NCBI GenBank assembly: GCA_025464645.1
Contig: JAODGF010000005.1
Location: 1-34,406, forward strand
Length of the DNA: 34,406 nucleotides
Origin: Methanosarcinales archaeon
Lineage (GTDB): Archaea > Halobacteriota > Syntropharchaeia > Alkanophagales > Methanospirareceae
Direction of reading: 5' to 3'
The notes under the pieces are model-generated. The model was not told the origin of the DNA, made no database searches, and worked only from the letters and a program-made list of their open reading frames with translations. This document shows, one piece after another, positions 1 through 34,406 of this stretch. The position numbers and the translations under genes are program-made. Positions within the stretch are counted from its first letter, which is position 1; each line of letters starts with the position of its first letter.

Positions 1-41
1 ACAGTTGGCTCAGACCCGCATGTTAAAACCGCGGGACACTA

Positions 42-950
42 TCATGCGCAATCATTTATTTTCCACATTAGTTGTTGTTCAAAGGTGGAATGGGGTTTGA
101 ATCTCTTTTTGCATCTTTCAATGCTATCTCCAACGACTTGTATCTCGGAGATATTCCCGATACCAACTTTCGCTTGGTTACAGTAGTTCAGATAGCCTAT
201 CTGAGAGATTTTAAATCCCATTACCTCTGCAGCAATTGTATCCGCAGCTAAAAAATCAGTACTGGATATTGCCACCCCGAGGATGACAGGTTCACCATCC
301 ACTGGTCCGTTGCCCTCCATGCCAAAGAACCCGTCTATCACACTTAAATGCGGTGGAACCAGCTTAGCCAGCTTAAAGAGGCTTAAGTTTATTGCCTGGT
401 ATCCCTGATGCATTCTACTCTTATCGTGATCGATAAGACTCCCCATGACCATGTTCTTTAAAGAAAGCGTAGCTATAACAGTGTCATGGGTTTTAGGCGG
501 GGTGAGCGAGACCCTGAAATCGCTCTCGACTGCTGTCTTTGAAATTTTTAGCGTTAAGGGCTCTAAGTTTCTGTCGAAAACATTTACCTCGACATACTCA
601 TCTTCATTCAAATCCAGAAATTCTATATCGTATTGGTTTTTCAAGCTCAAATAGCCGAAATTTTTAAAACCATCCACGGCTGTGGCGTCAGCTGGTCCCT
701 CTCCAACTAAAAACTTCTTCACACCCAGTTCGGATAGGAAATCTAATGTTGCGCGAATAGCATCAACATGGGTCGCGGCAAGCTGTACTCGTGTAGATAC
801 CATGTTCGGCTTAATGAGCACCTTCCTCTTATTTTTTACTCTGTTGACAACGTCTTTTTTGATAAGGTTCAAAGAAGCTGTGACATTGTTATACCTACTT
901 TCACCTTTCTTCAAGGCGACCCGAGCCGCAGCTTTTGGTGTCTGAGACAT
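42..950 (-). CDS. DUF362-domain protein (uncharacterised family)
   Basis: 302-aa ORF. 'VLIKPNMV...ATHVDAIRATLDFL...VGEGP' and 'PKTHD...LSLKNMVMG' match my memory of DUF362. Not verified by HMM. Confidence 0.55.
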   Translation of the reverse strand: MSQTPKAAARVALKKGESRYNNVTASLNLIKKDVVNRVKNKRKVLIKPNMVSTRVQLAATHVDAIRATLDFLSELGVKKFLVGEGPADATAVDGFKNFGYLSLKNQYDIEFLDLNEDEYVEVNVFDRNLEPLTLKISKTAVESDFRVSLTPPKTHDTVIATLSLKNMVMGSLIDHDKSRMHQGYQAINLSLFKLAKLVPPHLSVIDGFFGMEGNGPVDGEPVILGVAISSTDFLAADTIAAEVMGFKISQIGYLNYCNQAKVGIGNISEIQVVGDSIERCKKRFKPHSTFEQQLMWKINDCA

Positions 951-1181
951 TTATTTTATTTAAATAAAAAGCTTTAATTATGTAAATATAACACATAGAG
1001 GTTGTAATCATGGATAGAATTCCGCCTATTGATGCTTTTATGAGTAAAATCTGGCATTTTTCTGCCTTTTACCGCAAGGACCGCAAAGGTTTATAAGGCA
1101 GATTTCAACCTGCGAATCACCTCATAATCGCCTTTAAGTCGATGTATTAACGCTATATCACACAATGGAAGATCGGACAAA

Positions 1182-2210
1182 TTATGAAAAAACAACCTGA
1201 GCTAACTTAAAAGGGTCCGAAGAGATAACAGAAGCCGCATAAAGTTCCATAGCTCCTATATCAGAATTTCTATCCTCTAACGAACCCCTATCCACAAGCC
1301 TGGCGATATGATAATCTTCTAACTGAAATATAGCTAAGTTGAATGATTGCACACCTATATTGAAATAGCTTCTCAATAATTTGTAAATCGTATCAGCCAT
1401 TTCATCGCTTTTCCTCGCTTTGCTGATAACAAAAATCTCCTTCTCTTTTACCGGCGTCAAATAAAACAAAATTCTTTCGCCTTTATTCTCTTTCGCAAGT
1501 CCTAAACCCTCATGAACTCTGTACAAATCCTCAATATAGGAAGCGTTAAATTCTCTTTTATAATTTGCTGTGACTTTTTCTAAAACTTCTAATTTACCAT
1601 ATCTCGTCCTCGAAGCTGTTAATTGTATATGCCCGTGAATAATCGAAGCTCCACTCCTCCAGAGGCAATTCCAGAGGAAGAACTTCTGCATCTTCTTTTC
1701 TTCTATTTTGGAGACCTCTTCAAACCAGCGTTCCCCGGTTCTTAAGTAATCCTCTACGCATTCCTTTTTTATCTCCAGAGGGTTGTGTTCCTTGAAAATT
1801 ACCAGGCTATGGAAGGAATCATACTTTGCTATGTTGCTTCCCGTGATACAATATTCTCCCTTCACTCTGCCAAACACGTCTGCTGGTGTTTGCCATTCGG
1901 GATTACAAAAAAGACAATTCTCTTTCTTCTTTAGCTCCTCTAACCCAATCGCTGATTTCGCTTCGATTGGTCTATCAGTCCTTAACATGTTAAATAAGCT
2001 GTGCTCGCCGGTAAACTTGTTTTTTATAGACACTATTTGCTGTTTTTCCACTCGCTCAAGAGACCCAAACCTCTTTTTTACCCAGTTCTCCATCTCCACG
2101 GGAATTTTTAGACTGCCCGTGGAAATTTCGAGTGAATAAAAGCGATTGAATAACTTCCTGGAATCTCTTGAAAGGTGTTCAACCCCTTTGTCGAGCTCCG
2201 TTATTTTCAT
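1182..2210 (-). CDS. GalT/HIT-superfamily nucleotidyltransferase-like protein (galactose-1-P uridylyltransferase / ADP-glucose phosphorylase-like)
   Basis: 342-aa ORF. It has a 'CLFC' Cys pair, then 'NIAKYDSFHSLVIFKEH', then 'RSGASIIHGHIQL' (His-x-His-x-Gln), in the order typical of GalT-family enzymes. It is divergent from the glucan operon. Confidence 0.5.
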   Translation of the reverse strand: MKITELDKGVEHLSRDSRKLFNRFYSLEISTGSLKIPVEMENWVKKRFGSLERVEKQQIVSIKNKFTGEHSLFNMLRTDRPIEAKSAIGLEELKKKENCLFCNPEWQTPADVFGRVKGEYCITGSNIAKYDSFHSLVIFKEHNPLEIKKECVEDYLRTGERWFEEVSKIEEKKMQKFFLWNCLWRSGASIIHGHIQLTASRTRYGKLEVLEKVTANYKREFNASYIEDLYRVHEGLGLAKENKGERILFYLTPVKEKEIFVISKARKSDEMADTIYKLLRSYFNIGVQSFNLAIFQLEDYHIARLVDRGSLEDRNSDIGAMELYAASVISSDPFKLAQVVFS

Positions 2211-2272
2211 CCTTTCTCTTCTCTTTCTATCTGATCTTCAAGTATAAAATCTAAGCATTAAACAAGATAAAA

Positions 2273-2280
2273 TTTATATA
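2273..2280 (+). promoter_or_regulatory. TATA box (TTTATATA) for the glucan operon
   Basis: Consensus archaeal TATA octamer. Its centre lies ~28 nt upstream of the ATG at 2305, which implies a leaderless or near-leaderless mRNA. Confidence 0.4.
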
Positions 2281-2304
2281 ATAGAAGAGCAAAAAATAAT
2301 AAAC

Positions 2305-3561
2305 ATGAGAATAGGCTATTTCGTTTGGGAATATCCGCCGAGAATAATCGGCGGCTTGGGAACTTATGCAGAGAATATTTGCCCGGCGATACTGGACTTA
2401 GGACACGACATCTCCGTGTTTACGATGAACGACGGAACGCTAAAAACAAGAGAGATATTAAAAGGCATTGATGTCAACAGACCGATGCTCGCAGATGGAA
2501 GCGGCATACTTCCTATATTCCTGACGGAAGACCTGAGAAGGTGGGGCACGGGAATAAAATTCTTCAATGACGTGCTTATATACAACATCCTCAGCGCTAC
2601 TAAATTCGTTAACGAACTCATAAAAAAAGAAGGTTATCACTTCGATATAATCTGCGCACATGACTGGTTGAGCGCGATGGCAGGGATAATGATAAAGCAA
2701 GAGACAGGTTTACCATTTGTGTTCCATCTTCATTCAACCGAATGGGGTCGTTCGCTTGACGGTGGCTCAGAGACGGTGCTTCATATTGAGAAGACCGCGG
2801 CTGATGTTGCTGATAGGATAATAACAGTAAGCTACCCGATGGAAGAGGACCTCATAAGGCATGGCTTCGAGCCCGATAAAATAAAAGTCTGCTGGAATGG
2901 CATTCGTGTGGATAAATACGACCCGAATAGGCTTGCGACTGAGGATATTATGCGATTACGGAGCAGATATGGAATTGGACCCGAAGAGAGGATGATACTG
3001 TTTGTTGGTAGATTGACTGCGGTAAAAGGTGTCGTGAACCTGGTGAAAGCAATGTCCACGGTTATAAGCAAGCATCCCGAGTCAAAGCTGGTAATTCTTG
3101 GCAAAGGTGAGTTAGAGCGGACTGTTTCAGACCTGATAAACAGATTGGACGTAGGAGAAAAAGTGAAGACGAGATTTGAATTTGTATCCGAAGAGGAAAG
3201 GATATTGCATTACGGCGCTTGTGATATATTTGTTGCTCCTTCAGTGTACGAGCCCTTTGGTATCATTGCCTTAGAGGCGATGGCGATGGAGAAGCCAGTT
3301 GTAGTTGGTGCCAGAGGTATCAGTGGGTTCCGAGATTTTGTTATCCCTTCAGGGCATGACCAGACAGGCGTTCATGTTGATGGCAGTAATTCCGCAGATA
3401 TAGCATGGGGAATAAATTCTCTACTTGAGGACATAGAAGGAGCGCGAGAAATGGGTAAAAGAGGTAGAAGACGGGTGAAAAAGTACTTCACCTGGGATAA
3501 AATTGCAGAATATACCATTGCGATATATGAGGATGTCATAAAGGAGGTGGGGAAGAAATAG
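2305..3561 (+). CDS. GT-B glycosyltransferase, glycogen/alpha-glucan synthase-like (paralogue 1, motifs intact)
   Basis: 418-aa ORF with 'WEYPPRIIGGLGT', 'AHDW', 'HLHSTEWGRS', 'FVGRLTAVKG' and 'EPFGIIALEAMA' (E-x7-E). Confidence 0.75.
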   Translation: MRIGYFVWEYPPRIIGGLGTYAENICPAILDLGHDISVFTMNDGTLKTREILKGIDVNRPMLADGSGILPIFLTEDLRRWGTGIKFFNDVLIYNILSATKFVNELIKKEGYHFDIICAHDWLSAMAGIMIKQETGLPFVFHLHSTEWGRSLDGGSETVLHIEKTAADVADRIITVSYPMEEDLIRHGFEPDKIKVCWNGIRVDKYDPNRLATEDIMRLRSRYGIGPEERMILFVGRLTAVKGVVNLVKAMSTVISKHPESKLVILGKGELERTVSDLINRLDVGEKVKTRFEFVSEEERILHYGACDIFVAPSVYEPFGIIALEAMAMEKPVVVGARGISGFRDFVIPSGHDQTGVHVDGSNSADIAWGINSLLEDIEGAREMGKRGRRRVKKYFTWDKIAEYTIAIYEDVIKEVGKK

Positions 3562-3564
3562 GGG

Positions 3565-4830
3565 ATGCGAATAGGCATTTTCGTAGGAGAATACCCGCCG
3601 AGGATAATCCGCGGCATAGGAACTTGTGCAGAGAATGTATGTCAGGCAATGATAAACGCAGGGCATGATGTCTCTGTGTTTACGATGAATGACGGAACGC
3701 TAAAAACAAGAGAAGTATTAAAAGGAATTGATGTCAACAGACCGATGCTCGTGGACGGAAGCAACATACTTCCCCAGGTGTTAGCCAAGGAAGATCTGGG
3801 AAGATCAGGCACGGGAATTAGATTCTTCAACGATGTAATTATGTACAACATTCTCAGCGTCACTAAATTCGTTAACCAGCTCATAAAAAAAGAAGGTTAT
3901 AAGTTTGATATAATCTGTGCATACGACTGGAGAAGTGCGATCGCAGGGATAATGATAAAGCAAGAGACGGGTTTACCTTTTATCTTTCATCTTCAATCAA
4001 CCGAAGGAAGTCGTTCCATGGGCGGAGGTTCTGCGATTATTCGTCATATTGAAGAAACCGCTGCTGCGGTTGCAGACCGTGTAATAACAGTATGCTATCC
4101 AATGCAGGAGTATCTGACAATGCATGGCTTTGATGCGACAAAGATAAATGTCTGCTGGAATGGCGTCAATTTAGATAAATATGATCCAAAGAAGGTTAAG
4201 GAAGATGAGATTCAAGAGTTAAGGAGCAGATACGGGATTGGACCGAGAGAGAAGATGGTGCTTTTTGTAGGTGGATTAGCTACGGTAAAGGGGATTATAA
4301 ACCTGGTGGAAGCGATGCACGAAGTTACAAGGAAACATCCAGAGGCAAAACTGGTTATTCTTGGCAAAGGAGAGTTAGAACGAGTAGTTTCCTATTTGAT
4401 AGAAGAACTGAACATCGGTGAAAAAGTGAAGACGAGGTTTGAGTTTGTAACCGAAGAGGAAAGGATATTACATTATGCCGCTTCCGATATAGTTGTTTGC
4501 CCTTCTCTATACGAGCCTTGCTGCGTCATTTCTTTAGAGGCGATGGCGATGGAGAAGCCAGTTATAGTTGGGTCTAAGGCTATTTGCAACTCATGTGACC
4601 AGGTAATTCCTTCGGGGCATGAACAAACAGGTGTTCACGTTGACGGTAGCAGTAAGCCAGATATAGCGTGGGGGATAAATACTTTGCTTGAAGACATGCA
4701 AAAAGCGAGAGAGATGGGTAAAAGGGGTAGAATGCGAGTGAAAAAATATTTCTCATGGGAGAAAGCAGCGGAACGCACAATTTCGATATACGAGGACGTG
4801 ATAAGGGAAGTGGAGGATGAGAAGAAATAA
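3565..4830 (+). CDS. GT-B glycosyltransferase paralogue 2 with degenerate catalytic-site motifs (candidate pseudoenzyme)
   Basis: 421-aa ORF that aligns end to end with 2305..3561. The conserved motifs are altered: 'IIRGIGT', 'AYDW', 'HLQSTEGSRS', 'FVGGLATVKG', 'EPCCVISLEAMA'. Confidence 0.7.
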   Translation: MRIGIFVGEYPPRIIRGIGTCAENVCQAMINAGHDVSVFTMNDGTLKTREVLKGIDVNRPMLVDGSNILPQVLAKEDLGRSGTGIRFFNDVIMYNILSVTKFVNQLIKKEGYKFDIICAYDWRSAIAGIMIKQETGLPFIFHLQSTEGSRSMGGGSAIIRHIEETAAAVADRVITVCYPMQEYLTMHGFDATKINVCWNGVNLDKYDPKKVKEDEIQELRSRYGIGPREKMVLFVGGLATVKGIINLVEAMHEVTRKHPEAKLVILGKGELERVVSYLIEELNIGEKVKTRFEFVTEEERILHYAASDIVVCPSLYEPCCVISLEAMAMEKPVIVGSKAICNSCDQVIPSGHEQTGVHVDGSSKPDIAWGINTLLEDMQKAREMGKRGRMRVKKYFSWEKAAERTISIYEDVIREVEDEKK

Positions 4831-6352
4831 AGCGAATGACAAAAAGAGCATCTGCCTTGCTTTTGAGGTGCATCAACCTTTCAGACTAAGTAAAGACTTC
4901 TTCTGGAAAAAGCAAATGTTCAAGAGGGACGTGAAGGTAGAAGACCTCTTCGATTATTACTTCTTTAACGAAAAAGACAGAGAAGTGTTTGAGAAAGTAG
5001 CGATAAAATGCTATCGTCCTACGAATGAAATAATACTAAGGCTGATAGACGAACACAACGATTTTAAAGCTGCTTACAGCGTCTCTGGTGTGTTTGTGGA
5101 GCAATGCGAGAGATATGGTTTTGGTAAGGATATACTGGAGGATTTCCGACAGCTTGCATCGAGCAGAAAAGTGGAGTTCTTAGACCAGACTTATTACCAT
5201 TCGCTGGTGGGTCTTTATGAGGAAGAAGGTGAATTCATCGAGCAGGTGCGGATGCATCGCGAATTAATGCGTGATTTAATTGGATATGAGCCATCCTTTT
5301 TTGAAAATACCGAACTGTTATATAACAACCGAATAGCGAAGCTCGTGGAGAACATGGGCTACCGGGGTATTTTCGCCGAGGGCGTGGAGAGAGTATTAAA
5401 CGGGAGGTCCCCAAACTACGTTTATGCGCCCTTAGGTTGCAAAAATTTAAAAGTCATGCTCAGAAACTACCCGTTAACGGATGACATAGGGTTTAGATTC
5501 TCACTAAAGAGCTGGAAAGAGTATCCTTTGAGCGCCTCTAAATACGCATCATGGCTCGATGCAACCCCGGGACAATGCATAAATATATTTTTAGACTACG
5601 AAACGTTTGGCGAGCATCACTGGGAAGATACGGGGATATTTGAGTTTTTAAGGGAGTTTCCCATGCATGTATTGAAATACAAGATGGAATTTTCAACACC
5701 TTCGGAGATAATAGAGAAGTATAAGCCGATAGGGGTAATAGACGTGCGGAATTTAGAGACGACATCATGGGCTGATGTGGAGAAAGACACTTCTTGTTTC
5801 ATCGGTAATACAATGCAGTGGGCATGTTACGAATATCTGAGATGGCTTGAACCTTACGTAAAAGAGTCAAGGAACGAAGAACTGCTGAAAATATGGCGAT
5901 ACCTTGGCATAAGTGACCACCTTTATTATATGTTCACGGTAGGCGGCGCATCAGGTGACGTGCACAGTTATTTTTCCCATTTCGAGAAGCCCTACGATGC
6001 CTTTGTCGCTTTGTTCTCTGTCATTCACGATTTTGATGCCCGCTTAAGAGCAAAGATAAAAAAAGCGGATTATCCTTTCGTCTTTCGCGATGGGACAAAG
6101 GTATGGAGTTTGAAGGGACTATGTGAATATCTAAAGAGAAAGCCGGGGGATGAAATGGATGAAGCTATAATGGGATATGTGGAAAGAGGCGATTTTGAGC
6201 GCTGGATAAGGGAAAGTGTAGGAGAAGAGGAGATAGCGAAAGAAGTAGGGAATTTGAGTTCGAGCATGGAAAGGCATGAATATGCTGCGGGTGTGTTACG
6301 GGAAAGGATATGTGAGATTGTTTCCAATAGTTTCTATAATATAAATCCTTAA
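4817..6352 (+). CDS. Glycoside hydrolase family 57 (alpha-amylase/AmyC-like)
   Basis: 511-aa ORF with N-terminal 'CLAFEVHQPFRL', then 'FENTELLYNN' and 'DYETFGEHHWE', which are GH57-like conserved regions. The start overlaps the upstream stop by 14 nt. Confidence 0.7.
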   Translation: MRRNKANDKKSICLAFEVHQPFRLSKDFFWKKQMFKRDVKVEDLFDYYFFNEKDREVFEKVAIKCYRPTNEIILRLIDEHNDFKAAYSVSGVFVEQCERYGFGKDILEDFRQLASSRKVEFLDQTYYHSLVGLYEEEGEFIEQVRMHRELMRDLIGYEPSFFENTELLYNNRIAKLVENMGYRGIFAEGVERVLNGRSPNYVYAPLGCKNLKVMLRNYPLTDDIGFRFSLKSWKEYPLSASKYASWLDATPGQCINIFLDYETFGEHHWEDTGIFEFLREFPMHVLKYKMEFSTPSEIIEKYKPIGVIDVRNLETTSWADVEKDTSCFIGNTMQWACYEYLRWLEPYVKESRNEELLKIWRYLGISDHLYYMFTVGGASGDVHSYFSHFEKPYDAFVALFSVIHDFDARLRAKIKKADYPFVFRDGTKVWSLKGLCEYLKRKPGDEMDEAIMGYVERGDFERWIRESVGEEEIAKEVGNLSSSMERHEYAAGVLRERICEIVSNSFYNINP

Positions 6353-6369
6353 GCAGAAGGAGATGTAGC

Positions 6370-6567
6370 ATGATAGAAGAAATAGGAACGGCTGCCGGTG
6401 AGATATGGAATTTGTTGAATGAAAAAGGTGAGCTAAGCATAACCGGAGTGGTAAAAGAGATAAATGCCCCGCAAAGCACCGCGTACATGGGTCTTGGATG
6501 GCTTGCAAGGGAGAATAAGCTGGAATTCGTAAAAAAGAGCAGAGGAGTTCTCGTTAAGCTGAGGTGA
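6370..6567 (+). CDS. Small winged-helix protein (DUF2582-like)
   Basis: 65-aa ORF. 'IGTAAGEIWNLLNEKGELSITGVVKEINAPQSTAYMGLGWLARENKLEF' resembles the DUF2582 wHTH family. A GGAG lies 6-9 nt upstream of the ATG. The stop overlaps the next gene's GTG (GTGA). Confidence 0.5.
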   Translation: MIEEIGTAAGEIWNLLNEKGELSITGVVKEINAPQSTAYMGLGWLARENKLEFVKKSRGVLVKLR

Positions 6568-7838
6568 GAGAACCGGAGAGACAGCAAGTGCAAAATCGCA
6601 TATTGACGCTTTCGTGGGAATATCCCCCGTATAAGATAGGTGGGATTGCAGAGCACGTTTACGAGCTGTCAAAGGCATTGACGAGAAAGGGGCGGGAGGT
6701 GCACGTGGTTACCTTAGGAACTTTCCCTTATGAGGAAAATGAAGGCGTGCATTTACATCGGATAGCAATTGATGCCTCAAAGCCTGATTTTATAACACGT
6801 ATGAATGAAGCGATGAAGGAAATCGGAGCTTCGATTATCGAATCCTCTAACACCAATATAGATATAGTCCATGCGCATGACTGGATGGTTGGTAGCGCTG
6901 CGATAGCACTGGCATCCAGATACAAAAAGCCGCTTGTAGCAACGATACACAGTACTGAATTTGGAAGGTCACGAGGAATAAATGAAGAATACCAGATGAG
7001 AATACATGAGGCTGAGGAACGGCTCGTAAGGTCATCAGACCATGTAATCGTGTGCAGCGAGAGCATGAAGAGAGAGATACAAGGCTTGTTTGGTGTTACA
7101 GAAAAAATTTCCGTTATTCCAAACGGGATAGATACATCTAAATTCGATTCCTTGGTTGATCGAGATGCAATAAAAGAAAAATTTTGTAGTCAGAGAAGTT
7201 CAAAGCTCATATTATTTCTCGGCAGGCTCGTTTATCAAAAGGGTGTGAACGTTTTGATAGGGGCGTTGCCAATAATCTTGGCACGATATTCAAAAAAGGA
7301 AGTGAAGCTTGTGATTGTAGGGGAAGGACCAATGAGAAAGCAACTGGAGATGGACGCTGCTTATTTAGGTGTATCAAAACACATTGTTTTTACTGGATTC
7401 CTTGATGACCACGAGGTTAGAAGTTTATTAAAATCCGCAGATGTGGTTGTTGTGCCTTCCCTTTATGAGCCTTTTGGAATAGTCGCTTTAGAGGCGATGG
7501 CGGCTAAGACGCCAGTGGTTGTGTCCGATATTGATGGTCTTTCTGAACTAATAAGTAAAGGAGAAGGCATAAAAGTACCACCTAACAGCTCTGAAAGACT
7601 TGCAGCCTCCATTATAAAAGTTCTGTCAGATACAGAAGCCAGTAAAAAAAGAGTAGAAGGAATAGTAGAAAAGGGCTTCAAAAAAGCTCTCTCTTTAAAT
7701 TGGGATATGATTACAGCGGCTACTATGGATGTTTATGCAAAGGTTTTAGCCACGACTCCCTCACCTGTGGAAGAAAAAGATATTGAAATAGAAACAGGAA
7801 CAGAGAAAGGGTGGCTATGGAAATATTCGTATTCGTGA
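6564..7838 (+). CDS. GT-B glycosyltransferase, glycogen/alpha-glucan synthase-like (paralogue 3, motifs intact)
   Basis: 424-aa ORF with 'WEYPPYKIGGIAEH', 'AHDW', 'TIHSTEFGRS', 'FLGRLVYQKGV' and 'EPFGIVALEAMA'. The start is GTG at 6564. An alternative in-frame GTG at 6588 follows a GGAGAG. Confidence 0.75.
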   Translation: MREPERQQVQNRILTLSWEYPPYKIGGIAEHVYELSKALTRKGREVHVVTLGTFPYEENEGVHLHRIAIDASKPDFITRMNEAMKEIGASIIESSNTNIDIVHAHDWMVGSAAIALASRYKKPLVATIHSTEFGRSRGINEEYQMRIHEAEERLVRSSDHVIVCSESMKREIQGLFGVTEKISVIPNGIDTSKFDSLVDRDAIKEKFCSQRSSKLILFLGRLVYQKGVNVLIGALPIILARYSKKEVKLVIVGEGPMRKQLEMDAAYLGVSKHIVFTGFLDDHEVRSLLKSADVVVVPSLYEPFGIVALEAMAAKTPVVVSDIDGLSELISKGEGIKVPPNSSERLAASIIKVLSDTEASKKRVEGIVEKGFKKALSLNWDMITAATMDVYAKVLATTPSPVEEKDIEIETGTEKGWLWKYSYS

Positions 7839-7843
7839 AACAC

Positions 7844-7860
7844 TTTTTCACGCTCTTTTT
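7844..7860 (+). terminator. Two oligo-T tracts (archaeal-type terminator) after the glucan operon
   Basis: TTTTT at 7844..7848 and at 7856..7860, immediately after the stop at 7838 in a convergent spacer. Confidence 0.3.
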
Positions 7861-7910
7861 GCTTTAAATCCCCTTATCCCCTCGAGATAAATTCTACTCT
7901 GATTACCCCT

Positions 7911-9026
7911 TCATCGCTTAAAATACTTTTCCACACCCTTATAATCAAACTCCCCCTTTTCTTCAAGCACGTTCCGTATGAAGTTAAACAGCTTCGTCCT
8001 CGTTTCCAATCCGATATTTGGATACCATACGGGCGAAGCAACTACGAGCCCGCGGAATGCATAAAACGGCTGTATCACCTCTAACAATTCATAATCCCCT
8101 GTTCTTCCAAGATACACCTCGAAAAACAAGTCATACAACCGCTTGAAATCACTATCAACCTCTTTCCCCTCTGTTTTGAGCAGTCCGAAAAACAGATAGT
8201 TTATCGTCATTGAGGATACATCGTCAGCGGCTTCTCCCCATTCCCCTCTACTCCGGTCAAGCACCGTAAAATCTGTTCCTTTTCTGAACATCACATTCCA
8301 GGGATGGAAATCACCATGAACCATACACAACCTTTTTGTTCTCTCTTTCAGCTCCCATCTCCAGTCTATGCTAAGCTTCTCTATATTCTTCAGCTCTTCA
8401 CTCGTTATGAGCTCGTTTCGTGCTGGATAACTGTCTGTGAGCCCGAATATGCATTCGCTATGCCCCACTAACTCCCTTATCCTCCGTATATAAAGCCCTG
8501 CATCGTCTTTCTTGACAGCATGTATATCAGCTAAATAGGAAGCGAGCACGGATGCCCTTTCCTCATCTTCTTTCCTTAATTCCCCCCATTCCTTTAATCT
8601 GTTCAGGTCCTCAACGTATTCCTTCCCTTCCACTTTATCGCATACAATGAAATATTCTTCCGCATCACTTGCTGACTCCATCCTGCCGTCCTTCGTAAAG
8701 AAACCGACGTCATGGGATTTTACGTGTTTCGGTAGCTTATTGAATGCATGGTGTTGCCATATCATTATTTGCGCACGGTCTGAGAAATGGTCATGCCCAA
8801 ATCCATTCCCACGCATAGAGGAGATAACTAACTCTTTTATTTCCCCTTCCTCAGTCTCAAACTCCACGAAATAAGGCTTGCCATACCCAAACCCTTTTAT
8901 TTCTTCTTCAGGCTTTAGCTTCGACTCCAATCCTAATTCCTTTACGCTTAGTATTCGCAAAGGTATTTCGAACTTGCTCTCTAAATATTCTTTTATTTTC
9001 TCTTTCATATCTTCCCCCTTCTGCAA
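7911..9026 (-). CDS. Phosphotransferase-family kinase (APH/ChoK/CotS-like fold)
   Basis: 371-aa ORF with 'LCMVHGDFHPWNVMF' (HGDxxxxN catalytic loop) and 'VLDRSRGEWGEAADDVS' (DxxxG-type metal loop). A likelier start is the ATG at 9008, which has a purine-rich SD. Confidence 0.6.
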   Translation of the reverse strand: MQKGEDMKEKIKEYLESKFEIPLRILSVKELGLESKLKPEEEIKGFGYGKPYFVEFETEEGEIKELVISSMRGNGFGHDHFSDRAQIMIWQHHAFNKLPKHVKSHDVGFFTKDGRMESASDAEEYFIVCDKVEGKEYVEDLNRLKEWGELRKEDEERASVLASYLADIHAVKKDDAGLYIRRIRELVGHSECIFGLTDSYPARNELITSEELKNIEKLSIDWRWELKERTKRLCMVHGDFHPWNVMFRKGTDFTVLDRSRGEWGEAADDVSSMTINYLFFGLLKTEGKEVDSDFKRLYDLFFEVYLGRTGDYELLEVIQPFYAFRGLVVASPVWYPNIGLETRTKLFNFIRNVLEEKGEFDYKGVEKYFKR

Positions 9027-9049
9027 ATGCCATATTCATGCAGACATGC

Positions 9050-9062
9050 TTCCAATGGAAAC
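9050..9062. promoter_or_regulatory. ORB-like (mini origin-recognition-box) dyad TTCCAATGGAAAC
   Basis: TTCCA-N-TGGAA dyad followed by AC. This matches the conserved core of archaeal Orc1/Cdc6 binding sites. It sits ~100 nt upstream of orc1/cdc6 and is followed by an AT-rich tract. Confidence 0.45.
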
Positions 9063-9158
9063 ATACCCGCAAACAATACTTTTATTATATGTATGGGACA
9101 TTTTATTTTTCATTCACATCGAAATTTTTGAAAAGGTAATGTGGGGTAGAGAAAAAAT

Positions 9159-10376
9159 ATGGAAAACCTGTTCGAGGATTTGATAGACGAAGGCAAGATA
9201 TTTGCAAATAGAGAGGTGCTACGCCCTACTTATATTCCCGAGAATCTACCACATCGGGAGAAGCAGATAAAAGGTTTAGCCACTGCGTTATCGGCGGCGT
9301 TAAAAGGAGAAACACCTTCCAACATATTGATCTACGGTAAGACTGGAACAGGTAAGACCGCTACGGTGAAATATGTGAGCAAGGAATTAGAAGAGATGGG
9401 CGAGAAGCGAGGTAGTAAATGCTCTCCGATATACATCAACAGCGAGGTGTTTGATACACAGTATCGGGTTTTTGCTTATCTCGCAAGGGTCTTCAATAAG
9501 CAAGTTCCAATGATAGGATGGCCGACGGATATGGTGTATTCAGAGTTCAAGGCTGGGATAGATAACGAAGATAGATGCGTAATTGTGATATTGGATGAGG
9601 TGGACAGGTTAGCGAGCAAAGGAGACGGAGCTTTGTATAACCTCTCAAGGATAAACAGCGAGCTGAACCACGCAAAAGTAAGCATGATCGGCATTTCAAA
9701 TGACCTGACTTTTACGGAGCTGCTGGACCAAAGGGTTCAGTCGTCATTAGGCGAAGAAGAGATAGTATTTCCGCCTTACGATGCCGCTCAGTTGCAGGAC
9801 ATCCTGGGTGAGAGGGCGGAGATAGCGTTCAAAGAATCTGTGATAGACGATGCAGTGATACCGTTATGTGCGGCTTTAGCTGCCCAGGAGCATGGAGATG
9901 CAAGGCGTGCCCTCGACCTGCTGCGTGTATCAGGTGAAATCGCAGAGCGCACAAAATCTGATATGGTTACTGAGGAACATGTGAGGCTTGCAAGTGAAAA
10001 GATAGAAGCGAATAAGATTGTTGAAGTGGTAAAAACACTACCGTTGCAATCAAAGATCGTGTTAAACAGTGTGCTCCTGCTACACCGTGAAAGAAACAAG
10101 CGACGGTTCTCCAGTGGTGAGGTCTATAATATGTACCGGAGATTATGTAGTCATCTGGGCATGGAGGCGTTAACGCAACGACGTGTTACTGATTTTGTCT
10201 CGGAGCTGGACATTTTGGGATTGATAAATGCAGTGATAGTAAGTAAAGGGCGATATGGACGTACAAAGGAGATTTCATTAAGTGTGCCGGTCGAGAGTGT
10301 ACAGCCTATCCTGCTTGAAGACTATAAACTTAAAGCAATATCTAATATCAGGGTAAAAGCACAGATAACATTGTAG
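9159..10376 (+). CDS. cdc6: Orc1/Cdc6 replication initiator
   Basis: 405-aa ORF with 'REVLRPTYIPENLPHRE' at the N-terminus, Walker A 'GKTGTGKT', Walker B 'ILDEVD' and 'GDARRALDLLR' (sensor/arginine region), plus a C-terminal winged-helix region. Confidence 0.9.
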   Translation: MENLFEDLIDEGKIFANREVLRPTYIPENLPHREKQIKGLATALSAALKGETPSNILIYGKTGTGKTATVKYVSKELEEMGEKRGSKCSPIYINSEVFDTQYRVFAYLARVFNKQVPMIGWPTDMVYSEFKAGIDNEDRCVIVILDEVDRLASKGDGALYNLSRINSELNHAKVSMIGISNDLTFTELLDQRVQSSLGEEEIVFPPYDAAQLQDILGERAEIAFKESVIDDAVIPLCAALAAQEHGDARRALDLLRVSGEIAERTKSDMVTEEHVRLASEKIEANKIVEVVKTLPLQSKIVLNSVLLLHRERNKRRFSSGEVYNMYRRLCSHLGMEALTQRRVTDFVSELDILGLINAVIVSKGRYGRTKEISLSVPVESVQPILLEDYKLKAISNIRVKAQITL

Positions 10377-10387
10377 GGGGATGAAAG

Positions 10388-10789
10388 ATGAGTGAGGAAG
10401 AAGAAAAAGGGAAAGGAAAGGAAAAGCCAATATATGTCAAGTTTGAGGCGCCGGAAGATTTGCAAAGGAAGTCGTTAGAGGCTTTAGACATGGCAAGGAC
10501 TACGGGCAGCATAAAGAAGGGGACAAATGAAACCACAAAAATCGTAGAAAGGGGAATGGCAAAGTTAGTGCTGATTGGTGAGGACGTAAATCCTGAGGAG
10601 ATAGTAATGCATCTTCCACCATTATGCGAAGAAAAAAGCACCCCTTACCTGTACGTAAAAACGCAGAAAGATTTAGGGGCTGCTTGTGGTATAAACAAAG
10701 GTTGTGCCTCTGCTGCCATCGTTGACCCCGGAAAAGCAGGAGAAGCGATTGCAGGGATTATAGCGGAATTGGAGAAACTAAAAAGGTAG
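10388..10789 (+). CDS. rpl7ae: Ribosomal protein L7Ae
   Basis: '[45 protein letters not shown]' is the canonical L7Ae core. A short acidic/basic N-terminal extension is present. Confidence 0.9.
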
Positions 10790-10806
10790 CATAAGGAGGA
10801 GCGCGT

Positions 10807-11019
10807 ATGAGCGAAGAGAAGGGAACACCTGCTGAGGTAATAGAAATAGTAGGCAGGACAGGGATGCATGGCGAATCCACGCAGATAAGGTGTAAGGTAC
10901 TGGAAGGGCAGAATAAAGGGAGAATTATAACGAGGAATTGTAGAGGTCCTATAAGAACAGGCGATATCATTGTATTGCTGGAGACAGATAGAGAAGTGAG
11001 GAAATTATTCAGGAGATGA
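10807..11019 (+). CDS. rps28e: Ribosomal protein S28e
   Basis: 70 aa with '[26 protein letters not shown]...[13 protein letters not shown]'. Confidence 0.9.
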
Positions 11020-11025
11020 TTTTAG

Positions 11026-11217
11026 ATGGAGAAGAAATGCTCTTTTTGTGATTCGCCAATAGAGCCGGGTCGAGGGAAGATGTATGTAAAACGCGATGGA
11101 ACAGTTTTTTATTTCTGCAGTTCCAAGTGTGAGCGCAATATGATAAAGCTGAGAAGAAAAAGAAGAAAGGTAAAGTGGACTACGGGTGCAAAAGCGAAAA
11201 AAACGGTGAGCTATTAA
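11026..11217 (+). CDS. rpl24e: Ribosomal protein L24e
   Basis: 63 aa with the zinc-ribbon pattern '[13 protein letters not shown]...[10 protein letters not shown]'. Confidence 0.9.
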
Positions 11218-11231
11218 AGGCTGAAGGAACG

Positions 11232-11651
11232 ATGAAAAAAGAGCGGACTTTTTTGATGATAAAGCCAGAAGGAGTGGAGCGAGGTCTTATAGGGGAAATA
11301 ATAGGGAGATTTGAAAGAAAGGGCTTTAAGATAATAGCGCTGAAGCTTCTAAAGATAAGCAGAGAGGTGGCAGAGAAGCAATATGAGGAACATCGCGGAA
11401 AAGACTTTTTCGAGGGGTTGGTTTCCTACATGTCCTCTGCTCCAACGGTATCAATGGTGATCGAAGGTGAGAATGCAATTGCAGTAGCGAGGGAAATGGC
11501 TGGAGTTACGAATCCAAAACTTGCAAAGCCAGGGACTATAAGAGGTGACTATGGCATAGACGTTCAGCGGAATGTAATACATGCCTCGGATTCTGAAGAA
11601 TCAGCGAAGCGAGAAATATCTATTCATTTTGGGAATCTCGACTCCTTTTAG
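11232..11651 (+). CDS. ndk: Nucleoside diphosphate kinase
   Basis: '[31 protein letters not shown]', 'GTIRGDYG' and 'NVIHASDS'. I chose the ATG at 11232, because the 11175 extension would overlap rpl24e. Confidence 0.9.
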
Positions 11652-11689
11652 TAAACCTTTTCTTGGAATATGTATAATTTTAGATTATT

Positions 11690-13468
11690 ATGAAAAGAAA
11701 ATTAGCTATCCTTTTGATATTAAGTATATCAGTAATACTACTAACACAAATAGCAGGATCGAGCTATTGCTTTGACGGTGTGCCTTATACAGACAAGCTG
11801 GATTTAGTAGCTCATGGCGCTTTAAAAGGTGGTATATATGTAGGTGAGAGTCGTGCACTTGCCTTCCCACCGTGTACAAGAACCTTCGCAGTGCCAGAGG
11901 ATGTCAAAATCAAGTGGGCGAGGCTGTATGTAGGAGTTTGGGGCGGCACGGAAAGATACACCGGTTGGGTTCACACAAAACTTAACGGGCAAGACCTCGG
12001 CAAGACGTTCCTCCTCGGCGAGAGGGATAACAATCCAAATGTTTATTGTAGTGGTCACGGCGTCTATTGGGTCTTTTATGATGTAGCAGATAAAGTATCG
12101 CCGGGGATAAACACCGCCATAGCGAACACCAGCAGGGGTGAACGTGGGAACAAACTCGATGGCAGGATATATAGTATCATCCTTGTAGCAATCTACGAGG
12201 ACGCGAATGCTCCTGAGATTTCATACTGGGTTGCAGATGGGAATGTGAATCTGCATGGTCTGGGCTGGGCAGGAACGGTGCCGACAACAAACGATTTCGC
12301 TTCGGTGAATTTTAAAGGCGCGATTGATCCCGCGAACGTAGAAGGAGCAGAACTTACCGCGGTTTATCTTGCCGGTAATCCCGGAGAACCAGACTACTTA
12401 GAGTTTAACGGGCAGGGCATAGGAGGAAATGACGTGGCAAACTGCGGAGACGGTGAAACTTACGGCATTGACCTCAAGACCTTTGACGTTACAAGGTATG
12501 TACAGGCAGAGAATAGCGCTCTTTTTCTGAGAGGGAAAGACATTAACGGCGATGGTAAAATAGAAGAGGATGACGAGGGCAACCGTGAGGGCGAGCATTA
12601 TCTTCATCCGGTTCTGACTGTTCTTATTGTTCGGCATAAAACCACAGAAAAAGCAATGCCTGACTTCTCCACCGAACTTGCACTGCCCAAGAATCTAACC
12701 GAGGGGGAGAATATGCTTACTACGGTCATAAATAATTATGGTGGATTGTTCGAGGACGATTTCGTATTGAAGGTCAGTGTTGATGGGTCAGAGATTTACT
12801 CGAAGGTCGTTCGTATGGATGCCAGCGGGATTAAGAAATTGGATGTCCCTTGGACCGCTACGCGCGGCGTGCATACCATCAAAGCAGAAGTTGATGCTGA
12901 GAGAGAAGTAGATGAATCGAACGAGGACAATAATGTTTTCACTTTGGAGGCTTATGTCATGCGTAAACCCGATTTGTCAGTAAAAATTCTAACGCCGGTA
13001 GCGGAGGAGAACCCTTCTTCTACTGCTTCTGCCTCCAGTGCAAATAGCAGAATTGGGATACTTGTAATAATGCCGTTGCTCATGTTTATCACGAAACCGG
13101 GGAATAAAAGAAGTCCCTTAGGTATTTTGATGTTTGTAATTCTGAGCGTTGCGTTGATTTTAAGCGGTTGCGTGGACAAACAGACTAAAGAGGAGCAACC
13201 AGGTATGCTCAGCTATTCGATCCCCGTAGAGATAGAAAATAAGGGAGAAGCAACAGCGATAAATTTTGAGTTATCTCTTTATGTGGATGGTGAGAAAAGC
13301 GTGACCAAAAGGATCAGAGAGTTAGAAGGTGGCAAATCCATCGTTGAAAAACTGCCAATTGTGGTGGCTGAAGGGAAACACCATATACGTGCAGTAGTGG
13401 ATGAGAAGAAAGAAGTTGAAGAATTCAGGAGGGATAATAACGAAGATGAGATTACATTCGATTTTTAG
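11690..13468 (+). CDS. Secreted DUF3344-like (type A module) + CARDB protein with an internal TM hairpin/lipobox and a second CARDB-like domain
   Basis: 592 aa with signal peptide 'KLAILLILSISVILLTQIAG'. Type A motifs are 'KWARLYVGVWGGTERYTGWV', 'NPNVYCSGHGVYW', 'DGRIYSIILVAIYE' and 'YWVADG'. The CARDB hallmark is 'VDESNEDNN'. Two hydrophobic helices at aa 455-493 end in 'LILSGC'. Confidence 0.6.
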   Translation: MKRKLAILLILSISVILLTQIAGSSYCFDGVPYTDKLDLVAHGALKGGIYVGESRALAFPPCTRTFAVPEDVKIKWARLYVGVWGGTERYTGWVHTKLNGQDLGKTFLLGERDNNPNVYCSGHGVYWVFYDVADKVSPGINTAIANTSRGERGNKLDGRIYSIILVAIYEDANAPEISYWVADGNVNLHGLGWAGTVPTTNDFASVNFKGAIDPANVEGAELTAVYLAGNPGEPDYLEFNGQGIGGNDVANCGDGETYGIDLKTFDVTRYVQAENSALFLRGKDINGDGKIEEDDEGNREGEHYLHPVLTVLIVRHKTTEKAMPDFSTELALPKNLTEGENMLTTVINNYGGLFEDDFVLKVSVDGSEIYSKVVRMDASGIKKLDVPWTATRGVHTIKAEVDAEREVDESNEDNNVFTLEAYVMRKPDLSVKILTPVAEENPSSTASASSANSRIGILVIMPLLMFITKPGNKRSPLGILMFVILSVALILSGCVDKQTKEEQPGMLSYSIPVEIENKGEATAINFELSLYVDGEKSVTKRIRELEGGKSIVEKLPIVVAEGKHHIRAVVDEKKEVEEFRRDNNEDEITFDF

Positions 13469-14453
13469 TGGTTTAACTCTTGCACTGATTATCTTTTCCA
13501 TTTTTACTTTTCCTTCAGCATCAGGCTCCTACGCGGGTGACAAGCCGCTCAATACGATAGCGCATGAAGAAATCTATGGCGGTATATTTTTTTCATTGGG
13601 AGATAGCAAATACAGTGGTCGGTTGAATTATAACGATACTTACGAGGTCAATTTTGAGCTCGGCGTGCTGAACACAGATAGAGATAAAGGAGTGAAATTA
13701 GCCAGGCTGTATGTCTATTGGGTCTGGAGCCAAAAAGAGAACGTGGGTGTGTACCCCATAATGGAAGTAAGGGCACCGGCAGAAAAAGAAGTTCTGAGTT
13801 CAGTCGTTACATACACGGATACGAAAGGATTTGTGGGTAAGTATGATTACTTCTCCGGCGTCAGTGTTTACAGTTGCAATTTAGATGGCGACTCCTACTC
13901 GGTTACCGTTAAAAACGTGGATGTAAATGGAAGCACTTTTTGCGTGCAGGGAATCGGATTGTTGGTGATATACGAATGTCAGGAGCAGGAGCCAGATCAA
14001 GATTGCCAGCTCATAGAGTACTGGGTCACTGAAGGCTGTGACATGATATATGCAGAGTATGGAATCACGCCTGAGATGGCTACCAGTAAGATTTTCTTTG
14101 ACGGTGAGCTGGAGTTGAAGAGGGTGAAGCGGGCATATTTAATAACCGTGGTTCCTTCAGGAGGATACGTATCAGGCGGAGAGACAGCGCATAATAAGCT
14201 TTACTTCAATGAAAAACGCGGGTGGCTTAGCAATCTCCCGTTCTTGAACCAGTTGCTGAGATTATTGTTCGGCTACGGTGGTGGTGTTTGGAGCGATGTG
14301 TATATTGCGGATAACACGGTCCAGATAGGAGTGGACCAGCGGGATGTTACTGAATATCTGAAGGCAACGAACAATTTTGCCGCAGTTCAAGATAATCATG
14401 ATTACATGATGGTGACAAATGCGGTGCTGGTGGTGGAGAAGGAAGAGAGATGA
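13446..14453 (+). CDS. Secreted single-module DUF3344-like protein (type B module)
   Basis: 335 aa from the ATG at 13446, with signal peptide 'LTLALIIFSIFTFPSASG'. Type B motifs are 'FFSLGDSKYSG', 'ARLYVYWVWS', 'GLLVIYE', 'EYWVTEGCDMIYA', 'LYFNE', 'DVTEYL' and 'DYMMVTNAVLVVE'. It overlaps the upstream gene by 23 nt. Confidence 0.6.
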   Translation: MRLHSIFSGLTLALIIFSIFTFPSASGSYAGDKPLNTIAHEEIYGGIFFSLGDSKYSGRLNYNDTYEVNFELGVLNTDRDKGVKLARLYVYWVWSQKENVGVYPIMEVRAPAEKEVLSSVVTYTDTKGFVGKYDYFSGVSVYSCNLDGDSYSVTVKNVDVNGSTFCVQGIGLLVIYECQEQEPDQDCQLIEYWVTEGCDMIYAEYGITPEMATSKIFFDGELELKRVKRAYLITVVPSGGYVSGGETAHNKLYFNEKRGWLSNLPFLNQLLRLLFGYGGGVWSDVYIADNTVQIGVDQRDVTEYLKATNNFAAVQDNHDYMMVTNAVLVVEKEER

Positions 14454-14484
14454 ATGGGCAATAAAAAATAAAATCACGTAAGAA

Positions 14485-15168
14485 ATGACCGTGGAAACGA
14501 GGGATTTAACAAAATATTACTGGATGGGAAAGGAGAAAGTAGTTGCTTTAGATCGCGTGACCCTGAAGATGGAAGAGGGGGAGTTCATATCTGTGGTGGG
14601 TCCTTCTGGGTCGGGGAAGTCCACGCTTTTAAATATCATCGGATGTCTGGATGCACCAACGAAGGGCGAGGTCTATCTGGCAGGATGGAAAGTAGATTAC
14701 AGAAATAAGCAGTCGTTGGTGAGGTTGCGGCGGAATTTTTTGGGGTTTGTGTTTCAAACGTTCAATTTGATACCGGCATTGAATGCGGTGGAGAACGTGG
14801 AGTATCCAATGTATTTCAATAAGGGCGGGAGGAGCAAAAGCGAGAGAAGAGAGAGTGCGATGAAGTTATTGGCGATGGTTGGTCTTGAAAAGCGTGCCAA
14901 TCATCTTCCTTCTGAACTCTCTGGTGGTGAGCTGCAAAGGATAGCGATAGCAAGAGCGCTTGCCAACGACCCAAAGCTTATACTTGCTGACGAACCTACC
15001 GGGAACCTTGACTCGCGAACAGGGAAAAGCATATTGAGTTTGCTCAAGCGGTTAAACGAAGAAGAAGGGAAAAACATCATCATGGTGACGCACGATCTGG
15101 AATCGGCGAAGAAGATGAGCAGGGTAATTAGGATATTAGACGGGAGGATAATGAGCAATGAAAAATGA
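14485..15168 (+). CDS. ABC transporter ATP-binding protein, MacB/LolD/FtsE-like
   Basis: Walker A 'GPSGSGKST', signature 'LSGGELQRIAIARAL' and Walker B 'ILADEPTGNLD'. At 227 aa it is typical of the COG1136 class. Confidence 0.85.
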   Translation: MTVETRDLTKYYWMGKEKVVALDRVTLKMEEGEFISVVGPSGSGKSTLLNIIGCLDAPTKGEVYLAGWKVDYRNKQSLVRLRRNFLGFVFQTFNLIPALNAVENVEYPMYFNKGGRSKSERRESAMKLLAMVGLEKRANHLPSELSGGELQRIAIARALANDPKLILADEPTGNLDSRTGKSILSLLKRLNEEEGKNIIMVTHDLESAKKMSRVIRILDGRIMSNEK

Positions 15169-15203
15169 AAGTGTAAAAAGAAAAAAAAGGGAAATAATGT
15201 GAT

Positions 15204-16415
15204 ATGAAAGAGTTATTTGCCTTAGCGAGCAGGCAGTTGAGGAGGAAGAAATTGCGCGTGTTTCTTATTGTGCTGGGGATAGCCATAGGAGTTGCCGCGG
15301 TAATTGGCGTCACATCGCTGGGTGAAGGAATTCGCGTTCAGGCGGTTGAGCAAATCAAGGCTTCTCATGATTTAACTACGATAGAGGTTTCAGCAGGTAT
15401 AGAAGCGGGCAGTGTTACGCTGATAACTGATTCAAAACTAAAAGCGATTGAAACGGCTGAACACGTTTTATTCGTGGCTCCATACGTGAGGGACTCGTAT
15501 GTCACGCAAAATAATACGTATCTTGCGGTTATGGGTGTCACCCCTGAGTATAGACAGATTCATGGTAATCTGCAATTGGAGAAAGGAAATTGGTTTAGTG
15601 AAAAAGGGAACCCCGGTGAGATTGTATTAGGCTACGACGTTGCAAAAAGACTGTCAATAATAGAGGATTTAGGATTGGGTGATGAGTTTGCGGTAAAAAT
15701 CAGGTTATACGGCGAGGAAGGGCGTCCAAAGGATAAAACTGCTGTGTTCAAGATCGCGGGCATACTGAAATCATCAGGTGATGAGCATGACAACCAGGTG
15801 TTTGTAGGTATCAAAGAAGCGATGGAGATGGATGAGAAAGATGCTTATGATGGGCTATTTGTAAAGGTAGATGACCCTGCTTTCGCTGCTTCTATAAGGG
15901 ATAGGGTAGAGGGTCTTGGATTGACTGCACATTCTGCGCAGGATGTGATTGATGAAGTAAACAAGCTGATGGTGGCAGTAACACTGGTTTTAGGCTTTTT
16001 TTCCGGTATTTCACTCGTTGTTGGCGCGCTTATGGTGGTGAACACGATGATTATCTCGGTTTACGAGCGAACGAAAGAGATAGGGCTGTCAAAGGCGTTA
16101 GGGGCATCGGATTTTGATATTATGAAGATGTTCCTTGCAGAGTGCGTGATTATAGGCGCCATAGGAGGAATTTTTGGCGATTTGCTGGGGATTGGCTTCT
16201 CTGTGTTGATAGACGTCGTAGGTAAACCTTTCCTGGTAAGTGCGCTTGGAGGCGAGTTAGGTACGGGTTTACAATCGGGCAGCATCACAGCGGTCACACC
16301 GTGGATATTGGCAGCGGGATTCGCGATTTCGCTGGTTCTTTCGATTGTGTCGGGTTTGTATCCCGCGAGAAGAGCGGCGAGGTTGAATCCGCTGGATGCG
16401 TTAAGGCAAATATAG
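15204..16415 (+). CDS. ABC transporter permease, FtsX/MacB-like (4 TM with a large extracytoplasmic domain)
   Basis: 403 aa. TM1 is at aa 18-39, followed by a ~210-aa soluble loop and then a three-TM FtsX-type C-terminal bundle ending 'GLYPARRAARLNPLDALR'. Confidence 0.8.
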   Translation: MKELFALASRQLRRKKLRVFLIVLGIAIGVAAVIGVTSLGEGIRVQAVEQIKASHDLTTIEVSAGIEAGSVTLITDSKLKAIETAEHVLFVAPYVRDSYVTQNNTYLAVMGVTPEYRQIHGNLQLEKGNWFSEKGNPGEIVLGYDVAKRLSIIEDLGLGDEFAVKIRLYGEEGRPKDKTAVFKIAGILKSSGDEHDNQVFVGIKEAMEMDEKDAYDGLFVKVDDPAFAASIRDRVEGLGLTAHSAQDVIDEVNKLMVAVTLVLGFFSGISLVVGALMVVNTMIISVYERTKEIGLSKALGASDFDIMKMFLAECVIIGAIGGIFGDLLGIGFSVLIDVVGKPFLVSALGGELGTGLQSGSITAVTPWILAAGFAISLVLSIVSGLYPARRAARLNPLDALRQI

Positions 16416-16688
16416 TATTTTGAAAAAGCCCTTCGAGATCGGTCGTTCCTTGGAAGACTTTCCAAAAAGGATGTTTCTAACACATGTTTTGAACTCTTAC
16501 CTGTTTTCCTTACCTCAAATCCCCCCGTGGTTTATATATAATTCTCCTTGTGGTAAGAGGCGGTAACTATTTCCATGAAAATCTTTTTATTTACCTCAAC
16601 AATAAAAAATTTATATCTTACTGAAAGATAAAAGGCGAAGATATGAGCGAGGGAAAAGGAAGCAAAAAGCATGAAAGTATAATCCATG

Positions 16689-16717
16689 CCCCTTACGTGG
16701 TTCGAATCCATGAGGGG
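16689..16717 (+). other. tRNA-like T-arm/acceptor minihelix (not a complete tRNA)
   Basis: CCCCT-TA-CGTGG-TTCGAAT-CCATG-AGGGG. This is a canonical GGTTCGAATCC T-loop in a 5-bp stem, stacked on a second 5-bp stem. No D-arm or anticodon arm lies upstream. Confidence 0.3.
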
Positions 16718-16857
16718 AAATGGGGCAAGTTAGGCAGTACCCCAATAGGTGAGAAGAAAAGGGAGGAAAAAAGTTATTTTGGTAAACCTTTTCTCCCACG
16801 CGCCGAGTAGGGGCGCGATATAAATACCAAAACAAATAGGAGGTGAAAAGAAAAAAG

Positions 16858-19800
16858 ATGAATAACAAAAATGGTATAGTATTGCTTGGAATAGTTGCGT
16901 TTTTTGCATTGGTTGCAATGACGGCGACAGCTTCTGCACAGCCAGCAGAGAACGTGGTTTGGCTCGAACCCGAGAATAGTAGTGTTCCAGGATATTGCAA
17001 CACCGTAGAGGTAGAAGTATGGGCTAACATAACTGATCCAGATGGATGTGCAGGTGGCACATTAAATATCACATACGATCCGGGATGTGCTAATGTAACA
17101 GATTGGGAACTCAACACTGTTGCTTGGCCAATGGGAACCTGGAATTCAAGTATCGAAGGCAGAGAGTGGATAACTTTCGAGACCATATTTAACCGAACTG
17201 GCAATGTACTAATTGGAACGCTGGCAATTCATTGCAAAAGTACAAGTTCATGCACAACTCCTTTGATATTCGATGAGGGTAGTTCATTGCTTGCAGAACC
17301 AGATGTAGAATGGAAAAACGGCACATTCACCTGTGAGGTCCCCAAACCCGACCTGAACGTGACTAAGGTTGAGGTGAATTATGATGCACCTGGTCTTGGT
17401 GGAAGAGCAGTCGGACCTGAACCTGGTCCTGGTGTGCACACGCAGTGTAACAACCTCTCTGCGGTGATAGAAAACCGCGGAGTATGCGTTGTATCTCCGT
17501 TCGATGTTACGTTTGAAGTAGATGGAACTACGTTATGTACAGTCCGAGTTCCTGGCTTGCCAGTTGGAGCTACCAAAACAGTGTATTGCAACTGTTCATG
17601 GTACCCCATGGCGGGGGACAGCTTTGCGATAAATGTCACCGTGGATTCTAATAACGAGATTCTTGAGTCCGATGAAACGAATAACACGATGTGGAATAAT
17701 GGAACAGTCGTTTCCAATGGCTACAAAGGCGGTGGTTGGCAGGGTCCTGACAGAAACCTGACAAACGTGCAGTGCCACTCACAAGATACGATCAATCTGA
17801 CCTATTCTGTCGGTGACAGCTATTATGCGAAAGGAAACTGGAGCGGAACTACGGAGTATGTGGTCAACTGGACTGCAAGTGATTTACCTGTTCCCGAGAA
17901 TGCAACCATCGAGAAGGCATGGCTATACGTGTATTATACATGGGACAAAGAGGGGATAATGCCAGACGGGGTTAACCTGAAGTTCAATGGTAACAATATA
18001 CCATTCGCTAGAAACTACTCGGACCGCAAGGGATTCGACGGTTATAACTATCCATACGGAATGCTAGTGTACGACGTGACCATCGCATTTACTGCAACGG
18101 GCAATACAGCAGTACTGACAAAAGCTACTCCTGATACCTACATACCGGTAAAGGGAACGCTTCTTATGGTTGTCTATAAGCATCCGGACGAGCCAGAGCG
18201 GATAATCTGCATTGACGAAGGATATGACATGATAAACGCACAGGCATCTTATGGTGTTACGCCGGAAGAGGCAACTACTTACGCCACATTCGAGTGCTGT
18301 GAGCCGATACCACTGAGCGAGATAGGAAAGGCTACACTGGTAGCTGTTGCGCCTGGTGCCAGTAAGGGGGATGACAAAAACAGGCTCTCATTCAATGGCG
18401 GACTATGGAAAGGAGCATGGTCAGGCTTTGCTGGGAGCACTGAACTCGGCATCGCTGAGACAGATGTACTAAATTATCTCAAAGAGGAAAACAACGTAGC
18501 AAACTTCCAAGACCGGGGCGACTGGATGGAAGCGAGCAACGCGTTCTTGATCTTGGAGAAAGGGATCGCAGAAAAGCCAGACTTAAAGGTGACGGAAATC
18601 GAGCTAAACTGCGGTGGCTACCTATTTGGAAACGAAAGCAATGAAATATGTGCAAAGATTGAGAACAACGGCAGCGGGGATGCAGGTGCATTCAATGTGA
18701 GCTTTGTTATTGACGGTTTCACCAAAGAAGCAAGAATAAACGGGTTGCCGGCAGGTGAAAATATAACGGTGTGCATTAAAGACACAACGAGCAGAAATGC
18801 TGGCGATTCCGTGAATGTTACCGTTACCACAGATTGCAATGGTGAAGTCTCCGAGTCGGATGAGACGAACAATGAATCCGCGATGACTACAACGGTAGTG
18901 AACAACGGCTACAAGGGCAAACGATACACGGGTGGCGATGACATCACTACATGGAAGACGTTTGAACTCCACGGTAACCTGGTGTACTCGCTTGGTGATA
19001 GCTACTATCTGAGTTCATACTCCTATCCTGACTGGACAACCTACACAGTCAATTGGACTGCAAGCGACCTGCCAGTTCCTGATACTGCAACCATCAAAGA
19101 AGCAAGATTGTATGTGCCGTACACATGGGACAAAGGAGGAGTAATGCCTGATGAGGTCAGCCTGACATTCAACGGAGTTGCTCAAACACTTGCTGCACAC
19201 TATTCAGATAGGAAAGGATACGGTGGCTACGATTACCCATACGGGATGCTGGTGTACAACGTAACCGGAGATTTTGATACAAGTGGCAATACCGCAGTTC
19301 TGCTCAACTCACATCCGGGTGGTGACAATGTATCCATACGCGGAATGCTCCTGGTAGTTGTGTATGCAGATGAGTGCGAACTGCCGCAGCGGAAACTATT
19401 TGTCAATGAAGGGTTCGACATGCTCTATGGTGGCGCATCTAAGTGTACAACGCCCGAAGAAGCAACGGCGTATGCACCATTCGGTGCGATGAAGATAGAT
19501 ATATCAAAGGTGGATAGTGCCAAACTGATAACCGTTGCCCCGGGTGCGGGTCCAAATGAAGGCGACCTGCTCTTCAATGGTCGGAGATGGAATGACGTGT
19601 GGAGCTTTACTACCGCTGCACAAATAGGCATTGATGAGCGCGATGTGACTTCCTATCTGCGTCCAACAGATAATGAAGCAGGGTTCCAGAGCAGCGGCGA
19701 CTACATGGAGGCAAGCAATGCCTTTTTGGTTGTGACGGAGAAAATAACAGAAGCAGAATACCAGAATATGATAACTCAGCCGATAGATGTCAGTAAAATC

Positions 19801-20010
19801 CGCTATAAGTTTATAGCCGTGAATGAGGAATGGGCAGCCAAATGGAGCAATGTGCTATTGTATGGACAGAGGGATACGAAGTATTCGATTGAGATACACC
19901 TAAATAAGGCGGGATATGTGACGAGTGTGGCTTTCGAGCGATGGGGCTTCCCAATAGCAGAGATCCCCGTTGAGCTTGCAGCACAGTCCTTAGCTAAGTT
20001 AAATCCATAA
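16858..20010 (+). CDS. Large secreted glycoprotein: cohesin-like domain + 2 x (CARDB + DUF3344-like type B module) + unknown C-terminal domain
   Basis: 1050 aa from the ATG at 16858; the ORF also opens at GTG 16843. Signal peptide is 'IVLLGIVAFFALVAMTATASA'. CARDB hallmarks are 'ILESDETNN' and 'VSESDETNN'. Type B motifs occur twice: 'SVGDSYY', 'WLYVYYTWDK', 'YSDRKG..GY.YPYGMLVY', 'NEG.DM' and 'ASNAFL'. I count 28 N-x-S/T sequons. Confidence 0.65.
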   Translation: MNNKNGIVLLGIVAFFALVAMTATASAQPAENVVWLEPENSSVPGYCNTVEVEVWANITDPDGCAGGTLNITYDPGCANVTDWELNTVAWPMGTWNSSIEGREWITFETIFNRTGNVLIGTLAIHCKSTSSCTTPLIFDEGSSLLAEPDVEWKNGTFTCEVPKPDLNVTKVEVNYDAPGLGGRAVGPEPGPGVHTQCNNLSAVIENRGVCVVSPFDVTFEVDGTTLCTVRVPGLPVGATKTVYCNCSWYPMAGDSFAINVTVDSNNEILESDETNNTMWNNGTVVSNGYKGGGWQGPDRNLTNVQCHSQDTINLTYSVGDSYYAKGNWSGTTEYVVNWTASDLPVPENATIEKAWLYVYYTWDKEGIMPDGVNLKFNGNNIPFARNYSDRKGFDGYNYPYGMLVYDVTIAFTATGNTAVLTKATPDTYIPVKGTLLMVVYKHPDEPERIICIDEGYDMINAQASYGVTPEEATTYATFECCEPIPLSEIGKATLVAVAPGASKGDDKNRLSFNGGLWKGAWSGFAGSTELGIAETDVLNYLKEENNVANFQDRGDWMEASNAFLILEKGIAEKPDLKVTEIELNCGGYLFGNESNEICAKIENNGSGDAGAFNVSFVIDGFTKEARINGLPAGENITVCIKDTTSRNAGDSVNVTVTTDCNGEVSESDETNNESAMTTTVVNNGYKGKRYTGGDDITTWKTFELHGNLVYSLGDSYYLSSYSYPDWTTYTVNWTASDLPVPDTATIKEARLYVPYTWDKGGVMPDEVSLTFNGVAQTLAAHYSDRKGYGGYDYPYGMLVYNVTGDFDTSGNTAVLLNSHPGGDNVSIRGMLLVVVYADECELPQRKLFVNEGFDMLYGGASKCTTPEEATAYAPFGAMKIDISKVDSAKLITVAPGAGPNEGDLLFNGRRWNDVWSFTTAAQIGIDERDVTSYLRPTDNEAGFQSSGDYMEASNAFLVVTEKITEAEYQNMITQPIDVSKIRYKFIAVNEEWAAKWSNVLLYGQRDTKYSIEIHLNKAGYVTSVAFERWGFPIAEIPVELAAQSLAKLNP
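17341..18564 (+). repeat. Internal tandem duplication unit 1 (CARDB + type B module)
   Basis: aa 167-574 align along their length with aa 578-967 of the same protein. Confidence 0.7.
18574..19743 (+). repeat. Internal tandem duplication unit 2 (CARDB + type B module)
   Basis: Shares the same motif order as unit 1, for example 'VNWTASDLPVP' in both. Confidence 0.7.
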
Positions 20011-20035
20011 AACGAAGGAAAAAAGGAACAAGGAT

Positions 20036-20069
20036 AGCTCCTACCAAGGAGCTTTTTATTTTTTTATTT
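20036..20069 (+). terminator. Hairpin + T-tract terminator
   Basis: AGCTCCT-ACCA-AGGAGCT (7-bp stem) followed by TTTTATTTTTTTATTT, 26 nt after the stop at 20010. Confidence 0.55.
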
Positions 20070-20085
20070 ATTAATAACTATCGTG

Positions 20086-20093
20086 TTTATATA
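20086..20093 (+). promoter_or_regulatory. TATA box (TTTATATA)
   Basis: Consensus octamer centred ~29 nt upstream of the ATG at 20119. This is consistent with a leaderless mRNA and argues against the GTG at 20083 as start. Confidence 0.45.
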
Positions 20094-20118
20094 TGATGAG
20101 GGGGTAAAGAGCGGAAAA

Positions 20119-22395
20119 ATGAAAAAAATAAAATATTTGCTGGCAAGCATAAGCATTATTGCGATATTTTACGTCACCATACTGTGCTTGATGGCAGTTC
20201 CGGTGGCAGCTAACTACAACTTCGCGGGATGGCCCGTGGAAACGAGAACGAATGGTACCGTAAACGGCGGTGTGTTCATTGGCTGTGAACCCTGGGCTGG
20301 GACAGAAACGCTTACGGGAAATTTTGACGTGCCTAACGGAACGGTTAAATGGGCACGTTTATACACCGGTATATGGGGAGGAACGGAAGATTACGAAGGT
20401 TGGGTGAACGTAACGTTCAACGGTATTTATAATAGAAATGGGCTTGGACCAATACATTTACGGGGTGTGAATGATGAAAACCCAAATGTGTGGTGCAGCA
20501 CCTATGGAAAATACTGGCTGTGGTATAATGTAACTGATTTAGTCAATGCCGGAGCAATGAATACTGCAACTACCTCAAAGATTAATACAACTGCTGGCGG
20601 TTTTGACGGCAGGGTGTATGGCATTGTTCTGGTTGTGGTTTACGAAGGAGGAGATAACCCAAAGAACGTTCAATACTGGATAAACGATGGAAGTGATGCG
20701 CTTCACTGTGCTACCTGGCCTCCTATTGCACATGACTCAGGGGCAACATACTTCAACGGCACGGTGAACACGGGTATGGTAAGCAATGCAAATCTCACGG
20801 TGGTGCACCTGACAGCTTATGAGCCGGGTTGTGATAGTTGCTTGAAGTTTAATGGTCACCACCTGGACACAAGCATGGTGGACAGCAACACGTTTGAGCT
20901 GAACTCGTGGAATGTGACAAGTTACATAGCATCCTCAGGAAACAATGCCTGGTTCAGTCGAGGCGAAGACTGCTATGTTGGTATTACCAATGCGATATTA
21001 GTATTGGAAAGAGAAGCGGTGGAGCAGCCAGACCTTATGATTACTGCGATTAAACCTTATCATTACGAGTGGTCGGCATACTATGACATACCCAAAGGTG
21101 ACCCGTGGTACAATCTTACGAATTATGTGAATGTTACGGTGAAGAATAATGGGACGGTGGCTGCGGGAAGTTTTGTGGTGAAACTATATGCTGATGAGAA
21201 ACTAATAGGGAATGCAACAGTTGCGGGATTAGCAGCAAATACTACCACGGATGTGAAAATCGAATGGAAGCCTGAAGGTGAAGATGTATTAGGCTGGGTG
21301 GACACCGCAGAAGGCGCTAAAATTGCGCACAACGATACCAGTAAGAATTATATGTTAAGGGCAGTGGTTGACGAAGACAATAAGGTTTCGGAAAGCAACG
21401 AGGAGAACAATAACCTCACAAAAGAGCAGAAAGTGGTTTGGAACGGCTTTGCAAGCGACGAGCCTCTGGAAAATTACGCTCACGGGAAGGTAAAAGGCGG
21501 AATAATCTACACGACTGGGGATGGTCAATACCGCGGTGTTGATTGTGATGGCACTAAATATGGCACTTGTAATAACGTGAGTTACGATTTAGAGATTCCA
21601 GGTAGCGTAAAGCTGGCAAGACTGTATATCTATTATACGTGGGCGCAGCCACCTTATAAAGCACCAAAGATAGGCGTTACGCTGAACACGCCTTCTGATG
21701 CTGTTCAAGAGTTGAACATGGAAAGGAGCTATAACGACATAAAGGGCGATTTCAGCTCGCATAGATTCGTATGGGGTACATACGCATACAATATAACCGA
21801 TTATGTAAATGAAAGTGGAAGGTATGTAGTGAACATAACAAACCTGAATAATGGAAGCGATCCTGAGTTCGCAACGAAGTATGCACTTGCAGCACCAGCT
21901 ATTCTTGTTGTTTATGAGAATGCAAGTGGTGCACCGGAAAGAGAGTACTGGATAAATGAAGGTGCTGACATCCTATTAGGAGGGAGAAGGTGCAAAGGAG
22001 GTTTTCTTTCCTTAGAAGAATGCCTTAATCACGCTACTTTTTCCGGTAGCATAAATCTGAGCGAAGTAGAGAAGGCTACACTTGGCGTTGCTTCTCCATG
22101 GGCGGGGTTTAGCTGGGAGCCCGGAATGACTAACTATCTCTATTTCAATGACTTCGAGTTGGGAAGAAATGTGTACTGTGGATATGACAGTCAGTGCTGC
22201 AAAACAGTAAACGGTATGATGATGAATGTAGGAGCTAACAATGCTCAGGTAGGTGTGAACGTAACCGATGTGACGAACTATCTTAATCCAAGTGATAATG
22301 TAGTTATTCAAGGTGATGATGGCGACTGTATGATGCCGAGTAGTGCCTTTTTGGTGATAAGCAGAAAAAGTAAAGAAAGGGGTATAAGCAGATGA
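20119..22395 (+). CDS. Secreted glycoprotein: DUF3344-like type A module + CARDB + DUF3344-like type B module
   Basis: 758 aa from the ATG at 20119, with signal/TM 'YLLASISIIAIFYVTILCLMAVPVAA'. Type A motifs are 'KWARLYTGIWGGTEDYEGWV', 'NPNVWCSTYGKYW' and 'DGRVYGIVLVVVYE'. CARDB hallmark is 'VSESNEENNN'. Type B motifs are 'YTTGDGQYRG', 'ARLYIYYTW', 'EYWINEGADIL' and 'MMPSSAFLVI'. I count 23 sequons. Confidence 0.65.
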   Translation: MKKIKYLLASISIIAIFYVTILCLMAVPVAANYNFAGWPVETRTNGTVNGGVFIGCEPWAGTETLTGNFDVPNGTVKWARLYTGIWGGTEDYEGWVNVTFNGIYNRNGLGPIHLRGVNDENPNVWCSTYGKYWLWYNVTDLVNAGAMNTATTSKINTTAGGFDGRVYGIVLVVVYEGGDNPKNVQYWINDGSDALHCATWPPIAHDSGATYFNGTVNTGMVSNANLTVVHLTAYEPGCDSCLKFNGHHLDTSMVDSNTFELNSWNVTSYIASSGNNAWFSRGEDCYVGITNAILVLEREAVEQPDLMITAIKPYHYEWSAYYDIPKGDPWYNLTNYVNVTVKNNGTVAAGSFVVKLYADEKLIGNATVAGLAANTTTDVKIEWKPEGEDVLGWVDTAEGAKIAHNDTSKNYMLRAVVDEDNKVSESNEENNNLTKEQKVVWNGFASDEPLENYAHGKVKGGIIYTTGDGQYRGVDCDGTKYGTCNNVSYDLEIPGSVKLARLYIYYTWAQPPYKAPKIGVTLNTPSDAVQELNMERSYNDIKGDFSSHRFVWGTYAYNITDYVNESGRYVVNITNLNNGSDPEFATKYALAAPAILVVYENASGAPEREYWINEGADILLGGRRCKGGFLSLEECLNHATFSGSINLSEVEKATLGVASPWAGFSWEPGMTNYLYFNDFELGRNVYCGYDSQCCKTVNGMMMNVGANNAQVGVNVTDVTNYLNPSDNVVIQGDDGDCMMPSSAFLVISRKSKERGISR

Positions 22396-24425
22396 AAAAA
22401 ACGGTAACGGTAGTCGCAATTGCATTCGCATTAGCATGCTTGTTTTTGCTTTTAAGCTTAAGCATGCTTGCACCTGCTTTAGCGCAGGATGATGTGCCAG
22501 ACCTTGGAATTACTGCGATTAAACCTTATCATTACGAGTGGTATGAGGATTATGACATACCTAAGGGTGAGCCGTGGTTCAACCTTAAGAACTATGTGGA
22601 AGTTACCGTAGTGAACTTCGGGAATAAGACTGCCAAGAGTTTCGTGGTGAGACTGTACGCGGATGGAGAACTAATAGGGAGCAAAACGGTTGATGAATTG
22701 CCAGCATATTCAGAAGATTATCCAGAAGCCAATACCACAGACGTGGAATTCGAGTGGGTGCCTGAAGGAGAAGACCCCTTGAGCTGGATTGATAGCGCAG
22801 AAGGAGCTAAACTCGTTTATACCGATACTAATAGGATTTACACGCTAAAAGCGGTTGTTGACGAGAATATGAATGAACTCACAAAAGACCATGAAGTAGC
22901 TTGGAACGGCTATATGGCGGATGCAGCCTTAGAGAACCTTGTACACGACACGGTAAACGGAGGGATATTATACACGACTGGAGATGGTGAATACAGGAGT
23001 TATGAGAGTGGAGATGATGGTACTAGATATAACACATACTATGACATCAATTATGATTTAGAGATTGCAGAGGGCGCAAAGCTGGCAAGATTGTATATCT
23101 ACTACACATGGTCGAAGTCAAAGGGTGTTAAAGAACCAAAAGCGCCGAAGATAGGTGTTACCCTGAAGACGCCATCAGGTATCACTCATGATCTGAGCAT
23201 GGAAAAGAGCTATAACGATATAAAAGGTAATTTACCCCCGCCTTACCACACGTATAGGTATTATGCCTGGGGGACTTATACATACGATATTACGGATTAT
23301 ATGGAAGAAAGCGGAACTTATGTGGTGAGCGTGACGAACCTGAATGATGGAAGTGACGATGACTTCGCAACTGAGTATTCGTTTGCACCTCCTGCTATTC
23401 TCCTGGTATATGAGGATACAGCAGCGCCGAAAAGAGAATATTGGATAAATGAAGGTGCAGACGTCCTAATGGGAGGGGGGGATGAAAGACCAGAGGGAGG
23501 TTTTCTTGACTTAGAAGATTGCCTTAATCATGCTGAGTTCCCAGGAGAGCATTTAGATTTGGAAGTAGAGGAAGCAGTACTTGGCGTTGTCGCTCCATGG
23601 GCAGATGATTCGGAAGACGATGTCATTTACTTTAATGGCAGAGAACTTGGAAGAGGTTTGTATAAGGGATACCATAATGAATATAGAAGCAGCGAGGATA
23701 TAAAGGGCATTTTAATGAATATTGGTACGGATAAGGCACAAATAGGGATGGCTGCGATTGATGTTAAAAGGTACCTCGAAGATTCTGACAATGAAGTAAT
23801 CCAGGGCGATGACGGGGACAACATGATGCCTGCGAATGCGTTCTTAGTGATAACATATAAAGAAGAAGAGGAAGGGGAAGGCGAAGGAGAAGGAGAAGGA
23901 GAAGTTACGCTAGCTTCTCCAAACATAACTGCCTGGAACCCCTTTGATGCGGTTGTAAACAGCACAAAGGGCGAATCAAGAACGTTCAACATCACCGTAA
24001 ACCAGACAGTAGGTATTAGCTGGCAAATAAATGGTACAGAAGTGCAAACAAATGAAAGCGTGACAGAAGCTGCCTACACGAGCACAAGCGCAGTTCTTGG
24101 AACCTGGAACGTCTCTGTAATGGCAACTAACACATCAACCGGATTATTCGATATGCACACATGGACGTGGCACGTAACACCTGCACTTACTGTAACGCCT
24201 ACACCTGCGAAAGCCATAACTACAACACCTTCACCTACTCCATCTCCAATTTTAATATCAACACCTGCCGTACCAGGTGCTACACCAACTCCCACACCAG
24301 TTCCAACACCTTCTGCCGAGGAAAAGCCAGGAGCAGAAGAAAAAACACCGGGATTTGAACTTGTAATCTCGTTATTTATATTAATTGCAGCAGCGTATCT
24401 AATAAGAAAGCATGAACGGAAATAA
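22392..24425 (+). CDS. PGF-CTERM-anchored protein: CARDB + DUF3344-like type B module + (EG)n linker + Ig/PKD-like domain + Thr/Pro linker
   Basis: 677 aa with a signal peptide. It is a paralogue of aa 316-770 of the upstream protein. The C-terminus is 'TPGFELVISLFILIAAAYLIRKHERK' (PGF tripeptide + TM + basic tail). ATGA start/stop overlap with the upstream gene. Confidence 0.7.
   Translation: MKKTVTVVAIAFALACLFLLLSLSMLAPALAQDDVPDLGITAIKPYHYEWYEDYDIPKGEPWFNLKNYVEVTVVNFGNKTAKSFVVRLYADGELIGSKTVDELPAYSEDYPEANTTDVEFEWVPEGEDPLSWIDSAEGAKLVYTDTNRIYTLKAVVDENMNELTKDHEVAWNGYMADAALENLVHDTVNGGILYTTGDGEYRSYESGDDGTRYNTYYDINYDLEIAEGAKLARLYIYYTWSKSKGVKEPKAPKIGVTLKTPSGITHDLSMEKSYNDIKGNLPPPYHTYRYYAWGTYTYDITDYMEESGTYVVSVTNLNDGSDDDFATEYSFAPPAILLVYEDTAAPKREYWINEGADVLMGGGDERPEGGFLDLEDCLNHAEFPGEHLDLEVEEAVLGVVAPWADDSEDDVIYFNGRELGRGLYKGYHNEYRSSEDIKGILMNIGTDKAQIGMAAIDVKRYLEDSDNEVIQGDDGDNMMPANAFLVITYKEEEEGEGEGEGEGEVTLASPNITAWNPFDAVVNSTKGESRTFNITVNQTVGISWQINGTEVQTNESVTEAAYTSTSAVLGTWNVSVMATNTSTGLFDMHTWTWHVTPALTVTPTPAKAITTTPSPTPSPILISTPAVPGATPTPTPVPTPSAEEKPGAEEKTPGFELVISLFILIAAAYLIRKHERK
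23862..23903 (+). repeat. GAA/GGN hexanucleotide-type microsatellite encoding EEEEGEGEGEGEGE
   Basis: gaagaagaggaaggggaaggcgaaggagaaggagaaggagaa, including three perfect GAAGGA units at 23883..23900. Confidence 0.8.
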
Positions 24426-24978
24426 AGAGAAAATACTGGCGATATTATTAACTGTCGCCGTGATACTTGTAATTTCGTCAAGCTCTGTTGTACTTACATC
24501 TATTACCACTGCTAAAGCTTCTGATACCACTGTAACGCGCATCCTATCCACGGCAAATCCCCGTCCTGGTTCAACATTCGATGTCACGTTGGACATAGAG
24601 GGGCTGCAAATCGGTGGCATCGTAGAGATGATCCCCGACGGTTTTGCATTCCTCCGCACTACACATCCTTCAAATCAAACTTATGTATCAGGGCAGAAGG
24701 TTGTCTTCGTTGTGGTCAATGAAACTTCGATAAAATATGAAGTGCGAGCACCCTCGGAAGGGAGTGGTACTTTCAGTGGAACGTGGTATGATGCCCTTAA
24801 CGAAAAGGAGGGGGATAGTGGTAGTACGAGCGTCTCTGTGAGTATGGCGGGAACACCCTCACCATCTCCCGCAGTACCAGGATTTGAAGTGGTATTTACG
24901 CTTACTGGATTGTTTGTAGTGGCGGTTCTGTTTTTATTTATTAGTAGAAGAGAAAGAGGAGGTGAAAGAGGTGAATAA
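24412..24978 (+). CDS. Small PGF-CTERM-anchored beta-sandwich-like surface protein
   Basis: 188 aa with an N-terminal signal/TM, one ~120-aa domain, a 'GTPSPSPA' linker, then 'VPGFEVVFTLTGLFVVAVLFLFISRRER'. It overlaps the upstream gene by 14 nt. Confidence 0.6.
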   Translation: MNGNKEKILAILLTVAVILVISSSSVVLTSITTAKASDTTVTRILSTANPRPGSTFDVTLDIEGLQIGGIVEMIPDGFAFLRTTHPSNQTYVSGQKVVFVVVNETSIKYEVRAPSEGSGTFSGTWYDALNEKEGDSGSTSVSVSMAGTPSPSPAVPGFEVVFTLTGLFVVAVLFLFISRRERGGERGE

Positions 24979-26053
24979 GTTAAAAGCGGTCTTTTTTTGC
25001 CTGGTATTTATGTGTGTCTTGTGTTCCTCTACGAACATCGTTTTTGCTGATGATATAGACAGCTTATTAAACAAGTGTGCAATCGCGCCCAATCCTAAAC
25101 CCTCTGTGATGGTGTATGATTACGAACTCAATCCAGAGACGTTGATGCCCGGTGACGTGGGTGTACTTACGATAACGCTTAAGAATATGCAGGATAAGCC
25201 AATAGAGAAGGATGTGGATATAAAGAGTGAGATAAAAGGTACCGGGGGTTACGTTACCGACATTGACACCGAGACAAGATTCACCATGGACGCCTACCTA
25301 AAAGAAGCATATATCGTTGAGCATGAATTTAAAGTATACAACAGGTATGCCTCGGTCGGCGTAATAGGACCAAATGAAAAAGTTGAGCTGGGATTTAAAA
25401 TAAAAGCACCGTCAGAAGAAGGCATATACATGCTGAAGTTCATTGCGGACATTGAAGATATGGAAGGCAAAAGGAGTAAAGGGATTCGTTATTTTATTCC
25501 GATTACGGTCACAGGTACAGTGAATATATTACCTCTGAGAGTTTCTGAGAGCGAGGTCTCCTTAGAAGTTATAAATGAGGGACTATCGGATGTTGATAGC
25601 GTGTATATTGCTGTTTCACCCGCAAGCGAAGTGGAATGGCAGCAGGAAAGAGTGTACGTTGGAAAGATAAAGTCTGGCGAGTCTGCTATTGTGGTGTTCA
25701 AGTTTAAAGTCAATGAAGTTAAGAATAAGGAAGGAGGGAACAGTGCTATTTTCAAAGCTACTTATAGGAACGGGATAAACAAGCACGAATCAAATCCGGT
25801 ATCTGTGAGCCTGCCGTGCTGCTCGGCGGAGGAGGAAAAAGCTAAGGGGAAAGGAGAATCGTTATTAGGAGAGGAATCTAAAGCTTCTTTTAGCGCTCTC
25901 ACAGTAACGCCAACACCAACTCTTTCATCATCTTCTTCGAGTTCTACATTCGCATTAAAATTAACAGACTTTGGAGTAGTATCTGCACTTGCCGGACTGC
26001 TGTTTGGAGTAGCGGTAGCATTTGCGAAAAAAAGAGGTGAGGAAGGGAGATGA
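24971..26053 (+). CDS. Secreted COG1361/CARDB-like two-domain protein with a Ser/Thr linker and a variant C-terminal anchor
   Basis: GTG at 24971 lies 8 nt after GGAGG; the ORF also opens at GTG 24962. 'NPETLMPGDVGVLTITLKN' is typical of archaeal S-layer-domain (COG1361) proteins. The C-terminus is 'TPTPTLSSSSSSS...LTDFGVVSALAGLLFGVAVAFAKKRGEEGR'. Confidence 0.55.
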   Translation: MNKLKAVFFCLVFMCVLCSSTNIVFADDIDSLLNKCAIAPNPKPSVMVYDYELNPETLMPGDVGVLTITLKNMQDKPIEKDVDIKSEIKGTGGYVTDIDTETRFTMDAYLKEAYIVEHEFKVYNRYASVGVIGPNEKVELGFKIKAPSEEGIYMLKFIADIEDMEGKRSKGIRYFIPITVTGTVNILPLRVSESEVSLEVINEGLSDVDSVYIAVSPASEVEWQQERVYVGKIKSGESAIVVFKFKVNEVKNKEGGNSAIFKATYRNGINKHESNPVSVSLPCCSAEEEKAKGKGESLLGEESKASFSALTVTPTPTLSSSSSSSTFALKLTDFGVVSALAGLLFGVAVAFAKKRGEEGR

Positions 26054-27297
26054 AATTAAGTAAAAGAGAAGGATTATTCTATTGCCTGCTGCTGATATTG
26101 ATTCTAACACCGGTGGTAATAATTGCGACTGCCACCACTACTGCTGCTGCGGTGAATATGCAGAATACCGATGGTATGAACGTTGTATCAAGGACTGAGG
26201 TAATAGAAGCGGTCATGGCGTATATGAAAGCCACATATTTGGGGGAAGAGGTAGATTATCCAGAAAAGGGAGAACTGCGTAAAGTTGCCTGTAGTCATTT
26301 TTATCAGGGGAGGTATCCAAGGATAATTAGGACTGCGACTGGAGAGAATGTCACGATATACAAGCCGTTGAAGAGAATAATCGTGCTGAATACGGATATT
26401 GCGGAAGCGATTCGCGTTTTGGGTGCCGATGATAGAATAGTTGGTATCAGTGATACAATAGCAAAACGAACAGATTTCTTCCCCACGATAAGTAAAAAAC
26501 CAGTAGTCGGCGGATGGAGGGAGATAGAACCCGAAGCAGTGCTGCAATTAGAACCCGATGCGGTATTTGCCTACGGGACATGGCCGGGTCCTGAATATAT
26601 AGAGGACAAACTCCCTCCTTCCATAACGGTCATTCGATTGGACTTCTTCAAGCCAGAAGAACTCAGAGAGGGGATGAAAACGTTCGGCTATTTACTTGAA
26701 GAAGAAGCTAATGCAAGTAAATATCTCGAATGGCATGATAAATATGTTGGAGAAATAGAAGATACAGTGTCAGAGATTCCAGAAGATGAGAAACCAAAGG
26801 TTTTCCTTGATAAGAGCGGGGTGGACTCAATAAGTGAACGCAAGACGTATTCAGAAGGAACAGGAATGCACCAGCTTTGTAAACTTGCAGGCGGGAGCAA
26901 TATGGCTATAATGGCAGAGCTTGTGGGAACATATCCAGCAGTAGAAACAGAGAAGATTTTGGAGGAAGACCCGGATGTTATCGTTGGACTTTCTCGCAAG
27001 GGTGGGTACAAGACGGACGATGAAACAGAGATAGAAGAAGAATATAAAAGGGTAATAGGACTACCAGGATTTGGTAATGTGACCGCAGTGGAATGCGGGC
27101 GTGTCTATTTAATGGATGGAAGCATTGCTTTTGGCTCTGTATATCCAGTTGGTCTCGCATACATGGCGAAGTGGTTTTATCCAGAAAAGTTCGAGGATTT
27201 AGACCCCCAAGCAATACACCAGGAATACGTGGATAAATTCTGTGGCATAGACTTTGATGTGACAAAGCAGGGAGTGTTTGTGTATCCGGCAATATAG
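26050..27297 (+). CDS. Membrane-anchored periplasmic-binding-protein (class III, Fe-siderophore/cobalamin type, Peripla_BP_2-like)
   Basis: 415 aa with an N-terminal TM, then 'IIVLNTDIAEAIRVLGADDRIVGISD' and 'EPDAVFAYG...', which are typical of FhuD/BtuF-like binding proteins. ATGA overlap with the upstream gene. Confidence 0.65.
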   Translation: MKLSKREGLFYCLLLILILTPVVIIATATTTAAAVNMQNTDGMNVVSRTEVIEAVMAYMKATYLGEEVDYPEKGELRKVACSHFYQGRYPRIIRTATGENVTIYKPLKRIIVLNTDIAEAIRVLGADDRIVGISDTIAKRTDFFPTISKKPVVGGWREIEPEAVLQLEPDAVFAYGTWPGPEYIEDKLPPSITVIRLDFFKPEELREGMKTFGYLLEEEANASKYLEWHDKYVGEIEDTVSEIPEDEKPKVFLDKSGVDSISERKTYSEGTGMHQLCKLAGGSNMAIMAELVGTYPAVETEKILEEDPDVIVGLSRKGGYKTDDETEIEEEYKRVIGLPGFGNVTAVECGRVYLMDGSIAFGSVYPVGLAYMAKWFYPEKFEDLDPQAIHQEYVDKFCGIDFDVTKQGVFVYPAI

Positions 27298-27303
27298 AGG
27301 ATT

Positions 27304-30300
27304 TTAAGATAACAAATCTACCCTTATTGTTTTTCCTTCCATCACTGCTTCTTCTGGCACGCTTATCTCTCTCTCTAAATCCCACACTACCGTTCCGTCC
27401 TCCAGGCGACGACCAGTACGTATTTTATAAGATGATGCAAAAACATCGTATCCTTCAACCGTTTTTTCTGTTGAATACGGCACGACGAACTCGTATGTGC
27501 CGTTTGACCTCACTTGCTGTGAATACACAAATTCTCTCCCCTGGTTTGTGGTGACGTTTGTTGCTATTTCAACAATCGAGCCATTAGGCGCAGTTCCCTC
27601 TATTCTCGCCCCTTTTACGTATTCGAATGTCTTCACAAAACTCACGGGCTGTATATATTCCGGTGCCCATGCTTTTATGTTTGGTTGCCCGGTTTTGACG
27701 CCATAAAGGTAAACGTTTAGCTTTCCTTCTTTCTTATTGATGTTAAATATGTTTTCATTTGTCGTGTCTCGGATTGTCCAACGGGTCCCGTCAATTGTTA
27801 TAACCGTGCTATCCTCAGAAAGCGGAAAGCCCGTGGAATTAAGCGCGCTGCTCAATATTTCGGGTATGCTCTCATTATCCAGAACTTCCTCTATCCCTAC
27901 CCCTGCGGGCATACTGAACAAATACCCGTGAAGAATCTGCGCTTGCGATTCCGTGTTGATATAATCACCGGAAAAAGGTCGCCAATACATCTTCCCCTCT
28001 TTTTCGTCTATAATAACCAAAGGAAGAACAAAAGTGGGAGACTCATGCACTAACCGGTAGTGAGCTAAGGCGGGTATGTTTTCACCATCTACCTCTACTC
28101 TTGTACCATCAAATAGATGCAACCGCGCTTCCATCGTATTATAATAGCGTGAAAGGGAGTTAAAGTATTGTGAGTTCCCAGCCCAAACCGTTATCGCACT
28201 GAACTTTGGCGTACGACCTAACCAAGAGCATATCCCCCATACATCCGCCATTTCCAAGTCGCTTATCACATATCTCGTGCCGAGTTCGTCTAATATCCAA
28301 TTCGCTTCCCCTTCATCACTCGATACGAAGAACGTGCATGCGCCGGGTCTTATCGAGCCATCCTCATTTGTACCACCTATACCACCCTGAAACGGATTTG
28401 AATTGGGAATGCGATGTGCATAAAGTGTTATCACGTGTCCGTAATCCCACCAGCTCATCACGCCGTAAGCGCTATCCGGATATTTGTAATCTTCATTACG
28501 CGGAGGTTCTTCGTATAGCGCATAGTAATCCACGCCCGGATCGGGAGTATTGTTTCTCATCCACAATAACGATTCGTACCAATCAGGGTGGAACACAGAA
28601 GGACCAGCCTTGGCTTGGTAATATGTGCGCTCAAAATTCTCCGGCATGTTCGCAGGGAAGGGTTTAGCTATATTGAACGGGAACGGATAAAAGATAATGA
28701 AAATCACTACAATTAATACTATGATGCGATTTGGCGTGACATACTGCTTTATCTTTCTAATACCCGTTTCAGGCACTTCCTTTTTCTTACTTTCTACCTT
28801 CTGTCCCCGCTTTCCCTCCTCCTCCTTCTGCTTTTCTTTCTTCCCTTTGATCCTTTTTCCTTCTGCCTTCGGTTTCCCCGTCTCAGCGAAAAAAGCGAAG
28901 CTAAACTGAGTCACCCGAACAGCGAATAAGCCGCAAAGTAGTGCCACGTTTACCGCGTAATAATACACAAACCGATTTTGACCAATTGGTGGAGGGCGAA
29001 TACCAAACATGTCAAACATTACACCCAGTAACATGAGGTCTACAAAACACCAAACGAGAAACAGGGTCTCTTCAGGTCTCCATTTCCGTATTACACCGTA
29101 AATAACAAATGCAAAAGCGACAAGAGAGACGTAAAAACAGGTGGAAAAGTGTCCTAAGGCTGCACCCAGTGTCATTGGATGCATTTCCCCTATTACCTGC
29201 ATGCCTGTACTATACTTTACCCAACCCATTGCATGTATCAGCGAAGCATATTGAGATGGAAACAGCACATTTAAAAAAACTAAAGCCAGTATGCCCATGC
29301 CCAAAACCGCAACAGGATAAGCATGGCGAGCTATTCCTTTTCTTGTCATAACTGTTGATAGGATACTTAACAGCAAGACCACAAGCGCTCCTATGAGCAG
29401 TGAGGCTACATGTGCCGACCTATACATCCCCGGATGCTTCAAGAACGGTATGATCATTAATAGCGGAATCAGAAATACCGGGACACCGACCATGCATAGA
29501 TAATCCGTGGAATTGCCACGTAAATGCTCTATGAGGTACAGAGCGAAAAGAGCGACAAAAATGATGAAAGCGAACAAGACGCAACCAACCCAGGTAAGTG
29601 CATAAAGACCAAAAGAGAAACCCGCGAGGAAAATATAGACTAAGGGATTTCTTAAGGTTTTCCAATCTCCTCTCGCTATGTGGTCAAAAGTTATGCCAGC
29701 GGTTTTTGCTCGTTTCAGTGCCATCACCAGAAACATCATTGCTATCGTGCTGAATAAGACTTCTCCAACATGATGGTCCATTGCACCTAAGATGGAGCGA
29801 AACAAGAAACCGGGTAATATAGCGATTAAAAATGCAGAGAGCAAACCCACTTCCCTGCTATATAATTCTTTACCGATGAAATAAACAGGGAAAACAACCA
29901 GAGCACCGAGGACAGCGGGGTAATATGCCCCTACGGTCTCCATTAGCATGCGCGTGGGTGCGCCCAAGCTGATAAGCCATGTAAAAAATGCAGGTATCAG
30001 GTCAAATAAAGGAGCAAAATGAAGATGGTCGCCATGCGGGAAAAGAGTATAGGGGTCGAAATAAATCCTGTGTGGGAAATGATTGCCAAAAAGCATGTTC
30101 TCTATTAATCTTAGGTGATATACGGGGTCATCAGAACCAAACATCACCATTTCTCCACCAAAAACGCGCGCATAAGGCAGTACAGTTCTTATGATGAGGG
30201 AAATGCCAAAAACAGTGAAAAGGATATTGAACACGGGGAGTCTTTCGATGAGGTCATGCAGGTTCACACCCTTTTGTGTCTTTGCATCACCAAAAGTATC

Positions 30301-30693
30301 GACAAAATGGGCTTTGTTTGATATAATAATTGGCACCGCGATTACGCCCACCGCGATAAAAGACACAAAGCACACCCAGTTTTCCGCCAAAAAGCTTGGC
30401 GGGCTAAAGGCGGTGGTGAGAGGATAGATAATTATAAGGGATTCAAGCAAAATTAGCGCAGCATAAAACGCCCCTTTCTTTCGCAGCCAGATTCCGTATG
30501 CAATCGGGAAAGCAGAAAGGGCAAAGATGTCTAAAATCCCTGAGGAGGCACTTAGCTCTGACACGAATAGCGCGTGAAGAAGAGAAATGAGGGCGACTAA
30601 ACCGCAAAAAACAAGCAGCATAGTGGTTATCTGTATGCCTAAAGCTTCTGTTACCCTTCTGTTCTCTTTCCTCTCTTGCTGTGGTCTTTTCAT
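27304..30693 (-). CDS. aglB: Archaeal oligosaccharyltransferase AglB (STT3 family), long form
   Basis: 1129 aa and multi-TM. 'GSDDPVYH' (first acidic loop motif) follows a TM helix. 'WWDYGH' lies at nt 28438..28452. A large C-terminal soluble region ends in a CarboxypepD_reg/Ig-like segment. Confidence 0.85.
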   Translation of the reverse strand: MKRPQQERKENRRVTEALGIQITTMLLVFCGLVALISLLHALFVSELSASSGILDIFALSAFPIAYGIWLRKKGAFYAALILLESLIIIYPLTTAFSPPSFLAENWVCFVSFIAVGVIAVPIIISNKAHFVDTFGDAKTQKGVNLHDLIERLPVFNILFTVFGISLIIRTVLPYARVFGGEMVMFGSDDPVYHLRLIENMLFGNHFPHRIYFDPYTLFPHGDHLHFAPLFDLIPAFFTWLISLGAPTRMLMETVGAYYPAVLGALVVFPVYFIGKELYSREVGLLSAFLIAILPGFLFRSILGAMDHHVGEVLFSTIAMMFLVMALKRAKTAGITFDHIARGDWKTLRNPLVYIFLAGFSFGLYALTWVGCVLFAFIIFVALFALYLIEHLRGNSTDYLCMVGVPVFLIPLLMIIPFLKHPGMYRSAHVASLLIGALVVLLLSILSTVMTRKGIARHAYPVAVLGMGILALVFLNVLFPSQYASLIHAMGWVKYSTGMQVIGEMHPMTLGAALGHFSTCFYVSLVAFAFVIYGVIRKWRPEETLFLVWCFVDLMLLGVMFDMFGIRPPPIGQNRFVYYYAVNVALLCGLFAVRVTQFSFAFFAETGKPKAEGKRIKGKKEKQKEEEGKRGQKVESKKKEVPETGIRKIKQYVTPNRIIVLIVVIFIIFYPFPFNIAKPFPANMPENFERTYYQAKAGPSVFHPDWYESLLWMRNNTPDPGVDYYALYEEPPRNEDYKYPDSAYGVMSWWDYGHVITLYAHRIPNSNPFQGGIGGTNEDGSIRPGACTFFVSSDEGEANWILDELGTRYVISDLEMADVWGICSWLGRTPKFSAITVWAGNSQYFNSLSRYYNTMEARLHLFDGTRVEVDGENIPALAHYRLVHESPTFVLPLVIIDEKEGKMYWRPFSGDYINTESQAQILHGYLFSMPAGVGIEEVLDNESIPEILSSALNSTGFPLSEDSTVITIDGTRWTIRDTTNENIFNINKKEGKLNVYLYGVKTGQPNIKAWAPEYIQPVSFVKTFEYVKGARIEGTAPNGSIVEIATNVTTNQGREFVYSQQVRSNGTYEFVVPYSTEKTVEGYDVFASSYKIRTGRRLEDGTVVWDLEREISVPEEAVMEGKTIRVDLLS

Positions 30694-30803
30694 TATTCTT
30701 CTTTTATACCGCTTATAACCTTTATATTAACTGAAAATATATTAAATTTAACGAAGTTAATTAATGTGAAAGAGCATTAGACTTTGATAAAATAAAAACA
30801 ACT

Positions 30804-32027
30804 ATGGAAAAATTTAGAAGACTGGGTATTATAGACCCTATTTTGCGAGCAATAGAAGAAGAGAAGTTCGAACAGCCAACCGAGATACAGGAAAAATCTA
30901 TCCCTTTAATTCTCGCCGGGAAGAACGTTATAGCTGGGTCTGCAACAGGTTCTGGAAAGACGCTTGCGTTTGCTTCCGGGATCATAGAAAATTCCGAAAA
31001 GGGAGAGGGAATTCAGGCTTTAGTGTTAACCCCAACAAGAGAACTGGCACAGCAGGTTGCAGAGGCTTTAAAGAAATTTTCAAAGTACAAGCCTTTAAAT
31101 TTAAAGATTGTCGTCATTTACGGTGGCGTGTCAATAAATCCACAAATTGAGAAATTGAGGACCGCGGATATTGTAATAGGAACGCCGGGCAGAACACTGG
31201 ACCATATAGGAAGAAGGACGATTAAATTAAACCGTGTAAAAATTCTGGTTTTAGATGAAGCAGACAGAATGCTGGATATGGGATTTATAGATGATGTTGA
31301 AAAGATAATAAGAGAATGTCCTGTAAAAAGGCAGATGCTATTGTTTTCTGCCACCATTTCAAGAGAGATAGCGCGTCTTGCTCAGCGATACATGAAAAAG
31401 CCTGTTGAAGTTTCTGCGGATGCTTATGTTGACCCGAAAAAATTAACTCAGGTCTATTATGATGTTCCGGATAATATAAAATTCTCTTTATTAGTCCATT
31501 TATTGAAGCACGAAAAAGCAGGGCTTGTAATGGTATTCTGTAATACACGTAAAAATGTGGACTTTGTTGCAAACAACCTGAAATTAGAGGGAATAGATGC
31601 CCATGCTATTCATGGTGGGTTCACCCAGGACAAAAGGGACAGGACAATGAAGCTTTTTAATTCGCAAAAAGCTTGTGTGCTTGTATGTACTGATGTAGCT
31701 TCACGAGGACTTGATATTCAAGGTGTGTCACATATTTACAACTATGATATACCCACGGATAGCAAGGACTATATTCATAGGATAGGAAGAACTGCAAGAG
31801 CGGGCGAAGAAGGAAAGGCGATAAATATTCTTTCAAGCAGAGATTATGATGATTTTAGAAGAGTAGAAAGGAGCTACGAAGTGGACGTAATTGAAGAAAG
31901 AATGCCGGAGGTGGAAAGAGTGAAAATAAAATGGACGGAAAAGCCATCTCTCAAAGAGAGAAGAGGGTTGAAAAAACGTAGATACAGTTCAGGTTGGCAA
32001 GGGGCTATGAGACAAAATATGAGGTGA
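30804..32027 (+). CDS. DEAD-box ATP-dependent RNA helicase
   Basis: Q-motif region 'FEQPTEIQ', motif I 'GSATGSGKT', 'PTRELA', 'DEAD', 'SAT' and 'HRIGRTARAG', with a basic C-terminal tail. Confidence 0.9.
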   Translation: MEKFRRLGIIDPILRAIEEEKFEQPTEIQEKSIPLILAGKNVIAGSATGSGKTLAFASGIIENSEKGEGIQALVLTPTRELAQQVAEALKKFSKYKPLNLKIVVIYGGVSINPQIEKLRTADIVIGTPGRTLDHIGRRTIKLNRVKILVLDEADRMLDMGFIDDVEKIIRECPVKRQMLLFSATISREIARLAQRYMKKPVEVSADAYVDPKKLTQVYYDVPDNIKFSLLVHLLKHEKAGLVMVFCNTRKNVDFVANNLKLEGIDAHAIHGGFTQDKRDRTMKLFNSQKACVLVCTDVASRGLDIQGVSHIYNYDIPTDSKDYIHRIGRTARAGEEGKAINILSSRDYDDFRRVERSYEVDVIEERMPEVERVKIKWTEKPSLKERRGLKKRRYSSGWQGAMRQNMR

Positions 32028-32098
32028 GTACGGTAATCGTTTCTCGGTTGCATCAGATGCATGACATTGGGGATAAAACCTACATCAAGAGAGACATC

Positions 32099-32656
32099 CT
32101 AAAACAAAAAGAAGGCTACGCCCATCAATATAAACGAAATTCCAGCAATTTTCGCTAATGTTTCTCTATTCACTTTATCTGAAATAAATTTACCTGAATA
32201 GATGGCTATTATAGAAAGCAAACTCAACGCTATTATAGCTCCTGTTAAAACCATTAACCCATTGTATTTGGTTGCAAACAGTCCAGTGGCAATTTGTGTC
32301 TTATCTCCCCATTCGGAAACGAAAATCAGGATAAAACCTGAATAGAACGGATTTCCGAAATAATATCTGCTTTTGGTTTCTTTCCTTTGGTTTCTAAAGA
32401 TTAAAGTTAACAGTCCAAAGAGTATGAAAACAGCGCCCGAAAGCATTTTTATTAAACCCCCGGGTGCGATATGTGTAATCCACTCACCCGCTAAAATCGC
32501 TATTCCATCTACTATCAAAAACGCCAGTATCGTACCGAGAAATAAATGTATATGTTTTTCAGTTTTTGAAGCCAGGAGCAGGGTAGATAGCTGGGTTTTG
32601 TCACCTAATTCCGCTAAACCTACTACAATTAAGGGAATTAATATGTCTTGCAGCAT
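32099..32656 (-). CDS. UPF0016/GDT1/TMEM165-family cation (Mn2+/Ca2+) transporter
   Basis: 185 aa and 6 TM, with the duplicated signature 'ELGDKTQ' and 'EWGDKTQ'. Confidence 0.8.
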   Translation of the reverse strand: MLQDILIPLIVVGLAELGDKTQLSTLLLASKTEKHIHLFLGTILAFLIVDGIAILAGEWITHIAPGGLIKMLSGAVFILFGLLTLIFRNQRKETKSRYYFGNPFYSGFILIFVSEWGDKTQIATGLFATKYNGLMVLTGAIIALSLLSIIAIYSGKFISDKVNRETLAKIAGISFILMGVAFFLF

Positions 32657-32697
32657 AAATATACCATCAAATTTTTATTCTCTTATTATTAATCATT

Positions 32698-33426
32698 TTA
32701 TCCTAAAAGGCAGATTAATAAAACACACACCAATCCCAAAATAAGACCGGTAAGACCTGTTTTTAAATTCTGCTTTATATGAGCTGCTGGAATCAATTCT
32801 TCTACGGAAATGTAAGTCATAAATCCTGCTGCAAGTGCAAGCGAGGCGCCTAATAAATCTAAAGACATTCCTTTTAGGATATAATAGCCAAAAATAAAAC
32901 CAAGTAATTCAAACCCGATTGTCACCGTTACTATAATAAAAGATTTCATTCTCTTTTTGGTTAAGCCGTATAAAGGAACGATTGTCGCGATATTCTCTGG
33001 CACGTCCTGTGCTGCAATCCCCACTGCTATCGTAATTCCCAGTACAGGCGTCAAAGCGAACCCAACACCAATTGCCAATCCTTCCGGGAGGTTATGCAGA
33101 GCCATGCCGATAACAAGCATAGTAACGCTTCTTTCAATGGACGGCTTTTCTTTTTTAAGTAACTCTGGATTTATATGGGGCAAGGTTCTATCAACTCCTC
33201 GAAATATGACTACTCCAAGGAGAAAAGAGATAAAAGTCAAGTAAAAAGGCATAATTTTTAGGCTTTCTGGTATCAATTGAAAGAAAGATATACCAAGCAT
33301 CATAGAAGCAGCGAATGCTAAAGAGCCATATAAAACGGTTTCTTTGGGGTTCTTTATCAATCCAATTAAACAACCCAAAGTTTGCCCCACAAAGATTAGA
33401 AGTATTATCAGTAGCAGGTCTTTCAT
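32698..33426 (-). CDS. ZIP-family (ZupT/GufA-like) divalent metal transporter
   Basis: 242 aa and 8 TM, with 'ALHNLPEGLAIG' followed by 'AAQDVPENIA', the binuclear metal-site helices of the GufA subfamily. Confidence 0.8.
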   Translation of the reverse strand: MKDLLLIILLIFVGQTLGCLIGLIKNPKETVLYGSLAFAASMMLGISFFQLIPESLKIMPFYLTFISFLLGVVIFRGVDRTLPHINPELLKKEKPSIERSVTMLVIGMALHNLPEGLAIGVGFALTPVLGITIAVGIAAQDVPENIATIVPLYGLTKKRMKSFIIVTVTIGFELLGFIFGYYILKGMSLDLLGASLALAAGFMTYISVEELIPAAHIKQNLKTGLTGLILGLVCVLLICLLG

Positions 33427-33593
33427 TTTTTAATTTTATGCTGCCCTAATTTTCCCCTCCTTTCCGTTATTTTTCAGGTTACCCTATCTGTCTTAATATT
33501 ATTGGTCAGGCACATAAATAATGTCCCCTAAAAAGCTCAGTTTTGGATAAAAAAACCGAATAATGTTAGGATTTCAAGAAAAAACCTTCTGTA

Positions 33594-34400
33594 CTAAAAA
33601 GGAACCCACCACCACATCACCACTGCTGAACGCTTCTCTTTACGCAGACCCTTTTCCGAAACGTATTGCTCGATGATTTCCTTCACGTGCGCATCGACCT
33701 CCACGTACTTACCTATAAAACTCGCTATGTACCTCACCTCCTGCTCGAAGTTCCTCTCTACGCGGTAGTTCATCGCTCGCACATTTACCAGCTTCCCCCA
33801 CTGTCGCAGTATCGGATAAGCAAAGTAATCGGCGTCAGGGTCAAACTCGCCTCTATATTTTTCCCCTGTTATCTTCGTCCACATATCCTTCACCATGCTG
33901 TCCCTTCCCGCAGGTTGTATCACTGCGCAATATTTATTTGAAGCATTTTCCATCTTCTTTAAGTGCTTTCCGAGGTCGCGCACCTGCCACAGGAAATGGG
34001 AACAGACGGCTAAATCAAATCGGTCTTCGATTTCCTGGTCGTCAACGTCCATCCAGTTTCTATTTATTATTTCAACGTTCTTGATTTGCTCTTCCTTAAG
34101 GTTTCGTTTCAGGTATTCCACAGCCATTTCGGAAGACTCAATTGCGACCACCTTTTTTACCTTTTTGGCTAATGGTATCGTCAACGTTCCGGGTCCAGAC
34201 CCTATTTCTAAAACTTCAAAGTCCTCATCTAATATCTCACTCAATGTCTCGACTGCTTTTCTTCCATATTCGTAATTGTTGTATTTAGCCTGCTCGGAAT
34301 AGTCATCCGCGAATTTCGCCCGGAACTGAGGGTCATAAGTAATTCTCAGGGTTTTCATTTTCTGCTTCTGCTTCTCTTCCCACGCTTCTTTCCAGTTCAT
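33594..34400 (-). CDS. Class I SAM-dependent methyltransferase
   Basis: 268 aa with motif I 'VLEIGSGPGTLTIPLA' and the acidic 'VAIESS' post-I motif. Confidence 0.7.
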   Translation of the reverse strand: MNWKEAWEEKQKQKMKTLRITYDPQFRAKFADDYSEQAKYNNYEYGRKAVETLSEILDEDFEVLEIGSGPGTLTIPLAKKVKKVVAIESSEMAVEYLKRNLKEEQIKNVEIINRNWMDVDDQEIEDRFDLAVCSHFLWQVRDLGKHLKKMENASNKYCAVIQPAGRDSMVKDMWTKITGEKYRGEFDPDADYFAYPILRQWGKLVNVRAMNYRVERNFEQEVRYIASFIGKYVEVDAHVKEIIEQYVSEKGLRKEKRSAVVMWWWVPF

Positions 34401-34406
34401 TTTTTT

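What the first reader, a model, noticed from the sequence alone, without database searches (positions are those of the whole stretch)
3565..4830. Tandem glycogen-synthase-like paralogue that keeps its full-length ORF but has lost conserved active-site residues (pseudoenzyme candidate)
The copy at 3565..4830 is collinear and equal in length with 2305..3561, with a 3-nt spacer between them. Residues conserved in both other paralogues in this cluster, and in GT-B glycogen/starch-synthase-type enzymes, are replaced:
- Nucleotide-sugar loop 'GG(L/I)': G16>R (3610..3612).
- 'AHDW' > 'AYDW' (Y120, 3922..3924).
- 'HLHSTE'/'TIHSTE' > 'HLQSTE' (Q144, 3994..3996).
- 'GRLxxxKG' > 'GGLATVKG' (G237, 4273..4275).
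- 'EPFG' > 'EPCC' (4519..4524).
- The following 'GARGISGFRDF' > 'GSKAICNSCDQ', which adds a cluster of Cys residues.

There are no frameshifts or stops, and the stop overlaps the GH57 start by 14 nt, so the gene is almost certainly translated. This suggests a non-catalytic regulatory or scaffolding partner of the active synthase, or a neofunctionalised enzyme.
Basis: partly seen in the sequence, partly recalled or inferred. Interest (0 to 1): 0.6.

Follow-up and report, generated by a model that had tools for sequence, protein, structure and literature searches.

The report
Cysteine-rich dead glycogen-synthase partner in ANME-1
A methane-oxidising archaeon (ANME-1) keeps, directly behind its intact glycogen-synthase-like gene, an old and well-preserved copy that has lost the sugar-donor-binding residues and instead carries five cysteines that never vary among the 26 compared copies, so it is probably a non-catalytic, metal- or redox-dependent partner of the enzyme rather than a second enzyme.

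Summary
ORF 3565-4830 (P2, 421 aa) is 72% identical to the upstream synthase 2305-3561 (P1), and all listed substitutions are present.

P2 is not a local, recent duplicate. It belongs to a monophyletic clade of at least 26 distinct proteins. The clade's signature occurs in 12 of 66 genomes of one ANME-1 family and in none of the 13 other genomes of the class.

In this clade the residues equivalent to the ADP-glucose contacts of E. coli GlgA (H161, R300, K305, E377, G380) are lost in a mosaic pattern. In the 91 intact relatives they are 100% conserved. Five clade-specific cysteines (C177, C312, C319, C341, C344) and Tyr183 are invariant among the 26 aligned clade members.

dN/dS is about 0.15-0.26, roughly twice that of the neighbouring intact gene, so the gene is under purifying selection. 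In 8 of 8 loci where the upstream gene could be read, the gene lies -4 to +3 nt behind an intact synthase.

My best reading is a non-catalytic partner subunit whose former donor pocket now holds a cysteine (metal or redox) centre. The partnership and the metal are inferred, not shown. No paper describing this clade was found.

The parts
2305..3561 (+). P1: intact A-type GT4/GT5-like alpha-glucan (glycogen) synthase, the presumed catalytic partner
   Evidence: Pfam Glycos_transf_1, Glyco_transf_4 and Glyco_transf_5. All donor-site residues are retained. Best solved relatives are GlgM 6tvp and P. abyssi GS 3fro.
3544..3550 (+). Shine-Dalgarno-like GGAGGTG inside the 3' end of P1, 14 nt before the P2 start codon
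   Evidence: Sequence read. Similar G-rich motifs precede the Cys-clade gene in most other loci.
3565..4830 (+). P2: the catalytically degenerate, cysteine-rich paralogue (the finding)
   Evidence: AF2 model: GT-B fold, mean pLDDT 90.8. Foldseek hits to MshA, GlgM, PaGS and SPS at TM 0.75-0.80.
3610..3612 (+). R16, replacing the first Gly of the N-terminal GG loop (E. coli G17 equivalent)
   Evidence: Gly in 90/91 intact relatives. In the clade: S17, G6, R1, N1, A1.
3994..3996 (+). Q144, replacing the His equivalent to E. coli GlgA H161 / GlgM H109
   Evidence: Mapping (chain index = residue + 14) and PMC7137382. His in 91/91 intact relatives. In the clade: H14, N6, Q5, Y1.
4093..4095 (+). C177, invariant in the clade. 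Replaces an invariant Ser next to the Val equivalent to E. coli V211.
4111..4113 (+). Y183, invariant in the clade. Replaces an Asp that is invariant in intact relatives.
4273..4275 (+). G237, replacing the Arg equivalent to E. coli R300
   Evidence: Arg in 91/91 intact relatives and in only 4/26 clade members.
4498..4500 (+). C312 at the end of C-domain strand beta4. Invariant in the 26 aligned members; Ser in one further genome (G061).
4519..4524 (+). C319 (invariant in the clade; the E. coli C379 position) and C320 (replaces the Gly equivalent to E. coli G380, lost in 26/26 clade members)
4585..4596 (+). C341-N-S-C344: an invariant CxxC that replaces the S-G-F-R donor loop (E. coli G-G-L-A)
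4817..6352 (+). GH57 glucan-active enzyme. Its start overlaps the P2 stop by 14 nt.
   Evidence: Pfam PF03065, E = 6.6e-81. GH57 genes lie near the pair in L026 and L029 but not in L024/L025.
6564..7838 (+). P3: a third, distant (33% identical), intact GT4 glycosyltransferase in the cluster
1182..2210 (-). Conserved ~345-aa protein with no family hit, transcribed divergently from P1. A gene of the same size, also without a family hit, occupies this position in other loci.
   Evidence: Synteny in L021, L026, L028 and L029.

Best explanation
P2 belongs to an ANME-1-specific clade of catalytically degenerate paralogues of the GT4/GT5-like alpha-glucan (glycogen) synthase.

Inferred history: the ancestor had an A-B tandem of two intact synthases. 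In one lineage the downstream copy had its NDP-glucose pocket rebuilt: Ser>Cys177, Asp>Tyr183, Ala>Cys312, Phe>Cys319, Gly380-equivalent lost, and S-G-F-R > C-x-[S/T]-C. After that, the classical donor-binding residues (the His, Arg, Lys, Glu and GG-loop Gly) drifted freely.

Shown here: the protein keeps the GT-B fold, is held under purifying selection, and is always encoded -4 to +3 nt behind an intact A-type synthase.

Inferred mechanism: P2 no longer transfers glucose from a nucleotide sugar. It is made in step with the intact synthase and assembles with it as a non-catalytic subunit. The cysteine constellation sits where ADP-glucose used to bind and holds either a metal centre (Zn or Fe-S) or a redox-active dithiol. 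That centre would stabilise the subunit or make glycogen synthesis respond to redox or metal status.
For: - Losses. All six key donor-site positions are conserved in 90-91 of 91 intact relatives. Every one of the 26 clade members lacks at least three of them, and different members lack different ones. These positions are ADP-glucose contacts in E. coli and A. tumefaciens GS and in GlgM (PMC7137382). They were mapped through the alignments.
- Gains. C177, C312, C319, C341, C344 and Y183 are 100% invariant in the clade and differ from the intact consensus.
- Single origin. The clade is monophyletic with SH-aLRT 100, and 99 after 30 trait columns were removed. Its sister group is the intact B-type copies.
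- Selection. NG86 dN/dS is 0.15-0.26 for clade pairs against 0.05-0.18 (mostly 0.05-0.13) for the adjacent intact gene in the same genome pairs; dN is about 2x higher. The extra divergence is concentrated in the active-site segments.
- Coupling. In 8 of 8 loci where the upstream gene could be read, an intact synthase lies directly upstream with -4 to +3 nt spacing. This holds where GH57 is not adjacent (L024/L025). An SD-like motif lies inside the upstream gene.
- Fold. AF2 gives pLDDT 90.8 and pTM 0.88 with a GT-B fold. Confidence dips in the cysteine-bearing loops: 75 at 311-320, 80 at 331-340 and 72 at 341-350.
- Distribution. A DNA signature of the four C-domain cysteines occurs in 12 of 66 genomes of one family (4 genera) and in 0 of 13 other genomes of the class, with 0 control hits.
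- Contrast with real decay. G017 has only fragments of a second copy.
Against: - There is no biochemical, expression or interaction evidence.
It was not measured.
- The cysteine spacing (Cx6C...Cx2C plus one N-domain Cys) matches no canonical Fe-S or Zn motif.
- C312 is Ser in one genome (G061).
- P2 keeps K242, E317, E325 and N199, so residual or altered catalysis cannot be excluded.
- The 81-100 helix segment is almost invariant in the intact A copies but is among the most relaxed segments in the clade. This argues against P2 using exactly the same surface as P1.
- Only 5 of 28 high-quality genomes of the class carry the gene, so it is accessory.
Confidence: 0.55

Rival explanations
1. P2 is a neofunctionalised but still catalytic enzyme. 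The remodelled, cysteine-lined pocket would bind a different donor (for example a sugar phosphate or a non-nucleotide donor) or carry out a different reaction on glucan.
For: The gene is under purifying selection and the GT-B fold is intact. The second Glu of E-x7-E (E325) is invariant, and E317 is kept in 21 of 26 members. The newly invariant residues sit in the former active site.
Against: The remaining classical catalytic residues vary within the clade in a mosaic: Arg kept in 4/26, Lys in 10/26, His in 14/26, and Glu>Gly in 5/26. That is hard to reconcile with one conserved catalytic mechanism using this pocket. No GT-B enzyme using a cysteine cluster for catalysis came up in the literature searches.
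Confidence: 0.17
2. P2 is a stand-alone non-catalytic protein that does not form a complex with P1. It could be a glucan-binding or sensor protein, or a protein primer that offers the invariant Tyr183 for glucosylation, by analogy with glycogenin. In that case the gene adjacency reflects only co-regulation.
For: The N-terminal (acceptor) domain is conserved in the clade. Tyr183 is clade-specific and invariant. The A-type 81-100 segment is relaxed in the clade. The gene is accessory.
Against: Spacing of -4 to +3 nt is maintained in 8 of 8 loci across deep divergence (saturated dS). That is typical of translationally coupled subunits. There is no evidence for Tyr glucosylation.
Confidence: 0.2
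3. P2 is a decaying duplicate, a pseudogene in the making, that happens still to be open.
For: Several conserved active-site residues have been lost. For the closest pair (G000/G001), omega is 0.37.
Against: The clade has at least 26 distinct members in 4 genera, and all full-length members are open. dN/dS is 0.15-0.26 at dS of 0.25-1.9. Six clade-specific residues are invariant. Genuine decay in this family looks different: G017 has only fragments.
Confidence: 0.03

Closest known systems
Archaeal/bacterial GT-B alpha-glucan synthases: Pyrococcus abyssi glycogen synthase (PDB 2bis/3fro, GT5) and mycobacterial GlgM (PDB 6tvp, GT4)
   Same: Same GT-B fold and domain order (Foldseek TM 0.72-0.75; phmmer of P1 gives E = 9e-35 to GlgM and 2e-26 to PaGS). 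The E-x7-E motif and the Lys of GRLxxxKG are kept in P2.
   Different: P2 lacks the equivalents of H161, R300 and G380 and the first GG-loop Gly. Its donor loop S-G-F-R is replaced by C-N-S-C. Neither P1 nor P2 reaches the NCBIfam glgA_Coryne cut-off (201 and 165 bits against 302). Even the intact enzymes of this archaeal group are uncharacterised. PMC11046441 only speculates that such GT4 genes next to GH57 are glycogen synthases.
Arabidopsis STARCH SYNTHASE 5 (SS5), an enzymatically inactive homologue of SS4
   Same: SS5 is an inactive paralogue of an alpha-glucan synthase that is retained and contributes to glucan synthesis (granule initiation). It is described as an 'enzymatically inactive homolog of SS4' in bioRxiv 10.64898/2026.08.24.746836.
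   Different: From my own knowledge, SS5 lacks part of the C-terminal GT1 subdomain, whereas P2 keeps both Rossmann domains. No cysteine cluster is reported for SS5. SS5 is eukaryotic and not operon-coupled. Its origin is independent of P2's.
GtfB (Gtf2) of the streptococcal GtfA-GtfB O-GlcNAc transferase complex
   Same: From my own knowledge (not tested here): GtfB is a GT-B-fold paralogue without catalytic activity. It is encoded next to the active GtfA and forms a complex that is needed for full activity.
   Different: GtfB belongs to a different GT family and acts on a different substrate (serine-rich adhesins). It is bacterial and has no cysteine constellation. Complex formation by P1 and P2 has not been shown.
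E. coli glycogen synthase GlgA (GT5)
   Same: GlgA carries Cys at the position of P2 C319 (E377-P-C379-G380). This was verified on the K-12 sequence.
   Different: E. coli GlgA keeps G380, R300, K305, H161 and KTGGL, and it has none of the other four clade-specific cysteines.

Membership tests
GT-B retaining glycosyltransferase, GT4/GT5 glycogen-synthase-like (fold membership) | Two Rossmann-like domains (GT-B fold); Pfam Glyco_transf_4 plus Glycos_transf_1 | tested here: met
   Pfam PF00534 at 1.5e-31 and PF13439 at 4.7e-18. AF2 pLDDT 90.8. Foldseek hits to MshA, GlgM, PaGS and SPS at TM 0.75-0.80.
Catalytically competent NDP-glucose alpha-glucan synthase | N-terminal GG loop (E. coli G17-G18) | tested here: not met
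   P2 has R16-G17. The first Gly is present in 90/91 intact relatives.
Catalytically competent NDP-glucose alpha-glucan synthase | His equivalent to E. coli H161 / GlgM H109 (ADP-glucose contact) | tested here: not met
   P2 has Q144. His is present in 91/91 intact relatives.
Catalytically competent NDP-glucose alpha-glucan synthase | Arg and Lys of GRLxxxKG (E. coli R300, K305) | tested here: not met
   P2 has G237, so the Arg is lost, but K242 is kept. In the clade, Arg is present in 4/26 and Lys in 10/26.
Catalytically competent NDP-glucose alpha-glucan synthase | E-x7-E motif with the following Gly (E. coli E377, G380) | tested here: inconclusive
   E317 and E325 are present in P2, but the G380 equivalent is Cys (C320). 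That Gly is lost in 26/26 clade members.
Catalytically competent NDP-glucose alpha-glucan synthase | Glucosyl-transfer activity | not testable with these tools
   This needs a recombinant enzyme assay.
NCBIfam TIGR02149 glgA_Coryne (GlgM-type) | Score above the curated cut-off of 302.4 bits | tested here: not met
   P2 scores 164.6 bits, P1 201.1 and P3 168.9.
Pseudoenzyme (a retained, catalytically degenerate homologue of an enzyme) | Loss of residues that are essential and invariant in active homologues | tested here: met
   with residue roles taken from PMC7137382.
Pseudoenzyme (a retained, catalytically degenerate homologue of an enzyme) | Retention under purifying selection across lineages | tested here: met
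   dN/dS is 0.15-0.26. The clade is monophyletic with 26 members. It occurs in 4 genera.
Non-catalytic GT-B partner subunit (GtfB-like or SS5-like role) | Physical complex with, or functional modulation of, the active paralogue | not testable with these tools
   Only indirect evidence: -4 to +3 nt coupling to an intact synthase in 8 of 8 loci.
Cysteine-ligated metal (Zn or Fe-S) or redox-dithiol protein | Four or more conserved Cys, including a CxxC pair | tested here: met
   C177, C312, C319, C341 and C344 are invariant in 26/26 members. C341-x-x-C344 forms the CxxC pair.
Cysteine-ligated metal (Zn or Fe-S) or redox-dithiol protein | Match to a known cluster-binding motif or family | tested here: not met
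   Pfam and NCBIfam returned only glycosyltransferase families. By my reading, the Cx6C-x21-CxxC spacing is not a canonical ferredoxin, radical-SAM or zinc-ribbon motif.
Cysteine-ligated metal (Zn or Fe-S) or redox-dithiol protein | Cysteines clustered in space; metal content | not testable with these tools
   No model coordinates were returned. Clustering is inferred from the topology: the end of strand beta4, the N-cap of the following helix, and the loop after the adjacent strand beta5.

The most novel reading that the evidence does not exclude
The former nucleotide-sugar pocket of a GT-B glycosyltransferase has been converted into a cysteine-ligated metal centre, either an Fe-S cluster or Zn. 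This would make P2 a redox- or metal-sensing regulatory subunit that couples glycogen storage in ANME-1 to the cell's redox state. It would be the first metal-centre pseudo-glycosyltransferase and the first dedicated regulator of archaeal glycogen synthesis.
Probability: 0.3. Interest if true: 0.78.

Novelty: new variant of a known kind. Interest (0 to 1): 0.56.

Why it matters
How archaea regulate glycogen synthesis is essentially unknown; PMC11046441 calls the archaeal pathway and its regulation 'mainly unexplored'. ANME-1 archaea control a large part of marine methane oxidation and cannot be grown in pure culture.

This finding gives a concrete and easily cloned pair to work on: an intact synthase and a conserved dead paralogue whose donor pocket has been rebuilt around invariant cysteines. 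The pair makes two questions testable:
- whether carbon storage in these organisms is tied to redox or metal status;
- how a GT-B active site can be turned into a cofactor or sensor site.

It also adds a prokaryotic, operon-encoded case to the short list of pseudo-glycosyltransferases. It shows the usual route to such proteins: a tandem of two intact copies, then loss of catalysis in one of them.

Tried and rejected
- Recent local duplication. Rejected: P1 vs P2 dS is 0.96, P2 is closer to the B-type copies of other genera (75%) than to P1 (72%), and the clade is monophyletic.
- Pseudogene. Rejected on dN/dS and the invariant gained residues.
- Programmed read-through fusing P1 and P2. In the window they are in the same frame, separated by TAG GGG. 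Rejected: the stop codon (TAG or TAA), the spacing (-4, +2, +3 nt) and the frame are not conserved in other loci.
- Assuming the AHDW His is E. coli H161. This was my own first recollection. The GlgM numbering corrected it: H161 corresponds to the HLHSTE His, which is Q144 in P2.
- Artificial P1-P2 fusion for AF2 as a proxy for a heterodimer. Abandoned: MAFFT stacks all single-copy rows on the first half, only five paired rows exist, and the tool returns no PAE or coordinates.
- Profile search of 1.84 billion representatives for distant members. It found no further Cys-signature proteins, because clustering at 50% merges the clade with its intact relatives. It did reveal other, independent degenerate paralogues.
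- Literature searches on ANME-1 or Methanophagales with glycogen, and on pseudoenzyme GT-B. None describes this protein. The search for 'Cys379' found no relevant paper, so the E. coli sequence itself was read instead.
- The mafft --keeplength mapping of E. coli residue numbers was unreliable. Only the visible blocks were used.

Full report
**Observation.** The window is contig C101 of an 87%-complete archaeal MAG of 1.67 Mb. Source names on its closest protein relatives point to ANME-1 / Methanophagales. A third GT4 lies at 6564-7838. P1 and P2 are 72% identical and collinear. P2 has 10 cysteines against 4 in P1.

**What the replaced residues do.**
[quoted passage not shown] In E. coli numbering these are H161, V211, N246, R300, K305, E377, G380 and L381. 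In GlgM numbering they are H109, V146, N171, R207, K212, E289, G292 and I293.
- I mapped them with the phmmer alignment of P1 to 6tvp (chain index = residue + 14) and with the K-12 GlgA sequence read directly. In P1 they are H143, V175, N198, R236, K241, E316, G319 and I320. In P2 they are Q144, V176, N199, G237, K242, E317, C320 and V321.
- P2 has therefore lost the equivalents of H161, R300 and G380. It has also lost the first Gly of the GG loop (R16 = E. coli G17).
- The F>C change in EPFG is not a loss, because E. coli GlgA itself reads E377-P-C379-G380.

**P2 is one member of a conserved clade.**
- Among the 120 closest proteins in the 5.8-billion-protein collection, 28 rows carry the same signature. 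They are P2's own entry (P0001), one N-terminally truncated sequence, and 26 others from JGI, ENA, Logan and NCBI assemblies.
- In a maximum-likelihood tree rooted on P3, the 26 full-length sequences (P2 and 25 others) form one clade with SH-aLRT support of 100. Support is still 99 after I removed 30 columns that carry the trait.
- The sister group consists of six intact 'B-type' synthases. P1 sits in a separate intact 'A-type' clade of 50 sequences.
- Genomes such as G006 carry an A-B tandem in which both copies are intact. I infer that the cysteine-rich type arose from the downstream B copy of such a tandem.

**Losses are mosaic; gains are fixed.** Conservation of the donor-site positions:

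| Position (E. coli equivalent) | 91 intact relatives | 26 clade members |
|---|---|---|
| first GG-loop Gly (G17) | 90/91 | 6/26 |
| His (H161) | 91/91 | 14/26 |
| Arg (R300) | 91/91 | 4/26 |
| Lys (K305) | 91/91 | 10/26 |
| Glu (E377) | 91/91 | 21/26 |
| Gly (G380) | 91/91 | 0/26 |

Every clade member lacks at least three of these six positions. By contrast, six clade-specific residues are invariant in all 26 members:
- C177, where intact relatives have Ser (100%), next to the V211 equivalent;
- Y183, where intact relatives have Asp (100%);
- C312;
- C319;
- C341 and C344, which form a CxxC that replaces the S-G-F-R donor loop (E. coli G-G-L-A).

C197, two residues before the N246 equivalent, is conserved in both groups.

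My reading is that a founding remodelling of the donor pocket around cysteines was followed by relaxed selection on the old catalytic residues.

**Selection.**
- Pairwise Nei-Gojobori dN/dS among nine clade genes is 0.15-0.26. It is 0.37 for the nearly identical G000/G001 pair, which has few substitutions.
- The intact gene directly upstream gives mostly 0.05-0.13 (up to 0.18) in the same genome pairs. dN of the clade genes is about twice as high.
- The extra divergence is concentrated in residues 1-20, 81-100, 141-160, 241-260, 301-320 and 341-360. Five of these six segments hold donor-site positions; 81-100 does not.
- The gene is therefore functional, with a partly relaxed active site.
- Real decay in this family looks different: G017 keeps only fragments of a second copy.

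**Context.**
- In all eight loci where the upstream gene could be read (the window, G007 and six metagenomic or MAG contigs), the clade gene lies directly downstream of an intact A-type synthase. In G001 a synthase ORF cut off by the contig end occupies that position, and in G019 the contig begins only 72 nt before the clade gene.
- The spacing is -4 to +3 nt. In the window an SD-like GGAGGTG lies inside the end of the upstream gene.
- This holds in L024/L025, where GH57 is not adjacent.
- Stop codon and frame vary, so read-through fusion is not conserved.

**Distribution.** I used a DNA pattern that requires the four C-domain cysteine codons in register with conserved flanking codons. It hits 12 of 66 genomes of one family, in 4 of its 14 genera, and 0 of 13 genomes from the rest of the class. 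A control using the reversed pattern gave no hits. One genome has two copies, and one has Ser at position 312.

**Structure.**
- AlphaFold2 with a 99-sequence alignment gives a confident GT-B fold (pLDDT 90.8, pTM 0.88).
- The best structural matches are MshA, GlgM, P. abyssi GS and sucrose-phosphate synthase.
- C312 ends strand beta4 of the C-domain. C319 sits just before the following helix. C341 and C344 lie in the loop after the adjacent strand beta5. C177 follows the last N-domain strand, which faces the cleft.
- These are the elements that surround the nucleotide sugar in solved homologues. I therefore infer that the cysteines line the former donor pocket.
- No coordinates were returned, so the distances were not measured. 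Confidence dips in exactly these loops (pLDDT 72-80).

**Mechanism.**
- Most likely (confidence 0.55): P2 does not transfer glucose. It is made together with P1 and acts as a non-catalytic subunit whose pocket holds a cysteine-bound metal or a redox-active dithiol.
- Rivals: an altered catalytic activity (0.17), a stand-alone binder or Tyr183 primer protein (0.2), and a decaying gene (0.03).
- The closest functional analogues are Arabidopsis SS5, an inactive SS4 homologue, and, from my own knowledge, streptococcal GtfB.
- None of my literature searches found a description of this clade.
- Even the intact archaeal GT4-type enzymes next to GH57 are only speculated to be glycogen synthases (PMC11046441).

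**Limits.** There is no PAE or model coordinates, and no biochemistry. The earlier scan note e1-3771924 on the same window described the same gene order. No look-alike was noted on other DNA.

Noticed in passing
P0128, P0133, P0143; P0051 = G010 first copy, L008:1492-2757; P0089/P0093/P0095/P0102: Other lineages of this synthase family carry independent degenerate paralogues without the cysteine signature. Examples are GG>SD, GG>GE, EPFG>EPSG, and loss of GRL and KG. Loss of catalysis in one copy therefore seems to recur in these archaea.
   Followed up: partly
G017:C3:82616-83104 (L009:2761-3402): Only fragments of a second synthase copy (residues ~155-227 and ~340-413) lie just downstream of the intact gene. 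This is a truly decayed duplicate and contrasts with the maintained cysteine-rich clade.
   Followed up: no
window 1182-2210 (-): A 342-aa protein with no Pfam or NCBIfam hit is transcribed divergently from P1. A ~345-aa gene, likewise without a Pfam hit, occupies the same position in L021, L026, L028 and L029. It contains an HGHIQ motif reminiscent of GalT/HIT-type nucleotidyltransferases, so it may supply the sugar donor.
   Followed up: partly
window 7911-9026 (-): A 371-aa APH-fold phosphotransferase (Pfam PF01636, 9.8e-10) lies next to the glucan cluster. It has no convincing NCBIfam match. It could be a sugar kinase, but this was not tested.
   Followed up: no
window 3559-3567: P1 and P2 are in the same reading frame, separated only by TAG GGG. 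Stop codon, spacing and frame differ in other loci, so conserved read-through is unlikely.
   Followed up: yes
G041:C21:947-1047 and G041:C114:1238-1338; G061:C42:6779-6879: One genome carries two copies of the cysteine-rich paralogue. Another has Ser (AGC) instead of Cys at the position of C312.
   Followed up: no
G034:C21:1358-2608, G027:C284:9768-11018, G019:C102:1628-2884: Synthase homologues in related genomes contain a single in-frame TAG or TGA. These could be broken genes, sequencing errors or recoding; I did not examine them.
   Followed up: no
window 3805-3864 (P2 residues 81-100) and the same segment of P1: This helix segment is almost invariant in the intact A copies (mean pairwise difference 0.03), but it is among the most relaxed segments in the cysteine-rich clade (0.33). 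The conserved Trp at its start is Ser in the clade (18/26). Its function is unknown.
   Followed up: partly

Follow-up and report, generated by a model that had tools for sequence, protein, structure and literature searches.

A four-gene cassette coding for two DUF3344 proteins and a type VII ABC pair is the conserved unit of an archaeal surface-protein locus

The first four of ten consecutive genes coding for envelope proteins (Unit A, 11690-16415) are the only conserved unit of the locus analyzed here, and they associate two DUF3344 proteins with the ATPase and the permease of a type VII ABC pair. The window, i.e. the whole stretch of 34,406 nt that was analyzed, belongs to contig JAODGF010000005.1 of assembly GCA_025464645.1 (Methanosarcinales archaeon, which we take to be a methane-cycling archaeon of the ANME-1 type), and the ten genes lie on one strand between 11690 and 27297. 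An earlier note on this DNA knew of no assigned role for them; in agreement with it, the cassette is described in no publication found, and no experimental work on any gene of the cassette family was found in the literature. The cassette is thus widely conserved yet unstudied. The reading that we favour, tentatively and as somewhat short of probable, is by analogy that of a mechanotransmission complex of the type VII ABC class that would have the two DUF3344 proteins as its external partners and would serve a lectin-like surface coat.

Organization and conservation of the cassette

The gene for P1 (11690..13468, + strand, 592 aa) is overlapped over 23 nt by that for P2 (13446..14453, +, 335 aa), which is followed after 31 nt by the ABC ATPase gene (14485..15168, +, 227 aa) and, after a further 35 nt, by the permease gene (15204..16415, +, 403 aa). 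These and all other ORF coordinates and junctions of the earlier note were reproduced. The gene order, namely DUF3344+CARDB (~590 aa), DUF3344 (~335 aa), ABC ATPase and MacB_PCD/FtsX permease, was read from Pfam-annotated contigs and 80 species-level genome loci, and it recurs in ANME-1/Methanophagales, Methanoperedens, ANME-2a/2c, Methanosarcina and Methanomicrobiales, with P2 identities of 36-86%. The ATPase is found directly 3' of the P2 orthologues in 37/40 loci, the P1 orthologue directly 5' in 31 of 33, and the permease is adjacent in 19/30. In the genus Methanosarcina the permease is displaced, ~8.6 kb upstream, and none was detected inside 10 kb in M. barkeri CM1; the ATPase is missing from the cassette in two loci (L024 and L030). 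Reverse look-ups starting at the permease recovered the cassette in three cases out of three. These neighbourhood counts show, in several orders of archaea, a strong link between DUF3344 and an ABC pair of the MacB/FtsX type. Furthermore, the start and stop codons of the cassette overlap or abut, a feature conserved across relatives, which argues for the co-translation of a complex. Gene linkage is no proof of physical interaction; P1 and P2 may nonetheless associate physically with the permease.

The ABC pair and its putative outside partners

Pfam identified ABC_tran in the ATPase, whose motifs are intact (Walker A GPSGSGKST, signature LSGGE, Walker B LILADEPT and H-loop VTHD) and whose nearest solved structure is MJ0796 (E 1e-76), followed by LolD. 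The permease possesses four TM helices, an extracytoplasmic MacB_PCD domain of ~220 aa between TM1 and TM2, and a C-terminal FtsX domain; its nearest solved structures are YtrF, MacB and LolF/LolE, all type VII ABCs. Domains, TM architecture and nearest solved structures support the type VII assignment. In NCBIfam, the top match of the ATPase is LolD, with MacB, DarD and bacteriocin exporters also among the best, and the alignment of the permease with LolC/E runs over the full length; every score against the equivalog models LolD, LolCE, MacB, FtsE and FtsX is under the cutoff. As in MacB, LolCDE, FtsEX, YtrEF and BceAB, a LolD/MJ0796-type ATPase is combined with a 4-TM permease carrying a large TM1-TM2 domain, and extracytoplasmic partners are encoded alongside (in those systems EnvC, PcsB, MacA or lipoproteins). 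The pair differs from the bacterial systems by its archaeal host, devoid of outer membrane and peptidoglycan, and from the characterised ones by its predicted tandem jelly-roll partners, of which P1 has a TM hairpin and an internal lipobox. MJ0796/MJ0797 of Methanocaldococcus jannaschii is also an archaeal LolD-like ABC; MJ0796 has reportedly been studied solely as an isolated ATPase, as a model of dimerisation, with no DUF3344 partner reported.

Pfam, hydropathy and orthologue alignment give for P1 the order signal peptide, DUF3344 (residues 36-314), CARDB, TM1, a KPGNKR loop predicted by hydropathy to be cytoplasmic, TM2-LSGC and CARDB (residues 507-585). The transmembrane hairpin (13055..13171, +) comprises TM1 (residues 456-468), the basic loop (469-474), TM2 (477-490) and L-S-G-C (491-494). 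This lipobox-like [L/F]SGC end is present in 36/40 orthologues, where [LFC..][SCG]GC falls in one alignment column between poorly conserved flanks and where the basic loop precedes a TM2 that closes, on its outer side, with an invariant G-C; in the alignment, the Methanomicrobiales orthologues are without lipobox, though the cassette is retained. The description of P1 as secreted is incomplete as regards the internal hairpin. P2 consists of a signal peptide and one DUF3344 (193 bits in Pfam), without anchor. It has 161 homologues, and many of its residues are invariant, among them SYAGD at the mature N-terminus.

In the mechanotransmission reading, the locus would be a "DUF3344 island" of two layers, a conserved core (11690-16415) and a variable periphery (16858-26053), the core being a MacB/FtsX-family ABC machine with P1 and P2 as dedicated extracytoplasmic partners. 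The hairpin would keep P1 in the membrane next to the permease, and P1 would show DUF3344 and CARDB on one side; on the opposite side would be its small CARDB domain, which may be linked to lipid. P2 would be an unattached DUF3344 protein. By analogy with MacB, LolCDE, FtsEX and YtrEF, cytoplasmic ATP hydrolysis would move the ~220-aa outer domain of the permease, and this movement would perform mechanical work on the external P1 and P2 rather than pump a solute. Mechanotransmission rather than transport is suggested by this analogy, and some members of the MacB family are true exporters too. It is conceivable, but unlikely, that the pair is a conventional exporter or resistance pump similar to MacB, BceAB or YtrEF for a peptide, a lipid-linked compound or a toxin, with P1 and P2 as outer adaptors or substrate-capturing accessories, like MacA or YknX, and with the downstream DUF3344 array as unrelated, cargo-independent surface proteins. 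The proximity to MacB and YtrF, the exporters among the best ATPase matches and the adaptor-like P1, membrane-anchored with large outer domains, are compatible with such a pump; the cassette, however, codes for no HlyD-type membrane-fusion adaptor, regulator or sensor kinase, its partners belong to the lectin-like beta-sandwich proteins and have many co-encoded paralogues, and no genes for the biosynthesis of an exported product lie in the vicinity.

The LolD and LolC/E matches, the LolF/LolE structures, the frequency of the P1 lipobox-like motif and the PGF-CTERM proteins of the same island would fit a Lol-like machine extracting lipid-anchored surface proteins from the cytoplasmic membrane to an outer envelope layer, and lipoproteins are established in archaea, as are AliA and AliB, the enzymes that lipidate them (PMC12462473). 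The substrates would be either the C-terminal part of P1, with its lipobox, or archaeosortase-lipidated PGF-CTERM proteins, and P2 would be the soluble acceptor. We consider this quite unlikely, given Lol scores far under the equivalog cutoffs (239 vs 307.75 and 106.6 vs 362.45), a P1 lipobox that is internal instead of N-terminal and missing in cassette-bearing Methanomicrobiales, the lack of an outer membrane and of a LolA/LolB-like gene, and a predicted P2 fold, the tandem jelly-roll, unlike the LolA half-barrel.

The DUF3344 module and the variable array

The module found in seven copies in five proteins is DUF3344 (PF11824), significant in the Pfam profile search with all copies far over threshold (P1, P2, P5 twice, P6 twice and P7). 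The CARDB domains (P1, P5, P6 and P7), FtsX and the PGF-CTERM signals (P7 and P8, with scores barely exceeding the gathering threshold) that the earlier note had named were all matched as well. Its statement that the module always accompanies CARDB is correct for P1, P5, P6 and P7 and not for P2, which contains DUF3344 only. AF2 models of P2 (pLDDT 75) and of P5 18925-19737 (pLDDT 93.7) each contain 2 x 8 strands, and DUF3344 models as two tandem jelly-roll sandwiches. With both models, Foldseek retrieved tandem CBMs, GH172/DUF2961 (8ic8, 7v1v, 8ah3, 4kq7) and PNGase F (1pgs, 3pms), with TM-scores <=0.3 throughout, so that the lectin-like assignment is one of general architecture only. Viral capsid matches appeared with the lower-confidence model. 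GH172 (DUF2961) and PNGase F are cellular double or tandem jelly-roll proteins (Krupovic 2022, PMC8812541); two 8-stranded beta sandwiches in a row would be common to DUF3344, these proteins and the tandem CBMs found in glycoside hydrolases, and DUF3344 differs from the others in that neither sequence similarity nor catalytic residues were identified. The few polar residues invariant across the family (D95, D165, N218 and N250) neither prove nor exclude a binding site. The domains co-occurring with DUF3344 (CARDB, dockerin, cohesin, TSP3, PGF-CTERM and PKD) are display or anchor modules only, with no catalytic domain among them. DUF3344 may be a lectin/CBM-like binding head that recognizes a ligand and, as its predicted tandem jelly-roll is lectin/CBM-like, the island would most likely build and service a glycan-binding or adhesive cell-surface coat.

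Units B and C (P5-P10) form an array of DUF3344/CARDB paralogues that changes from lineage to lineage, with number and architecture differing among genomes; the link of this array with the core may go beyond paralogy and adjacency. P5 (16858..20010, +, 1050 aa) is composed of a signal peptide, an N-terminal domain, CARDB, DUF3344, CARDB, DUF3344 and a C-terminal stretch of 85 aa, the N-terminal domain and the last 85 aa having no domain assignment, and it carries no anchor. As described before, it has TATA-like boxes of its own, in an A/T-rich upstream region, and a terminator downstream (hairpin and T-run, 20036-20061). P6 (20119..22395, +, 758 aa) contains a signal peptide, a DUF3344 of the P1-like subtype, CARDB and DUF3344. 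P7 (22392..24425, +, 677 aa; 4-nt overlap with P6) contains a signal peptide, CARDB, DUF3344, a Glu/Gly linker, a beta-rich region without domain assignment, a Thr/Pro-rich stalk and PGF-CTERM (24348-24422, +). P8 (24412..24978, +, 188 aa; 14-nt overlap with P7) is a small secreted protein with PGF-CTERM (24877-24975, +; Pfam PF18204 20.5 vs cutoff 18.8, NCBIfam TIGR04126 under cutoff) and without homologue among 90 related loci. P9 (24962 or 24971, two possible starts, to 26053, +, 363 aa) is secreted, with a C-terminal TM anchor by hydropathy, and weakly CARDB-like (E 0.011, sub-threshold); its orthologue (62%) closes the array in two relatives (L007/L008), and in L022 a P9 relative stands beside another MacB-type module.

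P7 and P8 resemble the ArtA/PGF-CTERM S-layer glycoproteins of Haloferax volcanii, being secreted with PGF-CTERM, a Thr/Pro-rich stalk and sequons. Unlike in that system, most island proteins are anchored otherwise or unanchored, and the sequences are unrelated to the HVO_2072 family (19 bits vs 400-bit cutoff); the window contains no archaeosortase gene. The dense N-glycosylation sequons attributed to Units B and C were recovered in P5 (28 vs 11.6 expected), P6 (23 vs 9.2) and P7 (10 vs 4.6), and no enrichment was seen in P8-P10. Orthologues of P1 and P2 have 0.49 and 0.89 sequons/100 aa vs 1.82 for the other paralogues (p = 1.4e-8, sequence relatedness uncorrected), a contrast that fits cassette proteins lying close to the membrane within a complex and array proteins that are exposed. 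The periphery would thus consist of heavily N-glycosylated paralogues held by PGF-CTERM, a TM helix, dockerin (in relatives) or no anchor. ANME dockerin/cohesin surface networks have a suggested role in adhesion or display (Timmers 2017, PMC5244752; Chadwick 2022, PMC9012536); in these papers DUF3344 figures in supplementary domain tables only and the ABC-linked cassette is undescribed. Like those networks, DUF3344/CARDB proteins of relatives carry dockerin or cohesin modules, whereas none is Pfam-detectable in the window proteins.

P10 (26050..27297, +, 415 aa; 4-nt overlap with P9) is indeed an orphan, a substrate-binding protein of the Peripla_BP_2 family that carries an anchor or signal at its N-terminus and has no cognate permease or ATPase within the window. 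Less probable still than a Lol-like machine is that DUF3344 binds a scarce surface ligand (nutrient, metal or cofactor) and feeds importers with the participation of P10. An ECF-type module (fused double ATPase, CbiQ/EcfT and a CARDB-fused S-component-like protein) lies beside DUF3344 genes in about 21-24 of the 90 related loci, on a Methanoperedens plasmid DUF3344 ORFs are flanked by NikR on one side and EcfT/EcfA genes on the other (PMC9674854), and Peripla_BP_2 proteins occur in 4/90 loci in addition to the window. Against such a capture system, the ECF module and a FecCD permease are absent from the window, MacB-type ABCs are non-importers, no Cys/His metal site conserved across the DUF3344 copies was found, and the linkage to binding proteins is sporadic.

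AglB at the border of the locus

The AglB gene (27304..30693, - strand, 1129 aa; Pfam STT3, AglB_core and AglB_L1) is convergent with that of P10 and 6 nt from it, as had been noted. The linkage expected in relatives was found for DUF3344 with the ABC pair and not for aglB, no homologue of which occurs at <=10 kb from the cassette in the 90 related loci. AglB is a local neighbour and no conserved member of the system, and it supplies N-glycans to the island proteins no more specifically than to any other secreted glycoprotein. That all ten genes form one system for surface-glycoprotein assembly with a functional coupling to AglB, as first proposed, would fit the tight same-strand packing, the P5-P7 sequon density and the 6-nt spacing; it is very improbable, however, and already contradicted by synteny, the AglB adjacency being lost in relatives and each lineage having its own gene number and architecture in Units B and C. 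The observation is thus confirmed and its interpretation retained in part, with Unit A as the conserved unit, and a surface "assembly and maintenance system" stands as a hypothesis. The adjacency is kept only in relatives with identities of at least 85% (in L091, 85% identical, P10 still adjoins AglB) and lost at 75%, where AglB on the 86-kb contig L094 has no DUF3344 or binding-protein neighbour. It is absent at the other array ends examined, and in ANME-1 AG-394-G21 the array end borders radical-SAM and VWA genes.

Gene content of the island and conservation of the cassette

ORF calling reproduced the ten same-strand genes described in the earlier note (11690-27297), with their overlaps and gaps and with the convergent AglB gene (27304-30693, minus strand) 6 nt from the last of them, and the Pfam search recovered all the domains that had been predicted. 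DUF3344 (PF11824) was detected as seven stretches in five proteins, with 149-450 bits against a gathering score of 27.2 bits, and CARDB was found in four window proteins. ABC_tran, MacB_PCD with FtsX, and Peripla_BP_2 were each detected among the island proteins, and AglB matched STT3, AglB_core and AglB_L1. The statement that the DUF3344 module always lies beside CARDB is contradicted by P2 (13446-14453), in which Pfam found no CARDB. The terminator hairpin expected for the P5 unit (16858-20010) was present as a hairpin and a T-run downstream of P5.

The archaeal markers of the window are orc1/cdc6 and, just upstream of the island, the L7Ae-S28e-L24e-NDK operon; the closest homologues of P2 and of the permease carry the names Methanophagales or ANME-1, which places the source genome in the ANME-1/Methanophagales type. 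This operon is a classic archaeal one and is highly expressed, and since P1 starts only 38 nt past ndk, read-through from it is possible. What looks like a 385-nt gap separating L7Ae from NDK (10808-11200) is filled by two small unlisted genes coding for ribosomal proteins S28e (10808-11020) and L24e (from 11027). In the island, no structured RNA matched Rfam at gathering scores and no tRNA was found. A sigma-70-type promoter scan gave 27 sites for 29.8 expected, with a model that is uninformative for an archaeon, and nothing convincing was obtained for replication-origin repeats near cdc6. An anti-phage defence system was rejected, as PADLOC returned generic ABC and LolE_TM matches only.

In all Pfam-annotated contigs with P2 homologues at 46-77% identity, the same four genes were found in one order, stop and start codons frequently overlapping: a DUF3344+CARDB protein of ~590 aa (P1, 11690-13468 in the window), a DUF3344 protein of ~330 aa (P2), an ABC ATPase of ~225 aa (14485-15168) and a MacB_PCD/FtsX permease of ~400 aa (15204-16415). 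A species-level scan (one genome per species, 80 loci) was counted on P2 orthologues of at least 44% identity. The ATPase was directly 3' of P2 in 37 of 40 loci, P1 directly 5' of it in 31 of 33, and the permease adjoined in 19 of 30, nearly all the loci with a non-adjacent permease belonging to the genus Methanosarcina. At the Methanosarcina loci L040-L042 and L045 the permease, encoded on the same strand, lay ~8.6 kb upstream; no permease was found within 10 kb at the others. The full cassette was also present in Methanomicrobiales (L050-L052) at 36-38% identity. The ABC pair was never adjacent to distant DUF3344 paralogues (<38% identity, without upstream P1), indicating that the ABC link is specific to the P1/P2 orthologous groups. 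The reverse look-up from the permease recovered the cassette in 3/3 long contigs, the best 120 permease homologues listed being all at least 54% identical. The proposed linkage of DUF3344 to the ABC pair is thus conserved in related genomes for the P1/P2 groups. A single ten-gene system including AglB is not, as only P1-P2-ATPase-permease is conserved and what follows varies between genomes.

In the related locus L024 (G37ANME1, 1.19-Mb contig), P1, devoid of hairpin and lipobox, and P2 are kept (8362-11074) with no ABC pair within 10 kb. At L030 (9600-11494), P2 is truncated, the ATPase is missing and the permease is retained. In a metagenomic relative (L099, 7290-9998), P1 is read as two ORFs and a 449-aa ORF joins DUF3344 to ABC_tran; as the membrane should separate these two domains, a frameshift, a pseudogene or an assembly error is the most likely explanation.

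The ABC pair and the membrane hairpin of P1

The ABC pair displays the ATPase motifs and the permease architecture of type VII (MacB/FtsX-family) systems. The ATPase matched PF00005 (E 6e-32), with Walker A, signature, Walker B and H-loop intact at residues 39, 145, 165 and 201, respectively, and its nearest solved structures are MJ0796 and LolD. The permease has four TM helices by hydropathy, an extracytoplasmic MacB_PCD domain between TM1 and TM2 (PF12704, E 1.9e-29, residues 20-236) and a C-terminal FtsX domain (PF02687, E 1.2e-20, residues 265-396); its nearest solved structures are YtrF, MacB and LolF/LolE. Both proteins fell below the own cutoffs of all NCBIfam equivalog models. Compared with FtsEX, the ATPase scored 196.5 versus 264.85 for FtsE and the permease 28-54 versus 225-255 for the FtsX models; furthermore, the FtsEX outer domain is of the short ECL1 type whereas that of the window permease is of the MacB_PCD type. 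MacAB-TolC possesses an adjacent MacA/HlyD adaptor and an outer-membrane duct, whereas no HlyD/MFP or TolC family was found among the window proteins or the annotated relatives.

The P1 orthologues contain a TM hairpin between two outer parts, composed of TM1, a short basic loop and TM2 ending in [L/F/C][S/C/G]-G-C. In P1 the motif reads KPGNKR...LGILMFVILSVALI-LSGC at residue ~470-494, internal and not N-terminal; residues 491-494 (nt 13160-13171) form the lipobox-like LSGC. The G-C pair is invariant in 36 of 40 P1 orthologues, being absent only from three Methanomicrobiales sequences and L024, and the helices themselves are poorly conserved. Compared with lipobox lipoproteins (basic n-region, hydrophobic h-region and [L/V/I][A/S/T/V/I][G/A/S]C), the hairpin resembles a lipoprotein signal peptide in its sequence pattern but is placed internally, and is regarded as a putative lipobox. 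Lipidation at a lipobox is established in archaea, the enzymes being AliA/AliB (PMC12462473). The description of P1 as a secreted protein has to be amended, as P1 is not simply secreted.

The DUF3344 proteins of the array and the AglB gene

The AF2 models of P2 (pLDDT 75, pTM 0.78) and of the C-terminal DUF3344 of P5 (pLDDT 93.7, pTM 0.92) both consist of two consecutive eight-stranded beta sandwiches, as assigned by DSSP. The Foldseek matches common to both were tandem CBM-type modules of glycoside hydrolases, GH172/DUF2961 and PNGase F. The predicted DUF3344 shares with the DJR families (viral MCP, GH172, PNGase F) two 8-stranded jelly rolls per chain, whereas the orientation of the rolls is not matched, with TM-scores all <=0.3 and an rmsd >13 Å for all DJR matches. 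The sequence profile found no relative among solved structures at E <= 1. In view of these scores and of the absence of a solved sequence relative, DUF3344 is described as a predicted tandem jelly-roll with a lectin/CBM-like look rather than being placed in a known fold family. Kinship with viral DJR capsids was rejected: SGIV, STIV, PR772 and PBCV-1 were matched with the pLDDT-75 model only, and capsids were absent from the top 50 with the pLDDT-93.7 model. All the domains found together with DUF3344 are modules for display or anchoring.

Downstream of the cassette, the number of DUF3344/CARDB proteins ranges from two to six depending on the genome, and their architecture differs; some of those of relatives carry dockerin or cohesin, and in one relative the array is interrupted by a transposase. 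P8 recurs in 0/90 related loci and P9 in three. The stretches of P5, P7 and P8 that lack an assignment gave no Pfam match, and no cohesin or dockerin was detected in the P5 N-terminal domain. The dense N-glycosylation sequons reported for P5 and for P6-P10 (20119-27297) were recovered in P5, P6 and P7, at 2.2-2.5-fold over the composition expectation, and P8-P10 showed no enrichment. Neither did P1 to the permease. In the orthologue/paralogue comparison, cassette proteins are sequon-poor and array paralogues sequon-rich. PGF-CTERM (PF18204; a C-terminal PGF motif, hydrophobic helix and basic tail) scored 20.7 in P7 and 20.5 in P8 against a cutoff of 18.8; as P8 is below the TIGR04126 cutoff of NCBIfam, this match is marginal but positional. 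PGF-CTERM proteins are substrates of archaeosortase A (ArtA); no archaeosortase gene was found within the 34-kb window.

The 442-nt spacer between cassette and array (16416-16857) contains a tRNA-like minihelix (~16689-16717, CCCCT-TA-CGTGG-TTCGAAT-CCATG-AGGGG) resembling an acceptor and T-arm; ARAGORN called no tRNA there and its fold was no better than shuffles (z = -1.35). In the related locus L006 a Y2 transposase (13200-13718) occupies the equivalent junction, so that the cassette/array boundary may be a recombination hot spot.

No AglB homologue was found in the ±10-kb flanks around P2 at 90 loci. As the window AglB is 13 kb from P2, outside these flanks, an AglB-centred metagenome scan and permease-centred look-ups were added. 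In L091 (AglB 85% identity), the binding protein is kept, convergent to AglB; in L094 (AglB 75% identity, 86-kb contig), no DUF3344 or binding-protein gene was found within 10 kb on either side; and in ANME-1 AG-394-G21 (L097) radical-SAM and VWA genes border the end of the array, without AglB. A Peripla_BP_2 protein is near DUF3344 loci in only 4 of 90 cases. With adjacency kept at 85% identity and lost at 75%, and an unrelated array end in L097, synteny indicates that AglB is a recent, local neighbour of the island, and it was rejected as a system member on this basis. The tempting link to AglB claimed in the earlier note is corrected here as unsupported. The cluster at 2305-7838, with a GH57 enzyme and three GT4 glycosyltransferases whose N-domains resemble starch synthase, suggests glycogen/alpha-glucan metabolism rather than N-glycan synthesis and so lends no support to a glycosylation island around AglB. 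AglB itself is unusually long (1129 aa; notable regions 28753-28878 and 30250-30693): its STT3 domain begins only at residue 185, past about four extra predicted TM helices, and a 42-residue Lys/Glu-rich insert (residues 606-647) precedes the last TM helix. The L094 homologue is split by ~1.2 kb.

Proposed role of the cassette

Read most economically, the cassette would encode a mechanotransmission complex of the type VII ABC class, with P1 and P2 as extracytoplasmic partners. P1 would be docked in the membrane through its hairpin, P2 would be the soluble partner, and the surface coat served by the complex would consist of lectin-like DUF3344 proteins. We infer a physical complex from the conserved operon and, from such a complex, an action on the array proteins. 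A bolder version, which we consider unlikely in its entirety, is an undescribed archaeal envelope machine in which P1 is split and lipid-anchored at its internal lipobox and the ABC spends ATP on loading, releasing or rearranging DUF3344 tandem-jelly-roll proteins into a coat of glycoproteins beyond the membrane. If this is true, methanogens and methane oxidisers would possess a functional equivalent of Lol/FtsEX for their surface layers.

Among the rival readings, a role in nutrient capture is suggested by a second conserved module, of ECF type, which is found alongside DUF3344 genes in ANME-2, Methanoperedens and Methanosarcina (see also PMC9674854) but is absent from the window. It was located in locus L009 (12948-18685) and also in L005, L001, L029, L031, L035, L040-42, L045, L046, L056, L071, L073 and others. 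Besides CbiQ/EcfT and an ABC ATPase of the fused double type, it encodes a DUF3344 protein of ~320 aa, which carries a TM helix at its C-terminus, and a protein of ~370 aa. The ~370-aa protein joins a CARDB-like outer domain to a domain of six TM helices that weakly matches the ECF S-component family PF09819 (E 0.005); such an Ig-like ectodomain would be unusual for an ECF S component. The cassette might otherwise be a true exporter with accessory proteins; the observation that bears on mechanotransmission to an outer partner as opposed to transmembrane transport is the conserved gene linkage to P1/P2. A further rival is a Lol-like extractor of lipid-anchored proteins, from which the cassette differs from LolCDE itself in several respects: the ATPase scored 239 versus the LolD cutoff of 307.75 (TIGR02211) and the permease 106.6 versus the LolC/E cutoff of 362.45 (TIGR02212), no Pfam match resembling the LolA/LolB carriers of LolCDE was found in the window, LolCDE substrates are N-terminally lipidated whereas the P1 lipobox is internal, and the archaeal envelope has no outer membrane, unlike the setting of LolCDE.

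For the mechanotransmission complex, the novelty is a type VII ABC with outer partners in another domain of life, and these partners are new. The papers found to mention DUF3344 contain no description of the cassette, the hairpin/lipobox or the fold, and the searches on archaeal MacB/FtsX systems yielded bacterial work only. To our knowledge, almost nothing is known of envelope building or remodelling in archaea beyond haloarchaea and Sulfolobales, and we know of no archaeal MacB/FtsX-type ABC with an assigned role. Conserved across methane-cycling Halobacteriota including the genetically tractable Methanosarcina, the cassette is consequently a directly testable entry point to archaeal envelope biology. 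The models provide DUF3344 with a predicted fold and a likely role as a lectin-like display head. Members of this family number in the thousands and abound in ANME consortia, in which cell-cell adhesion underlies syntrophy.

In ANME-1 loci L021 (500-3613) and L022 (933-5199), a second, distant MacB-type module, composed of an ATPase and two FtsX permeases at 25-27% identity, is present ~5 kb upstream of the cassette, and in L022 a P9-like, CARDB-like secreted protein is encoded ahead of it, a hint that MacB-type ABCs paired with secreted beta-sandwich proteins are a wider archaeal theme.

Follow-up and report, generated by a model that had tools for sequence, protein, structure and literature searches.

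DUF3344 (PF11824; InterPro "DUF3344 domain-containing protein") is a small protein family of about 1,100 clusters at 50% identity, and the few papers that mention it in the searchable literature assign it neither a fold nor a function. Nearly all of the relatives that we retrieved belong to methanogenic or methanotrophic archaea, where the domain is found, with few exceptions, in giant adhesin-like proteins built of CARDB-DUF3344 units, with up to 7 copies per polypeptide. A machine-learning screen placed the family, as cluster 23, among fibrillar-adhesin-like proteins of "ambiguous function" (PMC9210967). DUF3344 proteins share with fibrillar adhesins a signal peptide, Ig-like stalk repeats (CARDB, PKD, and Big), a PGF-CTERM anchor, and a putative adhesive domain that is either terminal or interspersed; however, DUF3344 alternates with single stalk domains, whereas fibrillar adhesins cap a long stalk with the adhesive domain. 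Other partner domains (PEGA, dockerin, cohesin, and LTD) are likewise of the stalk or adhesin kind, with dockerins serving as a means of attachment in homologues, and some DUF3344 proteins also carry NosD/beta-helix or disaggregatase repeats. No recognized catalytic domain was fused to DUF3344 among the architectures examined. The other described systems that bear on this locus are the type VII ABC transporters (MacAB, LolCDE, FtsEX, and HrtBA), a class known to regulate extracytoplasmic hydrolases.

The window, that is, the whole 34,406-nucleotide stretch of DNA analyzed here, from a methane-oxidizing (ANME-1-like) archaeon, carries seven copies of a module of ~270 to 320 amino acids, spread over five secreted proteins (O1 to O5) between positions 11690 and 24425. 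The features are as follows.

11690..13468, + strand: O1, with a signal peptide, module A1, CARDB (~12710-12940), hydrophobic segments, and a second CARDB (13208-13444)
11771-12658, + strand: module A1, in O1
13446..14453, + strand: O2, a short secreted type-B protein with B1 as its only module
13518-14450, + strand: module B1, in O2
14485..15168, + strand: ABC ATPase of the MacB/LolD/FtsE type (Pfam ABC_tran, E=6e-32), third cassette gene
15204..16415, + strand: type VII ABC permease (MacB periplasmic core, then an FtsX domain at the C terminus), fourth cassette gene
16858..20010, + strand: O3, with a signal peptide, an N-terminal domain (~16930-17370), CARDB (~17449-17691), B2, CARDB (18574-18879), B3, and an 85-amino-acid C-terminal domain
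17734-18567, + strand: module B2, in O3
18910-19752, + strand: module B3, in O3
20119..22395, + strand: O4, with a signal peptide, A2, CARDB (21091-21423), and B4
20212-21024, + strand: module A2, in O4
21436-22380, + strand: module B4, in O4
22392..24425, + strand: O5, with a signal peptide, CARDB (22563-22766), B5, an (EG)n linker, an Ig-like/Thr-Pro-rich stalk, and a PGF-CTERM archaeosortase anchor (24345-24410)
22893-23867, + strand: module B5, in O5
24412-24978, + strand: p188, PGF-CTERM anchored, downstream of O5
24962-26053, + strand: p363, weakly CARDB-like, with a hydrophobic C-terminal anchor
26050-27297, + strand: class-III substrate-binding protein (Peripla_BP_2)

The original prediction, made from the sequence without database searches, described an uncharacterized module in seven copies and two sub-types, A and B. 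A scan of the window in all six frames with a hidden Markov model of the seven modules returned exactly these seven full-length copies (domain E values of 3e-88 to 6e-111); no further hit was better than E=1.6. All seven match DUF3344, covering the Pfam model end to end (positions 1-275) with 149 to 450 bits per protein against a cut-off of 27.2 bits, and none matches any other Pfam family even at E<=10. The modules are thus plain members of a catalogued family, new copies of it in this window, and their public-database homologues bear the same annotation; "uncharacterized" is apt for their function but not for the databases, and the family to which they belong is one without a known function. 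The A and B sub-types, the internal duplication, and the ABC cassette described below are additions, absent from the searchable literature on DUF3344.

As had been proposed, the two sub-types are homologous and represent a single fold that has diverged. Pairwise identity is 36% between the two A copies, 27 to 57% among B copies, and 21 to 28% between A and B; blastp relates the sub-types at E=4.5e-5 and 8.9e-7. The conclusion follows from an hhalign comparison of A-only and B-only family alignments (probability 99.2%, E=1.3e-19, 210 columns), from the shared Pfam family, and from two independent AF2 models, one of each sub-type, that agree in their all-beta strand pattern and in their structural neighbors. 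At the level of motifs, the four strings put forward for type A are exact in A1 and A2. Those put forward for type B hold as consensus strings, but literally they occur in only 2 to 5 of the 5 B copies, and the string LLVVYE occurs in none (the actual strings are LLVIYE, LLMVVYK, LLVVVYA, ILVVYE, and ILLVYE). The NEGxD motif, which had been called invariant, varies: it reads NEGFD or NEGAD in B3 to B5, TEGCD in B1, DEGYD in B2, NDGSD in A2, and ADGNV in A1, so that the constant part is limited to the Gly and a preceding acidic residue. Across the family, this motif, a putative metal or glycan site in the original prediction, is just ~80% conserved. The residues invariant in all seven copies (B3 numbering) are G29, A65, L67, Y68, W73, D100, Y116, Y152, P159, G168, F191, A204, L206, F222, N223, V246, Y249, N255, D264, and L273. 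Conservation of polar residues among 135 nonredundant domains of the family is confined to Asn, Asp, and Thr; no His, Cys, or Ser is conserved, in agreement with the earlier failure to recognize a catalytic signature.

The AF2 models (pLDDT of 94.1 and 95.1, the latter for A2; pTM of 0.93 and 0.92) are all-beta, with about 8 + 8 strands, and the N-terminal half of the module aligns with the C-terminal half by hhalign (probability 88%, E=2.8e-6). Taken together, these models and this alignment show a rigid module whose two jelly-roll beta-sandwiches, of eight strands each, are homologous, the product of an ancient internal duplication. The two rolls underlie the recurring ARLY/FNG/DVT/N.A/LVV.E pattern; the original prediction mentions no such duplication. 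Foldseek, which had been suggested together with structure prediction as a check, placed the double jelly roll nearest to PNGase F, CBM-type glycosidase domains, and actinophage minor tail proteins, at fold level only (TM of 0.25 to 0.48). The best PDB neighbor is an enzyme, PNGase F (probability 1.0; 1pgs, 3pms, 9vla, and 4r4z), which has two consecutive eight-stranded jelly rolls in an all-beta unit of ~300 amino acids, as does DUF3344; there is no sequence similarity, and a TM of 0.25 to 0.29 with an rmsd of 11 to 14 Å means that the rolls are probably packed otherwise in DUF3344. The likeness to PNGase F, which is not repeated on CARDB stalks as DUF3344 is, is one of fold. With CBM modules (Xyn30D CBM35, 4qaw; GH86, 5ta0/4aw7), DUF3344 shares jelly-roll topology, an extracellular location, and use beside Ig-like spacers, and further likenesses of this type include beta-galactosidase (3w5g), rhamnosidase (3w5n/6i60), GH98, BcsB (6yg8), and tandem malectin ectodomains (ANXUR). 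These matches are again at fold level only (E of 1e-5 to 1e-3), and sugar binding by DUF3344 is putative; a CBM is a single module, whereas the rolls of DUF3344 come as a fixed pair. Globally, the structures that match best come from BFVD and are minor tail proteins of actinobacteriophages, mycobacteriophages among them (G1DU01, A5YJY9, and A0A6N0A3S7; E of 5e-9 to 1e-5, TM of 0.33 to 0.48, or 0.36 to 0.48 for the mycobacteriophage proteins, rmsd of 7 to 9 Å, ~270 columns); these are predicted models with ~11% identity to DUF3344, of presumed host-surface binders, and tblastn found no DUF3344 module in 50,697 phage genomes. Because the fold matches are globally weak (TM of 0.25 to 0.29 to PDB entries), functional transfer from any of these neighbors would be unsafe.

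All five proteins begin with signal-like N-terminal segments. The gene starts given in the original prediction at 13446, 16858, and 20119 fit better than those of the longest open reading frames, as they are preceded by Shine-Dalgarno-like sequences (AGGAGG, GGAGGTG, and GAGGGGG, respectively). At the level of Pfam, O1 matches DUF3344 (E=3e-43) and CARDB (E=3e-26); O2 matches DUF3344 (E=1e-56); O3 (E=6e-135) and O4 (E=2e-90) each match DUF3344 in two stretches, with CARDB at E=3e-33 and 1e-18; and O5 matches DUF3344 (E=4e-44), CARDB (E=5e-6), and PGF-CTERM (E=4e-4, 20.7 bits against a cut-off of 18.8). The N-terminal and 85-amino-acid C-terminal domains of O3 received no domain assignment. In O1, a lipobox-like LSGC accompanies two hydrophobic segments (13049-13171), and O2, which overlaps O1 by 23 nt, has in its second jelly roll a hydrophobic insertion (W-L..LP-FL.QLL.LLF-G.GGG-W) that is conserved in an alignment of 17 orthologues and is missing from the other six modules. 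O3 has its own promoter region, with a 427-nt upstream gap containing TTTATATA boxes. N-X-S/T sequons are enriched in O3 (28 versus 11.5 expected, z=5.3), O4 (23 versus 9.1 expected, z=5.1), and O5 (z=2.7); the same count gave no enrichment in O1 or O2.

O1 and O2 form, with the ATPase and permease, a conserved four-gene cassette in one operon, in the order O1 (type A), O2 (short type B), ATPase, MacB_PCD/FtsX permease. The best NCBIfam matches of the ATPase are LolD (4e-71) and MacB (8e-68); the permease matches MacB_PCD (E=2e-29) and FtsX (E=1e-20) in Pfam and MacB/LolCE (~1e-30) in NCBIfam, and all NCBIfam scores are under the equivalog cut-offs. Among 32 metagenomic loci picked solely by their orthologue of the FtsX permease, 25 have an O2-type gene immediately before the ATPase gene, one of them with a permease at 44% identity, and 6 or 7 are without the adjacent DUF3344 gene. 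The short-B gene is preceded by an O1 orthologue in 9 of the 13 loci that were informative on this point and in a further locus, L091, and the full order occurs in ANME-1, Methanolinea, and Methanoperedens genomes. Within 10 kb of many DUF3344 arrays, e.g., L093 and the ANME-2c loci L004/L005, no transporter of this kind is encoded. In common with type VII systems, the cassette has a permease with a MacB periplasmic core and an FtsX four-helix domain, a LolD/MacB-like ATPase, and two dedicated extracytoplasmic proteins, as FtsEX has EnvC or PcsB and LolCDE has LolA. It differs in that the partners are DUF3344 jelly-roll proteins rather than coiled-coil, LytM, membrane-fusion, or LolA proteins and in that its archaeal host lacks both murein and an outer membrane. 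O1 (membrane anchored) and O2 (small and soluble) are a specialized pair and, based on synteny, most likely serve as the extracytoplasmic partners of this transporter. Neither the CARDB spacers nor the link to the intervening ABC-transporter genes appears in the original prediction.

On balance, we lean toward a model in which the seven modules are noncatalytic surface binding modules and O1 and O2 partner the ABC transporter. In this model, O1 to O5 would all be exported, with O5 anchored to the cell surface by PGF-CTERM and O1 by a membrane hairpin; CARDB would act as an Ig-like spacer in the repeating CARDB-DUF3344 unit; and DUF3344 would be a tandem CBM- or lectin-like module. O3, O4, and O5 would be exposed outer proteins, predicted from their sequons to be heavily N-glycosylated. 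The ligand would probably be glycans of the cell's own envelope or matrix or of partner bacteria, with the many copies conferring avidity, and ATP-driven motion of the permease's periplasmic core would release, assemble, or remodel DUF3344-bound surface material. Binding rather than catalysis is suggested by the lack of conserved His, Cys, or Ser, the high copy number, the stalk and adhesin partners, the lack of catalytic fusions, and the placement of the family in the fibrillar-adhesin screen, and the combination of some modules with NosD/beta-helix or disaggregatase repeats argues for a CBM-like role.

Could DUF3344 instead be catalytic? If the cleft separating the two rolls held an active site, the module could act like PNGase F, as a glycoamidase or glycanase that trims envelope N-glycans or polysaccharide, and the ABC transporter could switch on O1 and O2 much as FtsEX does EnvC- or PcsB-dependent wall hydrolases. 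Both sub-types have PNGase F and PNGase Bb as their top PDB matches (E=1.4e-6 and 4.5e-6, probability 0.99 to 1.0), the class of transporter in the cassette fits, and so do the fused beta-helix, NosD, or disaggregatase repeats of some members. The conserved acidic and amide residues are, moreover, asymmetric (roll 1 has D100, and roll 2 opens with N-[ED]-G-x-D), and by analogy with PNGase F, D100, N166-E167-G168-D170, N223, and N255 may mark a site for catalysis or Ca2+ binding where the two domains meet. We nonetheless consider an enzyme fairly unlikely: the TM to PNGase F is just 0.25 to 0.28 (rmsd of 11.6 Å), no PNGase F Pfam family is matched at E<=10, the candidate motif is degenerate in A1, and up to seven repeats on CARDB spacers are usual for binding domains and unusual for catalytic ones. 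It is unlikely, too, that DUF3344 proteins are envelope building blocks (S-layer, sheath accessory proteins, or plugs) of sheathed archaea such as ANME-1 and Methanolinea, assembled with the help of the ABC cassette. They are exported, anchored, predicted to be glycosylated, and multiparalogous; the cassette is found in Methanolinea too; the window is ~84% DNA-identical to QMVO01, an ANME-1/Alkanophagales MAG listed as sheath bearing, and the proteins that assemble sheath and plugs are unknown (PMC11576556). However, the amyloid-like sheath proteins (SH) and the Methanospirillum S-layer protein (DUF3821) belong to other families, DUF3344 also occurs in Methanoperedens, ANME-2c, Methanoculleus, and Methanobacterium, which are not listed as sheath bearing (PMC11576556), and highly variable architectures and copy numbers fit adhesins, not lattice proteins. 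A domesticated or provirus-encoded double jelly-roll capsid protein, suggested by PM2 P2, PRD1 P3, iridovirus MCP, and DUF2961/GH172 among the Foldseek hits and by the classing of PNGase F as a double jelly-roll fold (Krupovic et al.; PMC8812541), is effectively refuted by a TM of just 0.17 to 0.26 to capsid proteins, the signal peptides, anchors, and CARDB spacers, the absence of matches in the phage genomes and a plasmid collection, and the housekeeping and transporter genes nearby.

The genes downstream bear on one further alternative, namely, that surface DUF3344 proteins catch a metal chelate or tetrapyrrole (siderophore, corrinoid, heme, or F430 type) and hand it to the class-III substrate-binding protein and an importer. 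A Gram-positive analogy is the Isd relay, in which NEAT-domain proteins pass their ligand to IsdE. The five genes from O4 to the substrate-binding protein are translationally coupled, with start/stop overlaps of 4 nt for O4/O5 and of 14, 17, and 4 nt for O5/p188, p188/p363, and p363/substrate-binding protein. The substrate-binding protein weakly matches FhuD, IsdE, and BtuF; DUF3344 is largely confined to MCR-containing archaea, and Methanoperedens plasmids have DUF3344 ORFs flanked by NikR and CbiMNQO genes (PMC9674854). A relay would also fit the recurrence at other loci, described below, of the gene order and of the p188-Peripla_BP_2 pair. Such a relay is nevertheless very unlikely: the link is far looser than that to MacB (about 5 of 52 genome loci and 0 of the metagenomic loci with 8 kb of downstream sequence), the modules have no conserved His, Cys, Met, or Tyr ligand pattern, and ANME substrate-binding proteins are generally surface displayed (PMC9012536), so that their adjacency to surface proteins may be incidental. 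As regards the binding-module reading that we prefer, p188, p363, and the Peripla_BP_2 protein are probably part of the DUF3344 system, more loosely than the cassette genes: the order DUF3344-DUF3344-small-medium-Peripla_BP_2 recurs in L001-L003 and L091, in the last of which FecCD permease and ABC ATPase genes follow, and a p188-Peripla_BP_2 pair lies near DUF3344 genes in L012, L029, L035, and L043; Methanolinea and Methanogenium have this pairing.

The seven repeated modules that the original prediction described in window 11690-24425 as one uncharacterized unit belong to a family already catalogued in Pfam as DUF3344 (PF11824), so that "uncharacterized" holds for their function but not for their cataloguing. 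All five secreted proteins carrying them (O1 to O5) match PF11824 with E values of 3e-43 to 6e-135 and scores of 149 to 450 bits (gathering threshold, 27.2 bits), and each module taken in isolation exceeds that threshold across most of the 275-position model, matching it end to end (best E value 2.3e-77, over model positions 2-275). A precomputed PF11824 match exists for 176 of 179 homologues retrieved with two of the modules (B3 and A2), several of which are already named "DUF3344 domain-containing protein." For the isolated modules, DUF3344 is the only Pfam family returned at E<=10, with no weak match to PNGase F, CBM, or malectin families, and an NCBIfam scan of O1 to O5 gave nothing relevant. 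Assignment to a characterized family, named at the outset as one result that would count against the prediction, was not obtained: DUF3344 is a known family that is functionally uncharacterized in the searchable full-text literature. The family is named in only three papers there, one of which calls two DUF3344 ORFs on a Methanoperedens plasmid likely surface proteins (PMC9674854). What is new here is the assignment of a fold, the recognition of an internal duplication, the division into A and B sub-families, and the association with a MacB-type cassette. The genes are laid out as follows.

2305-7838, + strand: glycogen-type cluster at the 5' end of the window (two GT4, GH57, GT4/GT5 that is starch-synthase-like)
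9159-10376: Orc1/Cdc6, upstream of the module genes (from its translation only)
directly after Orc1/Cdc6: L7Ae ribosomal protein, then nucleoside-diphosphate kinase (NDK) (likewise from translations only)
11690-13468, + strand: O1, type-A protein
13446-14453, + strand: O2, short type-B protein
14485-15168, + strand: ABC ATPase (ABC_tran)
15204-16415, + strand: MacB_PCD/FtsX permease (Pfam)
16858-20010, + strand: O3, two type-B modules
20119-22395, + strand: O4, type A at the N terminus and type B in the C-terminal half
22392-24425, + strand: O5, one type-B module and PGF-CTERM
24412-27297, + strand: after O5, p188 (188 aa, PGF-CTERM), p363 (363 aa), and a Peripla_BP_2 protein
27304-30693, - strand: AglB/STT3 oligosaccharyltransferase (1129 aa), downstream

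All genes between 11690 and 27297 lie on the + strand. The original start codons at 13446, 16858, and 20119 are preferable to those of the longest ORFs: each follows a Shine-Dalgarno-like motif, and O2 orthologues start at the Met equivalent to the one at 13446. A module HMM gives exactly seven full-length matches in the window and no others, with two type-A copies (A1 in O1 and A2 at the N terminus of O4) and five type-B copies (B1 in O2, B2 and B3 in O3, B4 in the C-terminal half of O4, and B5 in O5), just as proposed. The motifs quoted for type A are literal in both copies; those quoted for type B represent a consensus, each occurring in two to five of the five B copies, but LLVVYE is literal in none, and the "NEGxD" cluster that had been called invariant is degenerate across the copies. 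Pairwise identity is 36% between the A copies, 27 to 57% among the B copies, and 21 to 28% between A and B. Indels fall mostly in a small number of loops; B1, B4, and B5 have differing insertions in the largest of them, which comes after the second FNG. The proposal that A and B are diverged versions of one fold is borne out by blastp (E values of 4.5e-5 and 8.9e-7), by profile-profile comparison with hhalign of family alignments that have no sequence in common (probability 99.2%, E=1.3e-19, 210 columns), and by the Pfam model that they share. The seven-module finding is genuine, and its original reading was essentially right.

The AlphaFold2 models of B3 (pLDDT 94.1, pTM 0.93) and A2 (pLDDT 95.1, pTM 0.92), built from alignments of 44 and 51 sequences, respectively, are confident and all-beta, with about eight strands before and about eight after residue ~157, that is, two consecutive eight-stranded jelly rolls in one chain, as in PNGase F and the double jelly-roll proteins. 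The N- and C-terminal halves of the module align with each other by hhalign (probability 88%, E=2.8e-6), pairing ARLY...FNG...YNVT...NTA...LVVVY with AKLI...FNG...RDVT...NEA...FLVVTE. The two halves are homologous, and the motif order noted in the original prediction is therefore the internal duplication of one jelly roll.

Foldseek searches of the PDB return essentially a common set of neighbors for A2 and B3, headed by PNGase F and its relatives (1pgs, 3pms, 9vla, 4r4z; probability 0.99 to 1.0, E ~1e-6), with the PNGase F match spanning ~325 aligned columns. Other neighbors are single domains of the beta-sandwich/CBM kind, from many glycoside hydrolases and from BcsB, and, in the type-A search, tandem malectin ectodomains; double jelly-roll capsid proteins (both types) and DUF2961/GH172 (type-B search) rank lower. 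These neighbors are the "cellular and viral double jelly-roll" set (clan CL0612) of Krupovic et al. (PMC8812541), a 2022 study in which DUF3344 is not mentioned. Superposition on 1pgs, 3pms, and 9vla gives a global TM score of 0.25 to 0.29, below the 0.5 sought for a PNGase F-like orientation of the rolls, with an rmsd of 11 to 14 A, and superposition on PM2 P2, PRD1 P3, 4kq7, and 8ah3 gives a TM score of at most 0.26. The models share the two-jelly-roll composition of PNGase F and the capsid proteins but apparently not their inter-roll geometry. The N-glycanase Pfam domains have no sequence match to the modules at E<=10. Globally, the models come closest to predicted mycobacteriophage minor tail proteins, presumed to bind the host (E values down to 5e-9, TM 0.33 to 0.48). 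A search of PDB sequences with the family profile matched only CARDB and dockerin chains, and the module therefore has no solved relative.

The ABC genes that interrupt the module interval are not incidental. A type-A protein of ~600 aa, then a short type-B protein of ~340-350 aa, an ATPase of LolD/MacB type, and a MacB_PCD/FtsX permease are found again in this order in Methanospirareceae, the ANME-1 family (homologous loci L012 and L091, the latter with an O1 counterpart of equal length, 599 aa), in two Methanolinea genomes (L031, L035), and, in the form of an ATPase-permease pair with six DUF3344 genes after it, in Methanoperedens (L042). The reverse test, with 32 metagenomic loci chosen by permease similarity only (69 to 92% identity, one at 44%), found a short type-B gene directly upstream of the ATPase in 25; of the 13 loci that reach far enough, 9 have a type-A gene ahead of the short B. 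The locus with the 44%-identity permease keeps the whole arrangement. In the window, O1 runs 23 nt into O2, the ATPase begins after a gap of 31 nt and the permease after one of 35 nt, and 427 nt with TATA-like boxes separate the cassette operon from O3. By domain content, the transporter is of the type VII (MacB/LolCDE/FtsEX) class: the permease has MacB_PCD between TM1 and TM2 and a C-terminal FtsX domain (103.9 and 74.1 bits), and the ATPase is a separate protein (ABC_tran, 111.4 bits), all above cut-offs. It reaches none of the NCBIfam equivalog cut-offs for LolCDE, MacB, or FtsEX proper (ATPase, LolD 239 versus 307.75 and MacB 229 versus 966; permease, lolCE 106.6 versus 362 and FtsX models 28 to 54 versus 225 to 255).

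Both DUF3344 proteins of the cassette carry hydrophobic elements. The short-B orthologues are strongly conserved, and a hydrophobic insertion in their second roll (W-L..LP-FL.QLL.LLF-G.GGG-W) is unique to them and conserved from ANME-1 to Methanolinea. In O2, this hydrophobic/amphipathic stretch (RGWLSNLPFLNQLLRLLFGYGGGVW; window 14200-14300, aa ~268-295 counted from a start at 13401) is a candidate for contacting either the permease or the membrane. Between its two CARDB domains, O1 has a pair of hydrophobic segments with a short basic loop (KPGNKRS) dividing them (aa 454-494, 13049-13171). The second segment ends in a lipobox-like L-S-G-C, and the pair may form a membrane hairpin or serve as an internal signal of lipoprotein type.

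O3 to O5 seem to form a different class. N-glycosylation sequons are enriched in O3 (28 versus 11.5 expected, z=5.3), O4 (23 versus 9.1, z=5.1), and O5 (10 versus 4.6, z=2.7) and are not enriched in O1 or O2. The enrichment and the synteny suggest two paralogue classes, in which O3 to O5 would be exposed, heavily glycosylated outer proteins and O1 and O2 a membrane-proximal pair dedicated to the ABC system. CARDB domains lie between and beside the DUF3344 modules, and the repeating unit is therefore CARDB-DUF3344. O3 and O4 have a signal peptide and such units, and homologues carry dockerin, PKD, and Big domains. O5, with a signal peptide, CARDB, DUF3344, a stalk, and a PGF-CTERM archaeosortase signal, is by domain layout a putative fibrillar adhesin-like surface protein. 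After B5 (23868-24344), it continues with an (E/G)n linker (EEEEGEGEGEGEGE) and an Ig-like stretch rich in sequons, then a stalk rich in Thr, Pro, and Ser ahead of the PGF-CTERM, an arrangement that matches a glycoprotein stalk anchored by archaeosortase.

When a seven-module profile was run on 1.84 billion representative proteins, 1,089 clusters passed E<=1e-3 and 545 passed E<=1e-30; the proteins have up to seven copies and are up to 3,457 aa long. The phyletic range is narrow: genome matches are nearly all in Halobacteriota and Methanobacteriota, including ANME-1, ANME-2c, ANME-3, Methanoperedens, Argoarchaeum, Methanolinea, Methanoculleus, Methanogenium, Methanobacterium, and Methanobrevibacter, apart from one Thermoplasmata match and two records labeled bacterial. 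The genome scan used a narrower, B3-like type-B alignment, and this taxonomic list is therefore biased toward B3-like copies. Tandem arrays of two to eight DUF3344 genes are the usual arrangement. The architectures are adhesin-like, with CARDB, PKD, Big, PEGA, LTD, TSP3, dockerin, cohesin, PGF-CTERM, DUF2341, NosD/beta-helix, disaggregatase repeats, beta-propellers, and Glucodextran_B as partners, and among those examined no recognized catalytic domain is fused to DUF3344. In a set of 135 non-redundant domains, conservation falls mainly on hydrophobic or aromatic residues that determine the fold and occur in both halves. The conserved polar residues are Asn, Asp, and Thr: both rolls have an FNG, Y-x-D-x-K-G keeps its Asp, roll 2 opens with N-[ED]-G-x-D, and an Asn lies close to the C terminus. 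His, Cys, and Ser are conserved at no position.

Does DUF3344 bind, or does it catalyze? Binding is favored by the multi-copy arrangement on spacers, the lack of a conserved set of catalytic-type residues, CBMs and tail proteins as structural neighbors, and the CBM-like fusion to beta-helix domains, and the likeness to CBMs and lectins would be one of fold and architecture. On balance, we lean toward a model in which DUF3344 binds rather than catalyzes and O1 and O2 work physically with the transporter. The head of the Foldseek list, and possibly the conserved Asp, Glu, and Asn residues, would fit a PNGase F-like enzyme gated by the ABC system, a reading that we consider unlikely. Going further, we speculate that DUF3344 could be a PNGase F-like two-jelly-roll cellular family confined essentially to methane-metabolizing archaea, with O1 and O2 as the part that works outside the cytoplasm in an archaeal "mechanotransmission" ABC system of type VII that remodels the envelope. 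In this rather unlikely scenario, cytoplasmic ATP hydrolysis would drive the remodeling, release, or assembly of a glycosylated envelope (sheath, S-layer, or matrix), a catalytic glycan-processing site might lie between the two rolls, and the system would correspond, in archaea, to FtsEX-hydrolase or LolCDE.

Proteins that are exported and anchored might have a structural role in the envelope or an accessory one in the sheath, but this is decidedly unlikely, since neither the known sheath proteins nor the Methanospirillum S-layer protein is of this family and DUF3344 extends beyond sheathed lineages; O1 to O5 have no match to the archaeal SH sheath core or S-layer Pfam domains (DUF3821 and DUF1608, the latter the Methanosarcina S-layer domain). 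We regard as very improbable an Isd-like relay of ligand from the DUF3344 proteins to the class-III substrate-binding protein (Peripla_BP_2), which would draw on the looser synteny of O4-O5-p188-p363-Peripla_BP_2. These genes are translationally coupled (overlaps of 4, 14, 17, and 4 nt), and their order is kept in loci L001 to L003 and, with an intervening reverse-strand gene, in L091, which continues with a radical SAM gene, a FecCD permease, and an ATPase; unlike L091, the window has no permease or ATPase after the Peripla_BP_2 gene. The unit occurs in about 5 of 52 genome loci; among the loci selected by permease, those with 8 kb of sequence downstream all lack it. Finally, a capsid-related origin, which the lower-ranked Foldseek matches might recall, is effectively excluded by the signal peptides and anchors, the cellular neighbor genes, and the lack of any phage-genome match; tblastn of the module in phage and plasmid collections found nothing, and a viral or plasmid origin was dropped.

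A large share of the global methane flux is under the control of ANME archaea and related methanogens, and little has been described of how their envelopes are built and how they attach to partner bacteria. DUF3344 is now defined as a duplicated, surface-displayed jelly-roll unit with two conserved sub-types, and the four-gene cassette ties it to a MacB-type ABC system conserved across different orders; together, fold, duplication, sub-families, and cassette make the family experimentally approachable. If the coupling is true, this pair would be, to our knowledge, the first dedicated extracytoplasmic partner described for a type VII ABC transporter of archaea; if the genes are merely co-located, what remains is a routine annotation of adhesin-like surface proteins.

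Several minor observations concern the proteins and their surroundings. Two domains flank the CARDB-DUF3344 units of O3, one N-terminal (16930-17370) and one C-terminal (85 aa, 19753-20007). The N-terminal ~150 aa also open type-B proteins elsewhere, in no fewer than 10 further loci (L006, L007, L014, L022, L033, L046, L064, and L069 among them), and the C-terminal domain is found again in L006 and L062. The sequence pattern and the dockerins and cohesins of homologues had led to the guess that the N-terminal domain is a cohesin, which Pfam (E<=1) and PDB sequence searches do not support. Downstream, p188 is a small, PGF-CTERM-anchored beta protein, and p363 is weakly CARDB-like with a C-terminal hydrophobic anchor; the pair of p188 and binding protein is found again in ANME-1, Methanolinea, and Methanogenium loci. 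Arrays without the ABC cassette also exist: in L093 (ERZ23498665 scaffold_1025), eight DUF3344 genes follow one another, and some of them are fusions with disaggregatase repeats, with a beta-propeller, or with Glucodextran_B; the array in L004/L005 (ANME-2c) is flanked by a dockerin-bearing Zn-phospholipase C on one side and a Peptidase_C1/lectin/NosD surface protein on the other.

AglB, convergent with the surface-protein cluster, is unusually long; it has additional transmembrane segments at the N terminus and an insert rich in Lys and Glu. Of 52 other genome loci, just one has AglB in the neighborhood of DUF3344 genes; its adjacency is therefore probably incidental, and a link between the two was dropped. 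Rfam and tRNA scans of the window found no non-coding features. The window looks archaeal in its gene content, its DNA matches QMVO01 contigs (an ANME-1/Alkanophagales MAG, B64_G16) at ~84% identity and several JGI metagenome contigs at 80 to 87%, and based on these matches the source organism is an ANME-1-type methanotroph. The intergenic DNA flanking Orc1/Cdc6 (8800-11700) has no clear ORB-type origin repeats; it does carry short T-rich direct repeats (TTTTATTTC..., 8835-9116).

Follow-up and report, generated by a model that had tools for sequence, protein, structure and literature searches.

We analyzed a window of 34,406 nt from the ANME-1 contig JAODGF010000005.1 (GCA_025464645.1), whose host is a methane-oxidizing archaeon. 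On the forward strand the window carries a module of four genes: D1 (11690-13468), in which Pfam identifies DUF3344 (3e-43) and CARDB domains; D2 (13446-14453, with an alternative start at 13401), with DUF3344 only (1e-56); an ABC ATPase (14485-15168; ABC_tran); and an ABC permease (15204-16415; MacB_PCD plus FtsX). The module is accompanied on the same strand by D3, D4 and D5 (16843-24425), which encode large multi-domain DUF3344/CARDB surface proteins according to Pfam and the domain tree. The D1 and D2 reading frames overlap by 23 nt, with an AGGAGG motif just upstream of the ATG at 13446. Gaps of 31 nt and 35 nt separate D2 from the ATPase and the ATPase from the permease, and both lack T-runs (T5 or longer) and terminator-like hairpins. 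The permease gene is followed by a spacer of 427 nt. From this arrangement, the four genes are probably co-transcribed. The ABC pair thus lies directly behind two signal-peptide DUF3344 proteins, as the initial annotation of this DNA had described. The 13-mer GTAAACCTTTTCT has exactly two exact copies in the 1.67-Mb genome, both on the forward strand, one at 11651-11663, 27 nt upstream of the D1 start codon, and the other at 16782-16794, upstream of D3. It is possibly a shared control element of D1 and D3.

All ATPase motifs are intact (Walker A, Q-loop, LSGGELQR signature, Walker B with the catalytic Glu, D-loop and H-loop), and judged by these motifs the protein is catalytically competent. 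Its best NCBIfam models are LolD, MacB, DarD, YbbA, DevA and FtsE, every one scoring below its equivalog cut-off, including the top model, LolD (239 versus 307.75 bits), and FtsE (196.5 versus 264.85 bits). In the permease, Pfam places MacB_PCD (PF12704) at residues 20-236 (2e-29, model positions 2-205 of 207) and FtsX (PF02687) at residues 265-396 (1e-20). Hydropathy and an AlphaFold2 model (pLDDT 83) agree on a topology of TM1/stalk (16-54), an α/β ectodomain (59-244) and then TM2, TM3 and TM4, so that a MacB-type extracytoplasmic domain of about 190-215 residues is predicted between TM1 and TM2. A Foldseek search with the permease model returned MacB, LolE/LolC, Spr0695, YtrF and HrtB at a probability of 1.00, with FtsX weaker. 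NCBIfam scores again fell below the cut-offs (lolCE, 106.6 versus 362.45 bits; FtsX models, 28-54 versus 225-255 bits). By sequence and predicted fold, the ATPase and permease are a type VII ABC system of the MacB/FtsX superfamily. The earlier assignments of the ATPase to the LolD/MacB/FtsE class and of the pair to the MacB/Lol class therefore hold. The earlier view of the permease as a four-TM protein of FtsX architecture with an ectodomain of ~210 residues is correct as to the TM count, the large ectodomain and the FtsX C-terminal domain, but the ectodomain is MacB-type rather than FtsX-type by both Pfam and Foldseek. We rejected an identification as FtsEX because this ectodomain fits MacB_PCD nearly end to end and the FtsX and FtsE scores are under their cut-offs.

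D1 and D2 score 148.8 and 193 bits against PF11824 (DUF3344; gathering cut-off, 27.2). D1 consists of a signal peptide, an A-type DUF3344 domain, CARDB, a hydrophobic hairpin with a basic loop and a C-terminal CARDB domain. D2 has a single N-terminal hydrophobic segment and a B-type DUF3344 domain as its sole domain, and is predicted to be secreted. Its AlphaFold2 model (pLDDT 82.6) is all-β with two sandwich/jelly-roll lobes; the best TM-scores against the PDB are at most 0.29 and give no clue to activity. The ANME-2 D2 proteins bear a C-terminal TM anchor by hydropathy, which places D2 at the membrane surface. In the DUF3344 tree, the A-type domain of D1 groups with that of D4, in which A-type and B-type domains are fused in a single chain; this fusion suggests paired action of D1 (A) and D2 (B).

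The internal membrane hairpin of D1 (13052-13171, forward strand), delineated in an alignment of 18 orthologues, comprises a short hydrophobic segment, a basic patch and a second helix terminating in a lipobox-like ILSGC, with the Cys codon at 13169-13171. This motif raises the possibility of Lol-like handling, in which D1 would be cleaved and lipidated at the Cys and the ABC pair would extract or release a lipid-anchored C-terminal CARDB fragment. The pattern [hydrophobic]-[S/T/C]-G-C following a basic patch and hydrophobic helix is kept in all aligned Methanosarcinales D1 proteins and in the ANME-1 proteins that retain the segment, the permease fold fits LolE/LolC about as well as MacB in Foldseek, and lipidation at an archaeal lipobox is experimentally established for AliA/AliB (PMC12462473). 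The Cys is nevertheless missing from the three Methanomicrobiales rows of the alignment, where the full module is present, which excludes Lol-like lipoprotein extraction as a mechanism for the module throughout its range; in one ANME-1 genome (G37ANME1, locus L043) the whole hairpin segment is deleted. The window encodes a single permease where Lol systems have LolC and LolE, it lacks a LolA-like gene, and the LolD and LolC/E scores given above lie far under the NCBIfam cut-offs; on the single permease gene and these scores we rejected a LolCDE identity. We know of no precedent for an internal lipobox lying 490 residues into a protein. We regard this reading as very improbable. The earlier lipobox argument is weakened by these observations.

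The gene order D1-D2-ATPase-permease recurs in ANME-1, ANME-2a, Methanoperedens, Methanosarcinaceae and Methanomicrobiales, spanning three orders (ANME-1, Methanosarcinales and Methanomicrobiales), and identity across the conserved modules drops to 33-36% for D2 and 40% for the permease. An ATPase gene (50-95% identity) adjoins D2 in 31 of the 34 loci that have a D2 homologue of at least 43% identity and sufficient downstream sequence, and directly follows it in all four Methanomicrobiales loci. In 27 of 29 loci with sufficient upstream sequence, the gene immediately before D2 encodes a D1 orthologue of 573-637 residues. Median junctions across the module loci are operon-like, with overlapping start and stop codons (D2-ATPase, 6 nt; ATPase-permease, -10 nt). 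The module flanks vary by lineage (ndk, GluRS/Mtd, FtsZ/Spt5 or DinB), which indicates that the four genes are held together by more than inherited gene order. A single clade of the DUF3344 tree (support 100/99) takes in all 26 ABC-adjacent rows, D2 among them, while none of 38 paralogous DUF3344 loci has a MacB-type permease nearby (382 kb of flanks searched).

Orthologues of D2 and of the permease also share an identical distribution, occurring in 8 of 25 family genomes. In 7 of the 24 other family genomes the permease orthologue shares at least 74% identity and is sharply set apart from paralogues, which reach no more than 37%. Where D2 and the permease are unlinked or lie beyond the examined flank, exactly one orthologous permease is retained, both in genome G011, whose ABC pair is 200 kb distant and flanked by a helicase gene and trpA, and in all five further genomes checked. 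Other departures are a module without an ATPase gene (G015), a GNAT gene inserted between ATPase and permease (G023) and, in Methanosarcina, a permease ~11.5 kb from the ATPase. Among the 22 other DUF3344-bearing family genomes (24 scored), 15 have neither D2 nor the permease, so DUF3344 proteins in general do not need the permease. Because a MacB-type pair is kept beside D1 and D2 in three orders, the four gene products almost certainly work together. The earlier proposal of a functional tie between the ABC pair and the upstream DUF3344 proteins is thus borne out by synteny that is conserved in three orders and limited to one DUF3344 clade. We found no paper on a pairing of a MacB-type ABC system with DUF3344 proteins.

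These patterns leave it scarcely plausible that the pair is an ordinary pump of the MacB type, for efflux or self-protection, and that its place beside DUF3344 genes is meaningless, a reading already disfavored. MacB-type pairs are common, the host genome has four MacB_PCD permease genes, and some characterized members of the class export drugs or peptides (PMC5985334). Yet the clade-specific linkage persists over three orders despite unconserved flanks, start and stop codons overlap within the module, and D2 and the permease share genomes even when unlinked.

A different role, installing, tethering or remodeling the large DUF3344 surface glycoproteins (D3-D5) through A:B domain contacts with D1/D2 and the ABC pair, draws on what surrounds the module. 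Large multi-domain DUF3344 proteins like D3-D5 follow it in ANME-1, Methanosarcinales and Methanomicrobiales loci, and the 13-mer precedes D1 and D3 and nothing else in the genome. Such large paralogues, however, differ in number and architecture, exist in the same 15 of 22 genomes in the absence of D2 and the ABC pair and lack a nearby MacB-type permease at all 38 paralogue loci, which makes an assembly role distinctly improbable.

We consider it moderately probable, by sequence and by analogy with related machines, that the ATPase and MacB-type permease together make up a type VII ABC mechanotransducer with D1 and D2 as its dedicated partners. The machine would presumably consist of a permease homodimer with two ATPases. 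D1 would be anchored in the membrane through its two-helix hairpin, and secreted D2 would probably be retained by binding D1, the permease ectodomain or both. As in characterized type VII systems, the extracytoplasmic domain of the permease would be set in motion by cytoplasmic ATP binding and hydrolysis, and this motion would do work on the complex of D1 and D2, or on a ligand, membrane-embedded or hydrophobic, passed to that complex, with no solute carried across the membrane. The ABC pair may extract, release or remodel the D1/D2 surface proteins. Counting against the model are the breaks that the module tolerates, the family genomes that have DUF3344 genes but neither D2 nor the permease, and a D2 fold that offers no hint of an activity. 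Physical contact between D1/D2 and the ABC pair, its stoichiometry, mechanotransmission and the physiological output are all parts of this model that we infer.

One candidate for that output, compatible with the partner model since it concerns physiological role, is acquisition of trace metals. Here the DUF3344 A/B proteins would bind nickel or cobalt, or a chelate, and the MacB-type motor would release it or hand it on to an ECF CbiQ/CbiO-type unit or a BtuF-like protein. In Methanosarcinales, the module clusters with ecfA1A2 and cbiQ, an A-type DUF3344 gene and an S-component-like membrane protein; nikR lies convergent and immediately after the permease in five ANME-2a loci and within 10 kb of 10 of 79 DUF3344 loci. 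On a Methanoperedens plasmid, NikR is followed by DUF3344 genes and then EcfT/EcfA (PMC9674854). A BtuF-like binding protein occurs near the cluster in the window and at two other loci (L041 and L066), and the D2 clade was detected only in methane-metabolizing Halobacteriota. The ECF neighbor, sometimes with nikR, hints at a metal link in Methanosarcinales. Against this, no nickel-related genes are present in the window, in other ANME-1 flanks or in Methanomicrobiaceae flanks, the window contains no ECF unit either, and the host genome, which is 87% complete, yielded no ECF-associated membrane protein. The five nikR-adjacent ANME-2a loci are closely related to each other, most Methanosarcina loci do not conserve nikR beside the module, and there is no recognizable NikR operator. 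The invariant DUF3344 residues show no conserved Cys/His metal-site pattern, and import by type VII ABC systems is not known. We therefore judge the metal role unlikely. A broader version appears quite unlikely: DUF3344 A/B pairs would be an unrecognized class of extracytoplasmic capture proteins serving two ABC engines, the MacB-type mechanotransducer in the window and the ECF CbiQ/CbiO-type importer in Methanosarcinales, as a surface system with which methane-metabolizing archaea would obtain nickel or cobalt in sulfidic settings, with the force of the MacB motor freeing the ligand.

Knowledge of type VII ABC systems is almost entirely bacterial (Lol, FtsEX, MacAB and YbbAP), and we came across no work on an archaeal member whose partners are defined. 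The module offers a concrete, conserved and genetically testable archaeal case; because it is present in Methanosarcina species, an established genetic system is available for testing the prediction. It also gives DUF3344, a large uncharacterized surface-domain family, a link to an energy source in archaea important to the methane cycle, namely ANME and methanogens. If the metal link holds, it would bear on how these archaea obtain nickel and cobalt.

Among known systems, MacB of MacAB-TolC and the Gram-positive MacB-like pumps (Spr0693-0695 and YknXYZ) resemble the window pair in combining a four-TM permease with a Porter/Sabre-type periplasmic core domain. Acinetobacter baumannii MacB is among the best sequence and fold matches of the permease, aligned over residues 2-401, and its ATPase is of the same class. 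Unlike in MacB, separate genes encode the ATPase and the permease in the window, there is no outer membrane or TolC, and the conserved neighbors are two DUF3344 β-sandwich proteins. The ten cluster proteins scanned gave no HlyD-family match to a membrane-fusion adaptor (MacA/HlyD family), and the neighbors at orthologous loci are DUF3344 genes; we rejected a MacAB-TolC tripartite pump on these grounds. LolCDE-LolA shares the fold class, LolD is the top ATPase model, and the lipobox-like Cys of the neighboring D1 is conserved in two orders; the module differs in its single permease gene, in the window and at all orthologous loci, instead of LolC plus LolE, in lacking LolA and LolB, in its sub-equivalog scores and in a D1 Cys that is not kept over its whole range. 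YtrF of the Bacillus subtilis YtrEF system is the best phmmer match of the permease (3.8e-28) and has the top structural TM-score (0.67), but is only 22% identical, and the genetic context differs. Compared with FtsX, whose ectodomain is a short Porter/X-lobe, the window permease has a MacB-type ectodomain of roughly 200 residues, and the putative partners are all-β DUF3344 proteins in an archaeon without peptidoglycan, rather than coiled-coil activators or a lipase. FtsEX (with EnvC, PcsB, RipC or CwlO) and YbbAP-TesA are type VII motors that act on a dedicated extracytoplasmic partner and do not move solute (PMC7668044, PMC12646458), and it is this concept, a motor with a dedicated extracytoplasmic partner, that the proposed archaeal system would share with them.

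The source genome is an ANME-1 (Methanophagales) MAG of 1.67 Mb that is 87% complete. In the window, four plus-strand genes follow one another closely: D1 (11690–13468; Pfam DUF3344+CARDB), D2 (13446–14453, with an alternative ATG at 13401; DUF3344 alone), an ABC ATPase (14485–15168; ABC_tran) and a permease (15204–16415; MacB_PCD at aa 20–236 and FtsX at aa 265–396). D1 and D2 overlap by 23 nt, the next two junctions are gaps of 31 and 35 nt, and a 427-nt spacer lies 3' of the permease. The intergenic gaps of the module contain no T-run (T5 or longer) and no terminator-like hairpin; the sigma-70/intrinsic-terminator scan, which is inapplicable to archaeal promoters, was used solely for this purpose. 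We infer co-transcription of the four genes.

The ATPase carries the full set of catalytic motifs intact, and its best NCBIfam models are LolD, MacB, DarD, YbbA, DevA and FtsE, none of which reaches its equivalog cut-off. Based on hydropathy and an AlphaFold2 model (pLDDT 83), the permease consists of TM1 with a stalk, an α/β ectodomain of ~190 aa, and three further TM helices. Foldseek matches this model with a probability of 1.00 to MacB, LolE/LolC, Spr0695, YtrF and HrtB, and more weakly to FtsX; the nearest solved chains by sequence are YtrF, MacB, LolF, LolE and LolC. Thus, open reading frames, Pfam, NCBIfam, AlphaFold2 and Foldseek all bear out the initial annotation, which had described a LolD/MacB/FtsE-class ATPase and a four-TM permease with an ectodomain behind two DUF3344 genes. 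Architecture, fold and ATPase class were each tested, and all three place the pair in the type VII ABC (MacB/FtsX) superfamily. We rejected LolCDE, FtsEX and MacAB–TolC as its identity because tests for features that define each of them came out negative.

Among 25 family genomes, including the source genome, permease orthologues with 74–92% identity are present in seven others, and the next matches are paralogues with at most 37% identity. D2 orthologues (66–88% identity, then at most 38%) occur in exactly the same genomes. The order D1–D2–ATPase–permease, or the part of it covered by the contig, is retained in five of these seven. G37ANME1 retains L7Ae–ndk–D1–D2, but its ATPase and permease genes are found 200 kb from there, flanked by a helicase gene and trpA. 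Two further arrangements look like natural variants of the module, although they may be assembly artefacts: G015 has no ATPase gene and a D2 that lacks its end, truncated near aa 230 (L022/L046 9555–10286), and G023 carries a GNAT acetyltransferase gene between ATPase and permease (L025/L034 4557–6040). Family-level synteny by itself is weak evidence, because neighbouring genes are trivially absent together and ndk, too, lies upstream of D1 in G37ANME1. We likewise give little weight to the shared absence of D2 and permease as stand-alone evidence, because neighbours get lost, or stay unassembled, jointly.

The decisive evidence came from scanning 185,579 species genomes with an alignment centred on D2; a broad DUF3344 alignment of 11 sequences was too diverse for a locus scan. 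Among the 79 loci obtained, the four-gene order is also present in ANME-2a (Methanocomedens), Methanoperedens, other Methanosarcinales, and Methanomicrobiales (Methanogenium and relatives), where D2 identity drops as low as 33–36%, that of the ATPase to ~50% and that of the permease to 40%. The ATPase immediately adjoins D2 in 31 of the 34 loci with a D2 homologue at least 43% identical and enough downstream sequence, and also in all four Methanomicrobiales loci; D1 is directly upstream in 27 of the 29 loci with enough sequence. Median gaps across loci are 6 nt (D2–ATPase) and −10 nt (ATPase–permease). Outside the module, gene content varies from order to order and also inside single orders (ndk, GluRS/Mtd, FtsZ/Spt5, cohesin/dockerin proteins, DinB, transposase). 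No MacB-type permease was found in 382 kb of flanks beside the other 38 loci, which encode more distant DUF3344 paralogues. In a maximum-likelihood tree, all ABC-adjacent rows (26/26) fall in one clade with support of 100/99 that spans three orders, and its only non-adjacent members are G37ANME1, locus L036, in which D2 is followed by a cohesin/beta-helix gene, and two truncated contigs. Five genomes with no permease in the retrieved stretch around D2 were searched, and each has exactly one orthologue, with 51–81% identity; the Methanosarcina permease is at the head of the same cluster, ~11.5 kb upstream. The initial annotation named a lack of conserved synteny in other genomes as evidence against its reading; the opposite is seen, with the gene order conserved in three orders. 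The four module genes behave as one selected unit, and a functional linkage of the ABC pair to D1 and D2 is highly probable. An efflux pump unrelated to the DUF3344 neighbours is disfavoured by the same synteny data.

The DUF3344 tree separates two deep types of domain: A-type, comprising D1 and the first D4 domain, and B-type, comprising D2, both D3 domains, the second D4 domain and D5 (D3–D5 being large surface proteins encoded downstream, 16843–24425, plus strand). D4 carries A–CARDB–B on a single chain, and therefore D1 (A–CARDB) and D2 (B) look like a split version of one unit. An apparent D1–D2 fusion in Methanogenium cariaci (L092) was set aside as Rosetta-stone evidence because its permease, split over three frames in the draft, suggests sequencing errors.

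D1 has a signal peptide. At aa ~455–495, a short stretch of hydrophobic residues is followed by a basic patch and then by a second helix, which ends in ILSGC (13052–13171). What resembles an internal 'C-terminal anchor plus lipoprotein signal peptide' is a single in-frame two-helix hairpin, conserved across three orders, and by its predicted topology the DUF3344–CARDB part and the C-terminal CARDB both lie on the extracellular side. The lipobox-like Cys is kept in the segment-bearing ANME-1 orthologues and in every aligned Methanosarcinales orthologue. A Lol-like role for the ABC pair is nevertheless weakened, since this Cys is missing from D1 in all three Methanomicrobiales orthologues aligned, the permease gene is single and Lol model scores are below threshold. 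In G37ANME1, the genome with the unlinked ABC pair, the entire hairpin segment of D1 is deleted.

D2 has only an N-terminal signal sequence in ANME-1; ANME-2 D2 has an additional C-terminal TM helix, which argues that D2 acts at the membrane surface. Its AlphaFold2 model (pLDDT 82.6) is all-β, with two sandwich/jelly-roll lobes. A sequence search against the PDB gave no match, and the fold search gave only weak ones (TM-scores ≤0.29), to double-jelly-roll capsid proteins, the ColG collagen-binding domain and PNGases. These are too weak to yield an activity, and we do not claim an enzyme or lectin identity for DUF3344. In the literature searched, DUF3344 is mentioned solely as a cluster of adhesin-like but ambiguous character, and as proteins of a Methanoperedens plasmid that are predicted to lie at the surface.

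A role of the ABC pair in surface assembly of the large DUF3344 proteins fits two facts: (i) large DUF3344 genes come after the module in all three orders, and (ii) the 13-mer GTAAACCTTTTCT has only two exact copies in the 1.67-Mb genome, at 11651–11663 before D1 and at 16782–16794 before D3, and may serve both genes as a promoter or operator element. However, D2 and the module permease are absent from 15 of the 22 other DUF3344-bearing family genomes (24 scored). In L033, L034 and L036, an inverted sequence resembling the 13-mer, AGAAAGTTTTACC, precedes D1.

In other ANME-1 genomes, a homologue (27% identity) of the window's 363-aa secreted protein (24962–26053) stands immediately before another MacB-type system, which is made up of an ATPase and two permease genes (L041 855–5238; L039 2–3613); pairing of a secreted β-rich protein with a MacB-type ABC may be a recurring ANME-1 theme. 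Orphan genes for a BtuF-like (Peripla_BP_2) binding protein are seen repeatedly at DUF3344 cluster edges in ANME-1 and one Methanogenium MAG (window 26050–27297; L041 20003–21032; L066 19174–20382).

Metal acquisition has real but lineage-restricted support as a role for the module. In Methanosarcinales, the module clusters with a second DUF3344 sub-module of fused ecfA1A2 (minus strand) and cbiQ, an A-type DUF3344 gene (~315 aa) and a ~360-aa protein (sub-module at L049 3319–7945; L061 10720–15635; L054 1383–6347; also L070, L079 and L082). This ~360-aa protein combines a signal peptide with a β domain and five TM helices, matches no Pfam family, and may be a novel ECF S-component. In ANME-2c, the ECF sub-module accompanies DUF3344 genes without the MacB pair. 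Five ANME-2a loci that are close relatives of one another carry a convergent nikR homologue directly behind the permease (L047 12227–12631; L048 6695–7099; L049 12969–13289; L050 11109–11516; L051 10017–10421; all minus strand), and the Methanoperedens plasmid order NikR, DUF3344, EcfT/EcfA (PMC9674854) also counts in favour. However, neither the window nor the flanks from other ANME-1 or Methanomicrobiaceae contain ECF- or nikR-type genes, and a search of the source genome did not find the ECF-associated membrane protein. Nor was a NikR operator identified: a guessed GTnnnAC palindrome has no match in the sequence preceding D1 or any of the three nikR genes of the genome, and de novo inverted-repeat counts revealed no palindrome in common between the D1 upstream region and the ecfA/cbiQ spacers.

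Because the linkage is clade-specific and translationally coupled, D1 and D2 are the obvious partners or clients of the ABC pair. By analogy with characterized systems, we lean slightly toward a mechanotransmission reading in which the pair does work on them: cytoplasmic ATP hydrolysis would move the permease ectodomain, which would act on D1/D2. The output could be a conformational change or release of D1/D2, the transfer of a molecule that is hydrophobic or lipid-linked, or the release of a ligand. A literature search found no paper on a MacB-type ABC paired with DUF3344. In known type VII systems, cytoplasmic ATP hydrolysis moves an extracytoplasmic domain whose target is a partner or a membrane-embedded ligand, as in LolCDE–LolA, FtsEX–EnvC, MacAB–TolC and YbbAP–TesA (PMC5985334, PMC7668044, PMC12646458). 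The new element here is the conserved pairing, in archaea, of a type VII ABC with a split A/B DUF3344 unit.

Follow-up and report, generated by a model that had tools for sequence, protein, structure and literature searches.

Contrasting N-glycosylation sequon densities in the homologous heads of tandem DUF3344/CARDB proteins from an ANME-1 archaeon

A large part of the anaerobic oxidation of methane in the sea is due to ANME-1 archaea, which have not been grown in pure culture. To our knowledge, the proteins of their envelope are unknown. The stretch of 34,406 nucleotides analysed here (contig JAODGF010000005.1, hereafter the window) comes from an ANME-1/Methanophagales archaeon and includes two overlapping genes, C1 and C2, whose products share a homologous head. 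The initial annotation counted 15 N-x-S/T sequons in one head and 2 in the other, and saw in this two deliberately different surface chemistries, glycan-shielded and bare/acidic, encoded next to an oligosaccharyltransferase gene. Is this contrast real, and what could it mean for the two proteins?

Layout of the locus and domains of its products

C1 (20119..22395, + strand) codes for 758 aa from the ATG at 20119; the open reading frame (20083..22395) opens with a GTG at 20083 and corresponds to 770 aa. The product consists of a signal/anchor helix, a type-A DUF3344 domain (20227..21009, +), a CARDB domain and a type-B DUF3344 domain, and lacks a C-terminal anchor. The last two domains constitute the C1 head (21028..22395, +; 455 aa, beginning PDLMITAIKPYHYEW). 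In most relatives, the counterpart of the C1 N-terminal domain is a gene of its own immediately upstream of C2.

C2 (22392..24425, +; 677 aa) overlaps C1 by four nucleotides, the stop codon of C1 and the start codon of C2 sharing the ATGA at 22392-22395. Its head has the same CARDB + type-B DUF3344 composition (22497..23861, +; 455 aa) but contains a single Cys residue versus eight in the C1 head. It is followed by a Glu/Gly linker EEEEGEGEGEGEGE (23862..23903, +), a stalk domain (23904..24182, +) called Ig-like from its sequence pattern only, as no Pfam family matched this region, a Pro/Thr-rich linker read from the sequence (24183..24344, +) and a PGF-CTERM sorting signal (24345..24425, +) made of PGF, a hydrophobic helix and a basic tail. 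Pfam PF18204 recognises this signal with 20.7-23.7 bits (cut-off 18.8 bits), while C2 scores below the cut-off of NCBIfam TIGR04126. The genome also encodes an archaeosortase A (G000:C33:1975-2721; TIGR04125, 213 bits with a cut-off of 75).

DUF3344 (PF11824, cut-off 27.2 bits) was found in C1 with 303 bits over two domains and in C2 with 152 bits; CARDB (PF07705, cut-off 22.7 bits) scored 67.6 and 27.2 bits, respectively. Seven of the eight DUF3344 domains of the genome are located inside the window. The AF2 model of the C1 head has a pLDDT of 90.9, and the CARDB model matches the structures 3idu, 2kl6 and 2l0d (target-normalised TM 0.77-0.83), in line with an Ig-like fold; a profile search hit the same PDB chains.

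Upstream lie genes A1 and A2 (11690..13468 and 13401..14453, both +), coding for DUF3344 proteins, and gene B (16843..20010, +; 1055 aa) with two CARDB+DUF3344 units. A hairpin followed by a T-run (AGCTCCT-ACCA-AGGAGCT; 20036..20067, +; read from the sequence) stands between gene B and the C1-C2 unit. Downstream, on the opposite strand, aglB (27304..30693, -) codes for an oligosaccharyltransferase with STT3, AglB core and AglB_L1 domains and a WWDYG motif visible in the translation; presumably, this is the enzyme that uses the sequons.

Sequon densities and charge

A script recount reproduced every number of the initial annotation. There are 15 sequons in the C1 head and two (NKT and NTT) in the C2 head. 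C1 as a whole has 23, eight of them in the part preceding the head (aa 1-315), B has 28, and A1 and A2 have two each. Eight of the ten C2 sequons are gathered in the Ig-like domain within 70 residues, between aa 511 and 580 (Asn codons at 23922, 23958, 23988, 24000, 24030, 24051, 24108 and 24129). The two heads are 60% identical over 433 aligned columns, and their alignment contains all the replacements noted before: NLT>NLK, NVT>EVT, NAT>SKT, NDT>TDT, NLT>ELT and the block starting with YNITDY. The sequon-poor copy is also acidic, as had been claimed from the stretches DDSEDD and GDERPEGG, both of which are present: the C2 head has 88 Asp+Glu residues, a net charge of -52 and a pI of 4.25, versus -19 and 4.75 for the C1 head.

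Sequon counts were compared with 5000 composition-preserving shuffles of each sequence. For the C1 head 4.96±1.99 sequons are expected, and none of the 5000 shuffles reached the observed 15 (P<2e-4). The eight sequons of the C2 tail were likewise never reached (expectation 1.94±1.20), and gene B has 28 instead of 11.6. The rich copies exceed expectation 2.4- to 3-fold, so their density does not simply follow from Asn, Ser and Thr content; had it done so, the initial proposal would have been refuted. The C2 head, on the other hand, with two sequons against 2.53±1.47 expected, is at chance level and not below it, which points to an absence of selection for glycans rather than to selection against them. 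A1 and A2 are at or below expectation, and their orthologues (L047, L048) are likewise poor in sequons. The idea of two chemistries holds in that the contrast is real, non-random and evolutionarily maintained, but the supposedly bare head is not depleted of sequons.

The 15:2 split between the heads is itself significant (binomial p = 0.0023), and 36% of Asn residues in the C1 head belong to sequons compared to 8% in the C2 head (Fisher p=0.019). Using crude heuristics for both ORF calling and the "secreted-like" class, we found 0.31 sequons per 100 aa in cytoplasmic ORFs of this genome (observed/expected 0.90) and 0.94 in secreted-like ones (1.66). With 2.99 and 2.65 sequons per 100 aa, C1 and B rank 6th and 8th among 115 secreted-like proteins of at least 200 aa, while the 0.44 of the C2 head is near the cytoplasmic density. 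An export signal combined with above-chance sequons, as expected of AglB-dependent N-glycoproteins, was found for the C1 head, B and the C2 tail; above-chance sequons were not found in the C2 head, A1 or A2.

Could compositional drift from Asn towards Asp/Glu in one of the copies have produced the contrast, without any functional significance for glycosylation? The sequon count of the C2 head is just what its composition would give, Asp or Glu occupies the aligned position in C2 for seven of the 15 sequon Asn residues of the C1 head, and Asn content falls from 9.2% in the C1 head to 5.5% in the C2 head. Drift in C2, however, does not account for the threefold excess of the C1 head over its own composition-matched expectation, and the comparison with relatives described below makes this explanation quite improbable.

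Conservation, age and direction of change

The DUF3344/CARDB locus is conserved across Methanophagales. The C1-then-C2 tandem pair is found in three other genomes with 16/2, 11/2 and 13/1 sequons (L044, L045 and L046, respectively). Among 75 database proteins with the C2 architecture, heads contain 212 sequons versus 209.5 expected (observed/expected 1.01) and tails 418 versus 139.1; each of the 75 heads has from one to six sequons, and their median Asp+Glu content is 88. Head sequon counts in the database sample are bimodal, either up to six or at least 12. Both this conserved bimodality and the threefold enrichment of the tails, which belong to the same polypeptides as the heads, are at odds with drift. 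Since the pattern is kept in dozens of relatives, the sequon contrast is probably functional. Acidic, sequon-poor heads also occur with other tails (six cases), so the trait tracks head lineage as much as the anchor.

The neighbourhood of the oligosaccharyltransferase gene, which the initial annotation took to be meaningful, is not conserved and appears incidental: in one relative (G011) aglB and the locus share a contig but are about 0.5 Mb apart, and in four others they are on different contigs.

In the phylogenetic tree of the heads, the C1 clade (11-16 sequons) is sister, with support of 100/98, to the clade containing all C2 orthologues (1-5 sequons). A Methanoperedens head inside the latter clade (L051) has 10 sequons and an outgroup head (L034) has 15. 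The duplication of the C1 and C2 heads is old, its recent origin being rejected by an AU test with groups chosen after the tree was seen (p=2.6e-9). By Fitch parsimony, the duplication node had at least seven sequons, the ancestor of the C1 heads 12 and the C2-core ancestor one. As to whether sequons were lost or gained, a question left to ancestral reconstruction, both took place, with about 6-7 lost in C2 and about five gained in C1, rather than a single recent process. Sequon columns 36, 43, 50, 363, 369, 414 and 546 are family-wide: C1 heads and outgroups retain them, and C2 has lost them. Eight sequon columns are retained in all four C1 heads, which again argues against drift.

A second clade of acidic, sequon-poor PGF-CTERM heads (L035 and L036; two sequons, 86-88 Asp+Glu) is nested inside a sequon-richer clade, and its monophyly with C2 is rejected (AU test p=2.7e-9, groups likewise chosen with the tree in view). 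Two head lineages have thus acquired or retained the acidic state, also contrary to drift. In GoMg1, the neighbouring genes are 78-84% identical to ours while the head is only 53% identical and comes from the L035/L036 clade. Of the four independent contrasts on the tree between anchored and unanchored proteins, three agree with the association of the anchor with low sequon numbers and one is a tie (sign test p=0.25). Path lengths among four close genomes are 0.33 for C1 heads and 0.36 for C2 heads; such similar rates give no sign of added constraint on a buried C2 surface.

A putative surface assembly and its known counterparts

The reading we favour, and to which we give an even chance, is that C1 and C2 are co-translated subunits of a single surface assembly, in which opposite N-glycosylation regimes would act on old paralogous CARDB+DUF3344 heads. 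The AglB of the cell would transfer glycans to the Asn of N-x-S/T on exported proteins. The C1 head and N-terminal domain, B and the C2 stalk, apparently held at about 2.5 to 4 times the expected sequon density, are predicted to bear a dense glycan coat. Beneath the C2 head there would be a glycosylated Ig-like stalk, then a Pro/Thr linker and a putative archaeosortase-processed PGF-CTERM lipid anchor; the head itself shows no selection for sequons and has become strongly polyanionic instead. We suggest that this anchored, glycan-free head serves as a contact surface for protein-protein and possibly cation-bridged interactions, with which glycans would interfere, while the unanchored C1 would be the exposed, glycan-covered part. 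A joint assembly is suggested by the likely translational coupling of the two genes, along with the fusion of the C1-type N-terminal domain to heads in relatives (L048, L050 and 19 database proteins).

The ATGA overlap also bears on the strongest form of the two-chemistries idea, namely that C1 and C2 are alternative coats, shielded and bare, used at different times, e.g., for virus evasion. Surface proteins are common virus receptors, and the GoMg1 locus with its other-clade head demonstrates that heads can be exchanged between lineages. The overlap leaves no intergenic space for a promoter and implies co-expression, suggesting co-produced subunits rather than alternatives; besides, C1 has no membrane anchor and could not substitute for C2 on the cell. 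We consider alternating coats highly improbable.

A long stalk beneath the C2 head would also fit an exposed binding head. The glycan-free polyanionic head could be a working surface binding cations, minerals, a partner cell or extracellular cytochromes, which glycans would mask, and C1 a separate secreted or shielded paralogue that does not cover C2. Stalk, linker and anchor would hold the head at a distance from the membrane; some 20 acidic columns that are conserved and specific to C2 are scattered over the CARDB and DUF3344 parts with no single patch; di-metal ions were present in the crystals of 3idu, a CARDB relative of solved structure; and the C1 head evolves about as fast as the C2 head. 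Acidification recurs in the second lineage, with only seven acidic columns in common out of 20 and 32 clade-specific ones. The coupling with C1 and the repeated fusion of C1-type N-terminal domains to heads point to a complex instead, and neither a ligand-binding motif nor a fold known for binding was identified, fold searches returning only generic jelly-roll matches (TM 0.2-0.27). We regard this exposed role as possible but rather doubtful.

Returning to the C1-C2 assembly, one can speculate that the cluster encodes S-layer or sheath-like envelope proteins of ANME-1, for which no S-layer protein is known (PMC9012536, PMC5244752). Lipid-anchored C2 would then form a cation-bridged lattice via its polyanionic heads, and the glycan-dense paralogues (B, plus either C1 or its N-terminal domain as a stand-alone protein) would supply the sugar-coated outside; we deem this extension unlikely. 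The sequon and charge dichotomy predicts where these proteins bear sugars and where they are bare and polyanionic, providing a first handle on envelope architecture, on surfaces contacting partners or minerals and on probable receptors of viruses. In archaeal glycobiology, 60% identical paralogous domains under contrasting N-glycosylation regimes constitute a clean natural experiment.

In overall architecture C2 resembles the ArtA-dependent S-layer glycoprotein of Haloferax volcanii (HVO_2072 family), which combines acidic beta-rich extracellular domains, a Thr/Pro-rich stalk, PGF-CTERM and AglB N-glycosylation; no PGF-CTERM protein larger than C2 was found in this MAG. It is not a member of that family: its TIGR04216 score is 19.1 bits (cut-off 400) and comes from linker and anchor only, and its head is CARDB+DUF3344 in place of csg domains. 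Unlike the Haloferax case, the C2 locus co-encodes a paralogue predicted to be glycan-rich and unanchored. In glycan shields of viral and eukaryotic glycoproteins, exposed surfaces are sequon-dense and contact regions sequon-free; here, the contrast is between whole paralogous archaeal domains and is tied to strong acidification.

The AF2 model of DUF3344 (pLDDT 87.5) is a tandem beta-sandwich whose best PDB matches include PNGase F (1png, 3pms and 3ks7) and double-jelly-roll capsid proteins. A PNGase F-like fold (TM >0.5) was rejected, TM being 0.24-0.27 and rmsd 13.8-16.9 Å for 1png, 1pnf, 3pms and 3ks7; with TM of 0.2-0.27, rmsd >13 Å and about 10% identity, the best matches indicate a likeness of fold class only and do not justify catalytic inference.

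C1, C2, A1, A2 and B, all far above Pfam cut-offs, belong with the DUF3344 (PF11824)/CARDB (PF07705) cell-surface proteins of Methanosarcinales and ANME. Our literature search turned up neither a published function of DUF3344 nor any mention of its members being divided by sequon content or charge. Such proteins encoded on Methanoperedens plasmids were predicted to be extracellular (PMC9674854), and CARDB domains are expanded in ANME-1 (PMC5244752). No Cohesin (PF00963) or Dockerin_1 (PF00404) match was found by Pfam in C1, C2 or B of the window. Related ANME-1 heads are, however, fused to cohesin (L063, 44 bits) or dockerin (L059, 36 bits; L041 and L038), linking them to the cohesin/dockerin surface proteins of ANME (Chadwick et al., 2022, PMC9012536) and showing that the family serves as a building block of extracellular assemblies.

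Sequon content of the C1 and C2 heads

The window is one contig (C101) of a 1.67-Mb MAG with 87% completeness. The surface-protein genes C1 and C2 lie in it on the same strand, and a hairpin with a T-run (20036-20067) is located between them and the upstream DUF3344 gene B. The C1 ORF (20083-22395; 758 aa counted from the ATG at 20119) codes for an N-terminal hydrophobic helix, a DUF3344 "type A" domain, CARDB and a DUF3344 "type B" domain, and has no C-terminal anchor. C2 (22392-24425, 677 aa) combines a Sec-type signal peptide and a CARDB + DUF3344-B unit with a Glu/Gly linker, an Ig-like domain, a Pro/Thr-rich linker and a PGF-CTERM signal. The TGA of C1 and the ATG of C2 overlap (ATGA, 22392-22395), and a purine-rich stretch resembling a ribosome-binding site precedes the C2 ATG. 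Because the two genes overlap and C1 lacks an anchor, it is unlikely that C1 and C2 are alternative coats.

The initial annotation reported 15 versus 2 sequons (N-x-S/T) in the CARDB + type B units, hereafter heads, and a script recount gave identical figures for all counts. Of the 23 sequons of C1, 15 are in its head of 455 aa starting PDLMITAIKPYHYEW (21028-22395). C2 has ten: two in the homologous head of the same length (22497-23861) and eight at residues 511-580, within the Ig-like domain where they had been said to concentrate. The heads are 60% identical over 433 aligned columns, and every C1 to C2 sequon replacement listed earlier was found in this alignment. The contrast described for the whole locus is also present, with 2 sequons in each of the DUF3344 proteins A1 and A2, 28 in B and 23 in C1.

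Expected numbers were obtained from 5000 composition-preserving shuffles per region. The C1 head exceeds its expectation 3-fold (15 versus 4.96±1.99; 15 reached in 0/5000 shuffles), the C2 head is close to it (2 versus 2.53±1.47), and the C2 tail is far above it (8 versus 1.94±1.20; 8 reached in 0/5000). Therefore, the rich copy is enriched, whereas the poor one is neutral rather than depleted, and the C2 stalk is 4-fold enriched. The 15:2 split itself has a binomial p = 0.0023. Pure compositional drift is an unlikely source of the contrast in view of the 3-fold enrichments and the conservation of the sites. Since the C2 head is neutral and the stalk of this very polypeptide is enriched, topology or export route is excluded as the cause. 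The sequon-poor copy is indeed acidic instead, with a net charge of -52 for the C2 head versus -19 for the C1 head.

As a background, sequons were surveyed over the proteome using crude ORF calling and a hydrophobicity-based class assignment. Cytoplasmic ORFs have 0.31 sequons per 100 aa (observed/expected 0.90) and secreted-like ORFs 0.94 (1.66), so that, by these crude classes, exported proteins of this organism are under positive selection for sequons. Among the 115 secreted-like proteins with 200 aa or more, C1 (2.99) ranks 6th and B (2.65) 8th. The density of the C2 head, 0.44, is above the lower quartile of this class (0.30), below its median (0.76) and near the cytoplasmic mean. The only DUF3344 gene of this genome outside the window (contig C150:10304-11758, minus strand) has 1 sequon versus 3.7 expected and contains a masked run (X/N) close to its 5' end.

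Conservation and age of the dichotomy

The whole cluster was found again in other Methanophagales. It comprises A1, A2, a MacB-like ATPase, an FtsX permease, B, C1 (complete or as its N-terminal domain), C2, a PGF-CTERM protein of 188 aa, a protein of 363 aa and a binding protein. The low-A/high-B pattern is repeated in the relatives (A1, 2; A2, 2-3; B-like proteins, 15-21 sequons). The gene preceding C2 codes for the type-A domain alone in most genomes and carries a head in three genomes besides that of the window. Sequons in the C1-type and C2-type heads number 16 and 2 in AG-394-G06 (L044), 11 and 2 in binchicken_co116_93 (L045), and 13 and 1 in CSMAG_2415 (L046).

A collection of 5.8 billion proteins returned 116 heads. 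These are bimodal, having either at most 6 sequons with at least 61 Asp+Glu or 12-16 sequons with 55-59 Asp+Glu. In the 75 proteins of C2 architecture (head first, PGF-CTERM last), heads have 1-6 sequons each (median 2; 212 observed versus 209.5 expected in all) and a median of 88 Asp+Glu, while the tails contain 418 sequons versus 139.1 expected. The dichotomy between the old paralogous heads of C1 and C2 is real, conserved and strongly non-random. One lineage has the type-A domain, head and PGF-CTERM joined in a single protein (L048 6993-9536, L050 951-3377 and 19 database proteins of ~805-890 aa), and these fused proteins are sequon-poor end to end, with 3-9 sequons in total.

In a tree of 42 heads (IQ-TREE, LG+C20), the four C1-type heads form one clade (support 100/99). 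Its sister (100/98) is a clade of ten heads. These are the heads of all C2 orthologues, with 1-5 sequons, those of two proteins in which N-terminal domain, head and PGF are fused, with 5 each, and one from Methanoperedens with 10. There are 15 in the next outgroup. A recent tandem duplication followed by fast divergence was rejected by the tree and by the AU test (p=2.6e-9): when the C1 and C2 heads of the close genomes (four each), a group chosen after tree inspection, are constrained to a single clade, the log-likelihood falls by 76.8 units. The duplication therefore predates the split of several genera, and the C1 head was lost in other lineages. Two heads of a Candidatus Methanoperedens MAG (contig JBGOYM010000002; L051, L067) nest in different clades of this ANME-1 head tree, which suggests that such surface-protein genes were transferred among ANME lineages.

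Family-wide sequon sites (alignment columns 36, 43, 50, 363, 369, 414 and 546, plus 457 and 473) are retained in C1 heads, outgroups and the large sister clade and are missing in all or almost all of the seven core C2 heads; the sites at columns 260 and 467 occur in C1 alone. Sequon presence was traced by Fitch parsimony, which yields minimum estimates. The duplication node had at least 7 sequons, the C1 ancestor 12, the ancestor of the clade with C2 had 5 and that of the C2 core 1. This corresponds to some six sequons lost in C2 and some five gained in C1.

PGF-anchored heads of GoMg1 (L035/L053) and CONS3730B06UFb1 (L036/L056) also have 2 sequons and 86-88 Asp+Glu, and are placed inside the other main clade, which is mostly sequon-richer. 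Constraining them to group with the C2 core lowers the log-likelihood by 134 units (AU p=2.7e-9), and a common origin of all heads that are acidic and sequon-poor was thus rejected. GoMg1 is otherwise close to the window genome, with 84% identity in the 188-aa protein, 78% in the 363-aa protein, 82% in the binding protein and 84% in the oligosaccharyltransferase AglB. The head of its anchored protein (gene L053 1707-3665) belongs to a different clade and is only 53% identical to that of C2 (gene 22392-24425). Therefore, either the head at this locus was exchanged or the acidic state arose twice, while the chemistry was preserved. Apparently, the head of the anchored protein was swapped between lineages and remained acidic and sequon-poor. 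Clade-specific acidic columns number 20 and 32 in the two lineages, with only 7 in common, which is consistent with largely independent acidification; conserved acidic columns of C2 are at positions ~284-293 and ~351-371. Over four independent contrasts, the PGF anchor and sequon poverty agree in three, with one tie, a sample too small for this association to become significant.

Cysteine shows a contrast as sharp as that of sequons, with 8 residues in the C1 head (21028-22395) versus 1 in the C2 head (22497-23861). In the other main clade the number is 2-16 per head (8-16 in most), and 9-11 in its acidic heads; therefore, Cys loss is confined to the C2-core lineage and unconnected with acidity.

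AglB and the predicted anchoring machinery

AglB is encoded at 27304-30693; it is the OST gene next to which the initial annotation placed the two surface chemistries. No AglB homologue was present in any of the fetched flanks of orthologous loci. In G011, AglB (0.51 Mb) and the locus (1.01 Mb) are distant on one contig, and in four other relatives (G024, G017, G013, G023) they are on separate contigs. The proximity in the window is thus a non-conserved feature, and a functional tie to the adjoining AglB gene was rejected for lack of synteny. The earlier observation is therefore confirmed, and its interpretation as two deliberately different surface chemistries is partly supported: the dichotomy is non-random and conserved, the poor head is neutral and the AglB neighbourhood is not conserved.

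The AglB C-terminal peripheral domain (query residues ~1000-1128) is matched in several relatives by a separate piece adjoining the catalytic part (G011:C1:510333-513281; G013:C2, C46 and C143; G023:C247). The middle of the 1129-aa window protein has no match in those relatives, so it may carry lineage-specific insertions.

The window genome codes for archaeosortase A (contig C33:1975-2721, minus strand, L074; 213 bits for TIGR04125 versus a cut-off of 75); a 2017 domain survey listed ANME-1 as lacking it (PMC5244752). There are ~14 PGF-CTERM-like proteins in this genome (15 matches in a regular-expression scan, one doubtful), C2 being the largest.

Fold, proposed arrangement and relation to known systems

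AlphaFold2 gave confident models of the C1 head (pLDDT 90.9, pTM 0.88) and of the DUF3344-B domain of C2 (22884-23864; pLDDT 87.5, pTM 0.90). In Foldseek searches of the PDB and of viral models, the CARDB part resembled solved CARDB domains (3idu, 2kl6, 2l0d; target-normalised TM ~0.8). The DUF3344 part, modelled as a tandem beta-sandwich/jelly-roll, had PNGase F, double-jelly-roll capsid proteins and glycosidase accessory domains as its best matches, at TM of only 0.2-0.27. A profile search of PDB sequences matched CARDB domains alone. Inference of function from such generic matches was rejected; DUF3344 may be a distinct cellular double-beta-sandwich fold.

We infer that AglB would densely glycosylate C1, B and the C2 stalk, and that the C2 head would remain protein-naked and polyanionic because it serves as a contact surface in a co-translated assembly with glycan-rich operon partners. 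The assembly is proposed because of the translational coupling, the constant type-A DUF3344 gene next to C2 and the natural type-A/head fusions. The main competing explanation, that this acidic head is an exposed surface binding cations, minerals or a partner, seems to us less probable. The system yields specific predictions on the ANME-1 envelope, whose proteins are stated to be unknown in the literature.

Our literature search found no described function for DUF3344, which is mentioned in passing as a putative surface domain or possible adhesin, and no described ANME-1 envelope protein. Expansions of CARDB, cohesin and dockerin domains are reported for ANME-1. ANME-1 heads of the same family are joined to cohesin (L063 4692-6653) or carry C-terminal dockerin repeats (L059 7029-9809, L041, L038), and these fusions tie DUF3344/CARDB proteins to the cohesin-dockerin expansions. 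Overall, this is an uncharacterised yet recognisable kind of archaeal surface-glycoprotein system, in which the split into predicted glycan-rich and glycan-free acidic paralogous domains is unusually clean and conserved.
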